Shown here: one piece after another, positions 1 through 64,000 of the stretch | Numbering within the stretch: position 1 is the stretch's first letter | Layout of the letters: every line of letters starts with the position of its first letter | Assembly: GCA_001773695.1 (NCBI GenBank) | Contig: MEXN01000007.1 | Span: 115,204-179,203 of the forward strand | Source: Candidatus Amesbacteria bacterium RIFCSPLOWO2_01_FULL_48_25 | GTDB taxonomy: Bacteria > Patescibacteriota > Microgenomatia > CAZETR01 > Amesbacteraceae | Reading direction: 5' to 3' | DNA: 64,000 nt | Notes under the pieces: model-generated | Told to the model about the DNA's origin: nothing | The model's database searches: none | What the model saw: the letters and a program-made list of their open reading frames with translations, nothing else | Program-made: the position numbers and the translations under genes

Positions 1-1
1 G

Positions 2-520
2 GGGGCTAAGCTGACGGTGGAAATCAGATCCCAGCATATAATTACCCAAAATGTGACGGTGGATGGAAACGGCGATTTTTCGGTGAGTGTGCCCAAAGAT
101 ATTGAGCCTGGAGAGCATACCATATCCATTTCTGCGGTAATAAACGGGGTTGTGAAAAAAGTGACCCGGACGTTTACTGTTTATGCTATCGGGGAAAGTA
201 ATTTGCCGGCGTTTTCGGCAACACCTTCGGCAACTTTAGTGCCCACTGCCAGGCCGTCCCCCACCTCCACGCCGACACCGACCATAAAGCCCTCCCCCAC
301 ACTGAAGCCGTCCCCGACTCCAACGACTGTGCCTGGAACTACCGTGACGCCCACACTTCGACCTACGGCTACTCCCACACTTGGCCCCACAATTGCCCCG
401 TCTCCGACTCCAATGCCGGTAATTCCTCCGACTGGGAATGATTTGCCGACTTGGATTGTAGTAATTGCTGGCATGCTATTGGTTATAGGCGGGACGCATT
501 TGTACCGAAAAGCGGGTTAG
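2..520 (+). CDS. 5'-truncated secreted/surface protein. Pro/Thr-rich stalk (PSPTPT repeats), then a C-terminal sortase-type sorting signal (IPPTGN + hydrophobic helix + YRKAG tail).
   Basis: Frame is open to the window edge. C-terminus reads ...PVIPPTGNDLPTWIVVIAGMLLVIGGTHLYRKAG*, which resembles LPXTG followed by a TM helix and a basic tail. Confidence 0.45.
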   Translation, partial: GAKLTVEIRSQHIITQNVTVDGNGDFSVSVPKDIEPGEHTISISAVINGVVKKVTRTFTVYAIGESNLPAFSATPSATLVPTARPSPTSTPTPTIKPSPTLKPSPTPTTVPGTTVTPTLRPTATPTLGPTIAPSPTPMPVIPPTGNDLPTWIVVIAGMLLVIGGTHLYRKAG

Positions 521-526
521 GCTACA

Positions 527-1087
527 ATGCGGCAAGTGAAAAAGCTGCGAGTGGGACTAGACTTCGACGGGGTTGTAGCCTACAACCCATTCAGAGTGGT
601 CAGGGCGCCTATTAAGTGGTTTAAGAGAGAAATTTTGGGGATCCGCCGCTTAACTTTTTTCGTGCCAAAAAACTGGTGGCAGAGATTTTTGTGGTCTATT
701 GTTCATGAGTCAAGTATTTGGCCAGCGACAGGAGTGGATCTTTTGAGGATTATGGCCCAAAACCCGCATTTTGAATTCCATTTGATTACGGCTAGGTTTG
801 GATTTTTGAAAGGCAACCTCTACAATTGGCTAGAAAAAAACGACTTAAAAGACATTTTTAAGACGATCAATGTTAACGAGAATTATGAACAGCCGCATGA
901 GTATAAGTTGAGGGTAGTGAAACAACTGCAACTAGATTATTACGTGGAAGATAATTTGGATGTGGTGGTTTTCTTACGGGATAAGGCGAGGGGGAAGGTT
1001 TTTTGGATTTATAACTTCATGGACGTGCGCCACCCGTATCCCCACAAATTCCCCTATCTGAAAAGGGCTCTGGAAGAAATTAAATGA
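527..1087 (+). CDS. HAD-superfamily-like hydrolase/phosphatase (motif I LDFDGVV); function unknown.
   Basis: N-terminal hhhDxDGV motif; 186 aa; first gene of the glycosylation cluster. Confidence 0.35.
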   Translation: MRQVKKLRVGLDFDGVVAYNPFRVVRAPIKWFKREILGIRRLTFFVPKNWWQRFLWSIVHESSIWPATGVDLLRIMAQNPHFEFHLITARFGFLKGNLYNWLEKNDLKDIFKTINVNENYEQPHEYKLRVVKQLQLDYYVEDNLDVVVFLRDKARGKVFWIYNFMDVRHPYPHKFPYLKRALEEIK

Positions 1088-2169
1088 GAGTTTTGTTTTC
1101 AATCACGTATTACACACCCTATGTCTCCGGACTGACAATCTATGTAAAAAGACTGGCCGAAGAACTGGTCAAGAGAGGCCATGAATGTACGGTATTGTGC
1201 ATGCGGCATGACAACAACTTGGCTGATTCGGAGACGATCAACGGCGTCAGAATAGTTAGAGCTAATCCCCTATTTAGAATCAGTAAGGGATTCATCTCCT
1301 GGGAGTGGGTAGTCAAATCCTGGTTGCTAACAAAATCGGCAGACGTAACGATTGTAAACTTGCCTCAGGCGGAAGGGTGGATGCCGGCCATGATGACAAG
1401 GAATAAAGTGGTCGCGATATACCACTGTGAAATCGACTTGCCGAATAGGTTCATCCAAGCAGTCCTGGAGGGACTGAACTGGCTAACCCTGGCAGTAGCT
1501 GACAAGGTGATCACTTATACAGAAGACTACGGCAAGCACAGCAGGTTGTTAAAAAGGTTTTTAAACAAAACTAAATATATCTACCCGCCGATTCCGATTC
1601 CTAAGACCACAGACTTGGGGATTAAAAAACCAAAAGGGGAGACGTGGATCGGGGTGGCGGCGAGATTGGCCCAAGAGAAGGGGATTGAATATCTAATCGG
1701 AGCGTTGCCACTGTTAAAAAATTGTAAGATTGTTGTTGCCGGGCCTGTGGAACCGGTGGGAGAAGAGGAATATAAAAATAGGATTATGAAATTAGTTGAA
1801 AAACATAAAGATAGGGTCAGATTCTTGGGGACGATTGATCCGGAAAAGATGGGCGGGTTTTATAAATTAATTGACGTCTTGGTATTACCGTCGGTAAATT
1901 CGACCGAGGCATTCGGCATGGTTCAGGTCGAGGCAATGATGATGGGGGTGCCAGTTGTCGCTACTGACTTACCGGGCGTCCGAGTACCGATTCTAAAAAC
2001 TGAAATGGGTGAAGTTGTGCCGATTAGAAATCCCCAAGCATTGGCAAGTGCCATTGTTAAGGTTTTAAAGACCGGAAGTTACTTTGCAAAACACAGGGAT
2101 GTCGTGCTAACCGAGTTTAATATTAACAAAACAACAGCTTCATGGGAAAATCTACTCAATGAGATTTAG
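1084..2169 (+). CDS. Glycosyltransferase family 4 (GT-B fold, retaining).
   Basis: C-terminal EAFGMVQVEAMMMGVPVVATDLPG (EX7E-type GT4 motif); 361 aa. Confidence 0.85.
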   Translation: MRVLFSITYYTPYVSGLTIYVKRLAEELVKRGHECTVLCMRHDNNLADSETINGVRIVRANPLFRISKGFISWEWVVKSWLLTKSADVTIVNLPQAEGWMPAMMTRNKVVAIYHCEIDLPNRFIQAVLEGLNWLTLAVADKVITYTEDYGKHSRLLKRFLNKTKYIYPPIPIPKTTDLGIKKPKGETWIGVAARLAQEKGIEYLIGALPLLKNCKIVVAGPVEPVGEEEYKNRIMKLVEKHKDRVRFLGTIDPEKMGGFYKLIDVLVLPSVNSTEAFGMVQVEAMMMGVPVVATDLPGVRVPILKTEMGEVVPIRNPQALASAIVKVLKTGSYFAKHRDVVLTEFNINKTTASWENLLNEI

Positions 2170-2817
2170 GCTCAATAGAATTTTTTATTACTTGAGGTCT
2201 GTTTTTGTGATATTAAAAGAGGTTCCGCCCAAATCATGGCTTGGTCTGTTAAGAAAGAGGGTTTATTTAAGACGCTTTGGGATCAGGCTGGACATTTTAA
2301 ACTTCCTGGACTTGTTGGTGATTAAAGAGGTCGTTGTAGATGACGAATATAGGATTGGCGGCCTAGTTGGCAAGGTCGATAAAAAGATAATTGATATAGG
2401 AGCTGGCCTGGGTGACTGTTCAATTTTAGTAGCGAAGCGTTTTCCCAACTCTATCATTTATTCATTTGAGCCAGATATAAACTATTTTAATTTGTTGAGG
2501 AATAACATTGACCTAAACGGAACTTATAATATTGTTCCCATAAACGCCGCCATTAGTTCATTGAACGACTTATTCACACACACACACACACTAACGTTGA
2601 TGTGTTGAAAATTGACTGTGAAGGTTGTGAGTTTTCAATATTAAAACGTGGATTTAGATATTTAAAAAGGATTAAGAAAATCACCATGGAATATCACAAT
2701 AAATTTGGAGATGTGGATAAGCTGGTCGATTTACTAAAGAAGGCTAAATTCAGCGTGATCCAAATACCTACAGTTGGAGTTCCACAAATAGGTCATATTT
2801 ATGCGTCGCTAAAATGA
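2159..2817 (+). pseudogene. FkbM-family SAM-dependent methyltransferase split by a frameshift inside a (CA)8 tract. Possibly phase-variable, or a sequencing artefact.
   Basis: ORF 2159-2608 carries the SAM motif IDIGAGLGDCSILVAKRF. ORF 2602-2817, read upstream in its own frame, gives NVDVLKIDCEGCE, the FkbM signature. The two frames switch exactly at cacacacacacacacac (2575-2591). Confidence 0.55.
2575..2591. repeat. (CA)8 dinucleotide microsatellite at the frameshift site of the FkbM methyltransferase.
   Basis: Sequence cacacacacacacacac read directly. Confidence 0.9.
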
Positions 2818-3566
2818 AAAAGTACCTAGAATACTATCTAAGATATCGCCCTTTGTTCTTGTCTTTAATCAGAGCCAAGGAGGCTTGGCTGTGGCAGAAA
2901 TATTTACCTCTTAAAAGGCCTGTTTTGGACTTGGGGTGCGGCGATGGGTTTTTTGCAAAAATTACTTTTGGTCACCTGGACATTGGGCTGGATGTCAAAG
3001 AGAGTCGGATTAATGAAGTTAAAGATGGGACTTATAAAAAATTGGTTGTTTACGATGGTCACAAATTTCCCCTAAAGTCGGGGTCGGTAAATACAGTGGT
3101 GAGTAACTGTGTTTTAGAACATATTGAAAATTTGGACGAGGTGTTAAAAGAAGTTTGGCGGGTGCTTAAGCCGGGAGGGGGTTTTTTGACGACAGTGATG
3201 GCCAAACCATGGGAAGAAAATTTGGCGGGAAGTCTACTTCTGGGTAATACATATAAAGCCTGGATGAAGAAAAAACAGGTGCACTTTAATTTATTAGACA
3301 GCGAAGAGTGGAATGGGGAGTTTAAAAAAGCGGGGTTTAAAATTGAGGAGGAAATCGGGTATTTATCCCCTGCAGCCTGTAAGCTAATAGATATCTGCCA
3401 TTATTTGTCCCTGCCGAGTCTGGTTTTATATACTCTGACTGGAAAATGGGTTTTGGGACTGGAACACAAGCTTTATCCAGTAGATTGGTTGGTTAAAGAA
3501 ATTACTGAAAACGCGGAATCGGAAAAATCCGGAGCTATTTTTTTTGAATTAGTTAAACGTGATTAA
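2814..3566 (+). CDS. Class I SAM-dependent methyltransferase (Methyltransf_11-like).
   Basis: Motif I VLDLGCGDGFFA; acidic motif II; 250 aa. Confidence 0.8.
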   Translation: MKKYLEYYLRYRPLFLSLIRAKEAWLWQKYLPLKRPVLDLGCGDGFFAKITFGHLDIGLDVKESRINEVKDGTYKKLVVYDGHKFPLKSGSVNTVVSNCVLEHIENLDEVLKEVWRVLKPGGGFLTTVMAKPWEENLAGSLLLGNTYKAWMKKKQVHFNLLDSEEWNGEFKKAGFKIEEEIGYLSPAACKLIDICHYLSLPSLVLYTLTGKWVLGLEHKLYPVDWLVKEITENAESEKSGAIFFELVKRD

Positions 3567-5148
3567 TCATTTGAAAAAATTGTATACGGTTTCTGGGTTT
3601 GTTGTTTTTGCGTGCATCTCGCTTTTGGACATGTTGGCTTTAAAGAGTCCTTTAGCTGGAAAGGCCGGGGTTGTTTTCTGGCTTTTATCGTTTTCTTATT
3701 TGGGAGTGCTTTGGGGATATTGTTTATTTACTATTCTTAGAAGGTTTAGGGCTCATATTGTTACGATTCTCTCGCTAGTGATAATGGTTGGGTTGGTTTT
3801 AATGAACACATCTAATCCTAGAAATGTAAGTGGAGAAACTACACAAGAGATAAATTGCGCCATGCGACTTTTGAAAACGACAGACCTTGGTTTTCATCAG
3901 ACTTGTCTTTTTGGCTATCCAGCCCGCCAGTTCTTTTTGCCCGCCCTTCCTTCAATCATCTGGGGGAGATCTCTTACTGCTTTGAATCTTGGGGGTGGTC
4001 TATACTTCGTTTTGGGAATAGTGATTTTTTCTTCTGGTGTCCTCAAATTTCTTGATAAGTCTGGGTCTGGCGACTTAATCAACGGCATACTAATGGCTTC
4101 AATCTATCACTTTCACTATTTCAATCATTTCATGTTTTATTACGAACAAAGCGTTTTTCCCCTCAGCCTGGGTCTTATTGTTGTCGGAACACTCTTGCAC
4201 TACTTGGCCACTCATAGCCAGATATTTTTGGTTCTGCTGGCTTTTTCGCTGCTATACCTCATATTTTCATACACTCCTAGCCTGGCATTAGTTTTTCTCG
4301 TTATTGGCGGTTTGTTATATCTTGTTTTCTCACCCAAACATAAGTGGAGTGAAAAGATTCTCTTAATGGCCTTGGTAAATTCGCTTTTATTTTCACTTCT
4401 ATTGTCAACAAAATTCAGGTCTGATATCAACATTTTCTCCCCTCAAACTAGAGGTTCGGAGGAGCTTGTTTCTGACCTCAAACAGGCTTTCTATCTCCTG
4501 GTATTTCAAAAAGGGGGGGTGGTTTTTGTGTCGCCCATGTTTAACTTTGTGTTTGTTTCTATTGTTGTTATGTCATTATTGTTTGTTTTTGGCAATAGAG
4601 TCTTTGTCATCGGATTGTGGATGGTGGCTACGATAGTTATTTCGGTGATTGCCAAGGGGTACACGTACTATGGTGCCGATTTCCGGTTGCATCGAGCCTT
4701 GGTAATAATTCCGATTTTTCTGAGTTTATTGGCGCTTGCGATTAAAAAGTTTCCCCGTAGGCACTTGTTCGTCTTGTGGCTCATTTTGTTGACCACTGGT
4801 TTAAGTGTCACGGGGACATATCTCAAGTCGAAATCTGTCAGCCAGCACTTTAATTTTATCCGCTGGATTCAGCATAATGTTCCGGTAACGAAACTGCAGA
4901 TGGCTCGTAATTTGTATGTAACCACCGGGCCCACTCGGATCGAAAATCTAATTTCGTTCAACGACACCCTCCAATATTTCATCCCCCGACTCACCGCGGT
5001 CACCAATTACGATTGTCAAACGCCAATTGAAAGTGGAGATTATTTAATTACCCTCGAAACTGAGTCCTGTGATCTCGAATCCTACAAAAAACTTGGCATG
5101 TTTCGAGCCAGCCCCGGAGCTGGCTTGGTGGTCTATGAAAAAAAATAG
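3559..5148 (+). CDS. Polytopic integral membrane protein (>=10 predicted TM helices); possible glycosyltransferase/polymerase of the envelope cluster.
   Basis: 529 aa, highly hydrophobic, no recognisable soluble domain; lies within the GT/MT cluster. Confidence 0.4.
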   Translation: MINHLKKLYTVSGFVVFACISLLDMLALKSPLAGKAGVVFWLLSFSYLGVLWGYCLFTILRRFRAHIVTILSLVIMVGLVLMNTSNPRNVSGETTQEINCAMRLLKTTDLGFHQTCLFGYPARQFFLPALPSIIWGRSLTALNLGGGLYFVLGIVIFSSGVLKFLDKSGSGDLINGILMASIYHFHYFNHFMFYYEQSVFPLSLGLIVVGTLLHYLATHSQIFLVLLAFSLLYLIFSYTPSLALVFLVIGGLLYLVFSPKHKWSEKILLMALVNSLLFSLLLSTKFRSDINIFSPQTRGSEELVSDLKQAFYLLVFQKGGVVFVSPMFNFVFVSIVVMSLLFVFGNRVFVIGLWMVATIVISVIAKGYTYYGADFRLHRALVIIPIFLSLLALAIKKFPRRHLFVLWLILLTTGLSVTGTYLKSKSVSQHFNFIRWIQHNVPVTKLQMARNLYVTTGPTRIENLISFNDTLQYFIPRLTAVTNYDCQTPIESGDYLITLETESCDLESYKKLGMFRASPGAGLVVYEKK

Positions 5149-5166
5149 CACCGGAAGAGTCAGGGG

Positions 5167-6813
5167 CTAAATTTTTTGTCTGCCAAAAATGATGGCTTTG
5201 GGGTGGTCGTAGACGGAAAGGGTTTCGTCGGCATAATCGTCGACAAAACTGATGCCCATTTGAGAGCAGTCCTGGAGAGGGCGGGCGGCTTTGCCATAGC
5301 TTATTCCAGGCGAGGTAAGACAGAGGTTAAACCCGGGAATGGGGATATTGGGGCGCGAAGTGAATTGGGCGATAGGGACAAATCCCAGCGAGCCATCGAA
5401 GAGCGATTTATAAAATTGATTGGTGGTGGGGTACTGCTCGGGGACAGTCATTATTGATCCATAAAGCCGGTTGCTCGAAAGCACAATATAGTCTACTTGC
5501 GACAGCCGAGATTGAATCAGTGACCATTTTTGGGGAGAGTCGGGGTCGTAGAGGGGGAATTCTACAAACTGAAAGTTGGGATGTCCTCCCCAGGGCAAGC
5601 AGTCGTCCCAATGCTCGCAGGAGATACGGCTGCCGGGGGGTAGATTTTCAGCTATCCACCGCGAAGCTTCTATCCGAGAGTGAGGGCGGGTATAAATACT
5701 TGTGAAAGAAAAAGGCCAAACTAAAATGAGAATAACGTATAACGTATTACGTATTACGGAGGAGGGGTGCAATATTTTGTAAGCCATAAATCCAGCAAAG
5801 ATAGCCAAAAATGGATAGACAGGATAGAAATAACGCAGGGGCTGGGCGTACTGGAAACTTTGATAGGTGAAAAGCAATAAGGCCCAGAAAAGGGCTAAAA
5901 AAGTGGGGGGGTGACGGTAGTGATAAATCAAAAGGTAAAAAAGACCAAAGATAACAAGCAAGCCCAGAGGAAGGCCTAGTCCCCAGAGGAGATTGTTTTC
6001 CAGAGAGTACCAGGAGGGGATATGGGTCCATTGAACTCCGGGGGGGTAATAGATATAGGGTTTATTGAACGAATTGAGCTGCTGCCAGTTGGCCAAGACT
6101 TTGGGGTTGAGGTGAAAGTTGTCTTGAAAAAGATAAGGCTGAGCGAGCCGAACAGTCAAGTAAAGAGTAATAGTGAATAGTAATAGAGAAAGGATCTTGG
6201 GCCGGGAAAAGATAAAACCCAGAGCGATGACGGGCAGGAATAAAAGGGCGGAGATTTTGGCAGCGACGGCTAATCCGAAAGCGATACCTAATAGTAAATA
6301 GCGTCTAGTGACTAGTGTATAGAAGGTAAGCGACAAGAAAAAGACGAGGAATGAATCGACGGCGAAGAAGTGAGAAAGCTGGATGGAGAGGACTGAAGAG
6401 GCGTAACCTAGTGCCCCCAAAACGGCGATAACACGCTTGCCAAACAGGCGAAAAGAAATCAAATAAACCAAAATCAATGTTCCCAGGTCAAAAACGGCGG
6501 AAATTGCCCGGCCGACGAGAGTAAGCTGGTTGTAGTCCCCTTTGCCTAAAAATTCGGCGATGAACTTGACGAATATTACTGGAAAAGTGCCGTAGACGTA
6601 GAAGCCGTAGCCGATGTTGTGGGGATTGAGGGGGGAGGTGGGCGTATTGAGATAATGAGAGAGATTTCGGGGCCAAGACATGGCATTGGCCACCATTGTC
6701 AGGAAGCGCTCGTCGGGATGGAGATGGCCGTTTTGATCCCAATTAAGGCCATAGAGACGAAGGCCAGCGGCCAAAAGGAAAATGACGGCCAAAACTTTTA
6801 GGTTGCGGGGCAT
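5167..6813 (-). CDS. GT-C family glycosyltransferase, GT39/ArnT/PMT-like (polyprenyl-phosphate-sugar dependent).
   Basis: N-terminal TM followed by the GLNWDQNGHLHPDERFL loop (DE-containing first periplasmic loop typical of ArnT/PMT); 548 aa polytopic. Confidence 0.6.
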   Translation of the reverse strand: MPRNLKVLAVIFLLAAGLRLYGLNWDQNGHLHPDERFLTMVANAMSWPRNLSHYLNTPTSPLNPHNIGYGFYVYGTFPVIFVKFIAEFLGKGDYNQLTLVGRAISAVFDLGTLILVYLISFRLFGKRVIAVLGALGYASSVLSIQLSHFFAVDSFLVFFLSLTFYTLVTRRYLLLGIAFGLAVAAKISALLFLPVIALGFIFSRPKILSLLLFTITLYLTVRLAQPYLFQDNFHLNPKVLANWQQLNSFNKPYIYYPPGVQWTHIPSWYSLENNLLWGLGLPLGLLVIFGLFYLLIYHYRHPPTFLALFWALLLFTYQSFQYAQPLRYFYPVYPFLAIFAGFMAYKILHPSSVIRNTLYVILILVWPFSFTSIYTRPHSRIEASRWIAENLPPGSRISCEHWDDCLPWGGHPNFQFVEFPLYDPDSPQKWSLIQSRLSQVDYIVLSSNRLYGSIMTVPEQYPTTNQFYKSLFDGSLGFVPIAQFTSRPNIPIPGFNLCLTSPGISYGKAARPLQDCSQMGISFVDDYADETLSVYDHPKAIIFGRQKI

Positions 6814-8378
6814 ATGTGGGAAACATTATAAATACTGACTCCGGTCGTAGGGTTGTGATATTGGGGAGAAAAATTGTTTTTCCACAAGTTCCAGTTGGGG
6901 AAGATAAAATTTTCTGGGCGGTTGTTGAGCTCGACAAAAGAGATATTATTCCGGTGTAGCAATCGGCAGGCGGTAATGGAATCCGGGGCACGGTAAATAG
7001 CTAACGCCTGATACTCGCGGGTGGCTTGGTCGTAGCCAAATGACCAGGTGAAGTAGGAATAGCCGTTGAATATTTTACGGCCCGCTAGTGACGCGGGGTG
7101 GTAAAACCAAGTGCTGTTTAAGACAATGGAATCGGGTAGAGTATTTTTTTGGAAATATTGGGCGTCAGGGTTGACGGTAATATCCGGTAAGTGGAAATAA
7201 AAATCATTTTTGACGGGGAAGAAATCTACAATTCCACCCAGAACCAGGAGGGGGAGCAGAAGCAAAAGAGGTTTAATTTTAACCAGGACGTAGGCCGTGA
7301 ACATGGATCCGATGATGAGGAAGAAATTGAAAAATTTATGGTTGTTGATAATGTCGGTAGAAAATTTAATAAGATTGGGGGCAATAAATAGGACGAGCAG
7401 AGGGAAGATTAACTTCCTGGCCTGTTTGGGAGCCATTAAAAATCCCAAGGGGATGAATACGAGATGCAGGCCAATGTTTAGAAACCAGAAGCGCAAAAAG
7501 TTCGACCAGATAACGGGGGGCTTGGTAAGGAATCCCAAATACCAGGCGAGTTGAGAAGTGTCGTTGGATATCAAACGGCTAAAAAACAGCCAGGGAACGG
7601 CGCCGACGGCCGAAAGCAGCAATGGTGTCCTGAGCTTGGGCTGGAAGATAAAATAACTGGCGGCAAATAAGGCGACGATGGCTAGGGCCGCTTGGTTGAG
7701 AAGGACTAGTGAGCCGGCGATAAAGCCAAATAAATATAGGTAGCGGCGATGGTTAAATTGCAATAAATAGATTAAAAGCAAAGCTATAGCAAAGGATAGA
7801 CCTAGGTGGCGCTGGTTAGTGTAAATATTTAGGTTCCAGAAGGCAGTAATTGCCGAACCGTTCCAAGGGCCGAAAGAAGGGAATTGAGTAAGAGATGCTA
7901 GATTAGAGATGCTAGATATTAGATTAAAATTATTGGATTTCAAATAATCCAGCCAGGAGAGGGAGGAGTTGAAGAGAAAAAAAATGACAGATAAGTAAGC
8001 GGTTAGGCGGCTTGTGAATAGACGATAGGTAAAGAGCCAAATCATTATTGTCAGGAGAAAAAATCCAATGGCGCTATTTAGATTCAGGGCCCAGTCTATA
8101 GGCATCCCCAACCGTTCAAAGATGCCGGCTACGAAGTAAAAAAGGAAGTGGTAACGAGTCGGTTCGCCGGGGAATAGGGGGGATTGGGGAGGCCAGTTTG
8201 ATCCCAAAGAGAAAGAGCGAATTTGAGGTAAGTGGCTCCCAAAATCGCTCCAGTACTTGGCAGATATGAGAATATTGTGAGTCGTGGTGTCATAAGACAA
8301 GGTATGCCACATGAGCCAGAAGGAGAAAAAAAGAAGTATGAGGAAGAACGTATAACGTATAACGAGATATTTTGGCAT
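6798..8378 (-). CDS. Polytopic membrane protein, GT-C-like (paralogous organisation to the preceding GT39-like gene).
   Basis: 526 aa, many TM helices. Shares the ACGTATAACGTAT 13-mer and hydrophobic N-terminal architecture with the neighbouring gene. Confidence 0.4.
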   Translation of the reverse strand: MPKYLVIRYTFFLILLFFSFWLMWHTLSYDTTTHNILISAKYWSDFGSHLPQIRSFSLGSNWPPQSPLFPGEPTRYHFLFYFVAGIFERLGMPIDWALNLNSAIGFFLLTIMIWLFTYRLFTSRLTAYLSVIFFLFNSSLSWLDYLKSNNFNLISSISNLASLTQFPSFGPWNGSAITAFWNLNIYTNQRHLGLSFAIALLLIYLLQFNHRRYLYLFGFIAGSLVLLNQAALAIVALFAASYFIFQPKLRTPLLLSAVGAVPWLFFSRLISNDTSQLAWYLGFLTKPPVIWSNFLRFWFLNIGLHLVFIPLGFLMAPKQARKLIFPLLVLFIAPNLIKFSTDIINNHKFFNFFLIIGSMFTAYVLVKIKPLLLLLPLLVLGGIVDFFPVKNDFYFHLPDITVNPDAQYFQKNTLPDSIVLNSTWFYHPASLAGRKIFNGYSYFTWSFGYDQATREYQALAIYRAPDSITACRLLHRNNISFVELNNRPENFIFPNWNLWKNNFSPQYHNPTTGVSIYNVSHICPAT

Positions 8379-8399
8379 TTTTTAATTATAATCTACACT

Positions 8400-10490
8400 G
8401 TGGCGCAGGATTTAGCGACAATTTTGTGGTGGTGGGTAACTTTATTGTTGGTGGGGATAGCAGGTTGGCCATGGTCAAAAAAAATATTTAGGGGTTGGCC
8501 GGACCGTGGTTACTTAATGGCTAAGGCGTTGGGACTGGCAATAGTTACATATGTAATTTGGATCGGGGGAACAATTGGCGTATTTCCATTTATCCAGGCC
8601 TCAACTTGGCTAGTGGTATTGGGGGTGTGGTATTTGGGAAGACGGGTGAGTCGCGGGGAGAAAGGAATAAGTTGGAAGATGATTTTTTGGGAAGAGGGGG
8701 TTTTTTTGGCGGCCTTGATACTTTGGAGTTGGGTAAAGGCACATGAGCCGACGATTAATGGGTTGGAAAAGTTCATGGATTACGGATTTACGAGATCGAT
8801 TTTGCAGGGAAAGTATTTTCCGCCCCTGGATATGTGGTTTGCCGGCAAACCCATCAACTACTATTATTTCGGACACTTGATGATGGCGGCGCTAACCCGG
8901 TTGTCGGGGATGTCACTTGGGTACACTTTTAACTTGATGTTGGCGACTATTTTTGCCATGTGCCTAACCCAGTCGTATGCTATTGGTCGACAGCTTTTGA
9001 ATAAGCTGCCCATAGCATGGGCCATTGGAGGAGCATTGCTAATTGCGTATCTGGTAACACTGGCTGGCAACCTGCACACGATTTATGCCTTTACGTCAGG
9101 GTATGCCGGGCGGGAAGATAATCCCCCGCCATTTTGGGATTTGGAGTTTACATCTGAGGTGGGAAAAAACTACTGGTACCCCAATGCCACCCGGTTTATC
9201 CCGTGGACGATCCACGAATTTCCCAGTTACTCGTTTGTGGTATCGGATGTGCATGGGCACGTGTTGAGTATCCCCCTGGCTTTGTTGGCTATTGCCCTGT
9301 TGGTGAACATGTTTGGCCGGTTGCGGGAAGAAATAAATTGGAAGGAATACGGTTTGTATGGCTGGATCTCGGGCCTCATGTTTATGACGAATGCGCTGGA
9401 TGGAATTATATATGCCGGGCTATTCGCTGTACTGCTCATCGCCCGAAATTTACAATTTTCAATTTCCAATTCACAATTAATTTCTAAATTTCTAAATTTT
9501 CAATTTTTCAAACCGCTGATAGTCGTTGGGATGGTGTTTGCGGTGACAATATCGCCGTTTGTGGCCAGGTTCGAGCCGTTTGTGTCGGGGGTGGCGGTAA
9601 ATTGTCCGCCGGAACAGTTGGCTAACTCAAAAATAGGACCTATAATTTTCGAGGGGGCAGAGAAGTGTCAAAAATCTCCCCTGTGGATGATGTTGGTTTT
9701 GTGGGGGTTTTTCGTCTATTGCGGCTGGTGGTATATAGCTGGAGCCAGAGAAAAGGAATTGTCTGTTGAATCGAAGTTGTTGGGAGCATTTCTGGTGTTT
9801 TCGCTACTGTTAATAACATTTCCGGAGTTTTTTTACTTTAAAGATATTTACCCGTTGCATTTTCGCAGCAACACCATGTTCAAGCTGGGATACCAGGCGT
9901 TTATGCTGTCGGGAATAGCTTCGGGGTATGCCATAACTTACGAGCTATGGCGCAAAAAGCGGGTGGTGTGGCTAACGGGAGCGGTGATATTGGCGTTACT
10001 CGTGATGATTTATCCCAAATTCGCAGTCAACTCATACTTTGGAAACTTAAAAACCTACCAATCAATCTGGGGGTTGGGGTGGTTGTCTTCCCGCTATCCT
10101 GACGACGCCCAGGCCATCGAATGGCTGGAAAAAACGTTGCCGGTGGGGGAACAACCGGTGGTATTGGAAGCAAATGGAGATAGCTACACAGATTTCAACC
10201 GAATATCGGCATTTTCCGGTTTGCCGACTGTGGCTGGGTGGACGGTGCACGAATGGTTGTGGAGGGGGGGGTATGAGCCGATTGCTCTGAGAGCGGAAGA
10301 GGTAAAAAGAGTGTACGAGTCCATCGACATAGAGGAGACTAAGCTACTCCTTAATAAATATGACGTGAGATATATCGTGGTGGGATCAATGGAAAGGCAG
10401 AAATATCCCCAGCTGGACGAAGAAAAGATTAAAAAACTGGGAAGCACGGTGTTTACTACTAATACTTTGGTGATTTACCAAGTTATTTGA
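8400..10490 (+). CDS. Large polytopic membrane protein (~700 aa) with a big extracytoplasmic C-terminal domain; DUF2298/AftD-like candidate glycan polymerase/transferase.
   Basis: The ORF track opens at 8232 but overlaps the minus-strand gene. A TATAAT at ~8385 followed by GTG at 8400 suggests the later start. Contains the motif PINYYYFGH and 12+ TM helices. Confidence 0.45.
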   Translation: MAQDLATILWWWVTLLLVGIAGWPWSKKIFRGWPDRGYLMAKALGLAIVTYVIWIGGTIGVFPFIQASTWLVVLGVWYLGRRVSRGEKGISWKMIFWEEGVFLAALILWSWVKAHEPTINGLEKFMDYGFTRSILQGKYFPPLDMWFAGKPINYYYFGHLMMAALTRLSGMSLGYTFNLMLATIFAMCLTQSYAIGRQLLNKLPIAWAIGGALLIAYLVTLAGNLHTIYAFTSGYAGREDNPPPFWDLEFTSEVGKNYWYPNATRFIPWTIHEFPSYSFVVSDVHGHVLSIPLALLAIALLVNMFGRLREEINWKEYGLYGWISGLMFMTNALDGIIYAGLFAVLLIARNLQFSISNSQLISKFLNFQFFKPLIVVGMVFAVTISPFVARFEPFVSGVAVNCPPEQLANSKIGPIIFEGAEKCQKSPLWMMLVLWGFFVYCGWWYIAGAREKELSVESKLLGAFLVFSLLLITFPEFFYFKDIYPLHFRSNTMFKLGYQAFMLSGIASGYAITYELWRKKRVVWLTGAVILALLVMIYPKFAVNSYFGNLKTYQSIWGLGWLSSRYPDDAQAIEWLEKTLPVGEQPVVLEANGDSYTDFNRISAFSGLPTVAGWTVHEWLWRGGYEPIALRAEEVKRVYESIDIEETKLLLNKYDVRYIVVGSMERQKYPQLDEEKIKKLGSTVFTTNTLVIYQVI
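9453..9512. repeat. AT-rich CAATTT/AAATTT in-frame insertion (encodes NLQFSISNSQLISKFLNFQFFK) inside the membrane-protein gene.
   Basis: Sequence aaatttacaattttcaatttccaattcacaattaatttctaaatttctaaattttcaatttttcaaa. The 24-mer aatttacaattttcaatttccaat is identical at 59471-59494. Confidence 0.7.
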
Positions 10491-11535
10491 GAAGGCTGGA
10501 CACAAAGTCGTATATGGCGTGGGGGTCGTCGCCCTTGGGGACCAGGACCCATTGATTATCGTACTTGGGAGAAACCGGCGGGTGATAAATGTGGTCCGGT
10601 TCAATAAGAGCAGTGGTGGTTTGGGGATTTTTCCGGGCGGATATAGCTAGTCTGCTCAAGGCTATGTATTGGTCACTAGTAATGTCTGTCGTAGTTTGGG
10701 TAAGAAGGATGGTGGCAATTTGGCGGTAGACGGCTGGCTTTGTAAGAATACCTTGGGAGAAGAGTTTGGCCTTGATCGCAGAGATAACTTGGCTTTGGCG
10801 GCGGGAGCGGGCGAAGTCGGTGCCTTCGGTAAGATCGGCAGAATAGCGGGAGCGGACATATTTGAGGGCGGTGCTGCCATCCATGTGTAGAAGACCTTGA
10901 TCAAAAGAGATCGTTTCGTAACGACACTTATAATCAACATCTCCTTCGCACAAATCAGTTTCACGTCCAGCTATGGGATAGCGGTCGTCAACGAAAGATT
11001 TTTCTATTTGGACATTTATACCGCCTAAAGTGTCTATAATTTGAGCGAATGTGGCGAAATCAAAAACGACGGCGAAATCTACAGGTTCACCTAATATTTC
11101 TGAGACTGATGATTTGGCCAGGAGCAGCCCGCCTGATGTCCCGGCTTTGACTCGGCCGTAGTGATAGGTGGAATTAATCTTGGCTCGCATTGAGGGAACC
11201 CATAAATCGCGGGGAATAGAAAGCATGACGGTGGGCTGGCGGTAGCGGGAAACCGACAAAAAGATTATGGAGTCGGTAAGATCCGACCCCTGGTGATTTT
11301 CCCCACCAATTCCCAGGATAAGAAAGTTGGTCCGGCCGGCGTGATTGGGAATAGAACTGGAGGCGACGGCACGAATTAGCTGGTAAGTGAGGTTGGCGGG
11401 AGCGCGCAGGACAAAAACTGTCCCAGTTATCAGCACAATTGCGACTACTAGCAACAGCGCCCTGGCCAAATAGACCCGGGAGAGTAATTGGCGTTTGATC
11501 CGATTGAAGAATGAAGAGAGTCTGGTAAGCTGCAT
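10483..11535 (-). CDS. LytR-CpsA-Psr (LCP) family cell-envelope glycopolymer transferase.
   Basis: N-terminal TM anchor, then NFLILGIGGENHQGSDLTDSIIFLSVS and SIPRDLWV motifs characteristic of LCP. Confidence 0.85.
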   Translation of the reverse strand: MQLTRLSSFFNRIKRQLLSRVYLARALLLVVAIVLITGTVFVLRAPANLTYQLIRAVASSSIPNHAGRTNFLILGIGGENHQGSDLTDSIIFLSVSRYRQPTVMLSIPRDLWVPSMRAKINSTYHYGRVKAGTSGGLLLAKSSVSEILGEPVDFAVVFDFATFAQIIDTLGGINVQIEKSFVDDRYPIAGRETDLCEGDVDYKCRYETISFDQGLLHMDGSTALKYVRSRYSADLTEGTDFARSRRQSQVISAIKAKLFSQGILTKPAVYRQIATILLTQTTTDITSDQYIALSRLAISARKNPQTTTALIEPDHIYHPPVSPKYDNQWVLVPKGDDPHAIYDFVSSLLK

Positions 11536-11537
11536 TA

Positions 11538-13388
11538 GTGGATATTTTGAAGAGCCTAAATCCCCAACAACAAAAAGCGGTGGCTTTCAGTGAGGGGCCC
11601 TTGCTTATTTTAGCAGGAGCGGGAAGTGGAAAGACAAAGGTATTGACTCACCGAGTGGCATATCTCGTTCGCAATAAAAACGTGAGACCTGAAAATATTT
11701 TGCTTTTGACGTTTACAAATAAGGCGGCCGGGGAAATGATGAAGAGGATAATGGGCTTGTTGGGGGCGGAATTTAGAGGATATGGTGGGACTTTTCATAG
11801 TTTTTGTGCCAAGATTTTACGAAAATACGCTGGTTGGGCTCGATTGGATCCCAACTTTGTGATTTTTGACGAGGCGGACCAACTAGACACGGTAAAGCAG
11901 GCCATGGTAGCTGTGGGAGTGGATATAAAATCGGTCAGGCCGGGGTCGGTACTGGGAGCTATATCGGGCGCCAAAAACGAACTAATAACTCCGGCCGAAT
12001 ATGCCGGTTTTGCCAGAGGAAACTTTTCCCAAACTGTAGCCCGAGTATATTTGGCTTACCAACAGTTGCTTCGGCGATATAAAGCTTTGGATTTTGATGA
12101 CTTGTTGGTAGAAACAGTCAGGCTGTTGCAAATCGAGCCGGAGGTGAGGGAGAAATTAGAGGAAAATTTCAAGTTTATATTAGTAGACGAATATCAAGAT
12201 ACGAATAAGGCGCAGTATGAAATTACGAAAGTGCTCTCTAAAAAACACGGGAACTTGACTGTTGTCGGAGACGCGGCACAGGCGATTTACTCGTGGCGGG
12301 GGGCAAATTATCGAAACCTATTGTATCTTAAACAAGACTTCCCCACTCTCACGACTCTAAATTTGGAGCAAAACTACCGGTCTACCCAGATAATTTTATC
12401 GGCAGCCAATGAAGTGGTATCTAAAAACAAAAATCATCCTATATTGAACTTGTGGACGGATAGAGGTGGAGGAGAAAAAGTAACTTTTTACGAGGCAGAG
12501 AGTGAGTACGATGAAGCCCAATTTGTCATAGGACAAATTGCAACAACCAAATATTCGGAATTTGCGGTGCTATACCGGACAAATGCGCAGTCGCGGGTGT
12601 TGGAGGAGGCGTTTTTGCATTCAGGGATCCCTTACTCACTGGTTGGGGGGGTGAGATTTTACGAAAGAAAAGAGATAAAGGACGTGATTGCGTATTTGCG
12701 TTTGGTTTTAAACCCCGAGGATGAAATTTCCAGGAAGAGGGCAGAAAAATTGGGAAAGGGCAGACTACAGAAATTTACAAATTCCAATTTACAATTTTCA
12801 AATAAACTTACCTTGGACATTTTGGATGAGGTGTTGAAAATTACGGGATATTTGGAACAATTTGATGAAATGAATGAGGAAGACGCGGCCAGATTGGAAA
12901 ACATAAAAGAGCTGCGAAGCGTGGCGCAGGAATTTCCTAAATTGCCTGAACTTTTAGAACAGATTGCACTAACCGAAAAAGAAGCGTCTAGGAGTCAGCG
13001 TCTAGCGTCTAGCGGAGAAGGGGCTGTAACTCTGATGACACTACACGCGGCGAAGGGGCTGGAGTTTAAACGTGTGTTTATGGTGGGAATGGAGGAAGGG
13101 TTATTCCCCCACTCCAGATCGCTTATGGATCCCGAACAAATGGAGGAGGAACGACGCTTGTGTTATGTGGGGATGACCCGGGCGATGGATAACTTGTATC
13201 TGACTTACGCCCGGAGGAGGTTATATTTCGGGTCGCGATCCAATAATCCGGTGTCTCGGTTTTTGGCGGATATTCCGGAGGAGTTAATCGAAGTTAACCA
13301 AGAGATTAAGAAGGCTAAGAGATTAAGCTTGGAGCAAAATTGGGGTTTTGATGAAGAGGGAAATTGGCAGTGGACGCCAGACGATTAA
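11538..13388 (+). CDS. pcrA: UvrD/PcrA/Rep-family ATP-dependent DNA helicase.
   Basis: Walker A GPLLILAGAGSGKTKVLT, helicase motifs TFH, VDEYQDT, LEQNYRST, and a C-terminal domain. Carries in-frame AT-rich (12771-12810) and AGAGATTAAG (13302-13333) insertions. Confidence 0.85.
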   Translation: MDILKSLNPQQQKAVAFSEGPLLILAGAGSGKTKVLTHRVAYLVRNKNVRPENILLLTFTNKAAGEMMKRIMGLLGAEFRGYGGTFHSFCAKILRKYAGWARLDPNFVIFDEADQLDTVKQAMVAVGVDIKSVRPGSVLGAISGAKNELITPAEYAGFARGNFSQTVARVYLAYQQLLRRYKALDFDDLLVETVRLLQIEPEVREKLEENFKFILVDEYQDTNKAQYEITKVLSKKHGNLTVVGDAAQAIYSWRGANYRNLLYLKQDFPTLTTLNLEQNYRSTQIILSAANEVVSKNKNHPILNLWTDRGGGEKVTFYEAESEYDEAQFVIGQIATTKYSEFAVLYRTNAQSRVLEEAFLHSGIPYSLVGGVRFYERKEIKDVIAYLRLVLNPEDEISRKRAEKLGKGRLQKFTNSNLQFSNKLTLDILDEVLKITGYLEQFDEMNEEDAARLENIKELRSVAQEFPKLPELLEQIALTEKEASRSQRLASSGEGAVTLMTLHAAKGLEFKRVFMVGMEEGLFPHSRSLMDPEQMEEERRLCYVGMTRAMDNLYLTYARRRLYFGSRSNNPVSRFLADIPEELIEVNQEIKKAKRLSLEQNWGFDEEGNWQWTPDD

Positions 13389-13401
13389 GTATAATTGGAA
13401 T

Positions 13402-14295
13402 ATGAATAGCGATGATTGGAACAAAAATGCTGGGCATCCGATGCAATCTTTCGAGTGGGGGGAGTTTAGGGAGAAGGTGGGGAATAAAATATCGAGGGTT
13501 GTCGGTGACAAGCAATATCAGATAATTTGGAGTCGGATTAAGCCTTTTGATTTGTGGTTTGGATATTGCCCGATGTCTGGGATGCCGAATGAGAAAGATA
13601 TTAAGATACTAAGAGATGAAGCGATTAAGAATAATGGGCTCGGGATAAGATTTGAGCCTAATGAGATGAAGGGCGCGAAAATACCGGAAAGGATGGTGTC
13701 GGGAAGACATTTATTTAAGCCCAAGACTTTTCAGATAGATTTGACCTTGGGTGAAGATGAATTATTAAATAGAATGCATCCGAAGTGTAGATATAATATT
13801 CGGCTGGCACAAAAGCACGGAGTAAAAATTGGGGAAGGAGATATAGAAAGTTATGTGAAATTGATATTTGGAAAGACAGTAAAAAGACAAAAAATTTATT
13901 CACACTCGGAAAAATATCATTGGGAATTGGCACAGCTGGGATGGGTTCATTTGTTTAAGGCAGAATATAAAAATAAAGTGATTGCGAGCTGGATGGTTTT
14001 TGCCTGGAAAAATTTTGTTTACTATGCATATGGTGCATTCGATGATGACTACAAAAACTTGATGGCACCTGTTTTGGGTCTTTGGGAAATAATTAGGTGG
14101 GGAAAAAGAGAAGGATTCAAAACTCTGGATTTGTGGGGGGCCGAAGAGGGGCGCGGATTTAGCAGGTTTAAACAGCAGTTCGGACCAGAACTGGTAGAAA
14201 TGGTCGGAACGTATGATTTACCAATTAATTTTTTGCATTGGCCGTTTAGAATGGCGGAGGAAATAAGATGGAAGATCTTGCGGATATTGAAGTAG
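13402..14295 (+). CDS. FemAB/FemX-family aminoacyl-tRNA-dependent peptidyltransferase (peptidoglycan interpeptide bridge).
   Basis: HPKCRYNIRLAQKHGV (FemABX RYNIRKA motif); ~300 aa; start taken at MNSDDW (13402) directly after the pcrA stop. Confidence 0.65.
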   Translation: MNSDDWNKNAGHPMQSFEWGEFREKVGNKISRVVGDKQYQIIWSRIKPFDLWFGYCPMSGMPNEKDIKILRDEAIKNNGLGIRFEPNEMKGAKIPERMVSGRHLFKPKTFQIDLTLGEDELLNRMHPKCRYNIRLAQKHGVKIGEGDIESYVKLIFGKTVKRQKIYSHSEKYHWELAQLGWVHLFKAEYKNKVIASWMVFAWKNFVYYAYGAFDDDYKNLMAPVLGLWEIIRWGKREGFKTLDLWGAEEGRGFSRFKQQFGPELVEMVGTYDLPINFLHWPFRMAEEIRWKILRILK

Positions 14296-15080
14296 AGGAC
14301 GTGAGGCAGAGCATAGAATACGGCCGATATATTGAGAAAATCGGGTGGAGAGTGGAGAGTGGTATTTTTTTACGAAAGTTGGGGCCGGTGACAATTGCGA
14401 AGATACAAAGAAGGGATCTGCCGCCAGGTTGGGAAAAGATTTTAAAAAGAAACCGAGTTGTGATGTGTAAATATGAGCCATTGAGGACGCCTGTTGGGTG
14501 GAGACAGGATAACTGGCCGTTGTTGGGAACAAAGACGTTGAGAGTTGACTTAAGGCCAAGTGAAGAAAAAATATTTAATTCGTTTAAAAAGGACTGCAGA
14601 TACATCGTGCGGAAATTACAAGATACAACCCGCCTGCCGGACGGGCAGGGATACAAGATACAAACAGATGATTTTGAGGGATTTTATGAGATTTGGAGAA
14701 AATCGGCAAAAAGAAAGCATTTATGGATTCCGGGTAAAAAAGAGTTTGATTTTTTGGTTGACAGTTTTGGAGAAAAGTGTTTTTGTGCGACCATAAACGG
14801 TGAAGCCGGGGCGGTTATTTTGACGCATGAGAAAACGGCGTTTTATTATTACGCAGGGGCGACGGAAGAGGGAAACAGAATGAATTTGCCATATTTAGTG
14901 GTGTGGGAGGCTATGAAGGAAGCTAAAAGGCGGGGTATGAAAGTTTGGGATTTTGAAGGAATATACGATTCCAGATGGCCAAACAAAGGATGGTTGGGAT
15001 TTTCCCATTTTAAGAAAAGCTTTGGGGGAGTGGAAGTGGAATACCCGGGGTGTTTTACTAGATGGCAGGTACCGTTTTAG
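14268..15080 (+). CDS. Second FemAB/FemX-family peptidyltransferase (tandem paralog).
   Basis: FKKDCRYIVRKLQD motif and the same domain layout as the upstream gene; 28-nt overlap with it. Confidence 0.65.
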   Translation: MEDLADIEVEDVRQSIEYGRYIEKIGWRVESGIFLRKLGPVTIAKIQRRDLPPGWEKILKRNRVVMCKYEPLRTPVGWRQDNWPLLGTKTLRVDLRPSEEKIFNSFKKDCRYIVRKLQDTTRLPDGQGYKIQTDDFEGFYEIWRKSAKRKHLWIPGKKEFDFLVDSFGEKCFCATINGEAGAVILTHEKTAFYYYAGATEEGNRMNLPYLVVWEAMKEAKRRGMKVWDFEGIYDSRWPNKGWLGFSHFKKSFGGVEVEYPGCFTRWQVPF

Positions 15081-15427
15081 AATTTAAAAAAATACACCAC
15101 TTCTTTAAAAACAAGGACTAACAGAAGTTGGGCAGCAGAGAAGAAAAGCAGACCGAGGAAGGCTGTTCCCGCGGGGCCATTGTAGCTTTTGATTAGGCCG
15201 GTCTTTTTTTGGCTGAGAGTTAGATTTATTTTGCCGGGCCAAATACGAAAAGTGAAAAGAGGATCTCGGGGCAGGAAGGTAATGGTCGAGCCTGGGTTAA
15301 TGCTGCGCATGAAATGAAGCGAGTGAAAGGCCAAATATAATATTGGGATCCCCGTCAATAGGGTTCGGAGCGGGTGCTCAAGTGGCGAAACTGTGATTAA
15401 TTCGTAGGCCGTCGGGAAAGGAATCAT
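15077..15427 (-). CDS. Small membrane protein (bacterial PH-domain-like?), unknown function.
   Basis: 116 aa, two hydrophobic segments; no motif. Confidence 0.3.
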   Translation of the reverse strand: MIPFPTAYELITVSPLEHPLRTLLTGIPILYLAFHSLHFMRSINPGSTITFLPRDPLFTFRIWPGKINLTLSQKKTGLIKSYNGPAGTAFLGLLFFSAAQLLLVLVFKEVVYFFKF

Positions 15428-15449
15428 GTTTTTTTAATGATGCCGTTAT

Positions 15450-18287
15450 TTACTGGGCGTTGTCAACTTGAGCGTAATCACAGAGGATTTTGTAGTCGCA
15501 GATACGACAGAGTTGGGAACCGGAGCAGTGGAAGTCCGAGCGGGAGATTTGGTCCGCATAAGACATGATCTGTTGTTTGGCTTCTTCCAGCTGAGTGGAG
15601 GTTCTGGTGGTGGAAATTTTTTTCTGCTGGTCAAAAAAATATAAACTCAACAAAACATCCTCTGGTTTACGATTGAAGGGGGGTTCACGAAGAAGTGTGG
15701 CAACAAGAGCGTAAAAAGAAAGCTGGAGATCTTTGTCCGCGTCTTTTTGAGTGGGAAGCGTGACGCTAGTTTTGTAGTCTATTATTTCTATTTTACCGTT
15801 GGGGAGAAGATCCACGCGATCTATTTTGCCGCCGATTTTAAGAAAGACCTGCCTGCCGGCAGGCAGGGGTACAATAAAAGGCTCTTCTAGTTTTATCGGC
15901 AAGTGCTTGGGGTCAAAGTTTTTTTCAAGATATTCGGTCAAATATTTTTGGCCCCGATCAAAATAGGCCTGCTCGTGTTTTTTTGAGGTATAGCCTTCTG
16001 AGGACCAATTTTTCTTTAATAAGTCCAAGACGTCGGTCTGGCCTTTGTTGGTGAAGAATTCTTTTAGTGTGGCGTGGATGGTGTTACCGAAGGAAGAAGC
16101 GGCAGAAGTGGGAGTGGGGATTTTTAAAATATATTTGGCTTTATAGTGCAAGGGGCAATCTAAAAACGTCTGGATTTGGGAATAGCTTAAATAGGTTATT
16201 GGGATAGGCTTCCCGCCTGCAACGCTTTGCGTAGCAATGCGGGCAGGTTGCCAGTCTAATAATGAGGGTTGAATGGCTGGATGTGCTGATGACTGGATGG
16301 GGCCGAGGGTTTCGGCGATGAAGGGGGAGAGTTTCTTGATCCGCTTGCCTTCGCCATAAAAATCCGCAGCAGTAAGAAAGAGAAGATCTTTGGCACGGGT
16401 GAGGCCAACATAAAAGAGGCGACGCTCTTCCTGCAAATGAGAGTCCCCTTCCGGCAATATTTCTTTTATAAGTGCGTCGGGAATGGGAATGGGTTCGGAG
16501 CGGGAGCGGGAAGGAAAACGATCAACAACTAGATTAACCAAAAAGACAACCGGGAACTCCAGACCCTTGGCCGAATGAACCGTTAAAATATTGACAGCGT
16601 CGTTTTGACCCCAATCGACTTCGGCGGCCTGAGGAGATTCGCCCATATCGGAGGAGAGATTGAGCCAATCAACAATGGTGTGAACTGAGGCGTCGGAATT
16701 TTGAGTTTCGAAGGATTTTAGCTTGTTAAAAAATTTCATGATATTTTGAGCTTTGATTTCGTCGATGGGGGTTCGATAGTCAAGTATGGCTTTAAGTAGG
16801 CCCGATTTTTCTAGAAAATCGTAAAGAATTTGCCCGGCGGTTTCTTTGGGAACAAGGTGCAAATGCCGGTCAATTAAATCGACTAGAAGTTTAACCGAAG
16901 GCAAATCCGACTGTTCACTGGCGGCAAACAACGATAAGTTCTGTTTTCGGGCGAGGTTTGTGATTACGGCCAGGTCGCGGGCGGGAATACTAAAAAATTC
17001 CATGGCCAAGACACGATAGAATGAAACGTTGTCCTCAAAGTTGTAGAGGACTTTTAAATAGGCAATAAGATCTTTTATTTCTGGCTGGTGGAAAAGACGT
17101 CCTGGGCCAAGAAACTGATGTGGTATTCCATGATGAGATAGGGCACGGACGAAAGGTTCGGCGTGGGCATTAGCACGCACAAGGATTGCAAAGTCTTTAG
17201 CTGTTAGCTTTGAGTCGTTAGTCAGAATCTCCTTAATTTTCTTGGCGACGGCGTCGGCTTCGGACTCGACGCGGTCGAAATGAAGTAATTCTATTTTTTC
17301 ACCTTTGATTTTTCGGACAGAAGTTAATTTTTTGTCGATTTTTTCTTTGACCTCTAACCGATCCGGGTTGTTGTTTTGGATAAGAGTGTGGGCTTTGTCG
17401 AGAATACCTTGGGTCGAGCGGTAATTTTGCACAAGAGTAATCAACTTGGCATCGGAATAATTTTTGCGAAATTGAATAACATTGGAAATGGCGGCACCGC
17501 GCCATCTGTAAATCGCCTGGTCGTCATCGGCTACAACCGTCAAGTTGCGGTTGCGGCTGGCTAAGAGATTGATGAGTTGATTTTGGGCGTAATTGGTGTC
17601 TTGAAATTCATCCACTAGTATATATTTGAATTTCTGCTGATATAGTTTGAGGACGCTGGGACGGTCGCGGAAGAGTTTGAGAGAATAGGAAATTAAATCC
17701 GAAAAATCTAATACACCCTCTTTGACTTTAAGATCGGAATAGTCGGAATAAAGCCCGGCCAATTCTTGATAATTTGAGTCCTTTTTTTTGGACCATGCCA
17801 AATATTGGGAAGGACTGACGTCCTCGTCCTGAAGGCGGTTGAAATGCTGGAGAGCAGCTGTCAAAAATTTGGCCGGATTGCCCAGAGGGCGATAGTAATT
17901 AAGATCAAAATCAAAAAGGTGGTTTTTGAGAAGAGAAACGGCGTCGGGAGCGGTAAGAAGCTTGTAATTAGTATCTAGGCCCAGATGCAAGCCTTCTTCG
18001 CGTAAGATGCGATCACAAAATGAATGAAAGGTGCTGACCCACATTTGGGTATAACCGTAAGGCAGAGCGACGTCGATACGTTCCTGCATCTGTCCAGCCG
18101 CTTTTTCAGTGAATGTGAGGCATAATATTTCGGAAGGTTGGGCGAGACCTTGGGCTATGAGCCATTTAACGCGCTCGGTGACGACTGTGGTTTTGCCTGT
18201 CCCCGCACCGGCTATTATCAGAAGCGGGCCGGAGCTGTGAGTTACGGCTTCGAGTTGCTGTTTATTGAGGGTTTTTTCTTCGGACAT
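15450..18287 (-). CDS. UvrD-type helicase fused to a C-terminal PD-(D/E)XK RecB-like nuclease with a Cys4 cluster (AddB/Cas4-like).
   Basis: Walker A GPLLIIAGAGTGKTTV, YRWRGA, and a C-terminal ...CSGSQLCRICDYKILC four-cysteine motif after a nuclease-like region. ATG at 18287 is preceded by GAGGTGAGG (12-nt spacing). Confidence 0.75.
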   Translation of the reverse strand: MSEEKTLNKQQLEAVTHSSGPLLIIAGAGTGKTTVVTERVKWLIAQGLAQPSEILCLTFTEKAAGQMQERIDVALPYGYTQMWVSTFHSFCDRILREEGLHLGLDTNYKLLTAPDAVSLLKNHLFDFDLNYYRPLGNPAKFLTAALQHFNRLQDEDVSPSQYLAWSKKKDSNYQELAGLYSDYSDLKVKEGVLDFSDLISYSLKLFRDRPSVLKLYQQKFKYILVDEFQDTNYAQNQLINLLASRNRNLTVVADDDQAIYRWRGAAISNVIQFRKNYSDAKLITLVQNYRSTQGILDKAHTLIQNNNPDRLEVKEKIDKKLTSVRKIKGEKIELLHFDRVESEADAVAKKIKEILTNDSKLTAKDFAILVRANAHAEPFVRALSHHGIPHQFLGPGRLFHQPEIKDLIAYLKVLYNFEDNVSFYRVLAMEFFSIPARDLAVITNLARKQNLSLFAASEQSDLPSVKLLVDLIDRHLHLVPKETAGQILYDFLEKSGLLKAILDYRTPIDEIKAQNIMKFFNKLKSFETQNSDASVHTIVDWLNLSSDMGESPQAAEVDWGQNDAVNILTVHSAKGLEFPVVFLVNLVVDRFPSRSRSEPIPIPDALIKEILPEGDSHLQEERRLFYVGLTRAKDLLFLTAADFYGEGKRIKKLSPFIAETLGPIQSSAHPAIQPSLLDWQPARIATQSVAGGKPIPITYLSYSQIQTFLDCPLHYKAKYILKIPTPTSAASSFGNTIHATLKEFFTNKGQTDVLDLLKKNWSSEGYTSKKHEQAYFDRGQKYLTEYLEKNFDPKHLPIKLEEPFIVPLPAGRQVFLKIGGKIDRVDLLPNGKIEIIDYKTSVTLPTQKDADKDLQLSFYALVATLLREPPFNRKPEDVLLSLYFFDQQKKISTTRTSTQLEEAKQQIMSYADQISRSDFHCSGSQLCRICDYKILCDYAQVDNAQ

Positions 18288-18299
18288 GTCCCAATAATA

Positions 18300-18353
18300 C
18301 CTCACCTCTAACCCCTCTCCTAAATTTAGGAGAGGGGAACCAAAGGGGTGAGG
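18300..18353. repeat. GC-rich nested inverted-repeat element (copy R1): CCTCACC-tctaa-CCCCTCTCCT-aaattt-AGGAGAGGGG-aaccaaa-GGGGTGAGG. It sits in the divergent helicase/rnhB spacer and supplies a Shine-Dalgarno sequence to both genes.
   Basis: Both arm pairs read directly. GGGGTGAGG lies 12 nt before the rnhB ATG, and its complement GAGGTGAGG lies 12 nt before the helicase ATG. Confidence 0.7.
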
Positions 18354-18365
18354 TAAAATCGCGGT

Positions 18366-18911
18366 ATGAGAATCTGTGGATTGGACGAGGTTGGCCGGGG
18401 TTCGTTGGCCGGACCGTTGGTGGCTGCGGCGATCATTCTCAGGGCAAGCATCTCAAATCTCAAGGATTCTAAAAAATTAAACTTGAAACAAAGAAACAAA
18501 CTTTACAAAAAGATATTAAAAAATGCTGAGGTGGTCGAGGTGGAAATAATTTCGGCGAGACAAATTAATAATCGGGGGATGGGATGGGCAAATAAGCAAG
18601 TTTTTAAAAATTTAATTAAACGAATTGAAGCCGACAAATATATTATTGACGGGAATTTAAAAATCAAAAAAACAATTAGTATAGTGAAAGCGGATACAAA
18701 AATTCCGGAGGTGATGGCGGCTTCGATTGTAGCTAAAGTAACCAGAGACATGTTAATGAAGGAACTGCATAAAAAATATCCGAGTTACGGCTGGCGAACA
18801 AATGTGGGATACGGAACGGGCTATCACGTGAGAGCAATAAGAGAATACGGATCAGTCCACTATCACCGGAGTGTGTTTGTAACAACGGCGATAAAAAACT
18901 CTAAATTCTAA
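18366..18911 (+). CDS. rnhB: Ribonuclease HII.
   Basis: MRICGLDEVGRGSLAGPLVAAAII (DEVGRG catalytic motif); 181 aa. Confidence 0.9.
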   Translation: MRICGLDEVGRGSLAGPLVAAAIILRASISNLKDSKKLNLKQRNKLYKKILKNAEVVEVEIISARQINNRGMGWANKQVFKNLIKRIEADKYIIDGNLKIKKTISIVKADTKIPEVMAASIVAKVTRDMLMKELHKKYPSYGWRTNVGYGTGYHVRAIREYGSVHYHRSVFVTTAIKNSKF

Positions 18912-18944
18912 TATCTAAATCCTAAACAATTTATCAAATTCGAA

Positions 18945-19329
18945 ATGGATCATATCGCCATCATGAATCCTAAGTTGAAATTAATAGACAAAACTTTGAG
19001 TGGGGAAAAGAAGGTTGAGTCGAGATGGCTAAAAAATAAATCCGCGCCGTGAGGGAAAATAAAAATCGGCGAGAGGATTTATTTTAAGGACTCAGGAAGG
19101 CCGGTGACTGCCGTGGCGAAAGTTGAAAGAGTGACGGAATTGACTGATATGGAGAAGGCGACCAGGCTGTTTGGGTCGAGGAAGTGGGCAAAAGGTAAAA
19201 ATTATTGTGTTCTAATCTAGCTGAAGAATCCGAAAAAAGTCGCGCCGTTTAAAATTAATAAGACAGGTTTCGGTTCGGGAGCGGCGTGGATGGTTGTAAA
19301 GGATATTGAGAAAATCAGGACAAAATGAG
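18945..19329 (+). pseudogene. ASCH-domain protein gene disrupted by two frameshifts.
   Basis: Three consecutive frames read MNPKLKLIDKTLSGEKKVESRW..., then ...GERIYFKDSGRPVTAVAKVERVTELT...NYCVLI, then ...NPKKVAPFKI...W. Together these resemble an ASCH fold. Breaks occur near A-runs. Confidence 0.35.
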
Positions 19330-19344
19330 TTATTATTCCAGTTG

Positions 19345-19947
19345 ATGTTGGATGAGAAGTGGGTGATATTGGGAGCGGTTTTGAATTTCTCTGGCACGGC
19401 AACCTATTTGATAGAAACTCTAAAAGGCAAGGTTAAACCGAATAAGATGACATGGTTACTATGGGCACTGGCACCGTTGGTCGCATTCAGCGCTGAGATA
19501 AGTCAGGGTGTAGGACTACAGTCTCTGTTGACTTTCATGGTTGGTTTTGGGCCGCTTCTAATATTTATCGCCTCATTTATCAACAAGGAGGCATACTGGA
19601 AAATCAGTCGTCTGGATTATTTTTGCGGAGGGTTTTCTGTGCTGGGATTGTTGCTATGGGCTACAACCAAAAACGGAAATTTGGCGATAGCTTTTAGCAT
19701 CTTGGCGGATGGGTTGGCTGGTGTGCCGACAATCATCAAATCTTGGCGGGCTCCAGAGACGGAGAATGCGACGGTTTTTCTTCTTGCGGGAATAAGTGCC
19801 TTGATTACTCTCCTTACCATAGATGTCTGGAACTTCGAGCATTATGCCTTTCCGGCCTATATTCTGCTAATTTGTGCTTTGTTATTCTCCTTGATTAGGT
19901 TTCGGCTGGGTAAAAAGCTGGACGAGGGGGTAATTGATAGAGGCTAA
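19345..19947 (+). CDS. Integral membrane protein (5-6 TM), unknown function.
   Basis: Hydrophobic 200-aa ORF; start chosen at MLDEKW to avoid the ASCH remnant. Confidence 0.35.
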   Translation: MLDEKWVILGAVLNFSGTATYLIETLKGKVKPNKMTWLLWALAPLVAFSAEISQGVGLQSLLTFMVGFGPLLIFIASFINKEAYWKISRLDYFCGGFSVLGLLLWATTKNGNLAIAFSILADGLAGVPTIIKSWRAPETENATVFLLAGISALITLLTIDVWNFEHYAFPAYILLICALLFSLIRFRLGKKLDEGVIDRG

Positions 19948-20827
19948 AAGTTAGGTCAGAAGTTGTATTTTGGATGAGTATTTTGCCTTGGGTCGGATAG
20001 ATGAGGGCGCGGGCGAGAGTGGAGTCTTGGCAGGCGGTGAGTAATGCCAACACCTCGTCTTGGGTCATGTGATCTTTGGCGAGACGAGAGGCCTTTTGAT
20101 AGCGACTTACCGATTCCGGCGGTTGATAAGTTTCGTTGGCTTGGCCTCGGGGAGTGAGAAAATGGTTAGTGTGAACGTAATGTCCTCCAGTCATTTGAGT
20201 GGTTTCTTGGTAGCTGGGGGAAACGGCAATGTTTAGCAGGTCGTCGCCTTGGACCAGGAAGTGGTTAAAACCAGAAGCGTGGGGAGTTTGTGATAGTAGT
20301 TGTCCGGCTTGGGCAAGAGAGCGACATTCTAAAAGTGCGCGGGCAATAAAATTACGGGGGACTCCTATCTGGGGACGGGAGTGAAGATTGTCGATACATT
20401 GAACTAGACCCCAATTGTTGATGCTGGCAGACGTGCCAATAAACTGATATTTGTAGTGCAACCCCAAAATAGTGGTGTCCCCGATTTTGGCTTTGAGAAG
20501 ATGCAGGTCATTGGCTGTTTCATTGTCGTCTCCCGAGTCTTCGTTGTGGGCAACGACCGGTTGGTTGTCCAGATGGGTAAATATGGTGGTGCAATGAATG
20601 GATTCAGAGCAGTTAAGAAGAAAAAAGTCCTCAAATGAAACTCCGGCTGCTTGGGCCATGTTTTGGGCCTCGATCAAGATTTCAGGAAAGGTTTTTTGGG
20701 CGGCTTGAATATAGGGATCAACGGGGAGGATTTTAAGTTTTTTGACCCGCTGGTTAATTTCTAGGCGAAACTTTTTACCTAAAAAACTACCCAGTTCGGC
20801 GTGGGAACCGGTAAATTCTAAGTACAA
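19895..20827 (-). CDS. Ntn-hydrolase-like protein, peptidase C45 / acyl-CoA:6-APA acyltransferase-like (tentative).
   Basis: ...FFLLNCSESIHCTTIF...VVAHNED... pattern (Cys nucleophile + HNED) ~310 aa. Assignment is by resemblance only. Confidence 0.35.
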   Translation of the reverse strand: MYLEFTGSHAELGSFLGKKFRLEINQRVKKLKILPVDPYIQAAQKTFPEILIEAQNMAQAAGVSFEDFFLLNCSESIHCTTIFTHLDNQPVVAHNEDSGDDNETANDLHLLKAKIGDTTILGLHYKYQFIGTSASINNWGLVQCIDNLHSRPQIGVPRNFIARALLECRSLAQAGQLLSQTPHASGFNHFLVQGDDLLNIAVSPSYQETTQMTGGHYVHTNHFLTPRGQANETYQPPESVSRYQKASRLAKDHMTQDEVLALLTACQDSTLARALIYPTQGKILIQNTTSDLTFSLYQLPPRPAFYPAET

Positions 20828-20847
20828 AAATGGGTGGTTTATTATAT

Positions 20848-21261
20848 TCAGGGTAGTTTATACAAGACTTGGGAGAGGAAGTCGCGGGGAGATAAAATGG
20901 GTATGCCCTTGAATTTTTTGAGGGGGAGAAGATGCTTTTTGTCACCGGTGACAATATAGTCGGCGTTGGCGGCTTGGGCGCAGGCTAATATTTTATTATC
21001 TGTAGGATCAGATTTGACTACGGAGACGGTTGGGGTGGTGGTAATATATTCTCCGACTGTCGATACCAATTTTTCGGCTTCCAAAAGATTATCCTTGTTC
21101 CATTTGAACTTATTGGCGAGAGTCTGAATAACCTCCTTGACTACTTCTTCAGATACACATACGGTAATCTTTCTTTCCTTGATCGCATCGAACATTTTAC
21201 TTATAGCGCCACCGAAATGAAGGTTGGAAACGTAGATGTTGGAGTCAAAAACTACCTTCAT
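20848..21261 (-). CDS. PIN-domain ribonuclease toxin (VapC-like).
   Basis: MKVVFDSNIY...(D) ...ITGDKKHL acidic residues typical of PIN; 4-nt ATGA overlap with the upstream RHH gene. Confidence 0.7.
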   Translation of the reverse strand: MKVVFDSNIYVSNLHFGGAISKMFDAIKERKITVCVSEEVVKEVIQTLANKFKWNKDNLLEAEKLVSTVGEYITTTPTVSVVKSDPTDNKILACAQAANADYIVTGDKKHLLPLKKFKGIPILSPRDFLSQVLYKLP

Positions 21262-21500
21262 GCATCTCCCATGAGCCTGTATACGTCTTCTTCGGAAGTG
21301 ATACCCAATTCCTTCGCCTTTTCGCGACCATACTCGCGGATCTTCTCCCATCTTTGCATCCAAACATATCTTTTCATAAGTTCGGCTAGAGTGGCGCTGC
21401 GTGTCTGGCCCGCGTCTTTAATAACTTCGTCGAACGAGGAGAGAAGTTGGGAGTCCAACGAAAATGAGACTACGGCTGTATTTCTGGTAATTTGGGGCAT
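21258..21500 (-). CDS. Ribbon-helix-helix (CopG/VapB-like) antitoxin.
   Basis: TAVVSFSLDSQLLSSFDEVIKDAGQTRSATLAELM is a typical RHH beta-strand plus two helices; immediately upstream of and overlapping the PIN gene. Confidence 0.6.
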   Translation of the reverse strand: MPQITRNTAVVSFSLDSQLLSSFDEVIKDAGQTRSATLAELMKRYVWMQRWEKIREYGREKAKELGITSEEDVYRLMGDA

Positions 21501-21531
21501 GGTGTTATTATTACACTGTAATACTGGGGTG

Positions 21532-22032
21532 TCAAATAGACTTATTTTTGTGTTTTCCATACTCTTTTGCAATCCAGAGGTTGTTTACCGCAAGTATCCC
21601 CTTGAAAATTCCGGCTAATATGCCAAAATGTGGAACTATAATCGAGGCTGCCATTTTGTTGGCCATAAACAAAGCGTTTTTACCTGAGGTCATTTCACGC
21701 ATTGATGGCCTGGCTGAATGGTAGCGGTTTGCCTCGCGGATTAGAATTACCTGGCCGGTGATTTTTTCGGCGGTGTTAACAGCTTCTATCGCTTTAGCGG
21801 TGCTATAAGTGTCCGCTATTTCCGATAGACAAAAAATCGCTGCGGATGTGAGATGCCATGGAAGAAGCTGCTGGCGATTGATGCCGAGTGCAAAAATTGT
21901 GATTTCGCTGATGACTAACGACAAGGGTATGAGAGGAACTTGATCTAGATATTCATACCACTTACTAACCCTGTGCATGGGCTTTGCGCCTGCTTTTGTG
22001 AACTCTTGGTCTATGTCGACATTGTCTGGCAT
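21532..22032 (-). CDS. Hypothetical protein with central hydrophobic helices (SLATT-like?), unknown.
   Basis: 166 aa, no motif; sits between rmuC and the TA pair on the same strand. Confidence 0.3.
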   Translation of the reverse strand: MPDNVDIDQEFTKAGAKPMHRVSKWYEYLDQVPLIPLSLVISEITIFALGINRQQLLPWHLTSAAIFCLSEIADTYSTAKAIEAVNTAEKITGQVILIREANRYHSARPSMREMTSGKNALFMANKMAASIIVPHFGILAGIFKGILAVNNLWIAKEYGKHKNKSI

Positions 22033-22036
22033 ATTT

Positions 22037-23002
22037 TTACTCTGGACTGGGTTCAGATAATTGGTGGGTGTGATTAAGCTTTTGGCCTAAAAGAGTTGTT
22101 GACGAGGTGACGTGGGACATCTGGTTGAAGGCGTTGGTGAGATGGCGATTTAGGACGCCCATGTTTTCAGAGACACGCTCATAATCTTTTTGGGCGGCGC
22201 GTAAGGTTTTTAAAATCTGGCGAGATTTGACCTCCAGCTCTTTGCCCTGGAGGGACTGCAAAAGCACTTGGAGGTGGGCGTAGAGGGTGTTGGGGGAGAC
22301 AGGATAGACCCGCTGGTCGCGCGAGGCTCTGATAAGTTCGCGATTGTTAACAACTTCATAATAGACACTTTCAGAGGGAATATACATCAAGGCAAAGTCC
22401 ATGGTGTCTTCTTCGGGAAGAATGTATTTCTTGGCAATATCCGTAATATGCTTTTTTACCGCAGACACCTCAAAATCGGGAAATTTAGAATCGATGCACA
22501 GGAGACCGGCGTCGGTTTTGAGAACAGCATCAACAATACTGCCGGTTTTAAAACGGTACTGGAGGTGGAAGGCGTTTTTGGGGAAAGTCGAGCCGATCAT
22601 CTGGCCTAAGATCTCTTCGCCCAGGCCGCCTCTTAATTTGGGACTGGATAGAAAGTCTTGGAGGGACTTAATGCCCCGACCGACTTCGGACATCTCGCCT
22701 AAAGATTTTTGGACGTCTGCCATGAGCCGAGTGGAGCTGTCCAGAGACGAGGAAACAGAGGTTAGCCATTGAGAAAGGAGGGGGTCCTGAGATTTTTGAG
22801 ACAGCCAGCCACGAATTAACCACAGAGTGATTATGAAGCCGGAAATTATTGATAAGATAATAAGCAGTTCAAATGGCACACAGATATTATATATCGAATA
22901 GAAAATGGCGGACACTTGGGGTCGGGGTGGTATTTTGGATAGTACTGATACTTCTGATTTGGAGGTTGCCCCCCGATAAGTGGTGGGTAGAAGTGGCGGC
23001 AA
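22037..23002 (-). CDS. rmuC: DNA recombination protein RmuC (N-terminal TM/coiled coil, C-terminal RmuC nuclease-like domain).
   Basis: RGGLGEEILGQMIG...IVDAVLKTDAGLLCIDSKFP matches the RmuC pattern RGxWGExxL...VDxVIxLPxGxxxxIDAKFP. Exact start uncertain. Confidence 0.6.
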   Translation of the reverse strand: MPPLLPTTYRGATSKSEVSVLSKIPPRPQVSAIFYSIYNICVPFELLIILSIISGFIITLWLIRGWLSQKSQDPLLSQWLTSVSSSLDSSTRLMADVQKSLGEMSEVGRGIKSLQDFLSSPKLRGGLGEEILGQMIGSTFPKNAFHLQYRFKTGSIVDAVLKTDAGLLCIDSKFPDFEVSAVKKHITDIAKKYILPEEDTMDFALMYIPSESVYYEVVNNRELIRASRDQRVYPVSPNTLYAHLQVLLQSLQGKELEVKSRQILKTLRAAQKDYERVSENMGVLNRHLTNAFNQMSHVTSSTTLLGQKLNHTHQLSEPSPE

Positions 23003-23198
23003 ATATGTTTTTGGCTTTGGGATTATTATTTACGACCACGTGGGTATGGGGAAGCGGGAAGTGGGGGTTGATCACGACAACGGGAATAATTGGCCTACTG
23101 TGGATGAGGAGGTGGGGATTGTGGGACGAGGTGACCGTGGGCGGATGGTTAATATTTCTGGGGTTGCTTACTTTAGTTAATTAAAGTAGCATGGGCGG

Positions 23199-23558
23199 GT
23201 GCAAGTTTCCAAACGAAATGTCAGTCCGATTTTAAAAAAACAGATTGAAAAAATGTGGTATCAGTTGGTGGTAGATATCAAAACTCCCCAGGATGCCGAG
23301 GTGATACTGGGAGGGTTATTATCCGAGACTGAACTGGAAGCAGTTACTAAAAGACTGGCGGTGGGTTATTGGTTAAGCAACGGCAGAAGTTATGAAAACA
23401 TAAGAGAGAATCTAAAGGTATCAAGTGCTACGATTGCGGCCATTGCCCAGGAGCTGAAAAAGCCGGAGTGGACGTCTGCACTACAGCGAGTGAAGGCCGA
23501 AGAGTGGGCAACGAAGTGGGAGACGAGGATAAACAAATTATTTAATCCTCGTAGTTAA
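23199..23558 (+). CDS. TrpR-like YerC/YecD family DNA-binding protein.
   Basis: LLSETELEAVTKRLAVGYWLSNGRSYENIRENLKVSSATIAAIAQEL pattern; 119 aa. Confidence 0.45.
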   Translation: MQVSKRNVSPILKKQIEKMWYQLVVDIKTPQDAEVILGGLLSETELEAVTKRLAVGYWLSNGRSYENIRENLKVSSATIAAIAQELKKPEWTSALQRVKAEEWATKWETRINKLFNPRS

Positions 23559-23600
23559 ACAGTTGATCAGTTAATCAGTTTGCCAGTTAAGTTATTAAGT

Positions 23601-24806
23601 TTAGAGAGTAAATTGGCCATTTCTATAAATGATTTTTTGGGTGCCGTCCTCGAGGTGAGCGGTGGCGATACGATTGGTGGTAGAGATAATGTCGGTATGA
23701 ACAGCGGAGTCGTTGAAACCTAATTTAGTCCATTGAGTTTTGGCAACTTTAGCGGGATCGCCAGCATAAGAGTCGTGGTAGGCGGAACCCAGGGCAATGT
23801 GGGTATTACCAAAAGGCCCGGAAATATTCTCGTCGAAAAGAGTCTCTGCCATGAATTTGTCGATGCGAGAGAGACGTTTGTCAGTTAAAGAAAATTCACC
23901 TATTTTGTCGGCATTTTCTGTCGCTATCATTTCCTTGAGAACCGGGTAATTTTTGGAAGCTGTGCTTTTGACTACTTGGCCGTCTTGAAAATCTAACTTT
24001 ATGCCCTCGATTAAATTACCATAGCGATATAAGGGTTGATTGAATTCGATATGTCCTTCGGTACCGCGCCAGTCGGGAGAAATAAACACTTCGAAACTGG
24101 GAATGTTTCTCCCGCCACCGTCCAACCACTTGCGGTGGGGACCGATTTTGATCCAGAGATCGACGCCGTCGCCTTTGACGTGCAGCTTGTCAATTTTCAG
24201 AGCATTAAGCTTGGTTTGGAGACGATGGTTTTCTCGGGCTACTTGGCGCCACTTGGCAATGGGATCGGCGGCATCCAAATAGCAAGCTTTGATGATTTGG
24301 TCCCAATAGTCGGAGGGGGTCATTTTGGCCTCGGCGGCCATCGCAGGAGTGCCATATAGAGCCAGCGTCCAAGTAAATTTACCGGCGTTTTCTTTGGCAT
24401 CGCGCCAGTCTTTGGCAGGTTTGAGGGCCCTACTTTTGGTCATAATTTTTTGGGGGTCGATGCCCTCGAGCTCATGCTTATCGGTCTCGGAAATAATAGC
24501 GATGGAGTGGTCGATTTGGTCAATGAGGCCGCGCATGAATTTAGCCGGGAAGAATTTGAGTTGGTCGGAGTTGGCTAGTTCGTAATACTGCCTGGCCACG
24601 TCGTCCGGTTGATAGTCGGTTAGGGGGATAGCACCGGAGCGAAGAACTTGGTTCCTAAGAGCAATGTAAAGTGGTTTGGCGCATTCGTTGACAATGAGAC
24701 GGACGACTTCGCCTTTTTTAACCCCATTGCCTGAATTGAGGGCAAAATTGACCAACACTTGGGCGTATTTTTGGAGAATCTCGGGCGACGGCTTGTAATC
24801 ATTCAT
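23601..24806 (-). CDS. Aminopeptidase, peptidase family M29 (AmpS/PepS-like).
   Basis: 401 aa with a C-terminal ...ISGPFGNTHIALGSAYHD... metal-binding motif region typical of M29. Confidence 0.7.
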   Translation of the reverse strand: MNDYKPSPEILQKYAQVLVNFALNSGNGVKKGEVVRLIVNECAKPLYIALRNQVLRSGAIPLTDYQPDDVARQYYELANSDQLKFFPAKFMRGLIDQIDHSIAIISETDKHELEGIDPQKIMTKSRALKPAKDWRDAKENAGKFTWTLALYGTPAMAAEAKMTPSDYWDQIIKACYLDAADPIAKWRQVARENHRLQTKLNALKIDKLHVKGDGVDLWIKIGPHRKWLDGGGRNIPSFEVFISPDWRGTEGHIEFNQPLYRYGNLIEGIKLDFQDGQVVKSTASKNYPVLKEMIATENADKIGEFSLTDKRLSRIDKFMAETLFDENISGPFGNTHIALGSAYHDSYAGDPAKVAKTQWTKLGFNDSAVHTDIISTTNRIATAHLEDGTQKIIYRNGQFTL

Positions 24807-24832
24807 ACCCCGAAGTATACTATAGATAGCAC

Positions 24833-25063
24833 ATGACGCTGGCTGAAGTTGTGTTGGGCAGGGCAGGAATGCCGGAGGATAACGTACGGCGTTTGGCTGT
24901 GGGAGTGGGGATGGTAGTTCTTGGATTGGGGTATGGGGTACTATCTGGTAACGATTTCGTTGGTGGGACGGTTATGTTGACCGGCATGGTGTCTGGTGGA
25001 ATTCAAGCTTTGATAACTGCTTTTAACCCGCCTGGTCCGGGATCTAGTTATTTTCGTCGATAG
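24833..25063 (+). CDS. Small Gly-rich hydrophobic membrane peptide (76 aa), hypothetical.
   Basis: ORF followed ~90 nt later by an intrinsic terminator on the same strand. Confidence 0.25.
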   Translation: MTLAEVVLGRAGMPEDNVRRLAVGVGMVVLGLGYGVLSGNDFVGGTVMLTGMVSGGIQALITAFNPPGPGSSYFRR

Positions 25064-25150
25064 TTGATATAATAGCTGCACAATGAAACTGGGTGTTTAC
25101 ATGATGGCGATGGATTCCGCATAGGCGGGTGGTTCGACGTTGTTCACCAT

Positions 25151-25177
25151 TCCGCCGAAAGGCGGATTTTTTATTTC
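25151..25177 (+). terminator. Rho-independent terminator: TCCGCC-gaaa-GGCGGA followed by TTTTTTATTT.
   Basis: Perfect 6-bp GC stem, GAAA tetraloop and a T-tract read directly. Confidence 0.55.
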
Positions 25178-25180
25178 TAA

Positions 25181-25216
25181 CTCACCCCTAATCCCTCTCT
25201 TAATCTAAGAGAGGGA
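25181..25216. repeat. Partial copy (R2) of the GC-rich inverted-repeat element: CTCACCCC-taa-TCCCTCTCTTA-atc-TAAGAGAGGGA. It gives AGAGAGGGA as the Shine-Dalgarno sequence 14 nt before the ATG at 25230.
   Basis: Inner arms complementary; the outer right arm is missing. Confidence 0.5.
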
Positions 25217-25229
25217 CATTACTAAACCT

Positions 25230-25910
25230 ATGAAAAAACCACTCATTACAATCACCACTGACTTTGGGGATGGGTTTGCCACAAGTCAGCTAAAAGTGAT
25301 TGTGGCAGGCTTGGGTTACACTGGTCATCTGGTGGAAAACCACGATGTCAAGCCATATTCGATCGTCGAGGGGGCGTATGGGATATGGCAGCTGGCCAAA
25401 TATTGCCCAAAGGGATCGGTGCATGTGGGAGTAGTAGATCCGGGAGTAGGGTCAGATAGAGCCGGAATAGTAATTAAAACCAAGAATTTCTGGTTTGTGG
25501 GGCCGGATAATGGGCTGTTGTATCCCGCGGCAGTTGCGGATGGAATTGAAAGAATTTGGAAAATTATAGATTTTGAAAATGTTTCAAATACTTTCCATGG
25601 ACGAGATGTGTTTATAAAACAGGCAGTGTGGCTGGCGCAGGGGAAAGAACCAAGAGGGGAAGAGATTGAAGAGATTAAGAGATTAAGTTTCGAAGAAGGG
25701 CAGGTGGTGCATATAGACCATTATGGGAATGCCAAGATTTGGGGGAAAAAGACTTTTGGGCTGCCGGTAGTCAAAACTTTTTCGGATGTGCCCGAGGGGA
25801 GTCCGTTAATTTTTAATGGCAGTAGTGACCTACTGGAGCTGGCAGTGAATCTGGGCAGCGCAGAGGAGCGATTTGGATTAAAATTGGGACAAGTTATAGA
25901 AAAACTGTGA
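25230..25910 (+). CDS. SAM hydroxide adenosyltransferase (DUF62; SAM hydrolase, fluorinase/chlorinase-like fold).
   Basis: N-terminal ITITTDFGDGFA and VGVVDPGVGSDR motifs. Carries an in-frame AGAGATTAAG repeat (EEIEEIKRLS) in the inter-domain linker. Confidence 0.7.
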   Translation: MKKPLITITTDFGDGFATSQLKVIVAGLGYTGHLVENHDVKPYSIVEGAYGIWQLAKYCPKGSVHVGVVDPGVGSDRAGIVIKTKNFWFVGPDNGLLYPAAVADGIERIWKIIDFENVSNTFHGRDVFIKQAVWLAQGKEPRGEEIEEIKRLSFEEGQVVHIDHYGNAKIWGKKTFGLPVVKTFSDVPEGSPLIFNGSSDLLELAVNLGSAEERFGLKLGQVIEKL

Positions 25911-27340
25911 GCAATAAATTTTATATAACCGCCGCGATCCCGTATGTTAACGCCAAGCCGCATATTGGCCATGCCTTAGAATTTACGCAGGCAGATGTGA
26001 TTGCCAGATATCATAAGTTGTTAGGAGAGGATGTGTTGTTGCTATCCGGCGGAGATGAGAACGCTTTGAAAAATGTCCAAGCGGCGGAGAAGGCTGGAGT
26101 ACCGATACAAGAATTTGTGGATAAGAATACGCAGCTTTTCTTTGATCTAACGAAAAAATTGAATGCAGACTTTGATGTTTGGCAAAAAGGAAGCGATAAA
26201 GAACACCACTATGTTTCCAGCCAGGAATTGTGGAAGAGGTGCGAGAAGGACATTTATAAAAAGGCTTATCATGGGCTTTACTGCGTGGGGTGTGAGACTT
26301 TTTACGAAACGGAGGAGCTAGATGAGAAAGGAGAGTGTCTTGAACATCCGGGAAAAAAGTTGGACGAAGTGGAAGAGGAAAATTATTTCTTTAGATTATC
26401 TAAATACCAGGATAAGATTCTGAATTTAATTGAATCTAGAGAGCTAGAAATTGTCCCGAGTGAGAGAAAGAATGAGGTATTGAGTTTTATAAAGGGAGGA
26501 CTAAAGGATATCAGCATTTCGCGAAGTAATGAAAGGGCGAGGAATTGGGGAGTGCCCGTGCCAGGAGATGACAAACAGAGGATATTCGTTTGGTACGATG
26601 CGTTAAACATTTATCAGTCGGGCGTTGGATTTGGGTGGGATGAAGAAAAATATTACAAATGGTGGCCGGCGGATGTGCATGTCATCGGCAAAGGAATAAT
26701 CCGGTTCCATGCGGTGTATTGGCCGGCGTTTTTACTGTCTGCGGGATTGAAATTGCCAAAGAAAATATTTGTGCATGGATATTACACAGTGAACGGACAG
26801 AAGATGTCTAAGACCCTAGGAAATGTGTATGATCCGATTCCCCTGCTGGAAAAATACGGCGCTGATCCGCTGCGTTACTATTGCCTGGCCAAAACTCCCC
26901 CCTTTACCGATGGAGATTTTAGTGAAGAGAAATTTGTCGAGACATACAATGCGGATTTAGCGAATGGGTTGGGAAATCTCGTCGCTAGGGTGGCGAAACT
27001 GTGCGAAAAAGCAAATGTCCAGGGTACAAAGTTTAATGTGGGGTACGGAGATGAGAGTTTGAGTGAAATTAGAAAATATTTAGATGAGTTTAGGTTTGAT
27101 GAAGGCTTTAGATTGGTTTGGGGGTGGATCTCGGAATTGGATAAACAAATAGAAGAGTCTCGGCCGTGGGAACTTGAGGGTGAAAAATTGATAGAAGTGT
27201 TGCAATCGCTGGTTATTGGGATCAAAAAAATCTCGGCTGCTTTGCAACCTTTCTTACCCGAGACAGCTGAAAAAATATTAGACCAGTTCTCGCAGACGCA
27301 GATCATAAGCCAGTCGCCGTTATTTCCGAGGATTAAATAA
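25907..27340 (+). CDS. metG: Methionyl-tRNA synthetase (core form with Zn knuckles, no C-terminal tRNA-binding domain).
   Basis: HIGH motif PYVNAKPHIGHALE, KMSKS motif KMSKTLGNV, and CVGCE...C..HPG knuckles. Confidence 0.9.
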   Translation: MSNKFYITAAIPYVNAKPHIGHALEFTQADVIARYHKLLGEDVLLLSGGDENALKNVQAAEKAGVPIQEFVDKNTQLFFDLTKKLNADFDVWQKGSDKEHHYVSSQELWKRCEKDIYKKAYHGLYCVGCETFYETEELDEKGECLEHPGKKLDEVEEENYFFRLSKYQDKILNLIESRELEIVPSERKNEVLSFIKGGLKDISISRSNERARNWGVPVPGDDKQRIFVWYDALNIYQSGVGFGWDEEKYYKWWPADVHVIGKGIIRFHAVYWPAFLLSAGLKLPKKIFVHGYYTVNGQKMSKTLGNVYDPIPLLEKYGADPLRYYCLAKTPPFTDGDFSEEKFVETYNADLANGLGNLVARVAKLCEKANVQGTKFNVGYGDESLSEIRKYLDEFRFDEGFRLVWGWISELDKQIEESRPWELEGEKLIEVLQSLVIGIKKISAALQPFLPETAEKILDQFSQTQIISQSPLFPRIK

Positions 27341-27500
27341 CTCCCATACTACAGAGTATGGTAGTTAGCGCTTGCAATAAAGTTGGCAGTTTTCGTTGTA
27401 ACCCTCTTCGTGTAATTCATATCCGGCCTCATCACCGGCAAAAATGCCCCAGGCAACTGACCATGTGCAGCTGGCCCATTTATCAGTGATACTTGACATG

Positions 27501-28193
27501 TTAATAGCTTTCGACAAAACGGGTGCTGTCTAGGTAAATAAGTTTTGGGCTGTTTATGACCTCTATCATTTCATCGAAGGTGGCGAAGACATTTTCCAAA
27601 GCCCGGTATTGTTTCTCGGTCATCCAGATGTTTTCACCTTCTGGAATTTTTTCTTTCAGTTTTCCCTTTGTGTTTTCTATTTTATAGACCCAAAAATATT
27701 TGTCTTCGAGCAACTGGCCATTTTTGTGAAAGTGGTGGTAGTGGACGATGCCCTTGTGAATGAAATCCCCCGTTAGACCCGTTTCTTCGAGAAATTCTCG
27801 ATGGGCACAATCCAGGGGGGTTTCTCCCCAGCGGATTTTGCCGGAATGGGAGCCGTACCAACCATAAAACGGTTCTTTCAGCCGGCGGTGGACAAGATAT
27901 TCGGTAATCCCGTTTTTGGGCCTGACGGCGTGGAGAGCGACAGCCAACTTGGCCTGGCGTTCGAGCTTCAGCGAGTCGGTGTCCATACGGTTGGCAAATT
28001 CTTTGCCCTGGGGGGTGAGGGAATACTTGCCCGCGGATTTGGTAATCAGGCCTTCCTGAATGAGCCGGTTGACGTGGAAAGTGAAGTGGTCGTTGGTGAC
28101 GTCAACGGTTTTGAGATCCCTAAATCTGGCATTGGGCTTGAATAATAATTCACGCAGGATCGAGATCTGAAAGTCGTGAATTTTGAGTTCCAT
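27501..28193 (-). CDS. Winged-helix (MarR-like) DNA-binding domain fused to a NUDIX hydrolase domain.
   Basis: N-terminal ISILRELLFKPNARFRDL wHTH region; Nudix box GKIRWGETPLDCAHREFLEETGL. Confidence 0.65.
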   Translation of the reverse strand: MELKIHDFQISILRELLFKPNARFRDLKTVDVTNDHFTFHVNRLIQEGLITKSAGKYSLTPQGKEFANRMDTDSLKLERQAKLAVALHAVRPKNGITEYLVHRRLKEPFYGWYGSHSGKIRWGETPLDCAHREFLEETGLTGDFIHKGIVHYHHFHKNGQLLEDKYFWVYKIENTKGKLKEKIPEGENIWMTEKQYRALENVFATFDEMIEVINSPKLIYLDSTRFVESY

Positions 28194-28260
28194 GGGGCGT
28201 ATTATTTGCTGAAGAGGGGTGATTGTCTAGTAAAGCCGGCTTTACCAATGTTTCCGAGGA

Positions 28261-28821
28261 TTAAATGGGTTGCCAGATAAAGTAGGAGGTTTTGTCGTCT
28301 TGGACTTCAACGTAGCCTTCAGGACGAAAATGGTATGGGGAAAGTCGGGTTTCGTAAATATAAACCTTATATTTGGACCAAAGCCCGGGATAGGATGTGG
28401 AGAGGATTTGCTCACGATCTTCGACGCCAGTGTTGAACAAGGCTACTCCAATGATGCCCAATTCTTCTTTCAAGGTTCTTATCGCGGCTTCGTCGGGTAA
28501 TTCGCCGGGTCGCATCTTTTCACCGATAGAGGTTGACAGACTCCGTCTTCTCTCCCTGCCGTCAGAGAACACTTGTTTTTCCTCGACTAGTTTTAAAACA
28601 CCTTGTCCCTGGCTAAAAAATACGTTTATCCCTACTCCCTTAACACTCCGTAGAACTTTTTTTCCCGAATCTTCTATTTTGACCTCTCCTGATCTTATTT
28701 CGGTCAGCAGGTGCGCTAACGTTTTGCTTTCTCCGGTTCCCCACTCTTCGTACGGAATTTTTCGGGAGTTAAGGAATTCCTTGAGTTCGTTTAAATTCAT
28801 CTGACGTATCTTATCACTCAA
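28261..28821 (-). CDS. NUDIX-fold hydrolase (divergent).
   Basis: GEKMRPGELPDEAAIRTLKEELGI fits GX5EX7REUXEEXGU. Confidence 0.5.
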   Translation of the reverse strand: MSDKIRQMNLNELKEFLNSRKIPYEEWGTGESKTLAHLLTEIRSGEVKIEDSGKKVLRSVKGVGINVFFSQGQGVLKLVEEKQVFSDGRERRRSLSTSIGEKMRPGELPDEAAIRTLKEELGIIGVALFNTGVEDREQILSTSYPGLWSKYKVYIYETRLSPYHFRPEGYVEVQDDKTSYFIWQPI

Positions 28822-28840
28822 GGTCGGGTAAAATGGAGCA

Positions 28841-29533
28841 GTGATAGACTCACATTGTCATTTGTATGAGATTCCGGAGGAGGAATGGGTAGATAACGGA
28901 TTGGAGGCGATGGTTTGCGCGGGGGCGGATGTGGAGACGAGTGAAAAAGCAATTGAGTTGGCGGAAAAGCACCCTAATGTGTATGCCACTGCGGGGATAC
29001 ATCCGGAGGGAATGGGGAAGTTAAGGGATCTCTCGGCGTTGCTCGAGATGACAAAAAAACCGAAAGTTGTGGCGGTGGGGGAATGCGGGTTAGATACAGG
29101 AAGTGAAGCCGAGATTGAATTATTTAAATTTAATATAAATTTGGCGAAGGAGACGGGGTTGCCGGTGGTTGTGCATTGCCGGAATATGTTTGATAGGGTG
29201 TTTGAGGTTTTGAATTACGATAAAGTGCAGATGCATTGTTTTACTGGAAATGAGGAGGAGATGCGGGAGTGTGTGAGGAGGGGGTGGTATATAAGTTTTG
29301 GGGGGATATTAACATTTAAAAAAAGTGAGTATTCGAGAGAGGTGGCAAGATTAGTTCCGGAGGATAAGTTATTGATCGAGACCGACTCGCCATATTTAGC
29401 GCCGGAACCAGTAAGAGGGACTAGAAACACCCCAGTTAATGTAAAATATGTCTTAGACTGCCTGACAAAAGTAAGAGGGACTAGAGTGGAGCAGATAACC
29501 TCTGAAAACGCCAGAAGACTGTTTGGGTTATGA
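28841..29533 (+). CDS. tatD: TatD-family metal-dependent DNase/hydrolase.
   Basis: MIDSHCHL N-terminus, EIGLD-like GECGLD, internal His/Asp residues; 230 aa. Confidence 0.85.
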   Translation: MIDSHCHLYEIPEEEWVDNGLEAMVCAGADVETSEKAIELAEKHPNVYATAGIHPEGMGKLRDLSALLEMTKKPKVVAVGECGLDTGSEAEIELFKFNINLAKETGLPVVVHCRNMFDRVFEVLNYDKVQMHCFTGNEEEMRECVRRGWYISFGGILTFKKSEYSREVARLVPEDKLLIETDSPYLAPEPVRGTRNTPVNVKYVLDCLTKVRGTRVEQITSENARRLFGL

Positions 29534-30999
29534 CAAGAAGACAACGGAGGTTTTTAGAAATATTGCCGGGGTTTGTGAGTTGGAATGTGATTTTGTTTTT
29601 AATTTGGGGTGGTTATTTCATTCCGGTTGTGACGGCCTATTTTATATTGGCTTTTGATGTGTACTGGGTATACAAATCGCTGACCGTGACGGTAGCGGCA
29701 ATCTTATCCCACTTTAAAATGCAGGCGGCTGAGCACCTGGACTGGATGCGGGAAGTCCGGGGGTTTGGGGACTGGGAAAAAGTGAGACATGTGGTTATTG
29801 TCCTGGTTGCTAATGAACCACCGGAGACTTACTCGCGGACACTGGAGGCTTTGTCGAAACAAATGTTTCCATTGAAGCAAGTGGCGGTGGTCATGGCAAC
29901 CGAAGAAAGATTTCCTCAAGCTGCGCTGCAATGCGAGGCATGGCGAGAAAGAATGGGCAAATTGTTTGGGGCATACCTGGTGACTGTCCATCCGGCTAAT
30001 ATCCTCGGAGAAATTAAGGGCAAGTCGTCGAACGAGGCGTGGGGGGCTAAAGAAGCCAAGAGGATCTTGGTTGATGAAATGAAATGGGATATGGAGTTTA
30101 TGACAGCGACATCAAATGACTCAGATGCTATATTGCACACTCAGTATTTGGCTTGTTTGGCGTTTAAGTTTCTGGATGATCCTAATAGATATGAAAAATT
30201 CTGGCAACCGGCTATTGTGTTTTACAATAACATTTGGAGGTTGCCGGCCGTAACCCGAGTGGTAAATACATTGGGAACGTTGTTTCAAATTGCGGTTCTG
30301 ATGAGAAAAGACAAACTTATTAGCTTTTCTAATTATTCTCTTTCTTTCCGGTTGTTAGTGGAGGTGGGATACTGGGATACAGACGTGATTCCGGAAGACT
30401 ACCGGATTTTTTTCAAAGCTTTTTTTGCCAAAGAAGGGCGAGTGGAGGTGGAACCTATTTTTTTACCATCATCGGCGGACGCGGCTGAGTCGACGTCGAC
30501 TTGGAAAACTTTTTTGAACGACTATCAACAAAAAAAGAGGTGGGCGTGGGGAGTGTCCGATATCCCGACTTTCGTCGAGATGTACACCAAATACCGAGGA
30601 GGGTGGGAATTTAACAAGATATTGCGTTTGTGGCGAGTGTTTGAAGATCATTTGTTGTGGCCGGTCAACTGGTTTGTAATCACCGCCGGAATTACGATTG
30701 TCTCCTTGATCAACCCCGAATTTACCCGGACGACTCTTGGCTATTCGTTGCCCAAATTGTCATCGGCTATTTTGTCGGTGACAGTGTTGTTTTTGATTAT
30801 CTTACTTATCATTGACATGAGAAGGAGACCGCCGCGACCAGAGCATATGCCTAAATGGAGGGCGTGGTTAACGCCTCTAGAGTTTGTACTGATGCCTGTG
30901 GTTGGTTTTTTCTTTAATGCACTTCCTGGCTTGGACGCGCACACAAGGTTGATGTTGGGGAAGTATCTTGAATATAAGATCACAGAAAAGGTAAAGTAG
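29530..30999 (+). CDS. Membrane-embedded GT2 glycosyltransferase, processive synthase type (CesA/NodC/HAS-like).
   Basis: TM helices at both ends. ED (EDYRIF) and QQKKRWAWG match the Q(Q/R)xRW motif of processive beta-glycosyltransferases. Confidence 0.6.
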   Translation: MTRRQRRFLEILPGFVSWNVILFLIWGGYFIPVVTAYFILAFDVYWVYKSLTVTVAAILSHFKMQAAEHLDWMREVRGFGDWEKVRHVVIVLVANEPPETYSRTLEALSKQMFPLKQVAVVMATEERFPQAALQCEAWRERMGKLFGAYLVTVHPANILGEIKGKSSNEAWGAKEAKRILVDEMKWDMEFMTATSNDSDAILHTQYLACLAFKFLDDPNRYEKFWQPAIVFYNNIWRLPAVTRVVNTLGTLFQIAVLMRKDKLISFSNYSLSFRLLVEVGYWDTDVIPEDYRIFFKAFFAKEGRVEVEPIFLPSSADAAESTSTWKTFLNDYQQKKRWAWGVSDIPTFVEMYTKYRGGWEFNKILRLWRVFEDHLLWPVNWFVITAGITIVSLINPEFTRTTLGYSLPKLSSAILSVTVLFLIILLIIDMRRRPPRPEHMPKWRAWLTPLEFVLMPVVGFFFNALPGLDAHTRLMLGKYLEYKITEKVK

Positions 31000-31004
31000 A
31001 TATT

Positions 31005-32498
31005 ATGTGGGCGAGGTGGGAGAAATGGCTAAGAGGTCGGGAATGGCTGGTGTTGATCCTGATTGGAGTGGTGGTCATTAGGATTCCCACGTTGTTTGAG
31101 CCGTACTGGTATGGGGACGAGGGTATATATTTGACGGTCGGACAGGCGATGCGCCAGGGAGTCAAATTGTACAGACAAATTCACGACAACAAACCGCCAC
31201 TTTTATATTTGGTGTCAGCGCTTGCTGGAGGAAGTTTATTTTGGTTCAGGTTTCTGGCCGGTGCGTGGAATGTGGCGACGGTGGTGGTGTTCGCCGGGAC
31301 GTTTGATATCATATTCGGCAAGGAGAATCGCTCGTGGAAATATGGGGCAATAATCACCTTCGGTCTAATTACTAACTTGCCGCTATTGGAGGGAAATATT
31401 GCTAACGCCGAAAACTTTTTCTTATTACCGGTGTTGGCAGCGTTTGCTATATTGGGGAAAGAAAGGATCACTAGTGCTGGGATTTGGTGGGCGGGTATAC
31501 TAATCGGATTAGGTGCGCTGTTTAAGGTTCCGGCCTTGCTAGAAGCCGGGGTATGGCCGATTTATTGGCTAATTGAAACTTTAAACAAGAAACTAGGTTG
31601 GGGTGATTGGTGGAAACGGTGTATTATCCTTGGCCTGGCCGCTTTGTTGCCATTGATACTGACTGTGGGATATTATCAATTCACAGGATCTGGGACAAAT
31701 TACCTATCCGCAATTGTCGGACAAAATATTTCATATCTGTCCACCTGGAAAGAAGGTGGGGCAGGGGGTGGTATCTTTGGAGTGAAAGGGAGAGCAGCCG
31801 TGGCTGTAGTGCTGATTGCAGGAATTGTGGTTGTAAATAAGAGACTTAAAAAACAGGCAATAATTGTGGGAACGTGGTGGATAGTAACTCTGTTTGCGGC
31901 TTTGTTGTCCGGACGGCCATATCCCCATTATTTATTGCAAATGGCGGGAGTACTTACTTGCGGGGCAGTGATACTGGCAAGTGGAAAAAGATGGGAGAGG
32001 GGTTTGGTCGCGATCCTCATCGTGGTGTTTGCCGGGGCTATCACTTTTTTCCGGTTTTGGGTTTACCCGGTAGCGGGATATTACCTAAATTTTGCCAAGT
32101 GGGTAATTGGACGACAGACCAAGCAGGAATACTTCGCCTGGTTTGGGCCCGGGGTGTTGCGAAATTATAGAATTTCTGGAATTATCGCAGCGGGAAGTAA
32201 GCCTTCCGATAGGATCTTTGTGTGGGGCGACGAACCGATGATATATGCGCTGACGCGAAGGCTGCCGGCGACAAAATACATGGCCAAATACCATGTGGAA
32301 AGTTTTGCCGCCCAAGACCGGACGATTGAAGAGGTGGAGAGCAATAATCCACGATATATAGTGACTTTTTCTGACATGCGTGAGCTACCAGGGTTGGCTC
32401 AACTAATCTTGAGTAAGTACCTATTGGAGGAAAAAGTAGATGATGTTCGAATTTATCGGCAAATGGTGGGTTTGACGTATATACCCATCATGAGGTAG
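31005..32498 (+). CDS. GT-C glycosyltransferase, GT39/GT83 (ArnT/PMT-like).
   Basis: First loop FEPYWYGDEGIY...HDNKPPLLYL (DE motif and KPPL motif of ArnT/PMT); 497 aa polytopic. Confidence 0.65.
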   Translation: MWARWEKWLRGREWLVLILIGVVVIRIPTLFEPYWYGDEGIYLTVGQAMRQGVKLYRQIHDNKPPLLYLVSALAGGSLFWFRFLAGAWNVATVVVFAGTFDIIFGKENRSWKYGAIITFGLITNLPLLEGNIANAENFFLLPVLAAFAILGKERITSAGIWWAGILIGLGALFKVPALLEAGVWPIYWLIETLNKKLGWGDWWKRCIILGLAALLPLILTVGYYQFTGSGTNYLSAIVGQNISYLSTWKEGGAGGGIFGVKGRAAVAVVLIAGIVVVNKRLKKQAIIVGTWWIVTLFAALLSGRPYPHYLLQMAGVLTCGAVILASGKRWERGLVAILIVVFAGAITFFRFWVYPVAGYYLNFAKWVIGRQTKQEYFAWFGPGVLRNYRISGIIAAGSKPSDRIFVWGDEPMIYALTRRLPATKYMAKYHVESFAAQDRTIEEVESNNPRYIVTFSDMRELPGLAQLILSKYLLEEKVDDVRIYRQMVGLTYIPIMR

Positions 32499-32582
32499 TT
32501 CTTGTGCGTATTAACGCGTTTCGATGGGTATATATCCGTCATAATCGCTGCAAATTCGCAGCATGACAGCTATAATTAGGAA

Positions 32583-32906
32583 GTGGAAAGGGTTTTAAAA
32601 CGGCTAGGGTTATTTAATTTTTTAGTGATGGCGGCGGGGGTAATGGCCGGGTCCGGGGTTTTGATCATCTATGCCAAAAGACTGCCTCCCCAGGTGCCGT
32701 TATGGTACAGCCGGTCGTGGGGAGAAGAGCAGTTGGCAAGTCCGGCGATGCTTTGGGTGTTGGTAGCGTTGATTCTAGTAACCGGAATTGGGGCTGGAAT
32801 CGGGGGGAGAAAGGGAGTGTTGGGAGCAATGGTTTTGGCTGGGGGAATAGTAATCCAGGTGATGCTAATGTTGGCACTACTTAGAATTGTCATGTTGGTG
32901 GTATAA
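32583..32906 (+). CDS. Small membrane protein (3-4 TM; GtrA-like?) of the glycosylation cluster.
   Basis: 107 aa hydrophobic. Confidence 0.3.
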   Translation: MERVLKRLGLFNFLVMAAGVMAGSGVLIIYAKRLPPQVPLWYSRSWGEEQLASPAMLWVLVALILVTGIGAGIGGRKGVLGAMVLAGGIVIQVMLMLALLRIVMLVV

Positions 32907-33983
32907 ATGGAATATCTAATTGGTCCGTTTTTGGTCTCGGCTGGTATCTCGGTCGCGGTGAGTTGGTTGGTAATCAGGTGGGGTCGGGCCATGGGAATAA
33001 TTGACGACCCCAAAAAGCACATCCACCCCAAGGTAGTACATGAAACGCCTGTGCCCCGTGGGGGAGGGTTGCCAATCCTGGCAGCCTGGTTGATATCTGC
33101 GGCACTATTTCTTCCGTGGGAAAAGAAAATTGTCGGAATTGGGTTGGGGGTAATACTTTTGGGAATAATCGGGTTTGTCGATGACAAATTTGAGGAAAAG
33201 GTGTCCCCTCACTTTCGATTAGTTATCAATGTGTTGGCGGCTCTTATGGTAATCGGGGGTGGGGTGGGGATTGCATTTATAACTAGCCCTGGGGGGGGAA
33301 TTTGGGATCTAAGCTCTCCCAGATGGTGCTGGGGGGACCACTGCCTGTGGCTGTTGTCTGATTTATTCGCTTTGGTTTGGCTGGTGTGGACGCAAAACAT
33401 AGTCGGATGGAGCAGCGGGGTGGACGGGCAATTGCCGGGCTTTGTAATTGTGGCGGCGGGGGTGATGGCGGCAATGGGATTGAGATTTGGCACTGATATT
33501 AATCAACAACTTATAATAGTGATGGCGGCAATTGTGGCGGGGGCTTATGCGGGGTTTTTACTTTGGAACTGGTACCCACAGAAGATAATGCCAGGATACG
33601 GGGGAAAGAGCCTGGCTGGTTTTTTATTGGGAGTGTTGGCTATTTTTTCGGGAGCAAAAGTGGGAGCAATGATAATGGTACTTTGCATTCCTTTTATCGA
33701 TGGAGCGGCGGTAATTGTGAAACGGCTGGCCGAGCACCGCAGCCCGGTGTGGGGCGGGAGGGAACACCTGCATCATTACTTGTTGGACAAGGGATGGGGC
33801 AAGAGGCGAATAGCGGTTTTTTATTGGCTGATGTCATTGGTTTTTGGGGTGGGAGCGTTGCAATTGAATAGCCAGTCCAAGTACTTTACAATGGCGACAG
33901 CAGGACTTCTCATCGGGGGGGTCATTTTATGGTTTCACTATTTTTCAACATCCTCAAAACGGCAAGGCCCAGACAATGGGTAA
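32907..33983 (+). CDS. Polyprenyl-phosphate N-acetylhexosamine-1-phosphate transferase family (WecA/TagO/MraY superfamily).
   Basis: IIDDPKKHIHPKVVHETPVPRGGGL matches the DDxxD…H…P.PxxGG cytoplasmic-loop signature of MraY/WecA; 10-11 TM helices. Confidence 0.7.
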   Translation: MEYLIGPFLVSAGISVAVSWLVIRWGRAMGIIDDPKKHIHPKVVHETPVPRGGGLPILAAWLISAALFLPWEKKIVGIGLGVILLGIIGFVDDKFEEKVSPHFRLVINVLAALMVIGGGVGIAFITSPGGGIWDLSSPRWCWGDHCLWLLSDLFALVWLVWTQNIVGWSSGVDGQLPGFVIVAAGVMAAMGLRFGTDINQQLIIVMAAIVAGAYAGFLLWNWYPQKIMPGYGGKSLAGFLLGVLAIFSGAKVGAMIMVLCIPFIDGAAVIVKRLAEHRSPVWGGREHLHHYLLDKGWGKRRIAVFYWLMSLVFGVGALQLNSQSKYFTMATAGLLIGGVILWFHYFSTSSKRQGPDNG

Positions 33984-34870
33984 AAAACCTGACATTGTTT
34001 GCGGCACTTATTTTGACCGGGTATATTTATTCGTCCCAGTTGTGGTGGAGAGATTTTTGGATAGTGGCAGAAGCGGTGGTGATTTTTACACTGGTAGCGT
34101 CGGCTGTTTATTTTTGGAACGATATAATTGACATCAAGGCCGATCAGGCGCATCCGTTTAAGAAAAAAAGGCCGATTGCTTCTGGTAAGATCTATCTCCC
34201 TCTGGCGGTTGTCTTGTTTGGCTTGGGGTCAGTCGTGGGCTTAGGATGGGCATGGAAATTGTCGGGGCTGTTTTTTGGAGTAGTATTTGGGTATTGGGGA
34301 CTACAAATACTATATTCGGTATGGCTGAAAAACATCGAGGTGGTAGATGTGTTTGTGATTGCTATGGGGTTTTTTTTGAGAGTGCTGGCGGGATCGATTG
34401 TGATAAACGCCCACTTGTCTATCTGGTTTCTGTTGTGCGTAATTTCTACATCACTTTTTCTAGCGGTAGGGAAAAGGCGGGCAGAAATGGCAATTTTGAC
34501 TGAACAGGCGGCGTTGCACCGAAAAGTGATGAGTAAATATTCGGCCAGTATTCTGGACTCTTATTTGACCATGTTTGCCACAGCGGCGTTTTTGTCATGG
34601 TCGTTGTTTACCTTCAATTTTTACGAGCAAGGGGGGTTGCAGTTTACACCGACGAGCCTGGTCCTTACCTCTCGGACATTGACTATAAACAAATGGTTGA
34701 TGGCGACTATACCTGTCGTAATTTTTGGCATCATGCGGTACATCAGAATAATCTACGACGGGTCGAGGGCTGAAACTCCGGAGAGAGTAATTTTGTCAGA
34801 TGTGACACTACTTTCTACGGTTGCGGTGTGGGGAGTGTTGGTGATGATAACTCTTTACGGAATTGGTTAA
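33929..34870 (+). CDS. UbiA-family prenyltransferase, decaprenyl-phosphate phosphoribosyltransferase-like.
   Basis: ARPRQWVKNL...FWNDIIDIKADQAHPFKKKRPIASGKI (NDxxDxxxD plus a second Asp-rich motif). Confidence 0.7.
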   Translation: MVSLFFNILKTARPRQWVKNLTLFAALILTGYIYSSQLWWRDFWIVAEAVVIFTLVASAVYFWNDIIDIKADQAHPFKKKRPIASGKIYLPLAVVLFGLGSVVGLGWAWKLSGLFFGVVFGYWGLQILYSVWLKNIEVVDVFVIAMGFFLRVLAGSIVINAHLSIWFLLCVISTSLFLAVGKRRAEMAILTEQAALHRKVMSKYSASILDSYLTMFATAAFLSWSLFTFNFYEQGGLQFTPTSLVLTSRTLTINKWLMATIPVVIFGIMRYIRIIYDGSRAETPERVILSDVTLLSTVAVWGVLVMITLYGIG

Positions 34871-35124
34871 TCTTTGGAGAATTGGCTTTCCAACTGCTTA
34901 ATTCTTTTGAGCCGAAAAAAATTGGTGATGCCCATATAAAGGGTGTAAGCGGGGCCAAGAATAAGTAGGATCGTTATTAATAAACGGTGCCAAGGCGGGG
35001 AAAAGAAAAGATTAACGAATAAAACCATTAATAGGCAAGCCAGATTGATGGCGCAGGCTTCGACGGCATAGATGATTTTGTCGAGACGCAATGCCTGGGG
35101 ATCATCATTCGTACTTTTGAGCAT
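34867..35124 (-). CDS. Small two-TM membrane protein, hypothetical.
   Basis: 85 aa hydrophobic ORF overlapping neighbours by 4 and 20 nt. Confidence 0.3.
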   Translation of the reverse strand: MLKSTNDDPQALRLDKIIYAVEACAINLACLLMVLFVNLFFSPPWHRLLITILLILGPAYTLYMGITNFFRLKRIKQLESQFSKD

Positions 35125-35974
35125 ATTGCGACGAGACCCAGCCTTGCCCGACGGCAGGCAGGCCAGAACTGGTTGACGGCAGGTCTACCTTAATAAGATA
35201 CCACCCAGAATCGGATTTGAGGAGGGGGTAGGTGGCGGCAGGTTTGACCTGACCAAGTTCAGAACTTGTGGTTTTTGGCTCGGAACGGACACGTAAAAAG
35301 CCGGTAGGCGTATCCAAAATGCGCACATAGGGGCGGGCGAGAGTGGCAGAAGGGGTAGCTGGCGAAGCGGTGGGAAGAGGAGTGGGAAGAGGAGCGGGTG
35401 AACCCGATAGCTTGACCGTGAGAGCTAAGCGGTAGCTAGCGACGGCTTGGGCCGTAATTTGGCGATCTGTAAACCCAGGAGCAGAGAGGGTAATGTTGTG
35501 ATCTCCGGGAGTAACCGGAGAAATAAGCAGTGGGGTAAACCCTTGGGGTTGGCCATCGATGGTGACAGAGGCGGAGTCTGGGTAACTGGTAACAATACTG
35601 AGGCTGGCTTCAGACCCACTTTCGCCAAGTAGACTAGTGATGTCTCCGGCCGAAGTGTCGTCCGTTTCGCCAAACTCGCGGTGGATGACAGTGTAGGTAT
35701 CTGGAGTAAGGCGGATTTTGGCTTGATACGGCGAAACGTTGGCCAAAGTGTCAGGGATGATTTTGACGGTCACTTCGCCTGGGGGGAAAAGTTTTTCCAA
35801 TGGGGTGCGGCCGACTTGGGCATTGTCGATAAAAACAAGCGCTGGGGGAGTGGAGAAGACTTTGAGGCCGGCGGTGGGAGTACGGGAACGAATAAATGCG
35901 AAAACGCTGAAACCGACACCGATAATTAGGCCGGCGGCGATGAGGATTAGGCCGATAAGTTTGGTTTTAGGCAC
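35105..35974 (-). CDS. Membrane-anchored protein with two PEGA domains, a Pro/Thr linker and a C-terminal SH3b-like domain.
   Basis: N-terminal TM; PEGA-like segments (...VGRTPLEKLFPPGEVTV..., ...DGQPQGFTPLLISPVTPGDHNITL...); C-terminal ...GWYLIKV...GWVSS. Confidence 0.55.
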   Translation of the reverse strand: MPKTKLIGLILIAAGLIIGVGFSVFAFIRSRTPTAGLKVFSTPPALVFIDNAQVGRTPLEKLFPPGEVTVKIIPDTLANVSPYQAKIRLTPDTYTVIHREFGETDDTSAGDITSLLGESGSEASLSIVTSYPDSASVTIDGQPQGFTPLLISPVTPGDHNITLSAPGFTDRQITAQAVASYRLALTVKLSGSPAPLPTPLPTASPATPSATLARPYVRILDTPTGFLRVRSEPKTTSSELGQVKPAATYPLLKSDSGWYLIKVDLPSTSSGLPAVGQGWVSSQYAQKYE

Positions 35975-36010
35975 GGGCTAATAATAACATAGATGTTAAA
36001 ATGAATGGGC

Positions 36011-36083
36011 GATCCGGTGGCGAAGTGGTAACGCGGCTGTCTGCAAAACAGCTATTGCAGGGGTTCGATTCCCCTCCGGATCT
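36011..36083 (+). tRNA. tRNA-Cys (anticodon GCA).
   Basis: Acceptor stem GATCCGG/CCGGATC, anticodon stem GCTGT/ACAGC with loop CTGCAAA, T-arm AGGGG-TTCGATT-CCCCT, discriminator T. No encoded CCA. Confidence 0.8.
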
Positions 36084-36260
36084 CCCGAATATAATGCGTA
36101 TTTGCATGAGCTTTGGTTGGGGCTTAATGTTTCGACAGAAAAAGTAATTTTTTAAATTATATCCCGATTACACTGGGGGTAATGTTTTGGGCGATGTTTA
36201 GGGTTTTTTTATAAATGATAATAGAGGAAAAAGCGTAATTTGGGTTTTGTTCGGTTGGAG

Positions 36261-36289
36261 TTGACGGGGGAGGGGATTTGGGCTATAAT
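36261..36289 (+). promoter_or_regulatory. Consensus sigma70-type promoter TTGACG-N17-TATAAT upstream of the M23 peptidase.
   Basis: TTGACG at 36261-36266, 17-nt spacer, TATAAT at 36284-36289. Confidence 0.5.
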
Positions 36290-36334
36290 GCGCATATATC
36301 TCTGCGCATTCTGGCGCAGAATTTTTTTTGGTAT

Positions 36335-37009
36335 ATGAAGTGGAATGACCGACTTATAGCTTGGGCCCAGAAGACCATAAACCAGCTGGGGTCTCCCCTA
36401 CTACTTAAAGAGCTGGCATGGCGGGGTGTGGTATTCGTGGTTAAGTGCGGACGGAGTAATCCAATAAGCTTTGCAATACGCCCTGTTTTGTCTCATCCTA
36501 AGGGAAAAACGATTTTAGGAATGGCAATAGCAATGATGGTTTTGGCGACCTCGATTTGGGGACCTATTCCCACAGCGGCTGACGCAGGGGGCAGGTGGGA
36601 GCTACCGGTTATTCCTGAGGGGAAAATAAGCCCTGTGACCGTAGAGTCGGTAGTATTGCCTGTCGAAAATTTCCGCATTTCTCAAGGGTACGGATGGCTA
36701 CACTCAGGAGTGGATATGGCGGCTAAAAAGGGAGAAGCTGTTAAATCGGTTATGGCGGGACAAATAATAGCGGTAAAAAGGGAACGGTGGGGATACGGAC
36801 AGCATGTAATCGTCGGCCACAAAAATGGTTACGAAAGCTTGTATGCTCATCTGTCTAAAATTAGCGTGGCCGAGGGCGATCGTGTGACGACAGACTCGGT
36901 TTTGGGTGAAGTGGGGTCTACCGGCCGATCGACCGGACCGCATTTACATTTGGAAATCCGCCAAGAGGGTAAATTGGTCAACCCGAAGACGGTGTTGGGG
37001 ATGAAATAG
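36335..37009 (+). CDS. M23 (LytM) family peptidoglycan endopeptidase.
   Basis: HxxxD / HxH motifs: GYGQHVIVGHKNGYESLYAHL...GSTGRSTGPHLHLEI. ATG at 36335 is downstream of the promoter (track opens earlier at TTG 36278). Confidence 0.8.
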   Translation: MKWNDRLIAWAQKTINQLGSPLLLKELAWRGVVFVVKCGRSNPISFAIRPVLSHPKGKTILGMAIAMMVLATSIWGPIPTAADAGGRWELPVIPEGKISPVTVESVVLPVENFRISQGYGWLHSGVDMAAKKGEAVKSVMAGQIIAVKRERWGYGQHVIVGHKNGYESLYAHLSKISVAEGDRVTTDSVLGEVGSTGRSTGPHLHLEIRQEGKLVNPKTVLGMK

Positions 37010-37382
37010 GCAGATAAGACTTGATCTTGGCCATAATGTCTGTGGGGGTAATGTCGGTCTTAACCAGGCAATCTACTGCCCCAATAGTTAGGGCAATATC
37101 CCGTTGGTGATCAAGATTGGTGATAACCAGCACGGGAATGGATTTGAGCTGGGGATCGCGTTTGAGCTGCTCTAATACGTCGAAGCCGTTCTGGCCGCCG
37201 GGAAGCATAATATCTAAAATAATAAAGTCGGGATGCGTGTCACGGGCTGACTGGAGACCAGATTGGGCTGAATCGGCCAGAGTCACTACATACCCAACTT
37301 GGGTGAACAAATCCTGATAGAGTCCTTGGAGTTGGTCGTCGTCTTCAATAATTAAAATGGACGGGGAGTTACGGGGTGTCAT
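36978..37382 (-). CDS. Stand-alone response-regulator receiver (CheY-like REC) domain.
   Basis: ILIIEDDD...DFIILDIMLPG...PVLVIT...K; 134 aa with no output domain. Confidence 0.8.
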   Translation of the reverse strand: MTPRNSPSILIIEDDDQLQGLYQDLFTQVGYVVTLADSAQSGLQSARDTHPDFIILDIMLPGGQNGFDVLEQLKRDPQLKSIPVLVITNLDHQRDIALTIGAVDCLVKTDITPTDIMAKIKSYLPISSPTPSSG

Positions 37383-38221
37383 GAAAGAGGAAGGGTAACA
37401 TAAAAGATGGTACCACTTGGAGCGGAAGTGAACCAGATGCGTCCGCCGTAATGATTGACTTGGGACTTAGTCAGATAGAGACCTAGACCTTCTCCTTTGG
37501 TGGTAAAGATGTGCGGTTGGTTATTTTTCGGAATGCCGGGACCGGTATCGGCGACTGTGATGGTTAGATTGTGGTCCTGCGAAATGTCAAATTTCAATTC
37601 AATTCGACCATTGGGAAAAGTGTACTTGATAGCGTTGGAGAGAAGATTGTGGAGAACGGTATGAAAGAACTTCGGGTCAATTATTATTTGAGGTTGGGGC
37701 GGGTACTGAACTTGGATGTGGAGATTTTTCGAAATAATCTGGGGAGAGAGCTCGGTGGTAATTTGTTCCACGACCGTTTTGGGAGATGTAGGCTGAGGAC
37801 TCAGAATAGAAGCGCCAAGCTGAAACCGGGAAATATCCAATATGGTATTGGCTAGATCAATCAAATTTTGGGCGGCCGAGCGGAGATTAGTAAGATAGGT
37901 TTTTTGCTGCACGGTCAGGTTGTTTGAGGTGGAGGGTGACAATAAAACGTCCAGATGCCACTTAAAACTAGCCAGGGGGGAGCGAAGTTGGTGTGAAGCG
38001 AGAGAGATAAATTCGGTTTTGGCCTGGTCCACTTGTTTGAGAGCAGTAATCTGCTCGCGGATGGTTTCCAGCATTAATTGGATGCCAACAAAAATTTCTG
38101 TGAATTCATCGTCGACGTCGGGGATGGGAACATTTTTGGAAAAATCACCGATGCTGGCACTGGCTAATATGGGAAGAAGAGGGGCGAGTTTGTCTGAGGT
38201 GGTAGTCATGATTTGAGCCAA
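37379..38221 (-). CDS. Soluble sensor histidine kinase (HisKA + HATPase_c).
   Basis: H-box FISLASHQLRSPL; N, G1, G2 boxes (NAIKYT, DTGPGIP, GEGLGLYL). Confidence 0.8.
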   Translation of the reverse strand: MAQIMTTTSDKLAPLLPILASASIGDFSKNVPIPDVDDEFTEIFVGIQLMLETIREQITALKQVDQAKTEFISLASHQLRSPLASFKWHLDVLLSPSTSNNLTVQQKTYLTNLRSAAQNLIDLANTILDISRFQLGASILSPQPTSPKTVVEQITTELSPQIISKNLHIQVQYPPQPQIIIDPKFFHTVLHNLLSNAIKYTFPNGRIELKFDISQDHNLTITVADTGPGIPKNNQPHIFTTKGEGLGLYLTKSQVNHYGGRIWFTSAPSGTIFYVTLPLS

Positions 38222-38568
38222 GAAATGGCTTGATCGAAAGCATCGAAATAGCGGACACGGTCGGTTTTACCGGTGGCTTTAATGACCAGATTGACCATGT
38301 GTCTCATAAGCCGGTTACCGCCAAAGATGGCCACCTTGTTCACTTCTGTTTCTTGAATAATATTACTGGCAATGCGCCGAGCATTTGAGTCTACTTTACC
38401 GATATCAGTTAAGTCGCTTAATATTTTGATGGGGCGATTGGAGACTGAAAGTTGGGAAGCAAGTTTGACAGTTTGGTCGTGGATATATTGGGCGGCAGTC
38501 GCGTCCTGATCGCCCTGGACAATATTGTGAATAAATCCGTCTTCACCCAAAAATACTTGGTTGGGCAT
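38206..38568 (-). CDS. STAS-fold-like small protein (anti-sigma-antagonist-like/DUF4325-like), tentative.
   Basis: 120 aa, alternating beta/alpha pattern, in an operon with the HK and REC genes. Confidence 0.3.
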   Translation of the reverse strand: MPNQVFLGEDGFIHNIVQGDQDATAAQYIHDQTVKLASQLSVSNRPIKILSDLTDIGKVDSNARRIASNIIQETEVNKVAIFGGNRLMRHMVNLVIKATGKTDRVRYFDAFDQAISWLKS

Positions 38569-38573
38569 TTGGG

Positions 38574-39128
38574 TTATTGTAGCACCTGTTCAATGGCTGA
38601 TAGCAATTGGGGGGGGCGGGTGAAGCCGGAATCGGAATTGAGGTGGCCACCGTTTTTGATGACTATAAATTCGGCGCTTAATTTGGAGGCGAAATCATGA
38701 GCGATGTCCATGGGAACGTAAGGATCGTTATCGCCAGCAAAACAAATAAATTTATGGCAGTTTAGTTTGACTATGGGCCATTCAATTGGTGCTTTCACAA
38801 ATGGAAGATTTAACGATTTAACTGGCTCGCGGACCGGCAAATCCTGGGCGAAGCCGGCGGCAAAAAAGCAGGCGCGGAGGGGGGCTTTTGCGTTTTGCAA
38901 ATAAAGACAGGTGGCCAGGCAAGACATGGAGTGGGCGACGATTGTTACATCGCCACCTGGATCGCCTACCGACTCCCCTATCGCCCGGATCCAATTGTCG
39001 GGAGTTTGGTCTTTGGGTAGCTGGGGACGAAGAGTCCGATGACCCAGTTTTTCCAACTCCCCGGCCAACCAGGGGAACCAGTTGCCTTCCGGGCTACCCA
39101 GCGTGCCGTGGAGAATGAGAAAATTCAT
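38574..39128 (-). CDS. YdeN/RBBP9-family alpha/beta serine hydrolase.
   Basis: ILHGTLGSPEGNWFPWL...VTIVAHSMSC...GGH pattern matches the YdeN family (HG..S...W.PWL / AHS.GC). Confidence 0.6.
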   Translation of the reverse strand: MNFLILHGTLGSPEGNWFPWLAGELEKLGHRTLRPQLPKDQTPDNWIRAIGESVGDPGGDVTIVAHSMSCLATCLYLQNAKAPLRACFFAAGFAQDLPVREPVKSLNLPFVKAPIEWPIVKLNCHKFICFAGDNDPYVPMDIAHDFASKLSAEFIVIKNGGHLNSDSGFTRPPQLLSAIEQVLQ

Positions 39129-39616
39129 GTCTTTTCCAGGTATTGTTCAAGTTCACTAAAATTGTGAAAATAAACAGTGTTTTTTCCAAATGATTCCGCT
39201 AGTTTTGCGGCTTTTTCTCTCCGACGTGGAAACTTGATAAAAATATAAGGGATAAAGTATTCCAAATTTAATTTGTAATTTTGGCTTCCTATTCTTTTTT
39301 CCCAACCTAATTGTAATTTTATGTACCTGGTTATGTGACGTATAAACGTGATTATCGAATGAGCTTCAAAAATAAATATTAAGTCAGCATTTCTAATACG
39401 ATAATCAGGGTCTTTTGTAAAGGCGTTGCCTTCAATGATCCAGTTGTTTGAATTGACCAGTTTTTTAATCTCTTCCCCAATGTTTATCCTTTTTTCCCTA
39501 CCTATCTGGTCCATAAGTTCATCCAGGTGTATCACCGGAGGCGAAAGTTTTTTCCCTAGACGATCAGCAAAAATAGACTTCCCACTGGCGGTGTCTCCAA
39601 AAATCATGATTTTCAT
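39125..39616 (-). CDS. P-loop NTPase, adenylate/nucleoside-kinase-like (FlaR 'topology modulation'-like).
   Basis: Walker A IFGDTASGKS at the N-terminus; ~160 aa. Confidence 0.45.
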   Translation of the reverse strand: MKIMIFGDTASGKSIFADRLGKKLSPPVIHLDELMDQIGREKRINIGEEIKKLVNSNNWIIEGNAFTKDPDYRIRNADLIFIFEAHSIITFIRHITRYIKLQLGWEKRIGSQNYKLNLEYFIPYIFIKFPRRREKAAKLAESFGKNTVYFHNFSELEQYLEKT

Positions 39617-39680
39617 AAGGGAATTTTAGCATCGACTGGCTGGGTTGTGGTTGATGGAGTAGAATTAGAACAAGAGCCAT

Positions 39681-40127
39681 ATGACAAATCAAGTTAAGCA
39701 CTTTTATGTGGGAGTAAAGGGGTTAATAATTAGGTATGACGGGAAGATATTGCTTCTGAAACCAAAAAGGGACATGCACCCGTTTTTCATAGGTGATTGG
39801 GATATACCGGGAGGGCGAATCTTGAGTCATAGCGAGGGGGAACATAGAATCAGGTCAAAGATAAAGGAAGAGACAGGACTGGAAGATATTTATTCCATAA
39901 AGCCTTTTGGAAGTGGAATAATTCAAGATGCGGAGTTTGCGGAAGAGGGGCAAGTGGTGGGGTTAGTATTGATGGTATACATTTGCCGACTGGGGAATAA
40001 GGACCAAAAGATTAACTTGGACGAAGGCCACTCGGAGTATAAATGGTGCAGTCCTGGAGAAGCGGCGGCAAATCTGTATCAATTTCCCAACGACTTTCGA
40101 GAAAGGCTTGAAGAGATGAGGTTTTAG
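39681..40127 (+). CDS. NUDIX hydrolase.
   Basis: Nudix box GGRILSHSEGEHRIRSKIKEETGL. Confidence 0.7.
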   Translation: MTNQVKHFYVGVKGLIIRYDGKILLLKPKRDMHPFFIGDWDIPGGRILSHSEGEHRIRSKIKEETGLEDIYSIKPFGSGIIQDAEFAEEGQVVGLVLMVYICRLGNKDQKINLDEGHSEYKWCSPGEAAANLYQFPNDFRERLEEMRF

Positions 40128-40140
40128 GGTTAAACCACAA

Positions 40141-40419
40141 CTAGGCGAGTTTGGCGCGGTGGGTTAAGATGCTCGCCCAAGTGAAGGCGGTGTCGGACCA
40201 ATCGGACGAGTTGGGAAGCGTGGATTTGAGATAGAGGAAGTCTTTCATAAAACGATCATAGGTGGGGCGAAAACGGGGATGAAAGTCTTTAAGTTGGTCG
40301 AGATAATTTTGGGTATCTATTAAAAACTGGGAAACGCGGGAGGATTGATGGCCGAATGAATAGCGGCCGAGACGACCCATATTAACGGCGATATTTAAAA
40401 CCAGGTCCCGGGAGGTCAT
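40141..40419 (-). CDS. Hypothetical 92-aa protein (RYSFGH motif; possibly HEPN-like), unknown.
   Basis: No recognisable family; ATGA overlap with the upstream 110-aa gene. Confidence 0.3.
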   Translation of the reverse strand: MTSRDLVLNIAVNMGRLGRYSFGHQSSRVSQFLIDTQNYLDQLKDFHPRFRPTYDRFMKDFLYLKSTLPNSSDWSDTAFTWASILTHRAKLA

Positions 40420-40748
40420 ATTTTGACAAAGAGTTTGTCGACTATCGCTTTCATTTGGGCGCGAATTCCGGGATCGAGAGCCTCGCGACTAGAATTAGTG
40501 GGCGGGCGGATATTGATCATTGATTCATAATCAATTTCTTTGGACTCGAGATCGACTCCCCCACCCCAGAGATCCTTTTGGTAGCTGCCGTCTTGAAGTA
40601 ACAGTTGTTCGCCTAGATAGTGGCGTAGGCCGCCGATGGTCATAACTTCACGCTTAAGATCAACGACAAACTTGACGTAACCTGCTAGATCCTCGGATGC
40701 TTTTGAGATTGAAGTTTTGTCTGCAGGAGAAGTGAGCAGAATGACCAT
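40416..40748 (-). CDS. Hypothetical 110-aa protein, unknown; co-operonic with the AAA+ ATPase.
   Basis: No motif recognised; 18-nt gap after the ATPase gene on the same strand. Confidence 0.3.
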   Translation of the reverse strand: MVILLTSPADKTSISKASEDLAGYVKFVVDLKREVMTIGGLRHYLGEQLLLQDGSYQKDLWGGGVDLESKEIDYESMINIRPPTNSSREALDPGIRAQMKAIVDKLFVKI

Positions 40749-40766
40749 GAGGGGATTTTAACAGAT

Positions 40767-41984
40767 TCACGAGGAGAGGAAGTCGGTGGCGGGAATGGCA
40801 GTAATGGCGGGCGAAAGCGGCAGAATGGCAGGGTGATGAAAGACAAGGTTTAGATTTGTGACTTTGAGTTTTTTGCCGGCTTGAATGAGACTTTTGGTCT
40901 CGCGCTCGAAGGTGTCGGGGTCGGAAAGATCGTAACAAACCTGGTAAAGGCGGCTGTCTTGAACAAAATCGACTTCTTGGCCGGTGTGAGGGTGACGATA
41001 ATAAAAAATGTCGGGATCGCGCCGACGGAGATGCCAATAGATTTGATTTTCCAATAAACGGCCGTAATTTTGAGAGAAGCGAGCGGAAAGGGCGGTAATA
41101 AAGCCGGAGTCAATGACGTAAAGTTTTCTAGAATATAAAAGGCGGTTTTTGGCAGAAGCTGAAAGTCGGGAGACTTCGGCCGTGAAGTAACTGTCCCTAA
41201 AATAGGAAAAATACTGGTTGAGAGTAGTTTTGCCAATAGCTAATCCTAAACTTTTAAGATCGTTGTAGGTTTTGGATACGGTGACAGAGGTGCTATTTAG
41301 TAACAGTTTAAGAACCGTCTTTAGAGGTTCCTCGTTTTTTAAGTGATGCCGGTCGAGAATTTCGCGCTTGACCACGGTTTGGAAATACGACTGTAATAAT
41401 TCAATCTTTTTTTCCTGTGGAGCCAAAACTACTTCCGGGAATCCCCCGTAGATAAGAAAATCGGTAAAACTTGGGCCCTGGAAGCGGGTAAACTCGGGAA
41501 AACTCAGCGGGTAAACGATTTGCTCCCAGGCCCGACCACGGAGTTCGGTGGGAATTTCAAAACTGCTGAGCTGGGAAGAAGATCCGGTGACGACAATTTT
41601 TATGGAACTACTATCCAAAATACGACGTAGCCATTTAGACCAACCGGGCTGGTTTTGCAACTCGTCGAGAAACAGATAGTCCGGGAGAAAGCCGTAAGCC
41701 TTTTCAATTTGGGGTAAAAGCTGAGTGAGGGTGTCTTCTTGTATCGGAATCCGTTCATCTTCGAAGTTCAAGTAGACGACTTTTTGGCGGGGAAGAGTGG
41801 CTAAAAGACGGGAAATGGCGTCGAAAAGGAGATAGGTCTTGCCGGTGCGCCGGAAGCCGGTGACTACCAGAGCTTTGCCTAAAAGCCCGATATTTTCCAG
41901 TTTTACGGGCTGATCACGGTGAATAACCTGAGGCAGGGGGCGGGAGAGCCATTCCTGCAAAAGAGGGCTAAATATGGAGTTCAT
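40767..41984 (-). CDS. AAA+ ATPase of the COG1373 type (AAA_14 + DUF4143-like C-terminal domain).
   Basis: Walker A ALVVTGFRRTGKTYLL, Walker B YLFLDELQ; ~400 aa with a non-ATPase C-terminal domain. Confidence 0.65.
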   Translation of the reverse strand: MNSIFSPLLQEWLSRPLPQVIHRDQPVKLENIGLLGKALVVTGFRRTGKTYLLFDAISRLLATLPRQKVVYLNFEDERIPIQEDTLTQLLPQIEKAYGFLPDYLFLDELQNQPGWSKWLRRILDSSSIKIVVTGSSSQLSSFEIPTELRGRAWEQIVYPLSFPEFTRFQGPSFTDFLIYGGFPEVVLAPQEKKIELLQSYFQTVVKREILDRHHLKNEEPLKTVLKLLLNSTSVTVSKTYNDLKSLGLAIGKTTLNQYFSYFRDSYFTAEVSRLSASAKNRLLYSRKLYVIDSGFITALSARFSQNYGRLLENQIYWHLRRRDPDIFYYRHPHTGQEVDFVQDSRLYQVCYDLSDPDTFERETKSLIQAGKKLKVTNLNLVFHHPAILPLSPAITAIPATDFLSS

Positions 41985-42009
41985 AGTACAGAACTATAGC
42001 GATTCTGTA

Positions 42010-42591
42010 CTACAATGTCAAATTTGAGTCCGGTTTCGACACTCTAAAGATGTGGGGTTTGGCCAGAAGCAGGCTTATTAGAGTCAGGGCGGATGGAAGT
42101 TGCTGGTTGACTAATAAATTATACGCTTGATCGAATGGTAAGGTTTTGATTTCCAATCGCTCGACGGGGTCGTTGGGTAGAGAGTGGGGTTTCAGGTCCG
42201 TGGCCAGCACAACATAGTAATTGCTATCTATATGGATAGTAGGTGTAAATTTGGCCAAGATCACTAGTTTGTCAGCTTTCATTCCGATCTCTTCCTGGAG
42301 TTCACGATTGGCGTTGTCCAATACTTGCTTATCAGATGGATGTTCGGCTTCGACGCCCCCGGCGGGAAGTTCCCAAACATAATCTTTCCTGGTCGGGCGC
42401 CATTGACGGACACAATATACAGAGTTGTCGTCTGTAAGGGCGATGATACCAACCACATCGCGCGATCTAACATACTGCCAGACAGCAGTCTTACCACCCG
42501 GAAGTTTGACTGTGGCGTCTACGAGCTGGTGTTTGTGGTTTGTGGGGGAAGTGATAACCGATTCTGAAATTATTTTATAACCGGTAGGCAT
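42010..42591 (-). CDS. NUDIX hydrolase (ADP-ribose pyrophosphatase-like).
   Basis: ELPAGGVEAEHPSDKQVLDNANRELQEEIGM Nudix box. Confidence 0.7.
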   Translation of the reverse strand: MPTGYKIISESVITSPTNHKHQLVDATVKLPGGKTAVWQYVRSRDVVGIIALTDDNSVYCVRQWRPTRKDYVWELPAGGVEAEHPSDKQVLDNANRELQEEIGMKADKLVILAKFTPTIHIDSNYYVVLATDLKPHSLPNDPVERLEIKTLPFDQAYNLLVNQQLPSALTLISLLLAKPHIFRVSKPDSNLTL

Positions 42592-42616
42592 GAAGGGATT
42601 TTAGCACTTGGGGGGT

Positions 42617-44257
<1,641 letters not shown>

Positions 44258-44575
44258 TTAGCTTATTACAGCTAGGATGTCCTCGAATTTGACAAATAAG
44301 TATTCCTTGTTATCAATCTTGACTTCGTTGCCGCCCCATTTTTTGTAAATCACCTTATCGTTTTTTTTGGCGGGAGCTTTTTTCTTGGCGCCGGAATCGG
44401 TCACGTCGTCATCCCCTACTGCTAGAACTTTGCCTTCTTGGGGTTTATCGCCTTTGGCGGAGTCGGGAAGATAAATGCCGGAGCTGGTTTGGGTAGGTTG
44501 GTCGTCCGGCTCGATAAACAAGTAGCCGGCTGCTGGCTGGATTTGGGAAAGACGGGTTTTATCACTCTTGGCCAT
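44258..44575 (-). CDS. groES: Co-chaperonin GroES with an extended Lys/Ala-rich insertion near the roof hairpin.
   Basis: SGIYLPDSAKGDKPQEGKVLAVG... and ...EYLFVKFEDILAVI. Sits directly upstream of groEL on the same strand. Confidence 0.9.
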   Translation of the reverse strand: MAKSDKTRLSQIQPAAGYLFIEPDDQPTQTSSGIYLPDSAKGDKPQEGKVLAVGDDDVTDSGAKKKAPAKKNDKVIYKKWGGNEVKIDNKEYLFVKFEDILAVIS

Positions 44576-44578
44576 GGT

Positions 44579-44618
44579 TTGCTAGCAATATATACCAGAC
44601 AGCCTAAATTCTTGTCAA
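44579..44618 (-). promoter_or_regulatory. groES promoter: TTGACA-N18-TATATA (minus strand), followed by the 10-bp palindrome TTGCTAGCAA in the 13-nt leader.
   Basis: Complement of 44613-44618 is TTGACA; 44589-44594 is TATATA; the palindrome spans 44579-44588. No CIRCE-like TTAGCACTC-N9-GAGTGCTAA found. Confidence 0.45.
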
Positions 44619-45059
44619 GAGGGAAGATAGTTCGGTCAAAAATTTAGCTTGGGCGGGATGAATTTTGACTTGGGCGATGGAGAGAGAAAACCACTCGCCC
44701 CTGTCGACTTCGGGGTAAGATTTACCAAAGAGGACAAAAGTGTTGCTCTTGAGCTGGGTGGGGTCGAGATTACCTTCCACGGACCAGGCATAAATAACTT
44801 TGCCGCTTTGGATCTTGACTGGAGATAGAGGTACAAAATCGCCGGAGATGATAGCGCCGGTTTCTTCAAAAAATTCTCTTTTGGCAGTCTGAAGCTGATC
44901 TTCGCCGGGGCTAAACTCTCCTTTGGGAATGGACCAGACTCCCATGTTCTTTTTGGCCCAGAACGGGCCGCCGGGATGGACGAGAAAAATTTGCAGGTCG
45001 GGCTGGTGACGAAAAAGCAAGATGCCAGCGCTATTTTTTCTGAGGGTGGAAGAAGGCAT
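44604..45059 (-). CDS. NUDIX hydrolase (HPGGPFWAKKxxGxWSIPKGE subfamily).
   Basis: LLFRHQPDLQIFLVHPGGPFWAKKNMGVWSIPKGEFSPGEDQLQTAKREFFEETG. Confidence 0.7.
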   Translation of the reverse strand: MPSSTLRKNSAGILLFRHQPDLQIFLVHPGGPFWAKKNMGVWSIPKGEFSPGEDQLQTAKREFFEETGAIISGDFVPLSPVKIQSGKVIYAWSVEGNLDPTQLKSNTFVLFGKSYPEVDRGEWFSLSIAQVKIHPAQAKFLTELSSLLTRI

Positions 45060-45888
45060 AGCCTAATCCTACTCTTTCTGTGGTCATTTTGGGTTTCATA
45101 TATAAATATTGCAACCAGAATAGTAATAGATTTATTGGAAACAGTAAATTTGAAATTTTAAATTTTAAATTTGAAATCAAGTCTAAGTTATTAAATTTTA
45201 AATTTTTCAATGATTCTGAATAAGCCACTGGAAGGTAATCTTTGGCCCAGGAGTTGGCGGTTAAAAACCCGTAGTGGGTGCCGCCGCGGTCGAAGATGCA
45301 TTTGGCTTGCAAAATTTCGTGGGCGGTATATAAGTTATTAGCTGTTAGTCGTAAGCTATTAGCATCTAAATAGAGGTTGTCGCAGATGAGGCCGGGGGCG
45401 ATTTTGACTCCCGGTTTGCGGCGAAAAGAATGGATGTTGAGATACACAAGGAGACGGGTGAGCCAGAGGGTGTGGGGAGAGGTAATAATCATCAAATCGA
45501 TGTCGTCGTCTGCGGGGCAGTTGTTCATGGCCAGGGCGCCGGTGACGAAGATGGCCTGGATAAAGGGAATTTTGGAGAGTTTATCCCCTACTCTGCGAGC
45601 GATTAACCATTTTGGTTTACTGAACTTCGCACGTTGTTTTCTGAGATGAATTGAGTTCTGATAACCTGACAAAAAATAAAATCCGTCTTTTTTCTGTACC
45701 TCACCCCATCCCTCTCCTAAATTCTCGCTTTGCTCGTGCCGTTGGCCAGGAGAGGGAGCCAGAGGGAGAGGTTTAGAACTCCAACGGCGGATTTCTGTAT
45801 ACGTTAGCGGGTAGTCGTAGCGGGCGAAGTAGGACAGGGTATTTGCCAGGGAGTTATTTTTGAGTTGGGGGAGCGACGATGAGGCCAT
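45031..45888 (-). CDS. Polymerase-beta-superfamily nucleotidyltransferase-like protein carrying an inserted repeat element. C-terminal extent uncertain because the 3' end runs into AT-rich simple repeats.
   Basis: TGALAMNNCPADDDIDLMII (G[SG]…DxD NTase motif). The N-terminal segment LAPSPGQRHEQSENLGEGWGEV is encoded by repeat copy R3. Confidence 0.4.
   Translation of the reverse strand: MASSSLPQLKNNSLANTLSYFARYDYPLTYTEIRRWSSKPLPLAPSPGQRHEQSENLGEGWGEVQKKDGFYFLSGYQNSIHLRKQRAKFSKPKWLIARRVGDKLSKIPFIQAIFVTGALAMNNCPADDDIDLMIITSPHTLWLTRLLVYLNIHSFRRKPGVKIAPGLICDNLYLDANSLRLTANNLYTAHEILQAKCIFDRGGTHYGFLTANSWAKDYLPVAYSESLKNLKFNNLDLISNLKFKISNLLFPINLLLFWLQYLYMKPKMTTERVGLGYAFFHPQKK
45699..45771. repeat. Full-length copy (R3) of the GC-rich inverted-repeat element: CCTCACCCCATCCCTCTCCT – 29-nt loop – AGGAGAGGGAGCCAGAGGGAGAGG, in frame inside the NTase-like gene.
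   Basis: Both arms are exact reverse complements of the arms of copy R4 (59189-59237). The loop resembles the loop of R5. Confidence 0.75.
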
Positions 45889-47374
45889 ATTGAGTCAAGA
45901 CCTGGGAAATGCCATTGTTTAGAGTCTTGATGGCACTTCCAGGAGAACCGCCATTGACTACATAGTTGACGGCGTCGGCAAAATATGTGGAGAGGCGGGA
46001 GTTGATACCGGAAGAACCATCAAAAGTGTGGGAGGCGATATACCAAGAATGAGAAATCGGGGCTTGGGAAATAATGGCACCTAAATAAGGTGAGCCTTGA
46101 ACTGAACTGGCCAGATCTACCCGGCTATAAGGCTCGCCAAAAGCCCGACCGGAAGAGGTGCTTTGCTGGAAGAATTTTTGTTGTCCATCTTTGGAGCTTA
46201 GGAATTTGATAAAATCCCATGCGGTCCCTTGCTGCGGGCTTTTTTTATTGACTGCTTCTACCCAGTAACTAGCCCAGGCGATAGGTTGTTCACCGCGGGA
46301 TGTGTCGACTGGAAGTTGGGGAATGGGATGGAGACTAAATTTAAGATTGGGGTTTTTGGACTGAATTTCAAAGACACGCCAAGAGGGGGCGAAATAAAAA
46401 CCGACCTTGCCGGCGGCAAATTGGGTAGTGGAACTGGGAAGGGTGGAGTTCCACATCCGGTCAAACTTGGCAAAATTGGTGTAGTAGGTGAGAACGTCTT
46501 CGGCGGCTTTACCGGAAGGGGAATTGAGATTGACTTTGTTTTGGAGCATGATGACGGACAAAATATCTTGCCAGTGATCGATGTTGTCAGCCGTTCCCAT
46601 CGCGGCGCCGGAAATGATAGGCCGGGATTTGGAAGTACAACTGCTATCGGGGGTGTCACACCTGGTCATGGCTTGGGCGGCAACGCGAAAGTCGTCCCAA
46701 TTTTGGGGTACTGAGTGGCCGGACCCACGCAGGAGATCGTCGTTGATGTACATGGCCAGTCCGTCGTATTCCAAGGGAATGGCCAGATACGAACTGCCTA
46801 ATCTCAAATCGGCCCGGGCGGTGGGGTAAAAAGTCGAGTCATACTCTTGGGGTGAGTAAATTTCCGGCGGAACCGGGGCTAGATCTGCCCGAAACATGGG
46901 AATCCAGGAGTTGTGAATGCGGAAAATGTCCGGGCCCTTCGACTGGCTCAAGGCGGCTTGGAGGCGTTCCCTGTATTCGGTAGGAGATTGCTGGGTATAT
47001 TCGATTTTGACTTTGGGGTGACTTGCTTGATATTCCTCTATTAGAGGTTTCATAACCGTGTCCGGCTCCCACAAGCCCCAATATTTAATGGTCTGGGAGG
47101 AGAGGGGGGAAGACTTAAGAAGAAAAAGGGCGGCGAACGCCCCCAGACCAACAACCAACAATCCTGCCAAAGCCAAAAATAGGGCTTTGGTGGGGAAGCG
47201 ACGGGAACTGACTACTTTGACTGGAGCTTGGGGAGTAGGTTGGGAAGCAGCATCTCGGGATGGAGGGGGCGGGGGGGGAGGAGTGGAACTGGATAGTCGG
47301 AAGGGTAAATTGGGTGATTGGTCCGGAGGAGGCGGAGCCGGTGGTACTAGGGTAGGAGGGGTGGTGATGTCCAT
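45854..47374 (-). CDS. Extracellular solute-binding protein (SBP_bac_1, sugar-type ABC substrate-binding) with a poly-proline N-terminal tail and a TM anchor; no cognate permease in the window.
   Basis: MDITTPPTLVPPAPPPPDQSPN...PPPPPPPS...; TM helix; mature domain ...IKYWGLWEPDT...IFRIHNSWIPMF... is typical of family-1 SBPs. Confidence 0.6.
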   Translation of the reverse strand: MDITTPPTLVPPAPPPPDQSPNLPFRLSSSTPPPPPPPSRDAASQPTPQAPVKVVSSRRFPTKALFLALAGLLVVGLGAFAALFLLKSSPLSSQTIKYWGLWEPDTVMKPLIEEYQASHPKVKIEYTQQSPTEYRERLQAALSQSKGPDIFRIHNSWIPMFRADLAPVPPEIYSPQEYDSTFYPTARADLRLGSSYLAIPLEYDGLAMYINDDLLRGSGHSVPQNWDDFRVAAQAMTRCDTPDSSCTSKSRPIISGAAMGTADNIDHWQDILSVIMLQNKVNLNSPSGKAAEDVLTYYTNFAKFDRMWNSTLPSSTTQFAAGKVGFYFAPSWRVFEIQSKNPNLKFSLHPIPQLPVDTSRGEQPIAWASYWVEAVNKKSPQQGTAWDFIKFLSSKDGQQKFFQQSTSSGRAFGEPYSRVDLASSVQGSPYLGAIISQAPISHSWYIASHTFDGSSGINSRLSTYFADAVNYVVNGGSPGSAIKTLNNGISQVLTQYGLIVAPPTQK

Positions 47375-47426
47375 AGTAATGCCAAGTATATACTAACAAT
47401 AGTTGAATTATAATTGCTAGTGAATT

Positions 47427-49169
47427 ATGGGTTTGACTAAAATTAAGTTTTTGATTGCAGCTACAGTAGTTTTGGGAGTGTTTTTGGGCCTGATGTTAGA
47501 GGGAGTTTATTGGGGGCGGGTAGCATGGGGGGTGAGAGTGGGAAGAGTAGAGGTGGGAGGAATGAAAACCGAGGAGGCAAGAGCTAAAATCTTAAACCAG
47601 TTGCGTGTCTCACAAATTGAGGTGGTCTGGGGAACGACAAAAACCGTCATCCCGGCAAATAGAATTGGTCTCTTGTACGAGCCGGATCGTTCTTGGCAAA
47701 AAGCGGTGAGTCTGGGTCATGATAAAGGAATTTTGGTTAATTGGAGCACCAGAGGGCGGGCACTTCGATGGGGGATGGTAGTCGATCCGGTTTTTACCTT
47801 GGATGAGAATCGCCTGGCGGGAGAGATTGCCAGTATCGCCTCATATATCAATATTCCGGCGGTGGAGCCAGAAATTCAGATAGAGACTTTTGGAAAAACC
47901 AAAAGAGTGAATGTGAGTCTGGGGGAAAACGGGCAAGAAGTGGACGAGCAAAAATTGATTTCCCGAGTCCGGGCGGTTGTTGCCGCTGGAGATAATGAGG
48001 AAATAGAAATACCTATTGTACGAATTACGCCAAAATTGTCAGACGATGAAGCTAAAACGGTTTTAACCCGGGCTGAGAAAATCGTCGATAGGATGGTTGA
48101 AGTAAAGTTTGACGAGCTGGCGTTGAAGTGGGATATCGGCGATGAAGAACTAACCAAGTGGATAGACGCAGGGGGCGGATGGAAGAGACCGCTTATAGAA
48201 CTTTGGGGGCAACAGTTGGCCCAGAATGTGGATCGACCGGCACAAAACGCTCAATTACATTTTGTCAGGCCCGGCAGGGTAGAGGAATTTAAGCCCGGCC
48301 GGGATGGGTATCGGGTGGATCAATTGGGGCTGACTGCCAATATCGAGGCGGCCTTAACTCGGCTTCTTTCTGGCAGCCCAAAAGAGGTGGTGGACTTGCC
48401 GGTGGAGAGGACAGCTCCAGAAGTCAAAACCGGGGACGCCAACAATTTGGGGATAAAAGAGCTAATCGGCCGGGGAGAATCGTGGTTCGTAGGATCGATT
48501 ACCAACAGAATTTATAACCTGCAAAAGGCGGCCGCCGAAATAAACGGGGTATTGGTAGCGCCGGGGGAAACGTTTTCATTTAACCAGACTGTGGGAGATA
48601 TATCGTCGGCGACTGGGTACAGACAAGCTTACATCATTAAAGAAGGTAGAACTATATTGGGAGACGGAGGCGGAGTGTGCCAGGTGTCCTCTACTCTATT
48701 TCGAGCAGTCCTTTCGGCCGGACTACCAATTGAGGCGCGAACGGCCCATGCTTTCCGGGTGTCTTATTACGAAGTCAAATACCAACCAGGGTTTGACGCC
48801 ACAGTATTTCAACCGGAACCGGACTTTAAATTCAGAAACGATACGCAGGGGCATATCTTGATCCAGACGGTATATGATGAGAAGACTAAATATCTGGCAT
48901 TTGAAATATACGGCACGTCTGACGGCAGGAAAGTGGAGATTTCCAAAGCCAGGATTTGGGATGTGGTGGCACCGCCTCCGGACTTGTACCAGGATGATCC
49001 AACCTTGGCAGTGGGAGTGGTCAGGGAAGTTGAGCACAAGGCGTGGGGGGCTAAGGTGGCTTTTGATTGGAAAGTGACTCGGGGGGAGGAAATGTTGCAG
49101 GAGCGAACCTTCTATTCCAACTACCGCCCCTGGCAGGCCGTGTTTTTGCGAGGAACGAAGACTAATTAA
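47427..49169 (+). CDS. VanW-family protein (N-terminal TM, C-terminal VanW domain).
   Basis: ...GYRQAYIIKEGRTILGDGGGVCQVSSTLFRAV...PGFDATVF... VanW domain core; 580 aa. Confidence 0.8.
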   Translation: MGLTKIKFLIAATVVLGVFLGLMLEGVYWGRVAWGVRVGRVEVGGMKTEEARAKILNQLRVSQIEVVWGTTKTVIPANRIGLLYEPDRSWQKAVSLGHDKGILVNWSTRGRALRWGMVVDPVFTLDENRLAGEIASIASYINIPAVEPEIQIETFGKTKRVNVSLGENGQEVDEQKLISRVRAVVAAGDNEEIEIPIVRITPKLSDDEAKTVLTRAEKIVDRMVEVKFDELALKWDIGDEELTKWIDAGGGWKRPLIELWGQQLAQNVDRPAQNAQLHFVRPGRVEEFKPGRDGYRVDQLGLTANIEAALTRLLSGSPKEVVDLPVERTAPEVKTGDANNLGIKELIGRGESWFVGSITNRIYNLQKAAAEINGVLVAPGETFSFNQTVGDISSATGYRQAYIIKEGRTILGDGGGVCQVSSTLFRAVLSAGLPIEARTAHAFRVSYYEVKYQPGFDATVFQPEPDFKFRNDTQGHILIQTVYDEKTKYLAFEIYGTSDGRKVEISKARIWDVVAPPPDLYQDDPTLAVGVVREVEHKAWGAKVAFDWKVTRGEEMLQERTFYSNYRPWQAVFLRGTKTN

Positions 49170-49818
49170 TAAATTCAAAAGTTGATAAAATCTGTTCGAG
49201 AATTTCGAAGGCTTCTTTTTGATCGGCTGCGGCTAGATCCCCTTCTTTCGGATCGCTCCTGTCACCGCTTTCAAAATATCGTAAATTGACCTCAAAACAG
49301 TTATCGCCAATGTCTTTGAAGACCTTGTAACCTTGGTTTGCGTTGTGTGTTCCGGCTGCACCTCCACTATCTTTGTCAGAATAATAAAACGCGTTCTCAT
49401 TTATCATTTTGAACTTGGTCAAGGGAGAGCTGTCATTCGTCTTGATATAACATGCGGTGGGGGTGTTAAGATTGGGAATTTGCTGGATCTGAAATATATA
49501 TCTCGTGCCCAGATTGTAACCGGGAAAGGATTTTCGTTTTTCAACGGCGAGCAGCGTTTCGGGAAAATCTGACCCCTCACCACTATTCTCAACTAGAATT
49601 TTGAAGTCACTGGGGAAGAGGACCGAAATTCCGAAGTGATTGTTGGTAAATGTCTGCCAATCGGACGCGGGACTGGCCATGGGAGAAGGGGTGGATCTCG
49701 GGGCCATAAATTTGCCCCAGGCGAAAACTGCAAGGAAGGAGGCGAGAAAGAGAACCAAAATGAAGAGAATTATATATCTTGGAGCAGTTCGTAGTTCCAT
49801 GACGAGATCTGACTGCAT
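49162..49818 (-). CDS. Hypothetical membrane-anchored secreted protein.
   Basis: N-terminal TM, then a 190-aa domain of unknown function. Confidence 0.35.
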   Translation of the reverse strand: MQSDLVMELRTAPRYIILFILVLFLASFLAVFAWGKFMAPRSTPSPMASPASDWQTFTNNHFGISVLFPSDFKILVENSGEGSDFPETLLAVEKRKSFPGYNLGTRYIFQIQQIPNLNTPTACYIKTNDSSPLTKFKMINENAFYYSDKDSGGAAGTHNANQGYKVFKDIGDNCFEVNLRYFESGDRSDPKEGDLAAADQKEAFEILEQILSTFEFIN

Positions 49819-49893
49819 TGTACCACTAATTAGAAAGTTGTGAGGAGTGGGGAAAAGATTGGTAAGAAGTTGTAAAAACAGGTAAAAATAGCT

Positions 49894-50505
49894 TCAGATG
49901 AGTAAATCTTCGCGAAATACGACTTGAGGGTCCCAGTCGGTGTGGAACCGATGCATACACTCTTTCAGATGGTCAAAAACTGCCCGATTGCCACATACAT
50001 GAGCAAGGTCAAGTGGCGACAAGCTCTCGATCTGGGCTATAGTTTGGATACCTTGGCGAACGAGACTCATATACAAAAAGTGGTTGGGGATGAGAGTTTC
50101 GATAGCATCTGGGCCCACAAGGCTGCGGCGACGGATTTTTGCCAAACCGAGAAGAAGATGGTATCTAAACCGGCGAGGCCGGGGGTCCCCCGTGACCTGA
50201 GCTGAGACTTCTTCTTGAGTGAGCCATCGGGCCGATTGTCCTTGAGGAAATAAATATAGCTTGACTTGAGTGACTGTGGAGGGTGGAAGTACTTCCTCCA
50301 GACCAAAGTGTCCATTCTCCATGGTCTGACGGAGCCAGGAGTTAAGTCGGCCACGAAACCCTAGGTCTAAAGAGTGGTAGCGATGTTCAAAAACCGAGGG
50401 GAGAGTTGAAACAACATTTTGGGGCTGGGGAAATCTGGGTCGGATTTTATCGGTCCGGTTGAGCAATTCATCAAAACCTGGAAGAGATTTTTGTTCGGCC
50501 GTCAT
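49894..50505 (-). CDS. Hypothetical protein (203 aa), unknown.
   Basis: No recognisable motif; Arg-rich. Confidence 0.3.
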   Translation of the reverse strand: MTAEQKSLPGFDELLNRTDKIRPRFPQPQNVVSTLPSVFEHRYHSLDLGFRGRLNSWLRQTMENGHFGLEEVLPPSTVTQVKLYLFPQGQSARWLTQEEVSAQVTGDPRPRRFRYHLLLGLAKIRRRSLVGPDAIETLIPNHFLYMSLVRQGIQTIAQIESLSPLDLAHVCGNRAVFDHLKECMHRFHTDWDPQVVFREDLLI

Positions 50506-50540
50506 GATTAAAGCTCTCGTGCGAGAGTATAATCCTCCCT

Positions 50541-50984
50541 ATGATTTCGACGCAAATATACAAGCAAAGCGAGCTGGCGAACGTAGCTAAAAAGGTATTA
50601 CTAATGAGGCCTAATATAATAGCTTTGGAGGGGCCGATGGGAGCCGGTAAAACGACATTGACAAAAGTGTTGGCTAGAACGCTGGGGATAAAAGAGGAAA
50701 TCGTCTCCCCTACTTTCGTCCTGCACCGACCGTATTCTGGAAAAAATGGAATTACTTTTAATCATATTGACTGTTGGAGAATGGAGAAGTTCGGAGAACT
50801 GCAACATATTGGTTTGCAAAAGATGATTGGGGAAAAATCGACTATCGTGATCGAGTGGGCGGATAGGTTTGAGAAAGAGATTAAGAGATTAAGTAAGAAA
50901 GAGATTAAGTTGGTTTGGGTAAAAATTGAATATGGGGAAAAAAAGAATGAAAGGAGGATAAGTTATGAAGATATTGGCTATTGA
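50541..50984 (+). CDS. tsaE: tRNA threonylcarbamoyladenosine biosynthesis ATPase TsaE (YjeE).
   Basis: IIALEGPMGAGKTTLTKVLARTLG...VVSPTF; C-terminal in-frame AGAGATTAAG repeats (EKEIKRLSKKEIKL). Confidence 0.8.
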   Translation: MISTQIYKQSELANVAKKVLLMRPNIIALEGPMGAGKTTLTKVLARTLGIKEEIVSPTFVLHRPYSGKNGITFNHIDCWRMEKFGELQHIGLQKMIGEKSTIVIEWADRFEKEIKRLSKKEIKLVWVKIEYGEKKNERRISYEDIGY

Positions 50985-51993
50985 GACGAGCTGTGATGAG
51001 ACGGCAGCGGCGGTGACTGAGGGAACCGAAATCCTGTCGAGTGTGAAGTGGACACAGGAGATTCACAATCAATATGGCGGCGTGGTGCCTGCCCTTGCCA
51101 AGAGGGCACATGAGGAACGCATCGAGGAGATTATTAATGATGCTTTAAAGCGTTCAGAGACTAGCGTTCAGCGTCTAGGGGCGGTAGCTGTCACGGTCGG
51201 GCCTGGGCTGGCGATTGCGCTCGAGGTGGGTATTAAATGGGCGAGGAAACTGGCCGCCGATTGGCATAAACCGTTGATAGGAATAAATCACATCGAGGGT
51301 CATATACTGAGTGCTCTAAAAAAAGAGGTGACTTTCCCCTGCCAGGCCCTAGTAATCTCAGGTGGACATACGCAGGTAATTAGAGTTGATGGGATTGGAA
51401 AATATGAAATATTGGCGCAGAGCCTGGATGATGATATTGGGGAGGCGTTGGATAAAGGGGCGAGGATGTTGGGACTCCCCTACCCGGGTGGCCCAGCTTT
51501 GGAGAAGTTGGCGGCACAGGGAGATCCAATAAAATATAAACTGCCATTGCCTATGGCGGGGAGAGAAGGAAGGGCATTTAGTTATTCAGGGCTTAAGACG
51601 GCGTTTTACCGTCTAGTTACCCAGTTGCACAGTTACCCAGTTGCACAGTTTGAACCACAGGAAATTTCAGATCTGGCGGCGGGTTATCAAGCGATGGTGT
51701 TTAGACATTTAGTGAGAACCCTTAAAGTGAATGTTCAAAATTCAATGTTCAATGTTCATGACCTTTTGGTGGGGGGTGGGGTGGCAGCAAATATGAAGTT
51801 GAGGGACGAGATTAAGAAATTAAGCAATGAAGTCAGCTTAAACGTTCATTACCCAGCTAATTTAATGCTGTGCACGGATAATGCGGCCATGATCGGAGTA
51901 GCGGCGGGATTTAAGGCGAAAAGGGGCGAGTTTACTGACCCGGAGAGAATTGATCGTCTGCCGAGGTGGAGGGTGGACGAAATTTCCTCTTAA
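50965..51993 (+). CDS. tsaD: tRNA N6-adenosine threonylcarbamoyltransferase TsaD (Kae1/Gcp).
   Basis: MKILAIETSCDETAAAV, HxEGH (INHIEGHIL), GGVAAN. Contains two in-frame simple-repeat insertions (51617-51655 and 51726-51762). Confidence 0.9.
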   Translation: MKILAIETSCDETAAAVTEGTEILSSVKWTQEIHNQYGGVVPALAKRAHEERIEEIINDALKRSETSVQRLGAVAVTVGPGLAIALEVGIKWARKLAADWHKPLIGINHIEGHILSALKKEVTFPCQALVISGGHTQVIRVDGIGKYEILAQSLDDDIGEALDKGARMLGLPYPGGPALEKLAAQGDPIKYKLPLPMAGREGRAFSYSGLKTAFYRLVTQLHSYPVAQFEPQEISDLAAGYQAMVFRHLVRTLKVNVQNSMFNVHDLLVGGGVAANMKLRDEIKKLSNEVSLNVHYPANLMLCTDNAAMIGVAAGFKAKRGEFTDPERIDRLPRWRVDEISS

Positions 51994-52586
51994 GTTGCAT
52001 GTTAGAACTCCTGTGTTAGTATTGCGCTATGGCGACGGAGTCGGGTCAGGATGGCAGTAATCAAAGCGACATTGCAAGACGTGGATTCATGCTTGTTTAC
52101 GCTCCATCTATTATTCCGTTTTTGGAGGTTCCTTCTCGTCCTGGCCACAATTTGTTGTTTGCAGTCGGCACTTGGAGATTGGAAGTTCCCTTTACAACCT
52201 GGGCTCCAGGAGTATTAAACTTGCTGAGCAATTGGGTTGATAGGATGAAGTAGGTTGTGATAGAGTCTCCGGGCTCGCCAAAAATTACCTTCGGGCTCAT
52301 TGTAGCTGGCCTCTCGAGTAGATATAATCGAGGGTGTTTTGTATGGAGATACCAAGAAGAATTATCATGCTACTTGCTCGTGCGACTAGGGCGACGGATG
52401 TGGCAGGCGGGTCAAGTGTGCCTACAGACATTCCGACCAGCAGCTTGATTAGTAATCTTAGCCATGCGTGCTTTGAAGATGGTCCGTGGCCCGCTGATAT
52501 GTTGATTATATCGAGTTCTGGATCAGTATCTATTGAATTGGACCCTAAGCATCCAATTCATTATGCCGATACAGAGATCGGTCGCG

Positions 52587-54785
52587 ATGACTGATATGGA
52601 TAAAAACTACGATCACCGGAAACACGAGAGGGAGATTTATGAGAAATGGGAGCCCTACTTCACCCCCTCCTTCGCCAAGGCTTCGGAGGGCAAGCCGTAT
52701 ACGATCTTGATGCCGCCCCCGAACGCGAATGCGTCGCTGCATGCCGGGCATGCGATGTACACAATCGACGACATAGTGATTCGATGGAAGAGGATGCAAG
52801 GATTTTCTTCCGTGTGGATTCCGGGGATTGATCATGCAGGGTTTGAAACGCAATTTGTGTACGAAAAAGAATTGGCTAAGAAGGGTAAATCCAGGTTTGA
52901 TTTTGATAGACAAACTTTTTATGAAAACGTATATAAATTTGTGGAAAAAAATTCCGGTTTGATCTACGAACAGTTTAAACAACTTGGGTTTTCGGCTGAT
53001 TGGGACAGAAGTGTGTTCACTTTAGATAAAAACGTCATAAGTCAGGTGTTTGAAACTTTTTCCAGATTGGAGAGGGAAGGAAAAGTTTACAGAGACGAAT
53101 ACATCGTCAACTATTGCACCCATTGCGGTACATCGTTGGCTGAACTGGAAGTAGAGCATGAGGAAAGAAACGATCCGCTTTACTATATGAAATACGGCCC
53201 ATTTGTATTGGCTACAGTGAGACCGGAAACCAAATTTGGCGATACTGCAGTGGCAATTAATCCAAAAGACACAAGGTATCAAAAGTATGTGGGGCAAGTA
53301 ATAGAGGTGGAGGGGTTAATTGGTAAGTTTAGGGTGAAAGTGATCGCCGATGATGCAGTGGAGCAGAAATTCGGAACTGGGGTCGTTAAAGTGACGCCTG
53401 CTCATGATCCAAATGATTTTGAAATGGGCAAGCGACACGGATTGGAGATAAAACAGGTAATTGGTTTGGATGGAAAATTGAATGATAAAACAGGACCATA
53501 CAGAGGGTTAAAAGTAAATGAGGCTAGAAAACGGGTGGTTGAGGATTTATATAAGGCGGGGTTGATAGATAGGGTTGATGAAACTTACAAACATTCGGTT
53601 GGTGTGTGTTACCGCTGCAAAAGAACGGTTGAGCCGATGGTTGTCCCAAATTGGTTTATTAAAGTTGACGAACTTAAAGGTCCGGTCATAGAAGCGGTGA
53701 AAAACGACAGGGTGAAGTTTTATCCAAAAAGATTTAAGAAACAAATGTTGAATTGGCTGGAAATAATGCACGACTGGCCAATATCGAGGCAAATTGCTTG
53801 GGGAATAAGAATTCCGGTCTGGTACGAAGTGACTGATCAAGCCAATTTGTATGCCGTTTGGCTAGATAAAAACGGCCAAAAACAGGAGGGGCTGGTGTAT
53901 AAATATAAAGATCGCTTAGCCGAAATAGAGGCGGGGTTGCAAAAAGTTACGGCTGTGACCGGACCCAGTGGGCCGAAATACAAAGTGTCCGCCAACAAAC
54001 CCGGAGACAACTATTTGCCGGAGACCGACACTTTTGACACTTGGTTTTCATCGGGTCAGTGGCCGTTGGTTACGCTTAAAAAAGATGAGTTTGATACAAG
54101 ATTTCCTACGGACATGATGGGAACTCTTGCTGATATTTTAAAGTTTTGGGTTTCTAGGATGATAATGTTTAGTTTATACCTGAAGAACGAAGTCCCCTTT
54201 AAGGATGTTTACTTGTGGTCGATGGTTGCGGATACAAAAGGAGTGAAGATGAGTAAAAGTAAAGGCAATGTGGTTAATCCTATTGATTTGGTTAACAAAT
54301 ATGGCGCTGATGCGTTGAGGGTGGCTTTGGTGTATGGTGTGGCTCCGGGGAGCAAAATTCCATTATCCGAAGAGAAAGTCAGGGGAATGAGAAATTTTGC
54401 CAATAAGATTTGGAATATTGCCAGATTCGTAGAATCTGCAAACCACAGTTCTCAAACCGCAAATCCCGTTGAAGACGATAATTGGATAATGGACGAATTG
54501 AATAAACTGATTAAGTCAGTGACTGTCAGTTTAGAGAAATATAGATTCAATGATGCGGCAGAGAGTATGTATGAATTCGTGTGGCATAAGTTTGCGGATG
54601 TGTATATTGAGAAGGTTAAGGGCCGAAAAGAAGGGGCGTCCCCCACTCTGCGTCACGTCTTGATTACTTGTTTGAAACTCCTACATCCGTTCATGCCGTT
54701 TGTAACTGAGGCGATTTGGTGGGAAATAAAAGATTTAAGGAAATACCCAGATGAGATGTTGATTACAACAGCGTGGCCAGAATAG
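52587..54785 (+). CDS. valS: Valyl-tRNA synthetase (compact form without the C-terminal coiled coil).
   Basis: PPPNANASLHAGHAM (HIGH region, ValRS-type PPPN.TG.LH.GHA), DTWFSS, KMSKSKGNVV. Confidence 0.85.
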   Translation: MTDMDKNYDHRKHEREIYEKWEPYFTPSFAKASEGKPYTILMPPPNANASLHAGHAMYTIDDIVIRWKRMQGFSSVWIPGIDHAGFETQFVYEKELAKKGKSRFDFDRQTFYENVYKFVEKNSGLIYEQFKQLGFSADWDRSVFTLDKNVISQVFETFSRLEREGKVYRDEYIVNYCTHCGTSLAELEVEHEERNDPLYYMKYGPFVLATVRPETKFGDTAVAINPKDTRYQKYVGQVIEVEGLIGKFRVKVIADDAVEQKFGTGVVKVTPAHDPNDFEMGKRHGLEIKQVIGLDGKLNDKTGPYRGLKVNEARKRVVEDLYKAGLIDRVDETYKHSVGVCYRCKRTVEPMVVPNWFIKVDELKGPVIEAVKNDRVKFYPKRFKKQMLNWLEIMHDWPISRQIAWGIRIPVWYEVTDQANLYAVWLDKNGQKQEGLVYKYKDRLAEIEAGLQKVTAVTGPSGPKYKVSANKPGDNYLPETDTFDTWFSSGQWPLVTLKKDEFDTRFPTDMMGTLADILKFWVSRMIMFSLYLKNEVPFKDVYLWSMVADTKGVKMSKSKGNVVNPIDLVNKYGADALRVALVYGVAPGSKIPLSEEKVRGMRNFANKIWNIARFVESANHSSQTANPVEDDNWIMDELNKLIKSVTVSLEKYRFNDAAESMYEFVWHKFADVYIEKVKGRKEGASPTLRHVLITCLKLLHPFMPFVTEAIWWEIKDLRKYPDEMLITTAWPE

Positions 54786-55031
54786 GTTTTGTTTTTTCTC
54801 CCATGAGTCGGGCCCTTTTCTGAGTTTTGAGTTGGGTAATTCGTGCAGCCATTGTGTCCAGTGCATCAAAGACTTGTTTTTCATCGACTTTTTTAACTAA
54901 GTCGTCTTGGGCATTTGTGGATTATTGCTCGTATGGTTTGGCGTCTTCCAGAGCTTTGTCTACTACTTTACCGATGGCGACATCTTCGGAATGAATCCGC
55001 AAGTCTTCGGGGTTGATGTTTTGCCTTGGCA

Positions 55032-55397
55032 CTAGGTGATTTTGGATTTTACTTCGACGTTAATGGGGCGGAGGAGTTGGATGCCGAGAGTGCTGAGTTT
55101 AAAGCCGACCATGACCAAAAAGCTCATAAGAAAATAGTGGAACGAGATGTTGGAGATGGTGTTGATGGTCTCGGCTGACATGATCTCGGTTTTTACGGCT
55201 TCTTTCGGCTTGACTCCAGTTTGGGAGTAGACCGCCTGAGACAAATCGATGCTGATGCCTGGAGAGTTAAACAATTCCACCGGTTTGGCCTTTTTGGTGA
55301 AAACCTGATAGATGCTGAAGGAGGATAGGCCAATAGTCAGTAGGCCAGTGATCAGTAATAGATAGCCGGTGACTTTTTCGGACAGAAATTTAGGCAT
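55032..55397 (-). CDS. Small membrane protein, hypothetical.
   Basis: 121 aa, two TM segments. Confidence 0.3.
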   Translation of the reverse strand: MPKFLSEKVTGYLLLITGLLTIGLSSFSIYQVFTKKAKPVELFNSPGISIDLSQAVYSQTGVKPKEAVKTEIMSAETINTISNISFHYFLMSFLVMVGFKLSTLGIQLLRPINVEVKSKIT

Positions 55398-56067
55398 TGG
55401 GTTTGGCTTCTGGTTTGGTTTGTTCGGTGGTTTCAGTTGGTGTAGGCGTCTCCCCTCCTCCCTCGGTTGGGGCAGCCTCTACTGGGGGCGCTTCTACTTT
55501 CTCTTCTTTGGCCAAGGGCTCGATTTTGGCAATAATGGTCTCAGGGTTAGTCTTGAGAACTAGTTTGGCAGATAATTTGACATCAAGCGCATAAATGGCC
55601 TGGTTGACTTCGGTTAGAGAGGTGACGTCTGCATCGAGATGGTCCGGCATGTCCGTGGGGAGTCCTTCAATTTCTACCTCATCTTGTTGTTGAACCAGAA
55701 TGCCCAGTCCGTCTTTTTCGGCCGGGGCCTCTCCGGTTAGTTTGACGGATACCGGAACAGTAACTTTTTGCTTAAGATCTACCTGGTGGAATGCGATGTG
55801 AAGAATTTGCGCACTTGTGGGGTGATAAATGACCTGTGATACCAAAACCGGACGATTTTCTTTCTCTCCTTCTACTTGGAGATAAAGCAGGGTAGACTCC
55901 CCTACTTCCCGATAAACTTTCTGAAAGTCCTTGGTGTTTAGCTGAACATTTAGGGAGGGGATTTTCTTACCAAAAATATTTGCCGGAACTAACGCTTGTG
56001 ATCTTAAAGTTTTGACTTTCCGACCGAGAATTGTTCGTGGTTGAACAGAGAGTTGTGGCTTATTCAT
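55390..56067 (-). CDS. rplY: Ribosomal protein L25 (Ctc/general-stress form) with a low-complexity Pro/Glu/Thr C-terminal tail.
   Basis: MNKPQLSVQPRTILGRKVKTLRSQALVPANIFGK... typical L25 N-domain plus Ctc beta-barrel domain. Confidence 0.85.
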   Translation of the reverse strand: MNKPQLSVQPRTILGRKVKTLRSQALVPANIFGKKIPSLNVQLNTKDFQKVYREVGESTLLYLQVEGEKENRPVLVSQVIYHPTSAQILHIAFHQVDLKQKVTVPVSVKLTGEAPAEKDGLGILVQQQDEVEIEGLPTDMPDHLDADVTSLTEVNQAIYALDVKLSAKLVLKTNPETIIAKIEPLAKEEKVEAPPVEAAPTEGGGETPTPTETTEQTKPEAKPNA

Positions 56068-58076
56068 GGTAATGGTGTCTGAAAACCAAGTTCCACTTGG
56101 GAAAAGGTGGGGTTATTATATCGGAGTATCCCCGGCTTGGCAAACGAGGGGGGTTGAACCGCGGATAGTGTAATTTCCGGTGGATATTTAATTTCTATAT
56201 CTTGGACAGAGGTGACCCCGGGCTGGCGAGGTATGACCAATGTGTAGTTTGTTAACTTACGTTTGGAGTGCACGTTGATCTTGATGAGAGTTGCGGATTT
56301 AGTCACTGAGTCGAGATCAAGGCTAATCTCCTGGAAGCCGGGTTGGGACAAAAGGGAATACGAGCTGTCTAATAGTTTCTGTCCATTTATTTCAAGATCG
56401 TCTATAACTGCGGACGTTGGCAGTTGCAGACGAAATAATATTGAGGTGGCGGACTGGTCCGGAATTTGAGGAATATCAAAGTCAAGTAAGTATGTGGTCT
56501 GATCGGCTTGAAATTCAACAGTTACTTTTTGGTTGAGGACGGGCTTGGAATTGATTGCTTGAGTGAAGGTGAGTGTGGGATAGAATACGTCCTGGGTGGG
56601 TGAAACTATCGGGTCTGCCCAGGAGGCAAGAATCGGCAGGGGGAGGGTAGGGGAAATACTAGTGATCAGCGCCTGGTGGTTGGCGGCTAAAATGAAAAAA
56701 TTTTGAGCTACAAAACCAAGCTGACCTGGTGACAGAGTCCTTAGTTTATCGATGGCGGAAGTAGTAATTTGAGTAAACAATTGGCTTTTAGCTTCGGGTG
56801 AGCTGGCAGTAAGCTTTGGGTTTTCCAGTCCAATGTCAGCCAGTATTTGAGACAGTGTCGAGGTCTCTATAGCGATCACCAATTCAGGTTGAAACTTAAG
56901 CTCACGGGAAATGAACCAGCTGGCTGCCTGAGCCGACTGAAGAAATGATGAACCCCAGAGCGAATTTCCTAATGACCAACGACTGGTGGGTGTTCTTTTT
57001 GTAAAATCGGCCGGAGAGTCGGGGATTCCCGACATCTGCCGATCCAGCGAGTCGGCGGAATGAACCCGAATTTGGGATAAGCGGCCTTGGGATAGGGTGA
57101 AGGTTATCAGAGCTTGAACCGTGCCCCCTGACGGTCGCGCTTGGGATGAATCTAAAACCAAGATTACGCCATCTATACCGGAAGAGGTTGAAAGAAGGGA
57201 GTTAATCTCCGGAAGTAGAGATTCAAATTTTTTAACATGGGCTAGAATATTCCATTCTATGGACAAAAGATCGAATTGTTTCTTTTGATCTGTGACTGCG
57301 TACCTGGGAAGCGGTTGTGCCAGAAGATCCAAATAGACCTTTTGAGAAATTTCCTCAAATAGAGTTTGAGTCCGAATTATATTTGGGGGGGGAAGCCCCG
57401 GTTTTAGGACGCTAGCCACGACGCCTCCAATTTCGTCTCGAAAGACTCCTAGGCTCCTGGTTGTTTGGATAAGAGCTAATGGCCGAGAGATAATGGTTGG
57501 GTATTTGATATTTAGCGTGTCGGCCAATTTAGTTAAATAAGTTTCGACTGCATTTACTACTGAGTAGCATGCCTTTGATTTAGACTCGGACAAGGCCAGA
57601 GCCTGGCGCATACAAGTGGAAACAGTTAGCAGGGTGATGATTAATATCGCTATTAAAAAAATGGCTGGAATGATCGAGTAGCGAAATTTTTTTGGATTGG
57701 TGGGGGAGATCAGTTTTAGTATCTGCAATTTTTTTTGAACGAATCGTGGTACCAGGCTGTCCGGGAGTAATTTTGGAAGCGAGATGAGTTGATAGTCGAT
57801 AGGATTCGTTCTTGTTATTTTATAAATTTCCTTCTGAATGTCAGGAAGATCACGTCCGGGGCAGAAAATTAGTAATTTAGATTTGCTTGCTTGCGATACT
57901 TTTATTGATGAGAAAAAGAGATCGTATTGCTTGTGTAAACTCTTTAACACCAGCAAAATATAATCAGGTGGGTTTTTTATGTGGCCAGAGGGAATGTTTG
58001 ATTTGGAATTTAAAGTTAAAAATTTAGGAGAATTTACTTCGTGAGAAACTAATATCGTATGTACTTTTCGACCCAT
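56064..58076 (-). CDS. Large (670 aa) membrane-anchored protein of unknown function (DUF4012-like?).
   Basis: Single TM near residue 130, then a long extracytoplasmic domain; no motif recognised. Confidence 0.4.
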   Translation of the reverse strand: MGRKVHTILVSHEVNSPKFLTLNSKSNIPSGHIKNPPDYILLVLKSLHKQYDLFFSSIKVSQASKSKLLIFCPGRDLPDIQKEIYKITRTNPIDYQLISLPKLLPDSLVPRFVQKKLQILKLISPTNPKKFRYSIIPAIFLIAILIITLLTVSTCMRQALALSESKSKACYSVVNAVETYLTKLADTLNIKYPTIISRPLALIQTTRSLGVFRDEIGGVVASVLKPGLPPPNIIRTQTLFEEISQKVYLDLLAQPLPRYAVTDQKKQFDLLSIEWNILAHVKKFESLLPEINSLLSTSSGIDGVILVLDSSQARPSGGTVQALITFTLSQGRLSQIRVHSADSLDRQMSGIPDSPADFTKRTPTSRWSLGNSLWGSSFLQSAQAASWFISRELKFQPELVIAIETSTLSQILADIGLENPKLTASSPEAKSQLFTQITTSAIDKLRTLSPGQLGFVAQNFFILAANHQALITSISPTLPLPILASWADPIVSPTQDVFYPTLTFTQAINSKPVLNQKVTVEFQADQTTYLLDFDIPQIPDQSATSILFRLQLPTSAVIDDLEINGQKLLDSSYSLLSQPGFQEISLDLDSVTKSATLIKINVHSKRKLTNYTLVIPRQPGVTSVQDIEIKYPPEITLSAVQPPSFAKPGILRYNNPTFSQVELGFQTPLP

Positions 58077-58150
58077 GCCTGGTTTGAAAATTTTTTGAGC
58101 TTGGAATAACTCTTATAAGATAATTACACTTTATAACATGAAACCAAAAA

Positions 58151-58573
58151 TTAAAAATTTGCCTTGTTTAAGGTCAGGTTGACCAGTTCGTCTGCTGGAG
58201 AATTTTGCTCCCTGGGGATGTATATAAAGTTAGCAATATTTGATTTACCACTTTCTATTAAATTTTTAATTTCTAAATATTTAAGTTTTAAAATTGTGTC
58301 TTTTATTTTGTATAACCCCTTTAGTTGGTTCACGACGAGAAGAGAGTCGAGATAGTAGTTTACCAGTTGATCAGTTTTACAGTTGTTCAGTAACCATTTT
58401 AGTGATTCGATCACTGCTTGATATTCGGCCTGGTTGTTGGTAGCAGTGCCTAAGTAGAATCCCTGTTTGTGAAGAGTTTTCCCTGTAGAGTCTCGGACTA
58501 CAAAGGCGGAGGCCGCTGGCCCAGGATTGCCGCGGGCACCGCCGTCACAAAAAATACTTAGGGAGTTGTTCAT
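58151..58573 (-). CDS. rnhA: Ribonuclease HI.
   Basis: IFCDGGARGNPGPAASAFV, TNNQAEYQAV, and C-terminal SPADELVN (DEDD catalytic residues). AT-rich and CAGTTGATCAGTT insertions present. Confidence 0.8.
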   Translation of the reverse strand: MNNSLSIFCDGGARGNPGPAASAFVVRDSTGKTLHKQGFYLGTATNNQAEYQAVIESLKWLLNNCKTDQLVNYYLDSLLVVNQLKGLYKIKDTILKLKYLEIKNLIESGKSNIANFIYIPREQNSPADELVNLTLNKANF

Positions 58574-58578
58574 AGTAC

Positions 58579-59802
58579 TTAGTGCTTAGTACTTAGGTTT
58601 TTAGATTGTATATAAATAAGTGACATTAAGATAGTTAGCAGTAGGGTGTTTTGGTGCAGAGTAACCCAATAGTGATCAGCCGCTCCTGTTATTAAGATAA
58701 CCAGAAGCGGAATTTTCAATTTCCTATTTTCAATTTCGATCCATTGATCGCGCTTTGCGAGCAAATAATTTTCAATAATCCAATATCCAATCACCAAAAG
58801 CGCCGGGAGGCCGAGTTCGGAAGCTAGGAGGAGATAAATATTGTGAACCGGTTGTGAAGATAGAGAATAGGGCATAGCGAATAGGTGGTAGGGAGAGGGG
58901 ATGAAGTTGCCGAGACCGACGCCCAGTACAGGATGATTTTTGATAAGTGTGATCGATTTGCCGATAAGAAATAGGCGCTCTGATAAGGAAGAGGGGTTGC
59001 CGGGAATTAGAGTAGAAGAGAAGAAGAGGAGAAGAGTCGAAGAAATAGCAAGGCTAATTTTTAACTTTAAACTTTTAATTTTAAATAGCAGCCAGGTTAC
59101 TAAAAGAGCTGCTTCAAAGAGAATTGCGGTTCGGGAAAAGGTGAGGGGAATGGTTAGAGCTGCTAGCACAATAGCAATGCAAGCAAGACCTCTCCCTCTG
59201 GCTCCCTCTCCTGATTCAGGAGAGGGATGGGGTGAGGTTATTAAGTAAATAACGATTAACCCGCTTACTAATAAAAATCCCGCTAGGGCGTTGGGATGGG
59301 GAAGTGTGGCGTATGGGCGGAGGGTAAGACGGCCATCGATGGCGATTTTGGCTATGCCAGGGGTAGTGATATCGAAGCGGCGTTCGCCTAACCAGTAGAG
59401 GAGACCACCAAGAGAACCCTGTTTGAAAAATTGTAACCAGGCGAGAAGGGAGGTCCAGATCACGCTGGCACTCAATGACCAATTTACAATTTTCAATTTC
59501 CAATCAATTTCAAATGTTAAATATTTAAATATCCAAAAATACTCTAATACTCGGAGCCATTTGTAGAGGGCGATAAAAGGAGATTGAGATATTAGGATAT
59601 TAAGTACAACAAAAATAATTGCCCAAAAGGGAATTTTGATTCGCTGGCGTGATATAAGAACCATGGCTAGAATCAGAATGTCCGTGAAGTAGAGAGTGGG
59701 GGAGAGGTAGTCTACGCGCAAGCCATTGACTAGACTCCAGGATGGCCAGAGGTGAAGCGCGAGTTGGGAAGGAAGAAGTAAGACGAGGAGAAAGAGGATC
59801 AC
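58579..59802 (-). CDS. Polytopic membrane protein, O-antigen ligase/Wzy_C-like (tentative), heavily invaded by repeat insertions.
   Basis: ~12 TM helices plus a periplasmic loop. Contains repeat copy R4 and at least three AT-rich CAATTT-type blocks, all in frame. Confidence 0.4.
   Translation of the reverse strand: MILFLLVLLLPSQLALHLWPSWSLVNGLRVDYLSPTLYFTDILILAMVLISRQRIKIPFWAIIFVVLNILISQSPFIALYKWLRVLEYFWIFKYLTFEIDWKLKIVNWSLSASVIWTSLLAWLQFFKQGSLGGLLYWLGERRFDITTPGIAKIAIDGRLTLRPYATLPHPNALAGFLLVSGLIVIYLITSPHPSPESGEGARGRGLACIAIVLAALTIPLTFSRTAILFEAALLVTWLLFKIKSLKLKISLAISSTLLLFFSSTLIPGNPSSLSERLFLIGKSITLIKNHPVLGVGLGNFIPSPYHLFAMPYSLSSQPVHNIYLLLASELGLPALLVIGYWIIENYLLAKRDQWIEIENRKLKIPLLVILITGAADHYWVTLHQNTLLLTILMSLIYIQSKNLSTKH
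59189..59237. repeat. Copy R4 of the GC-rich inverted-repeat element (reverse orientation, 5-nt loop): CCTCTCCCTCTGGCTCCCTCTCCT-gattc-AGGAGAGGGATGGGGTGAGG.
   Basis: Exact reverse complement of both arms of R3. Confidence 0.75.
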
Positions 59803-59813
59803 TAGTGTTTATT

Positions 59814-60272
59814 TTACGCTTTAGGACTGATGACCACGGAGCGGGACCGGCCGACGCCTTGCGAGGAGGTAGTGACTTGGGGATGTTCGGCCAAATGGAG
59901 ATGGATGATTCGGCGTTCGTTGGCCGGTAGGGGGGGGAGCATGTGGGGCCGGCCCGTAGAAACGACTTGATCGACAACTGAGTCGGCCAGTGAATGAAGA
60001 GTTGTTTCCCGACGTTCTCTATAGTCGTTGACGTTTAGTGAGAGGTTGAGCCATTTGTCGGTCTTGGTATGAAGGTGTAATCCCAAAATCAACTGCAGGG
60101 CGGAAAGCATGTCTCCATGATACCCAATTAATAAGGCAGGATCTTTTGCGGAGAGGGAAATGTGATAGAGATTGTTTGTACTGTCGTACTGGACAGACAT
60201 TTCCACGCCCCCATACCCAACTTGGGTTAATAGGTCTTGAGCTATCTGACTAACTAATTCAACGTCGTCCAT
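59814..60272 (-). CDS. jag: Jag-like KH + R3H RNA-binding protein (SpoIIIJ-associated).
   Basis: KH core LLIGYHGDMLSALQLIL and R3H PPLPANERRIIHLHL; start taken at MDDVEL to avoid overlapping the yidC stop. Confidence 0.75.
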   Translation of the reverse strand: MDDVELVSQIAQDLLTQVGYGGVEMSVQYDSTNNLYHISLSAKDPALLIGYHGDMLSALQLILGLHLHTKTDKWLNLSLNVNDYRERRETTLHSLADSVVDQVVSTGRPHMLPPLPANERRIIHLHLAEHPQVTTSSQGVGRSRSVVISPKA

Positions 60273-60274
60273 GG

Positions 60275-61096
60275 CTACTTTTTTAGGGATTTTAACATTC
60301 CCAGTCTTTTGATCCAAGGAGACAGACCTCCCCAACCCAAAGCATAGTATTGCTGAACGAAGCTGACGGCGGAAAAGACCAGCCAGTAAAGTACTAAACC
60401 AGAAGAAAACTGGTAGCCGATGACCAGAGTCATGAGAGGGAACATGTACATCATTTGTTGCTGCATGGCGACGGCTGTATCGTCGGCTTCTGTGGAGGTT
60501 TTTTGAGCTAATTTTTCCTCGGCAGATATAACCGGAGCCATCATTTTGGCCGTAATAAATTGAAGAACCGCGGAGATGATAAGAAACACCCCAGGCAGAC
60601 CGATGGGAAGGCCAGGGAGATTAATAAGATCCGGCTTAGCTAGGTCCAGATAGAAAAAACTGTTGCCAAGGCTAAAATCACTGGGGATGGAGTTAAATGA
60701 ATATAAAGCCGGCGTCAGACGGGTAACCAAATCACCGTTTGATTTTAGGACCAAATTTAATGAGTTAAATAAAGCGATCAAGACCAGGATTTGGATAATT
60801 TGCGGCAGGCAACCGGAGGCTGGGTTGGCGCCGTGTTGCTTATAGAGTTCGGCCTGGGCGGTGAGCATTCCTTGTTTGTCGTCTTTGAATTTTTCTTTAA
60901 GCTTGGCGATTTCTGGGGCCAGGTCTTGCATCTTTTTACTGAGGCGAAGCCCCGGCAAAACTAGAGGGGTCATGGCAGTGCGTAAACCAACAGTGAGCAG
61001 GACTATCGACCAGCCGAGGTTTCCTGTAAGTTTATGAAGCAGGATAAGAATATTGAGTAAGGGATAAAACAAGATTAAATTCCAGAGTTCGATCAT
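60275..61096 (-). CDS. yidC: Membrane protein insertase YidC (short, Gram-positive/CPR type).
   Basis: ...LLTVGLRTAMTPLVL...ELYKQHGANPASGCLPQIIQILVLIALF... conserved YidC/Oxa1 core. Confidence 0.85.
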   Translation of the reverse strand: MIELWNLILFYPLLNILILLHKLTGNLGWSIVLLTVGLRTAMTPLVLPGLRLSKKMQDLAPEIAKLKEKFKDDKQGMLTAQAELYKQHGANPASGCLPQIIQILVLIALFNSLNLVLKSNGDLVTRLTPALYSFNSIPSDFSLGNSFFYLDLAKPDLINLPGLPIGLPGVFLIISAVLQFITAKMMAPVISAEEKLAQKTSTEADDTAVAMQQQMMYMFPLMTLVIGYQFSSGLVLYWLVFSAVSFVQQYYALGWGGLSPWIKRLGMLKSLKK

Positions 61097-61121
61097 AGTA
61101 CTTAGTTACTTGGTTTATTGT

Positions 61122-61331
61122 TCATCGCAATGGGTCAGGGCCACCAGGGGACCAGGGGTGACAACGAACAATCCTTTTGAGCCCCAACCAGACTCCGGGT
61201 AGAATACCATATTTATCTATGGCTTGATAGGTATATTCTGAACATCGGGGAGTGAAGCGGCAAGCAGAATGACTCTCAAGTAGGGGTAACTTTTGATAGA
61301 AACGAATTGAGAGCAGCACTAATTTCCTCAT
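61122..61331 (-). CDS. yidD: Membrane protein insertion efficiency factor YidD.
   Basis: [37 protein letters not shown]...[12 protein letters not shown]. Confidence 0.85.
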
Positions 61332-61677
61332 TGTTTAAGTTTAACATTGAGGGATGGGGGTAGATAATACAGTTGACCAGTTGACCAGTTGACCAGTTTT
61401 TCAGTTGATCGTAGATGCGGCGGCGAAGGCGGTTCCTGACCACGGCGAGTTTGTGGAGGCGGGAGGAGGTAACGATCGCGAAACGAGGAAATACCTCACC
61501 CGAACTTCGTTCACCCTTTCCTAATTTCTCCCCTTTGGCTCGTGTCTTCGCCGTAGGAGAGGGTTGGGGAGAGGTTAAATACACTGTGGCGGAGAAATGA
61601 AAAAACTTATAAGTTTTGCCCTGGGATTTCGCAATTAAAAAATCTTTGCGGGAAAGCCGCCTGGATTTTGGAAGCAT
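61276..61677 (-). CDS. rnpA: RNase P protein component, carrying two in-frame repeat insertions.
   Basis: N-terminal [13 protein letters not shown] and C-terminal ...[14 protein letters not shown]... are typical RnpA. The central segment [29 protein letters not shown] is encoded by repeat copy R5. [10 protein letters not shown] is encoded by (CAGTTGAC)3. Confidence 0.75.
61494..61574. repeat. Full-length copy (R5) of the GC-rich inverted-repeat element inside rnpA: CCTCACC…CACCCTTTCCT – 32-nt loop – AGGAGAGGGTTGGGGAGAGG.
   Basis: Arms complementary; loop AATTTCTCCCCTTTGGCTCGTGTCTTCGCCGT resembles the R3 loop AAATTCTCGCTTTGCTCGTGCCGTTGGCC. Confidence 0.7.
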
Positions 61678-61686
61678 GAAGATATT

Positions 61687-61824
61687 CTACACCGTAAGGC
61701 GTTTGCGGCCGGTGAGACGGCGACGTTTGAGAAGGTTGCGGCCGGTTCTGGAGGACATGCGAGCCCGGAAGCCATGCTTGCGGGCGCGCTTTATTTTTTT
61801 AGGTTGCCAGGTTCTCTTGGTCAT
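61687..61824 (-). CDS. rpmH: Ribosomal protein L34.
   Basis: Reverse-complement translation gives [45 protein letters not shown]. Below the ORF-track size cutoff; the track shows a spurious plus-strand ORF here. Confidence 0.9.
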
Positions 61825-61896
61825 ATGATCATTATATCAAATTTTTTGAAATGGCTATTGATAAATTGTTGATAACTTGTATAAATCAGGGGCGAT

Positions 61897-63258
61897 ATGG
61901 ATTTAAATCGAACCTGGGAAGGAGTGTTGGGAGGAATGAAAATGGCGGTATCTGCGCCGACCTTTAATATGTATCTGAAGCAGGCAGAGTTAGTGGACAT
62001 AAACGAAGCAGGGGAGAGAGCGATATGTACTATTGGAATCGGATCGGCAATGGTGAGGGACACACTTGATTTGCGATATAAGGGACAAATTATTCAGGAA
62101 TTGGAGAGGGTGTTGGGGAAAAAATGTGAAGTAATATTTAAGATTGAGAACAGGAGAGCGGGAGAGCGGGAGAGCGTAAGTTTAGCCCTGCCGCTGTTTG
62201 AGGAAAAAAAGAAAGATGGGGATGCGATAAGGCGGGCAAATTTGAGAGTTACCAACACATTTGAAAATTATGCGGTGGGAGGATCCAACCAAATGGCATT
62301 TGCGGCGGCTCAGGCTGTCGCCCGTAAACTAGGGGTGGCTTATAACCCATTGTTTATTTATGGCGGGGTTGGGGTGGGCAAGACCCATTTAATGCAGGCG
62401 ATTGGACATGAGGTGTTGGAGAGTGGAGAAACTCGGGTGTTATTTTGCCCTGGAGAGGAGTTTACCAACGATCTGGTTGAGGCGATCCGGTTTAAGACTA
62501 CGGATAAAGTGCGGGCAAAGTATAGAAAGGTCCGCCTGCTTCTAATTGATGACGTGCAGTTTATTGCCGGGAAGCCCACAGTCCAAGAGGAGTTTTTCCA
62601 TACCTTCAATGCCTTACAGCGAGATGGAGGGCAAGTTGTGATGACTTCGGACCGGATCCCTTCTGAAATTGCCAAGTTGGAAGCAAGACTGCGAAGCCGG
62701 TTCGGGGCGGGATTGATTGTGGATATAGGTCAGCCGGATTTTGAACTTAAAACAGCAATTCTTCTTATTAAGGCCTCGCAAAAAGAGTTGGAATTGCCAA
62801 TGAATTTGGCTCAAATGATCGCTGAAAACGTGGAGGGGGTGAGGGAGTTGGAGGGATTTTTGGCAAGATTAAAAACGGAAATTGAAACCAATAAAAAAAC
62901 TCTATCGGAGGAAATTGTGGCTAGTTTACTGCAGATTCAAAGAAGAGGGACGAGGGAGCGTAAAATCGTGACCCCGAACGAAATATTTGCCCTGGTGGGA
63001 AATTATTTCGGGGTGGGGGTGCAACAGCTAAAAGGAGATCGACGGACAAAAAACATTGTCTGGCCACGGCAAATACTCATGTTTTTACTGCGGAAAGATT
63101 TGGACTTGCCACAGGAAGAAGTGGGGAGATTAGTGGGGGGACGGGATCATAGCACGGTCATTCACGCGACAGAAAAAGTCGAGGCGGCGATGAAGCTGGA
63201 TAATAGGACAGAAGGAGTTATCAACGATTTGAGGAAGAGAATGTTGATAATTAGTTGA
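61897..63258 (+). CDS. dnaA: Chromosomal replication initiator DnaA.
   Basis: AAA+ Walker A GGVGVGKTHLMQAIG, box VII, and a C-terminal DNA-binding domain ...DHSTVIHA... Confidence 0.95.
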   Translation: MDLNRTWEGVLGGMKMAVSAPTFNMYLKQAELVDINEAGERAICTIGIGSAMVRDTLDLRYKGQIIQELERVLGKKCEVIFKIENRRAGERESVSLALPLFEEKKKDGDAIRRANLRVTNTFENYAVGGSNQMAFAAAQAVARKLGVAYNPLFIYGGVGVGKTHLMQAIGHEVLESGETRVLFCPGEEFTNDLVEAIRFKTTDKVRAKYRKVRLLLIDDVQFIAGKPTVQEEFFHTFNALQRDGGQVVMTSDRIPSEIAKLEARLRSRFGAGLIVDIGQPDFELKTAILLIKASQKELELPMNLAQMIAENVEGVRELEGFLARLKTEIETNKKTLSEEIVASLLQIQRRGTRERKIVTPNEIFALVGNYFGVGVQQLKGDRRTKNIVWPRQILMFLLRKDLDLPQEEVGRLVGGRDHSTVIHATEKVEAAMKLDNRTEGVINDLRKRMLIIS

Positions 63259-63427
63259 CAGGTTTTTTAATATTTAATAATTAATGTTCAATTTTTAATA
63301 ATAGACAAGTTATTAACAAATTGTTCACGTTTCGGTGATATATAGTGTAAACTAATATTAAACCCGAAAAGTGAATAGGAAAAAATAAAGTTATCTACTT
63401 ATCCACAAGGCCTACTACTATTACTGC
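63259..63427. promoter_or_regulatory. Candidate oriC (dnaA–dnaN spacer): AT-rich unwinding tract plus a perfect DnaA box.
   Basis: TTATCCACA at 63399-63407, overlapping a 7/9 box TTATCTACT at 63391-63399. Tract ttaatatttaataattaatgttcaatttttaataatag at ~63270-63307. Confidence 0.6.
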
Positions 63428-64000
63428 TATTTAATGTAATGAAAGTATCTATATTACAGACTGATTTGAATTTAGGACTGGCTACAGTTTCCAGAGTAGT
63501 AACAGCCAAGGGCCAGTTGCCGGTATTGGCTAATGTTTTGGTTGAAGCTGACCGTGGGGGAATATCTCTGACTGCGACTAATTTGGAGTTGGGGTTAAAA
63601 ATGCGAGTGGGAGGAAAAGTCGTTGAGGAGGGGAGTTTGACAGTGCCGGCGAGAAGTTTGGCTGAGTTTGTGACAACGTTGCCTAGTTCATCGTCAGTAG
63701 AAATGGAAGCCGACGGAGATAAATTGAAAATAAAAGCGGGAGGATTTGGGGCGAAATTTGCCGGAATCGCGGCAACGGAATTCCCAGTCTTTGCTAAAGC
63801 TCCAGGTGGGCAAGCCAATATTGCCATTGGCCAAAAAACAATTTTGGACGTGGCGAAGCAAGTGGCGTATGCAGCGGCGGTGGATGAGAGCCGGCCGGTG
63901 TTGACTGGTGTGCAGTTTAAAACTGACCCTTCGGCATCCTTCGGCCACGCTCAGGACAAGGGCTCAGGGCAAGTGTTGGTGGTGACAGCGACAGACGGAT
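63428..64000 (+). CDS. dnaN: DNA polymerase III beta sliding clamp (3'-truncated by the window end).
   Basis: MKVSILQTDLNLGLATVSRVVTAKGQLPVLANVLVEADRGGISLTATNLELG...; frame open to position 64000. Confidence 0.9.

Follow-up and report, generated by a model that had tools for sequence, protein, structure and literature searches.

Dispersed G/C-rich hairpin repeats in a Candidatus Amesbacteria contig, probably of the BoxC/PIT/TM class

Five copies (R1 to R5) of a short G/C-rich inverted repeat are present in a 64,000-nucleotide stretch of contig MEXN01000007.1 of Candidatus Amesbacteria bacterium RIFCSPLOWO2_01_FULL_48_25 (here, the window). These copies probably belong to the BoxC/PIT/TM class of dispersed G/C-rich DNA repeats and have a structural rather than a ribosome-binding role; their spread may involve DUF559 endonucleases. 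The copies had been noted in a sequence-only reading of the window, and all five were confirmed at the coordinates given there (Table 1).

Table 1. Repeat copies, neighboring signals and genes in the window
Feature	Position	Strand	Description	Triplex-compatible triads	Basis
R1	18300..18353		Two-sided; intergenic, between divergent helicase-nuclease gene and rnhB; CCTCACCTC-TAA-CCCCTCTCCT-aaattt-AGGAGAGGGG-aaccaaa-GGGGTGAGG	9/9 (+), 8/9 (-)	Sequence, hairpin search
R2	25181..25216	-	One-sided; reads TCCCTCTCTT-agatt-AAGAGAGGGA-tta-GGGGTGAGT on the - strand	9/9 on - strand only	
R3	45699..45771		Two-sided, 29-nt loop; in frame in NTase-like gene, encoding KPLPLAPSPGQRHEQSENLGEGWGEV	9/9 on both strands	
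R4	59189..59237		Two-sided, 5-nt loop; in frame in Wzy_C gene, encoding TSPHPSPESGEGARGRG	9/9 on both strands	
R5	61494..61574		Two-sided, 32-nt loop; in frame in rnpA, 24-aa segment after (LTSPQP)	9/9 and 8/9	
Terminator-like hairpin	25150..25175		Followed by R2		
-10-like hexamer TATTAT	18294..18299	-	6 nt upstream of helicase-nuclease ATG (18287); abuts R1 left end		
-10-like hexamer TAAAAT	18354..18359	+	6 nt upstream of rnhB ATG (18366); abuts R1 right end		
UvrD-helicase/PD-(D/E)XK nuclease gene	15450..18287	-	Divergent from rnhB; start ATG at 18287		
rnhB (RNase HII)	18366..18911	+			
SAM hydroxide adenosyltransferase-family gene	25230..25910	+	Downstream of R2; ATG (25230) 13 nt from R2		
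NTase-like protein (Polbeta-fold, weak match)	45031..45888	-	Host of R3		
Wzy_C/O-antigen-ligase-like membrane protein	58579..59802	-	Host of R4		Pfam PF04932; ortholog alignment
rnpA (RNase P protein)	61276..61677	-	Host of R5		Pfam PF00825; homolog alignment

A relaxed search of the 64 kb for CCCTCTC (at most one mismatch) followed within 70 nt by GAGAGGG matched exactly at R1 to R5. The word GGAGAGGG occurs 15 times in the window against 3.4 expected, a count of at least 15 being reached in 0 of 100 shuffles, and GGAGAGGG followed after 2 to 12 nt by GGGWGAGG occurs six times against 0 expected. Folding of the elements as RNA gave predicted energies of -29 to -40 kcal/mol, and the z-scores ran from -4 to -8 where the loop is short and from -1.4 to -2.6 where it is long; R1 gave -40 kcal/mol (z -8.3). 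The earlier claim that R1 to R5 form one dispersed repeat family, and are not chance palindromes, is supported. R4 and R5 are base-for-base identical across eight independent assemblies and therefore are not artefacts; no strain-level presence/absence polymorphism of either copy was seen among these eight.

Comparison of the copies revealed how closely they are related. As had been reported, the arms of R3 and R4 are reverse complements (100% identity over 26 nt and 96% over 25 nt; the sole mismatch falls in the loop), and the loop is all that sets the two copies apart (29 nt in R3 versus 5 nt in R4). The R3 loop is indeed related to that of R5, and the same loop (ACGGCGAAGCCACGAGC...GAGAATTT) was found again in other genomes. 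R2 lacks the 3' outer arm, and the inner 5' arm of R5 is degenerate (CCCTTTCCT). One outer arm is GGGAGAGG, not GGGGTGAGG, in R3, R4 and R5, and loop 2 of R5 holds an extra mini-hairpin (GAAC-ttc-GTTC).

Further inspection showed that the basic unit has three segments. A 9-bp pyrimidine-purine hairpin stem (CCCTCTCCT/AGGAGAGGG) is followed by a short second loop and then by GGG[A/T]GAGGT, a purine segment in mirror symmetry with the purine stem; in single-stranded DNA this segment can bend back to supply the third strand for a purine-motif triplex. The outer arms are these mirror-repeat third segments. R1, R3, R4 and R5 carry this arrangement on both strands and therefore look like nested inverted repeats. 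That earlier description suits the two-sided copies but is incomplete, since the unit is stem, stem and mirror repeat, which is why R2 (one strand only) and most copies elsewhere are one-sided. At least 8 of 9 triads are triplex compatible in 9 of the 10 strand-sides of the window, and 9 of 9 in seven, compared with 2.1% and 0.17% of controls, respectively. A 596-Gb genome scan, seeded with the inner hairpin only, recovered 140 copies, of which 118 have a compatible third segment, as a rule at just one side; the loops are TTA, CTA, TTG or CCG. The composite motif is present in many phyla and in viral contigs. In relatives, stem and third segment change together as triplex rules predict (AAGAGGGG with GGGGGTGAT, AGGAGGGG with GGGGGTGGT). 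Signs of instability are a 6-nt in-frame deletion variant (L009 versus L131) and the 72-nt rnpA deletion described below. For the two-sided copies, a plain nested hairpin fits just as well as a triplex.

This architecture is that of BoxC/PIT/TM_ECO, and the composite motif is widespread, so the earlier view that the element was previously unreported is not supported. Such repeats were described in 1992 (Bergler), 2000, 2002 (Hoyne & Maher) and 2015 (Holder et al., PMC4666352). TM_ECO, which has been equated with BoxC and PIT, consists of a C-rich 9-nt stem, a 3- to 6-nt loop, a G-rich 9-nt stem, a 3-nt loop (TTA or CCG) and a second G-rich 9-nt stem (Holder et al. 2015, PMC4666352). The window elements share with this class the C-rich stem of about 9 nt, the loop, the complementary G-rich stem, the short second loop (often TTA) and the mirroring second G-rich segment, as well as the G·G, A·A and T·A triads and nearly the same words (GGAGAGGG, TTA and GGGTGAGG). 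On the - strand, loop 2 of both R1 and R2 is TTA, as in TM_ECO type A. Both sets also are dispersed and multicopy, occur in inverted pairs and are associated with small deletions; for neither is a function or an associated transposase known. A search of the window for the literal TM_ECO pattern gave 0 matches because the stems are CCCTCTCCT/AGGAGAGGG, not CCCTCNCCC/GGGNGAGGG. There are further differences. The third segment lies on both strands round a single hairpin in four of the five window copies; the R3 and R5 loops (29 to 32 nt) far exceed the described 3 to 6 nt, and this loop of about 30 nt is conserved; and the host is a CPR bacterium, not one of the Enterobacteria. Whereas E. coli copies are always intergenic (Holder et al. 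2015, PMC4666352), three of five copies in the window, and 21 of the 25 that a search of 668 kb of Microgenomates DNA found within relatives, lie in long ORFs and are translated in frame. Triplex formation by the known elements has been demonstrated only in vitro, with single strands, and was not seen in vivo in E. coli.

The genes that host copies in the Microgenomates relatives include TsaD, Wzy and the NTase-like gene. In the window, in-frame residence was upheld for rnpA, the NTase-like gene and the Wzy-like gene; the + strand ORF reading GEGWGEV at R5, however, runs antisense to rnpA and is no gene. The N-terminus of the NTase-like protein is conserved, which places the gene start upstream of R3. 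Alignments confirmed that peptide segments have been added in frame to real genes: the nearest rnpA homologs are 106 to 118 aa long, compared with 133 aa here, and lack the 24-aa R5 segment, and the majority of Wzy and NTase-like orthologs lack the R4 or R3 segment. The R4-encoded peptide lies within an inter-helix loop of the Wzy_C protein. In all three hosts the pyrimidine arm would be read as a P/S/T/L-rich peptide and the purine arm as a G/E/R/K-rich one, and the segments appear to be placed in variable surface or loop regions. R4 is shared with a species whose protein is 62% identical, and rnpA of the sister species has a 72-nt deletion that leaves one R5 arm. That R4 and R5 predate the split from this sister species, which carries R4 and the half-deleted R5, is partly shown. 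R3 looks like a younger copy or a conversion product, because it combines R4-type arms with an R5-like loop and is missing from the closest NTase ortholog (78% identity). Its absence there and its identity to R4 in the arms are the evidence for intragenomic copying or conversion, in line with the copy-spread proposed before.

In-frame palindromic repeats also are known from Rickettsia, as the Rickettsia palindromic elements (RPEs). Like R3 to R5, RPEs reside within genes, essential ones included, and add peptide at tolerated surface positions, so the two are alike as in-frame selfish DNA. RPEs are 100 to 150 bp long and AT-rich; they are known only from Rickettsia and are not known to have purine/pyrimidine strand asymmetry or a mirror-repeat segment. 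A sequence relation is not apparent, the comparison being one of descriptions.

Four other explanations were weighed. The purine arms of the intergenic copies had been taken for Shine-Dalgarno (SD) sequences, and the element might by extension be a cis-regulatory RNA whose hairpin sequesters or exposes them. The arms do hold GGAG and GAGG cores, R1 and R2 end 12 to 13 nt ahead of start codons, and the RNA hairpins are very stable, but we regard this reading as very improbable. SD cores at 4 to 11 nt precede only 5 of 58 gene starts in the window (8.6%, versus 6.6% at random positions), whereas TAnnnT hexamers ending 5 to 9 nt ahead of the start codon are found at 31%, versus 6.8%. The modal spacing of this -10-like hexamer to the start codon is 6 nt, the same as at both R1-flanked genes, which speaks against the assignment of the arms as SD sequences and suggests that the mRNAs of these two genes may be leaderless. 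With a hexamer 6 nt ahead of each ATG, R1 would lie upstream of the transcription start; the two divergent genes are apparently leaderless, and R1 fills exactly the space between their -10 boxes. R2 occupies the gap between a terminator-like hairpin and the next gene. A spacing of 12 to 13 nt also exceeds the usual SD optimum, three of the five copies lie within ORFs in either orientation to transcription, an Rfam search with the element matched no family, and neither promoter nor terminator activity was found for PIT elements in E. coli. Still harder to credit is the notion that the segments are ancestral, selected protein regions (P/S-rich and G/E-rich linkers), with DNA palindromy as a by-product and no insertion. 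It would account for the repeated presence of PSP...GEG or PPL...LRGG peptides at matching loop positions of the Wzy, NTase and TsaD orthologs and for the sharing of R4 at 62% identity. It does not fit with identical 20-nt and 26-nt DNA arms in two unrelated genes, a motif that also occurs in intergenic DNA (R1 and R2), other phyla and viral contigs, the complete lack of the segment in many orthologs, DNA that is conserved while the peptides differ by reading frame (R3 versus the L134 loop), or co-variation that keeps hairpin and mirror symmetry.

A classical MITE, the reading proposed before, in which a DDE-type transposase elsewhere in the genome uses the nested terminal inverted repeats and the copies are non-autonomous deletion derivatives, would be small, palindromic and dispersed, with near-identical arms and a presence that differs among orthologs, as is observed. 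We nevertheless consider it improbable. The five copies show no consistent target-site duplication, and the window contains no transposase; family members elsewhere are mostly one-sided and hence lack terminal inverted repeats; conservation of the 28-nt motif in many phyla is unlike lineage-specific MITEs; and no link of TM_ECO to transposons was found in E. coli (Holder et al. 2015, PMC4666352). Somewhat less improbable, though still unlikely, is that the DNA forms a G-quadruplex/hairpin switch or a plain cruciform instead of a triplex, the mirror-repeat segment adding G-tracts. The purine strand has at least four G-runs, and a preprint calls the E. coli homologues (GGGAGAGGGTTAGGGTGAGGG) G-quadruplex forming. 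However, the runs in the window often are GG, not GGG (AGGAGAGGG...GGGAGAGG), and the A/T positions of the third segment follow the stem A positions by triplex rules, a match that a quadruplex does not need.

The copying by which the elements spread would most likely depend on a trans-acting DUF559 (Vsr-like, PD-(D/E)XK) endonuclease. DUF559 genes bracketed by the motif were found in a Microgenomates relative, Bacteroidota, Acinetobacter, E. coli (ycjD), Deinococcus and cyanobacteria. The DUF559 ORF of L153 (PF04480, E 5.6e-28; PDB 3HRL, 3.7e-14) is flanked by R2-like ends, and R2 is almost identical in sequence to this cassette's left end. Each of the four DUF559 genes found in some 1.7 Mb of DNA abuts motif copies, and E. 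coli TM_ECO no. 9 is 168 bp from the ycjD stop codon. Motifs flank 10 to 11 of 12 plasmid loci, which were selected for DUF559. A flanking 18-nt inverted repeat (at least 16/18) is present at 7 of 16 DUF559 loci, versus 2.2% of 811 control ORFs, and the paaD-paaZ interval provides one filled and one empty site in two Deinococcus species. The 64-kb window contains no DUF559 gene, transposase or integrase. In viral contigs, no DUF559 gene was found within 2 kb of 135 motif copies, and the one weak match (L295) lies 2,001 bp away from the closest copy.

The situation resembles that of REP/REPIN sequences, which also are short structured repeats with a one-sided conserved tag beside a hairpin, occurring as singlets and inverted doublets. 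The DUF559 candidate, like RAYT, is a single-copy gene bracketed by inverted repeat copies, the feature that tied RAYTs to REPs. There are differences: neither a GTAG nor a CGTC tag is present in the window elements; their motif sequence is conserved across phyla, whereas REPs are species specific; RAYT is an HUH Y1 transposase, whereas the candidate enzyme is a DUF559/Vsr-like PD-(D/E)XK nuclease. A small nuclease of the DUF559 clade can drive selfish-element mobility, as is shown by I-Bth0305I (PDB 3R3P), a Vsr-family homing endonuclease of the same PD-(D/E)XK clade. I-Bth0305I is related to the DUF559 cassettes at the level of fold and clade only; its gene lies within a phage group I intron, and BoxC-like flanking motifs are not known for it.

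Apparently new to this class are the frequent in-frame residence in Microgenomates genes, the conserved long-loop variant of about 30 nt and the unexpected lead offered by motif-bracketed DUF559 genes, which are a candidate autonomous partner. The elements would be DNA-level structural repeats, probably selfish or neutral, rather than RNA regulators or ribosome-binding sites, and would persist at sites where they do no harm.

The five repeat copies, designated R1 to R5, lay exactly where the sequence-only reading had placed them, and a relaxed search of the window for the inner arms returned these five places and no others. GGAGAGGG occurred 15 times in the window (3.4 expected), and GGAGAGGG-N2-12-GGGWGAGG occurred 6 times (0 expected). 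When R3 was compared with the reverse complement of R4, the arms were identical and the loop alone differed (29 nt versus 5 nt); the loops of R3 and R5 are related to each other. Folding analysis gave strong hairpins for all copies, but only the short-loop copies were well clear of shuffled controls (z of -4 to -8, compared with -1.4 to -2.6 for the long-loop copies). R4 and R5 showed no base difference across eight independent assemblies and so are real and fixed in this population, and the RnpA protein of the window is present on at least 22 contigs (NCBI, JGI, ENA, and Logan). The earlier view of a single repeat family was borne out: the copies are real, dispersed, and far above chance in several searches. 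Mini-hairpins with a GAA triloop (GAAC-GAA-GTTC and GGC-GAA-GCC) were also seen within element loops. d(GCGAAGC) is an unusually stable DNA mini-hairpin, and this match would be in keeping with selection on structure at the DNA level.

Positions of the repeat copies and of other features, in the window and in DNA loci fetched from other genomes (L-numbers)
Feature	Sequence	Position	Strand	Remark
R1	window	18300-18353		intergenic
R2	window	25181-25216		intergenic, one-sided
R3	window	45699-45771		in NTase-like gene
R4	window	59189-59237		in Wzy_C gene
R5	window	61494-61574		in rnpA
UvrD / PD-(D/E)XK helicase-nuclease	window	15450-18287	-	Pfam; divergent from rnhB, R1 in between
rnhB	window	18366-18911		Pfam
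SAM_HAT-family gene	window	25230-25910		Pfam; R2 precedes
Leaderless-type starts (examples)	window	18354-18365, 18288-18299, 42592-42607, 61678-61693		hexamer ends 6 nt before start
NUDIX-domain genes	window	27501-28193, 28261-28821, 39681-40127, 42010-42591, 44604-45059		
AATTTxCA runs	window	9446-9512, 12770-12805, 45145-45219, 58227-58301, 59473-59539		AT-rich
AGTTGACC runs	window	23553-23595, 51615-51649, 58357-58391, 61363-61413		
GAGATTAAG runs	window	13300-13333, 13590-13629, 25660-25695, 50870-50909, 51808-51832		
GAA-triloop mini-hairpins	window	61501-61513		R5 loop 2
GAA-triloop mini-hairpins	L133	297-310, 858-871		
GAA-triloop mini-hairpins	L134	8610-8623		
In-frame elements in TsaD orthologs	L137	5661, 6111		
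In-frame element in TsaD ortholog	L152	5874		
In-frame element in TsaD ortholog	L174	4565		
Wzy-like copy, sister species	L009	4584-4660		
Wzy-like copy, sister species	L131	4665-4745		
DUF559 gene with two inverted one-sided motif copies	L153	6146-6580		
Palindromic contig	L064	1-567		cyanobacterial MAG
ycjD locus	L215	MG1655 1,348,500-1,352,500		
Paired motif units	L231	21878-29645		Pseudanabaena sp. ABRG5-3 plasmid
DUF559 domain with nested motif pairs	L226	290-980		Pseudanabaena galeata plasmid pPg_02

The element had been regarded as previously unreported, but a literature search with GGGGTGAGG led to Holder et al. (2015, PMC4666352) and to a class already known as BoxC (1992), as PIT elements (Hoyne and Maher, 2000, 2002), and as TM_ECO (PMC4666352). 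TM_ECO, with 3610 copies across 262 proteobacterial genomes, is a class II purine-motif intrastrand triplex motif in which a loop joins a pyrimidine stem to a purine stem; a 3-nt loop (TTA or CCG) then leads into a further purine segment, the mirror image of the purine stem (PMC4666352). In E. coli the repeat reads CCCTCTCCC-tgt-GGGAGAGGG-ccg-GGGTGAGGG (Holder et al. 2015, PMC4666352).

All five window copies pair a pyrimidine stem with a complementary purine stem across a loop, each stem being about 9 nt long; over 9 to 10 bp the inner stem pairs perfectly in R1 to R4, and R5 has one mismatch. The second purine segment was scored for antiparallel compatibility with the purine stem (G*G-C, A*A-T, and T*A-T triads, with at most one mismatch). 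Compatible triads numbered at least 8 of 9 on 9 of the 10 strand-sides and 9 of 9 on seven of them, against 2.1% and 0.17%, respectively, for random flanks. Under the same scoring the second loop is 3 nt long on five strand-sides, including TTA in R1 (- strand), 5 nt in R2 (TTA plus flanking bases), and 7 to 12 nt on the remaining strand-sides. In relatives, changes in the stem are matched by changes in the third segment under the triplex rules. The proposed nested inverted repeat therefore stands in part: the hairpin is there, but the triad scores identify the outer arms as the mirror-repeat third segments of each strand, which explains why R2, like most copies elsewhere, is one-sided.

The literal TM_ECO pattern, CCCTCNCCC-N3-6-GGGNGAGGG-N3-GGGNGAGGG, had no match within the window. 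The first loop, described as 3 to 6 nt, is 6 nt in R1 and 5 nt in R2 and R4, but 29 nt in R3 and 32 nt in R5. Because the literal pattern is unmatched and the long loops and genic sites fall outside the published description, we classify the window copies, on sequence grounds, as a sister subfamily (CCCTCTCCT / AGGAGAGGG) of the BoxC / PIT / TM architecture.

The distribution of this subfamily was surveyed in 185,579 species genomes using the inner-hairpin seed only (CCCTCTCCT-N3-33-AGGAGAGGG), with no flanks imposed. The matches listed came from Cyanobacteria, Chloroflexi, Bacteroidota, Ignavibacteria, Verrucomicrobia, Armatimonadota, Nitrospirota, many CPR lineages, a Bathyarchaeon, Acinetobacter, and an enterobacterium. 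Among 140 copies from these matches, 127 carried (A)CCTCACCCC a few bases 5' or GGGGTGAGGT 3' of the hairpin, mostly on one side only, and 118 passed the triplex-triad test on at least one strand.

Several other classes were considered. A classical MITE is unlikely: four of the five copies have inverted ends, but there is no consistent flanking duplication at R1 to R5, the window contains no transposase, and one-sided copies predominate elsewhere. Membership in the REP / REPIN-RAYT class was likewise set aside, with no GTAG or CGTC tag in R1 to R5 and no Y1 transposase among the window ORFs. Rickettsia palindromic elements are 100 to 150 bp long and belong to Rickettsia; they share only the in-frame behavior and are set apart, by description, in size, composition, and host. 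A literature search on RPE-like in-frame elements, CPR MITEs, and small dispersed repeats found nothing relevant. Rfam 15 at the gathering score matched only a tRNA in the window (36011-36083), with sub-threshold chance miRNA-hairpin matches at the elements, and a BLAST search of E. coli genomes with a consensus element, a query too short and of low complexity, returned only short chance matches.

The sequence-only reading also placed three copies in frame inside genes, and R3, R4, and R5 do all keep the reading frame. R3 lies in an NTase-like ORF, downstream of its conserved N terminus, R4 in a membrane protein with a Wzy_C domain (Pfam), and R5 in rnpA, within an rpmH-rnpA-yidD-yidC cluster adjoining dnaA. 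Ten RnpA homologs (41 to 56% identity) are 106 to 118 aa long, compared with 133 aa in the window, and the 24-residue segment is absent from all ten. The closest homolog, in the sister species (loci L009 and L131), retains LTSPQP, coded by exactly one arm (ACCTCTCCCCAACCCTCTC); the other 72 nt of R5 are missing, with the junction at a CTC microrepeat. This state looks like an older element after an in-frame deletion. At the R4 site, the Wzy-like gene of the sister species also has this element (TSPHPSPDSGEGATRRG). That site is empty in most orthologs, and the remaining ones have different G/C-palindrome peptides in that loop (PPLNLRGG, PPLKLRGG, and SPLRPSPIIGEGFRGRG). An NTase-like ortholog at 78% identity is without R3, and more distant orthologs fill the same hypervariable segment with either a short-loop (PLPxxPSPxLGEGxxGEV) or a long-loop (PPLTAKPRTESEKLRGG) version. 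From these comparisons, the segments are DNA-level elements in permissive loops. R4 and R5 are old, and R3, which has the arms of R4 and an R5-like loop, appears younger.

The hypervariable segment of the NTase orthologs is also filled by NLKFKISN-like peptides. The window contains three more classes of short repeat, each with an 8-nt period (AATTTxCA, AGTTGACC, and GAGATTAAG runs). Some 8-nt-period repeats are in frame, with SLKNLKFNNLDLISNLKFKISNLL at the NTase-like C terminus and NWSTGQLVN inside rnpA. Five separate NUDIX-domain genes are present in the 64 kb.

Residence within genes extends to relatives. In 80 Microgenomates loci (668 kb), we found 25 triplex-type elements, 21 of them within long ORFs; the hosts include TsaD (one or two copies per gene), Wzy-like, and NTase-like genes, and the TsaD inserts encode SITPLPPLNLRGG..., TSPHPSPIIGEGVRGRG, and TPHPPPILGGGIKEGG. 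The same crude ORF test gave about 27% for cross-phylum copies and 25% for copies on viral contigs. In E. coli all 23 TM_ECO copies are intergenic and none is in an ORF (Holder et al. 2015, PMC4666352), whereas three of the five window copies lie in ORFs. The long-loop subfamily (loop ACGGCGAAGCCACGAGC...GCGAGAATTT) recurs across genes and genomes with stems that differ yet covary. We considered the long loop as a remnant of a cassette interior, but this idea was unsupported because the loop sequence was found neither outside long-loop elements nor near DUF559 genes. The R3 loop also shares 11 nt with the outer end of a Deinococcus cassette, a match judged possibly coincidental.

In-frame deletions at the elements, of 6 nt in the Wzy copy and 72 nt in rnpA, agree with the motif instability described by Holder et al. 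(PMC4666352). The 6-nt deletion separates the two sister-species assemblies, L009 and L131, and falls in the purine stem; its pattern is that of slippage at the repeat. A cyanobacterial MAG contributed a 567-bp contig that is, in its entirety, one long palindrome with three motif copies, which may be an assembly artifact at a hairpin.

The arms of R1 and R2 had been proposed to act as Shine-Dalgarno (SD) sequences. In a survey of 58 crude gene starts in the window, an SD core ended 4 to 11 nt upstream of 5 starts (8.6%), compared with 6.6% of random positions. A TAnnnT hexamer ended 5 to 9 nt upstream (mode, 6 nt) of 18 starts (31%), compared with 6.8% of random positions. The rnhB start reads TAAAAT, 6 nt, ATG and the helicase start TATTAT, 6 nt, ATG, and each hexamer abuts an end of R1. 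The SD proposal is not supported: the element-to-start spacing is 12 to 13 nt at R1 and R2, against an SD criterion of 5 to 10 nt, SD cores lack enrichment, and -10 hexamers lie 6 nt before starts. We infer, as the simplest reading, that the genes flanking R1 undergo leaderless transcription starting downstream of it, and R1 would then span positions -13 to -66 of two divergent promoters rather than serve as an SD. The case is weaker at R2, whose 13-nt spacing comes without a good -10 hexamer at the modal position; the upstream region gave no evidence favoring SD use either. Purine-rich repeat arms should therefore not be annotated as ribosome-binding sites in genomes that appear leaderless.

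A possible clue to mobility came from a Microgenomates relative (L153), in which a 103-aa ORF lies between two one-sided elements inverted to each other, the left one nearly identical to R2 and the right one containing the last codons and stop codon of the ORF. The ORF encodes a DUF559 protein (PF04480, E = 5.6e-28; PDB 3HRL, a protein of N. gonorrhoeae, E = 3.7e-14). DUF559 is a Vsr-like PD-(D/E)XK nuclease family, with the homing endonuclease I-Bth0305I in the same clade. When all fetched DNA was searched locally with a profile, DUF559 genes turned up in four places only: L153, a MAG of Bacteroidota, Acinetobacter portensis, and E. coli (ycjD). Each of the four abuts motif copies. The distance from TM_ECO no. 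9 to the stop codon of ycjD in E. coli MG1655 is 168 bp; the site adjoins fabI (envM), which we take to be the locus where BoxC was first noticed. There, ycjD terminates in a degenerate BoxC-like hairpin, and its last ~50 nt are duplicated downstream, followed by TM_ECO no. 9. The fabI-ycjD site was considered as a presence/absence test within E. coli; it is confounded, and not a clean empty site, because in S88 and O157:H7 an RND-efflux island starts ~40 nt from the BoxC copy.

Twelve further loci were chosen from a plasmid collection on DUF559 alone (Deinococcus, Synechocystis, Pseudanabaena, Picosynechococcus, Azospirillum, Sinorhizobium, Photobacterium, Sphingobium, and Neisseria), and 10 or 11 of them had flanking G/C-rich stem-loop-stem (plus mirror) motifs. 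At 7 of 16 DUF559 loci the gene is flanked by an 18-nt inverted repeat matching at 16 or more positions, compared with 2.2% of 811 control small ORFs, and no shuffle reached this level. The Deinococcus cassette has 38-nt inverted ends and lies between paaD and paaZ; in a second Deinococcus species this site is empty, the intergenic DNA being too diverged for a clean insertion boundary. On a Pseudanabaena plasmid (L231), a different motif subfamily, in paired units of ~85 nt (GCCCCCTAAA-TCCCCCA-attc-TGGGGGA ... TCCCCCCA-gaat-TGGGGGG-CTAGGGGGGC), flanks the DUF559 gene and also occurs nearby as solitary paired units, two of them inside large annotated CDSs. A second plasmid, from Pseudanabaena galeata, has a DUF559 domain with two nested flanking motif pairs; the domain is annotated within one 4.9-kb CDS, so a host gene may contain the whole cassette in frame.

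The bracketing of DUF559 genes by these motifs resembles that of RAYT genes by REPs, a parallel that suggests, without proving it, that solitary copies are the non-autonomous counterparts of DUF559 cassettes. Tentatively, and with a little less than even confidence, we extend this to BoxC / PIT / triplex repeats generally, R1 to R5 included, as partners of a selfish cassette that crosses phyla. The cassette would consist of a small DUF559 endonuclease gene between inverted three-segment motifs. Two-sided solitary copies (R1 and R3 to R5) would be what remains after loss of the gene between two directly repeated hairpins, and R2, like other one-sided copies, would be a solo end. The repeats would survive in gene-dense CPR genomes mainly as in-frame peptide insertions in essential genes (such as rnpA and tsaD). 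The window itself has neither a DUF559 gene nor a transposase, and in 1 Mb of viral contigs with the motif no DUF559 gene lay within 2 kb of a copy, one weak match being 2,001 bp away. Alternatively, DUF559 genes and the motifs may merely have insertion hot spots in common. Our search of the literature on DUF559 and ycjD found no paper linking either to BoxC.

BoxC / PIT / TM repeats have been known since 1992 without a function, an origin, or a mechanism of spread. TM_ECO copies are numerous in E. coli and Enterobacter, and Salmonella has none. Four aspects are new here: the host is a CPR bacterium, most copies are in frame within genes, some have the long loop, and DUF559 genes are associated with the motif. 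An almost unchanged 28-nt motif carries the BoxC family into many phyla, the Candidate Phyla Radiation among them. Where genomes are small and gene-dense, the repeats appear to be mostly inside genes and translated, as P/S-rich and G/E-rich loops in essential proteins (RnpA, TsaD, and a Wzy-like membrane protein), and as such are a source of protein length variation and of annotation and alignment artifacts in CPR proteomes. Bracketing of DUF559 genes by these motifs occurs in at least five phyla; one example, ycjD of E. coli, lies next to the presumed original BoxC locus. This makes the question of what moves BoxC directly testable. If the proposed partnership is true, it would give these 30-year-old repeats an origin and a testable mobilizing enzyme.

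Follow-up and report, generated by a model that had tools for sequence, protein, structure and literature searches.

A deeply conserved Microgenomates operon with a probable role in envelope-glycan synthesis from a lipid-linked pentofuranose

The window, a 64-kb stretch of DNA analysed here as a whole, comes from Candidatus Amesbacteria, a Gram-positive-type bacterium of the Microgenomates in the candidate phyla radiation (CPR). ORF calls revealed five tightly packed genes on the plus strand, A to E, at 29,530–34,870. These genes and their immediate neighbours are as follows.

28,841–29,533, plus strand: tatD, TatD-family hydrolase (PF01026 on the identical public contig).
29,530–30,999, plus strand: A, 489 aa, membrane-integrated synthase-type GT2, hyaluronan/cellulose-synthase-like.
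31,005–32,498, plus strand: B, 497 aa, ArnT-like GT-C-fold glycosyltransferase by predicted fold.
32,583–32,906, plus strand: C, 107 aa (92 aa if translation begins with the ATG at 32,628), 3-TM membrane protein of an uncharacterised family.
32,907–33,983, plus strand: D, 358 aa, divergent MraY/WecA/GPT-superfamily polyprenyl-phosphate N-acetylhexosamine-1-phosphate transferase.
33,929–34,870, plus strand: E, 313 aa, predicted UbiA-fold polyprenyl-phosphate 5-phosphoribosyltransferase (Rv3806c/PPPRS-like).
34,867–35,124, minus strand: F, 85 aa, ORF with two TM helices, convergent with E and annotated as a gene on public contigs.
35,105–35,974, minus strand: G, membrane-anchored PEGA and SH3 surface protein, convergent with E.

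The tatD gene overlaps A by 4 nt, A and B are separated by 5 nt and B and C by 84 nt, C and D abut without a gap, and D and E overlap by 55 nt. The hydrolase gene is probably co-transcribed with A–E, and its product probably lies functionally outside the system. The ORFs of A, B, D and E coincide exactly with the coordinates of the initial annotation, which had overlooked the small ORF C; all the motifs that it quoted (QQKKRW, DE…KPPL, DDxxD…PxPxxGGL and NDxxDxxxD) are present where it had placed them. Its description of the UbiA gene as directly adjacent to a GT-C gene does not hold, as C and D sit between B and E.

E surpasses the cutoff of the Pfam UbiA family (65.9 bits, cutoff 34.2) and carries the motif NDIIDIKAD at residues 64–72 (34,118–34,144). 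The top four NCBIfam models are all of DPPR synthase or HAD-UbiA phosphoribosyltransferase types (215, 193, 147 and 144 bits), and the two DPPR synthase scores, for NF008977 (215 bits, cutoff 234) and NF008978 (192.7 bits, cutoff 207), fall slightly under the curated equivalog cutoffs. Heme and quinone models reach at most 45 bits, and those for heme o, UbiA-like and EboC 19–32 bits. The profiles of the UbiA subfamilies, 215/193 against ≤45 bits, place E in the Rv3806c-type group, the kinship proposed by the initial annotation. Against PDB sequences the sole match is Rv3806c (8j8j, 9.1e-35), and no MenA, UbiA or UBIAD1 structure is matched at E≤0.01. When aligned with Rv3806c, E is identical at 12 of the 13 published residues that contact PRPP and decaprenyl phosphate (PMC10994848): R13, K19, Y61, N64, D68, K78, R81, Q126, Y129, K134, K182 and K199 correspond to R22, K28, Y70, N73, D77, K87, R90, Q135, Y138, K143, K191 and K208. 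The thirteenth, Y157, is replaced by phenylalanine, a substitution also seen in some mycobacteria. The identical contacts include those to the ribose and the 5-phosphate, which are not conserved in ordinary UbiA enzymes (PMC10994848), and most of the contact residues are invariant among 14 orthologues. We strongly infer from these comparisons that E would produce polyprenyl-P-β-D-ribofuranose-5-P from PRPP.

The cluster would be unrelated to pentose if E were instead an ordinary UbiA-type aromatic prenyltransferase, acting on quinone, heme o or a similar substrate. The Pfam match is indeed to the generic UbiA family only, and several public annotations name orthologues of E "4-hydroxybenzoate polyprenyltransferase". 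This is scarcely credible in view of the low scores of the heme o, UbiA-like and EboC models, the structure search that returned Rv3806c and none of the three prenyltransferases, and the conserved phosphoribose-specific contacts; the NCBIfam scores, the PDB match and the contact residues speak clearly against a quinone or heme prenyltransferase.

Searches of Pfam, NCBIfam and PDB sequences with B gave no match. Its AF2 model (pLDDT 93, pTM 0.91) is closest in a Foldseek search of the PDB to ArnT (5ezm, E 4.3e-6, TM 0.56), followed by STT3, DPY19, PglB, PMT and AftD, the last at rank 14. The protein combines a conserved YGDE...DNKPP first loop, in which GDE occupies residues 37–39 and KPPL residues 63–66, with a C-terminal soluble alpha/beta domain, and D38, E39, D61, N62, K63, P64 and P65 are invariant. 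Both the best fold match and the invariant DE motif support the earlier ArnT-like GT-C call. B itself matches no PMT family, and some of its orthologues pass the generic PMT_2 model. B is predicted to use a polyprenyl-phosphate-linked sugar donor outside the membrane.

A exceeds the Pfam Glyco_trans_2_3 cutoff (45.7 bits, cutoff 27, 8.7e-12) and scores 19.6 bits against the NCBIfam PgaC model (cutoff 422). Two N-terminal and about three C-terminal TM helices flank the motifs DSD (residues 197–199), PEDYR (288–292) and QQKKRW (333–338; 30,526–30,543), of which D197/D199, E289-D290, Q334, K335, R337 and W338 are invariant. The AF2 model, of moderate confidence (pLDDT 65.7), best matches the fold of Chlorella virus hyaluronan synthase (7sp7, E 2.7e-8, TM 0.45), then BcsA and chitin synthase, and A is predicted to be a processive polysaccharide synthase.

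D matches Pfam Glycos_transf_4 (69.4 bits, cutoff 27, 4.8e-19) and reaches just 51–53 bits against the NCBIfam MraY_archaea, WecA and MraY models, whose cutoffs are 192–450. Its family profile finds MraY (1.6e-16) and human GPT (2e-7) in the PDB. The motifs DDPKK (33–37), PVPRGGGL (48–55), DDKFE (92–96) and HLHH (287–290) are present, and D92, D93, G174, D265, H287, H289 and H290, the catalytic residues among them, are invariant. D is a predicted initiating transferase. C has three TM helices by Kyte-Doolittle hydropathy and belongs to a family of 314 cluster representatives, all of 74–150 aa and none a fusion. Its sole resemblance, below threshold, is to DUF1648, and it matches no flippase family. 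As the only unassigned membrane component, C is a speculative candidate for a flippase or an accessory subunit.

About 80 species-level genomes of Microgenomates show this gene order (Ames-, Blackburn-, Shapiro-, Collier-, Woese-, Davies- and Pacebacteria), with identities of E down to 42%, which is far beyond chance. A member of the C family lies directly upstream of D in 81 of the 81 loci that cover the position (iterative HMM; 80/80 when one duplicate locus is left out), and D adjoins E in 78–80 of 80. In 61/71 loci B immediately precedes C, and in 59/66 A is encoded no more than 10 kb upstream of C-D-E. Five loci have B-C-D-E without A. Seven keep A-C-D-E without B, so B is not an obligatory consumer of the product of E. 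In one Woesebacteria genome the genes are embedded in a more extensive glycan locus that also encodes GT2s and GT-Cs of the YfhO and PMT_2 types, and some relatives carry a gene for an SDR epimerase/dehydratase at a distance of a few kb from the cluster. The compact envelope-glycan cluster of GT2, GT-C, WecA/MraY-superfamily and UbiA-fold enzymes that had been proposed is borne out as co-operonic and deeply conserved.

The order from UvrD/RmuC via MetRS to GroES/GroEL is also kept across these lineages; tatD follows MetRS in most loci and is absent from those of the Blackburn/Shapirobacteria type, where MetRS directly precedes A. Since this region is syntenic, part of the linkage may reflect inherited order and not shared function. 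Taken to its end, this would mean separate pathways: A a stand-alone exopolysaccharide synthase, D a housekeeping wall-polymer initiator, B a user of polyprenyl-P-hexose, and the product of E consumed elsewhere. Some loci dispense with A and some with B, and synthase-type GT2s such as BcsA and HAS normally work without a lipid-linked primer. We nevertheless hold such a set of unrelated pathways to be quite unlikely, because C-D-E stay contiguous in 78–80 of 80 loci, two of which hold neither A nor B in the upstream sequence examined, and because D and E also overlap in relatives (by 55 nt in locus L007 and by 34 nt in L008). Moreover, A–E are all membrane proteins of polyprenyl-phosphate or glycan chemistry, whereas the flanks are unrelated housekeeping genes.

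We found no homolog of DprE1 (FAD/ALO) or DprE2 in the 64-kb window or the 10 kb upstream. The same sequence and the operon itself contain no recognisable 5-phosphatase, be it PAP2 or a family-recognised HAD, and no member of the known flippase families (GtrA, SMR); the sole MOP-superfamily (MATE-related) protein is a MurJ encoded about 5 kb before the window begins. The step to decaprenyl-phospho-arabinose with which the initial annotation had compared the cluster thus lacks its DprE1/DprE2-like genes in this sequence, and ribofuranose is a simpler reading of the transferred sugar than arabinofuranose. The annotation had also drawn support from a second cluster near the start of the window, with four genes on both strands (5,167–11,535).

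5,167–6,813, minus strand: PMT/PMT_2-like GT-C (Pfam PMT_2 28 bits, PMT 27.4 bits).
6,798–8,378, minus strand: 9-TM protein with no family match.
8,232–10,490, plus strand: DUF2298/chlor_Arch_YYY membrane protein, 752 aa (DUF2298 1.8e-94, TIGR03662 476.8 bits).
10,483–11,535, minus strand: LCP glycopolymer-peptidoglycan ligase (LytR_cpsA_psr 1.7e-28, TIGR00350 87 bits).

The protein of about 700 aa described there as AftD-like is this DUF2298/chlor_Arch_YYY protein and not AftD. Save for one weak match, the membrane proteins of the second cluster are not detectably related to the profile of B (hhalign), and they lend no specific support.

These findings bear on a mycobacteria-like scheme, in which the product of E would be epimerised to polyprenyl-P-arabinofuranose and GT-Cs would extend a primer from D and the GT2 into an arabinan-like wall polymer. 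The enzyme classes are like those of the M. tuberculosis region aftB-ubiA-Rv3807c-glfT2, with WecA and an LCP ligase added. E resembles Rv3806c, several GT-C-like proteins and the LCP ligase fall within 64 kb, and the SDR gene of some relatives might serve such a scheme. Against it stand the lack of DprE1 and DprE2 in the window and 10 kb upstream, the HAS/cellulose-synthase-like and not GlfT2-like nature of A, and the GT-Cs, which match no Emb/Aft family, with AftD only 14th in the fold search of B. We consider an arabinan rather improbable.

Downstream of E, F is found just in close relatives, with a homologue match solely in locus L010, and its place in the system is doubtful. G matches PEGA (1.6e-16) and SH3_3 (7e-7) in Pfam and has a Pro/Thr/Ser-rich linker, SGSPAPLPTPLPTASPATPSAT (translation); in 51 of 76 loci E is followed by a gene of this type on the opposite strand, and G may be glycosylated by the system or be its partner at the cell surface. 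PilN/PilO genes are located nearby, upstream. B might then add the pentofuranose to Ser/Thr of surface proteins, such as the PEGA/SH3 protein, pilins or an S-layer protein. The convergent G with its linker, the PilN/PilO genes, the PMT/ArnT-type DE motif of B and the PMT_2 matches of its orthologues are consistent with this, and a PPPRS that feeds pilin glycosylation has precedent in work cited in PMC11127046. Protein glycosylation would leave the invariant E-D linkage and the frequent linkage to A unexplained, and the PEGA gene is absent from a third of loci. We regard it as unlikely.

We favour, as moderately probable, a conserved Microgenomates envelope-glycan operon, A–E, in which E would make polyprenyl-P-(5-P)-ribofuranose and a GT-C would use it outside the membrane. 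At the cytoplasmic face of the membrane, E would transfer 5-phosphoribose from PRPP to polyprenyl phosphate, as its homology and conserved substrate contacts strongly suggest. The 5-phosphate would be removed by a phosphatase encoded outside the operon, and the lipid-linked pentofuranose would then be flipped outward, speculatively with the help of C. By fold and synteny, B, perhaps together with further GT-Cs encoded in the genome, would pass the pentofuranose on to an acceptor at the outer face of the membrane. Tentatively, this acceptor would probably be a glycan begun on polyprenyl phosphate by D and/or a polymer that A synthesises and exports, and an LCP ligase might conceivably attach it to peptidoglycan later. 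It is reasonable to call A–E an envelope-glycan cluster supplied by a lipid-linked pentose donor, since E is Rv3806c-like and the cluster with its GT-C, GT2 and WecA/MraY-type members is co-operonic and deeply conserved.

Among known systems, A shares the TM/GT-A/TM topology and the D, DxD, ED and Q-x-x-R-W motifs of the processive GT2 synthases (hyaluronan synthase, BcsA, chitin synthase, PgaC/IcaA), although its identity to them is about 11–14%, with no family-level sequence match. Three-component hexose glycosylation of O antigens and teichoic acids (GtrB/CsbB, GtcA/GtrA, YfhO/GtrC-type) likewise makes a polyprenyl-phosphate-sugar donor in the cytoplasm, flips it and consumes it outside by a GT-C. 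The Amesbacteria donor synthase is a PRPP-dependent UbiA-fold enzyme and not a UDP-sugar-dependent GT2, and the window and the 10 kb upstream of it yielded no GtrA flippase. The mycobacterial decaprenyl-phospho-arabinose pathway employs Rv3806c/UbiA, Rv3807c, DprE1/DprE2, Rv3789 and Emb/Aft GT-Cs, along with WecA, GlfT2 and Lcp1. Rv3806c is the closest relative of E among solved structures (9e-35, 12/13 contacts), and the partner classes GT2, GT-C and PNPT recur in the operon, with an LCP ligase elsewhere in the window. In contrast, neither DprE1/DprE2 nor a PAP2 phosphatase turned up in the window and the 10 kb upstream of it, the GT-Cs are of other families than Emb/Aft, and the GT2 is of the membrane-embedded synthase type and not GlfT2-like.

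In Pseudomonas aeruginosa, according to work cited in PMC11127046, the GT-C TfpW adds D-arabinofuranose to pilin with homologs of Rv3806c, DprE1 and DprE2. A PPPRS homolog that supplies a GT-C outside Actinobacteria would be common to both, and a possible protein acceptor is encoded beside the Amesbacteria system; the epimerase genes that define the Pseudomonas cluster were not found in our sequence, and pilin genes are not adjacent. Systems of PPPRS, flippase and GT-C have already been described (PMC11127046). In the three-component extracytoplasmic pentofuranose systems of Citrobacter youngae O1/O2 these are ORF15 (PPPRS-PRP), ORF14 (MATE flippase) and ORF12 (GT-C/GT136) (Kelly et al. 2024, PMC11127046). 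The Amesbacteria host is a Gram-positive-type CPR bacterium and no O-antigen producer; E has no fused HAD phosphoribose-phosphatase domain, and its operon has an invariant 3-TM C, an invariant PNPT gene overlapping the PPPRS gene and a HAS-like GT2 but no MATE, SMR or GtrA flippase or epimerase. Both loci nevertheless combine a UbiA-fold polyprenyl-phosphate phosphoribosyltransferase with a GT-C in one glycan locus. E retains the N-D-x-x-D-x-x-x-D loop and the residues of the R/E loop, and the predicted logic is alike: a lipid-linked pentofuranose would be made inside the cell and used outside.

Five co-oriented, closely packed open reading frames, here called A to E, make up an operon at 29530-34870, and every motif that the initial annotation quoted for this region was found where expected.

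Genes of the operon and its borders
28841-29533: tatD, upstream of A and overlapping it by 4 nt
29530-30999, forward strand: A, GT2 gene, 489 aa
31005-32498, forward strand: B, GT-C gene, 497 aa
32583-32906, forward strand: C, small protein with three transmembrane (TM) helices, 107 aa, absent from the initial annotation
32907-33983, forward strand: D, phosphotransferase (PNPT) gene of the MraY/WecA superfamily, 358 aa
33929-34870, forward strand: E, UbiA-fold gene, 313 aa
35105-35974, reverse strand: membrane-anchored protein with PEGA and SH3 domains, convergent with E in 51/76 related loci

Only 5 nt separate A from B, C abuts D, and D and E overlap by 55 nt. Downstream of E lie two convergent genes, an 85-aa TM ORF and the PEGA/SH3 gene, followed by tRNA-Cys. 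The linker of the PEGA/SH3 protein is rich in Pro, Thr and Ser (SGSPAPLPTPLPTASPATPSAT) and looks like a possible O-glycosylation target. A promoter and terminator scan over 27.3-36.3 kb was uninformative. Elsewhere, the gene content of the window (dnaA, yidC, GroEL, tRNA synthetases, many NUDIX genes, FemAB) fits a small CPR genome. At least five NUDIX-hydrolase genes fall in ~17 kb around the operon (27501-28821, 39681-40127, 42010-42591, 44604-45059), and two stand directly upstream of tatD. The window DNA recurs on many metagenome contigs from groundwater and sediment, and a protein of Candidatus Amesbacteria bacterium RIFCSPHIGHO2_01_FULL_48_32 shares 100% identity with E.

The product of E matches Pfam UbiA (4.3e-18), and its first Asp-rich motif, N-D-x-x-D-x-x-x-D (NDIIDIKAD, aa 64-72), aligns with N73-D81 of Rv3806c, the decaprenyl-phosphate phosphoribosyltransferase (DPPR synthase) of M. 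tuberculosis. The initial annotation had linked E to this enzyme rather than to the heme or quinone types, and the Rv3806c type is favoured by NCBIfam scores, the PDB sequence match and contact residues alike. The top four NCBIfam models, at 215, 192.7, 147 and 144 bits, are three decaprenyl-phosphate phosphoribosyltransferase models and HAD-UbiA PRK08238, while the heme o synthase, UbiA-like and EboC models reach 19-32 bits. E lies just below the curated equivalog cutoffs of NF008977 and NF008978 (215 vs 234 bits and 192.7 vs 207 bits); PGAP nonetheless labels some orthologues, such as P0201, DPPR synthase. Against all PDB sequences at E<=0.01, the sole match is M. tuberculosis Rv3806c (8j8j, 9.1e-35), with no match to the MenA, UbiA or UBIAD1 structures. 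We transferred the contact residues listed with the Rv3806c structure (PMC10994848) to E through a HMMER alignment.

Substrate contacts of Rv3806c and their counterparts in E
Pyrophosphate cluster: Rv3806c R22, K87, R90, K143, Y138, K208; E R13, K78, R81, K134, Y129, K199
Mg/ribose: Rv3806c N73, D77, Q135; E N64, D68, Q126
5-phosphate and lipid phosphate: Rv3806c K28, Y70, K191; E K19, Y61, K182

Twelve of the 13 contacts to PRPP and polyprenyl phosphate are identical in this alignment. The thirteenth, Y157, is F148 in E, and Phe is also present in some mycobacteria. The majority of the mapped residues are invariant across 14 E orthologues. Since the phosphoribose contacts of Rv3806c are not conserved in ordinary UbiA prenyltransferases (PMC10994848), this identity constitutes specific evidence. 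On the NCBIfam ranking, the sole PDB match and the conserved contacts, we take E to be very probably a polyprenyl-phosphate 5-phosphoribosyltransferase (PPPRS).

A scan of GTDB with patterns derived from E, using a single genome for each species, picked up 313 genomes that encode a relative. The best 80 of these all belong to Microgenomates-type Patescibacteria (Ames-, Blackburn-, Shapiro-, Collier-, Woese-, Davies- and Pacebacteria), and their loci were subjected to ORF calling and an iterated HMM search. C is adjacent to D in 80/80 loci and D to E in 78-80 of 80. B lies directly upstream of C in 61/71, A is found within 10 kb upstream in 59/66, and the full A-B-C-D-E order is kept in 52/66. 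Five loci hold B-C-D-E without A, seven hold A-C-D-E without B, and two hold C-D-E alone. These counts identify C-D-E as an invariant core, which the initial annotation did not recognise, with A and B as frequent companions that are each dispensable separately. Many of the GTDB representatives bearing the operon (TPA assemblies) are titled 'uncultured Gammaproteobacteria/Pseudomonadales bacterium', and one 'Clostridia bacterium'; these names appear wrong (loci L018, L021-L023, L028, L030-L033, L039-L043, L050, L054-L058 and others).

Inherited gene order may account for part of this linkage, as the wider order UvrD/RmuC - MetRS - GroES/GroEL is also syntenic among these lineages. Functional coupling of the operon genes is argued for by the contiguity of C-D-E in all loci examined, among them L080 and L050, whose examined upstream sequence contains neither A nor B. 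A second argument comes from one Candidatus Woesebacteria genome, in which B-C-D-E lies inside a larger glycan locus (L057, 1051-17013). Upstream of B-C-D-E this locus encodes a Pribosyltran-domain protein, a PF00535 GT2, a methyltransferase and a YfhO-like GT-C, and downstream another GT2, a PMT_2 GT-C and an SDR epimerase/dehydratase.

C is a genuine conserved gene of an uncharacterised family. Its product has three predicted TM helices and a conserved 'RLPPEVPLFYSLPWGEEQLAPK' segment after TM1. By iterated HMM search a family member stands directly upstream of D in 81/81 loci covering that position (the count of 80/80 in the second tally omits one duplicate locus). Among 1.84 billion cluster representatives we found 314 relatives, all 74-150 aa long and none fused to another domain. 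The sole family resemblance is to DUF1648, below threshold. A GtrA, SMR or PAP2-type identity was dismissed, as no such match appeared beside the sub-threshold DUF1648 and a spurious holin match.

D matches Pfam Glycos_transf_4 (PF00953; 69.4 vs a cutoff of 27), in line with the PNPT part of its earlier description as a WecA/MraY-type transferase. An orthologous relationship to either enzyme did not hold. The MraY, archaeal MraY and WecA models give 51-53 bits against cutoffs of 192-450 (MraY TIGR00445, 50.9 vs 192 bits; WecA TIGR02380, 52.9 vs 326 bits), and on these scores D was rejected as the organism's MraY. When searched against PDB, the 17-sequence family profile scored 63 bits with MraY structures and 33 bits with human GPT. 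The PNPT catalytic residues D92, D93, G174, D265, H287, H289 and H290 are invariant in the family. By eye, we take the N-terminal D-D-P-x-x-x-x-H-x-x-x-x-x-x-x-P-V-P-R-G-G-G-L to be more like WecA/TagO than MraY. The low model scores together with the invariant catalytic residues indicate a divergent PNPT, and superfamily membership is as far as we assign D.

We turned to fold searches for A and B as PDB sequence and profile searches gave nothing meaningful for either. Sequence searches with B, also in the form of a 31-sequence profile, gave no match in Pfam, NCBIfam or PDB, and B falls under the Pfam gathering score for PMT/PMT_2; its orthologues P0007 and P0038 pass PMT_2 (34.4 and 36.9 vs 26.1 bits), and P0003 fails. 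An AlphaFold2 model built from the 31-sequence alignment (pLDDT 93, pTM 0.91) has top Foldseek matches in PDB that are all GT-C enzymes, led by ArnT (5ezm, E 4.3e-6, TM 0.56) and followed by STT3, DPY19, PglB and PMT, with AftD (6wby, E 0.01) at rank 14. The model shows the GT-C_A fold, and the first extracytoplasmic loop carries the acidic D-E motif within the invariant residues Y36, G37, D38, E39 and D61, N62, K63, P64, P65. B is thus a predicted GT-C of the ArnT/PMT structural class. The GT39/83 (ArnT-like) label given earlier agrees with B in fold and D-E motif; a Pfam-level sequence match of B itself is lacking, and B has no demonstrable CAZy family membership. The suggested kinship with Emb/Aft enzymes was not borne out, as neither B nor the other GT-C-like proteins match any Emb/Aft model in Pfam or NCBIfam and AftD ranks so low; B is not Emb/Aft-like.

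A matches Pfam Glyco_trans_2_3, with a GT-A domain between two N-terminal and about three C-terminal TM helices. It contains all the D, DxD, ED and Q-x-x-R-W motifs of processive membrane GT2 synthases, and D197/D199, E289-D290, Q334, K335, R337 and W338 are invariant. Its structure model is of moderate confidence (pLDDT 65.7), since no available homologue is less than 61% identical. The best full-length fold matches of this model are Chlorella virus hyaluronan synthase (HAS), BcsA, Xenopus HAS1 and chitin synthase. At the level of motif and predicted fold, the assignment of A as a processive synthase-type GT2 is supported.

A second GT-C-rich region near 5.1-10.5 kb had been taken as further support for a pentose polymer. 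Its gene content was confirmed as a weak PMT/PMT_2 protein, a 9-TM protein without a family, a DUF2298 protein and an LCP ligase.

Genes of the second cluster discussed here
8232-10490, forward strand: DUF2298 protein, 752 aa, TIGR03662 chlor_Arch_YYY domain (476.8 bits)
10483-11535: LCP ligase

With this strong TIGR03662 match, the DUF2298 protein is not the AftD-like protein proposed earlier; its neighbours are the LCP ligase and two further large, polytopic membrane proteins. The B profile matches 5167-6813 weakly (E 5.7e-4) and does not match 6798-8378 or 3559-5148. The second cluster shows that the organism invests in extracytoplasmic glycosylation and, given these weak or absent matches, lends no specific support to a pentose polymer. 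An FkbM/TRM5-like methyltransferase is spread over two consecutive forward-strand ORFs (2159-2608 and 2602-2817), the first with its N-terminal and the second with its C-terminal part, and may be a frameshifted or split gene; it adjoins the GT4 gene and a second methyltransferase (2814-3566). Other wall-related genes at 13348-15080 (forward), 47427-49169 (forward) and 58579-59802 (reverse) encode two FemAB-family peptidyltransferases in tandem, a VanW/PG_binding_4 protein and, adjoining a DUF4012 protein, a Wzy_C protein that is O-antigen ligase/polymerase-like.

These assignments suggest a possible pathway, which as a whole we consider somewhat more probable than not. We strongly infer that E would convert PRPP to polyprenyl-P-ribofuranose-5-P. 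The 5-phosphate would then be taken off by a phosphatase, a gap in the model as the operon has no recognisable phosphoribose 5-phosphatase and E no extra domain. The donor would next be flipped outward; speculatively, C is the candidate flippase, being the only membrane protein of the operon without an assigned role. B, and possibly other GT-Cs, would transfer the pentofuranose outside the membrane, as fold and synteny suggest. A plausible acceptor would be a glycan with D as its priming enzyme and/or A as its polymerase, and the LCP ligase might offer that glycan a route to peptidoglycan.

The earlier proposal of an arabinose donor met no support: neither the 64-kb window nor the 10 kb preceding it contains a DprE1/DprE2 pair, whether as FAD-oxidase or SDR candidate. 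Nor was any ORF13-type epimerase, PAP2, family-recognised HAD phosphatase, GtrA/SMR or MATE protein recognisable among the window ORFs and 10 kb upstream. As no epimerase is recognisable over this range, ribofuranose rather than arabinofuranose is the simplest donor sugar. TatD was discarded as the missing phosphatase, since it travels with MetRS and is missing from many loci that retain A to E. At 527-1087 (forward strand), 28 kb from the operon, a 186-aa protein shows HAD-type motifs by eye (LDFDGVV; LITAR; YYVEDNLD); its ORF overlaps by 4 nt the start of a GT4-family glycosyltransferase gene (1084-2169), and searches of Pfam, NCBIfam and PDB gave no match for the protein. It may be a sugar-phosphate or phosphoribose phosphatase. 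A divergent MurJ-family gene adjoins C-D-E alone in one lineage (L080, 6494-10939; L091, 4689-6365), and a rearrangement of the same macro-synteny is a simpler account of it than a flippase role. The window organism has its MurJ gene ~5 kb upstream of the window, beside PilN/PilO-like genes and a GH39 glycosidase.

A bolder and rather unlikely reading is that C-D-E forms a new Microgenomates-wide lipid-carrier module, physically coupling phosphoribosyl-lipid and HexNAc-phosphate-lipid chemistries, in which C would be either an assembly subunit or a polyprenyl-phosphate-sugar flippase of a new type. Examples of such coupling would be a linkage unit containing ribofuranose or ribose-5-phosphate, or a secondary wall polymer that only these ultra-small bacteria make.

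The CPR cell envelope mediates attachment to hosts, and to our knowledge its chemistry is almost unknown. Pentofuranose surface glycans made via a PRPP-derived lipid donor are known to us so far mainly from mycobacteria, a few Gram-negative O antigens and Pseudomonas pilins. From the operon we would predict that an entire class, the Microgenomates (at least 80 species in this survey), uses PRPP to build a lipid-linked pentofuranose donor. Should the pathway model be true, E would yield polyprenyl-P-ribose from PRPP and the envelopes would hold ribofuranose or arabinofuranose. The analysis also flags C and D as two uncharacterised, strictly co-inherited partners, which may account for the flippase or primer functions that the model still lacks. 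A full-text literature search (DPPR synthase, DprE1, UbiA, arabinofuranosyl) found nothing relevant on such a system in CPR/Patescibacteria.

PPPRS, flippase and GT-C constitute the 'three-component' route of extracytoplasmic pentofuranose addition (Kelly et al. 2024, PMC11127046), whose relatives include the mycobacterial DPA pathway and Pseudomonas pilin arabinosylation. According to PMC11127046, systems that combine PPPRS and GT-C are widespread. Like the three-component system, the Amesbacteria operon brings a putative PPPRS (E) and GT-C (B) together, B being upstream of C-D-E in 61/71 loci; unlike it, no window ORF belongs to a MATE or SMR/GtrA flippase Pfam family. It differs from the mycobacterial DPA/arabinan pathway in having no DprE1/DprE2 (window and 10 kb upstream) and no Emb/Aft match, and from all described systems in having no recognisable flippase, phosphatase or epimerase. 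Some E orthologues were already auto-annotated as DPPR synthase. The architecture of the operon is new relative to described systems, and the three-component pentofuranose paradigm would thereby be extended. What sets it apart from the described systems is an invariant PNPT whose gene overlaps that of the putative PPPRS, together with an invariant 3-TM protein and a HAS-like GT2.
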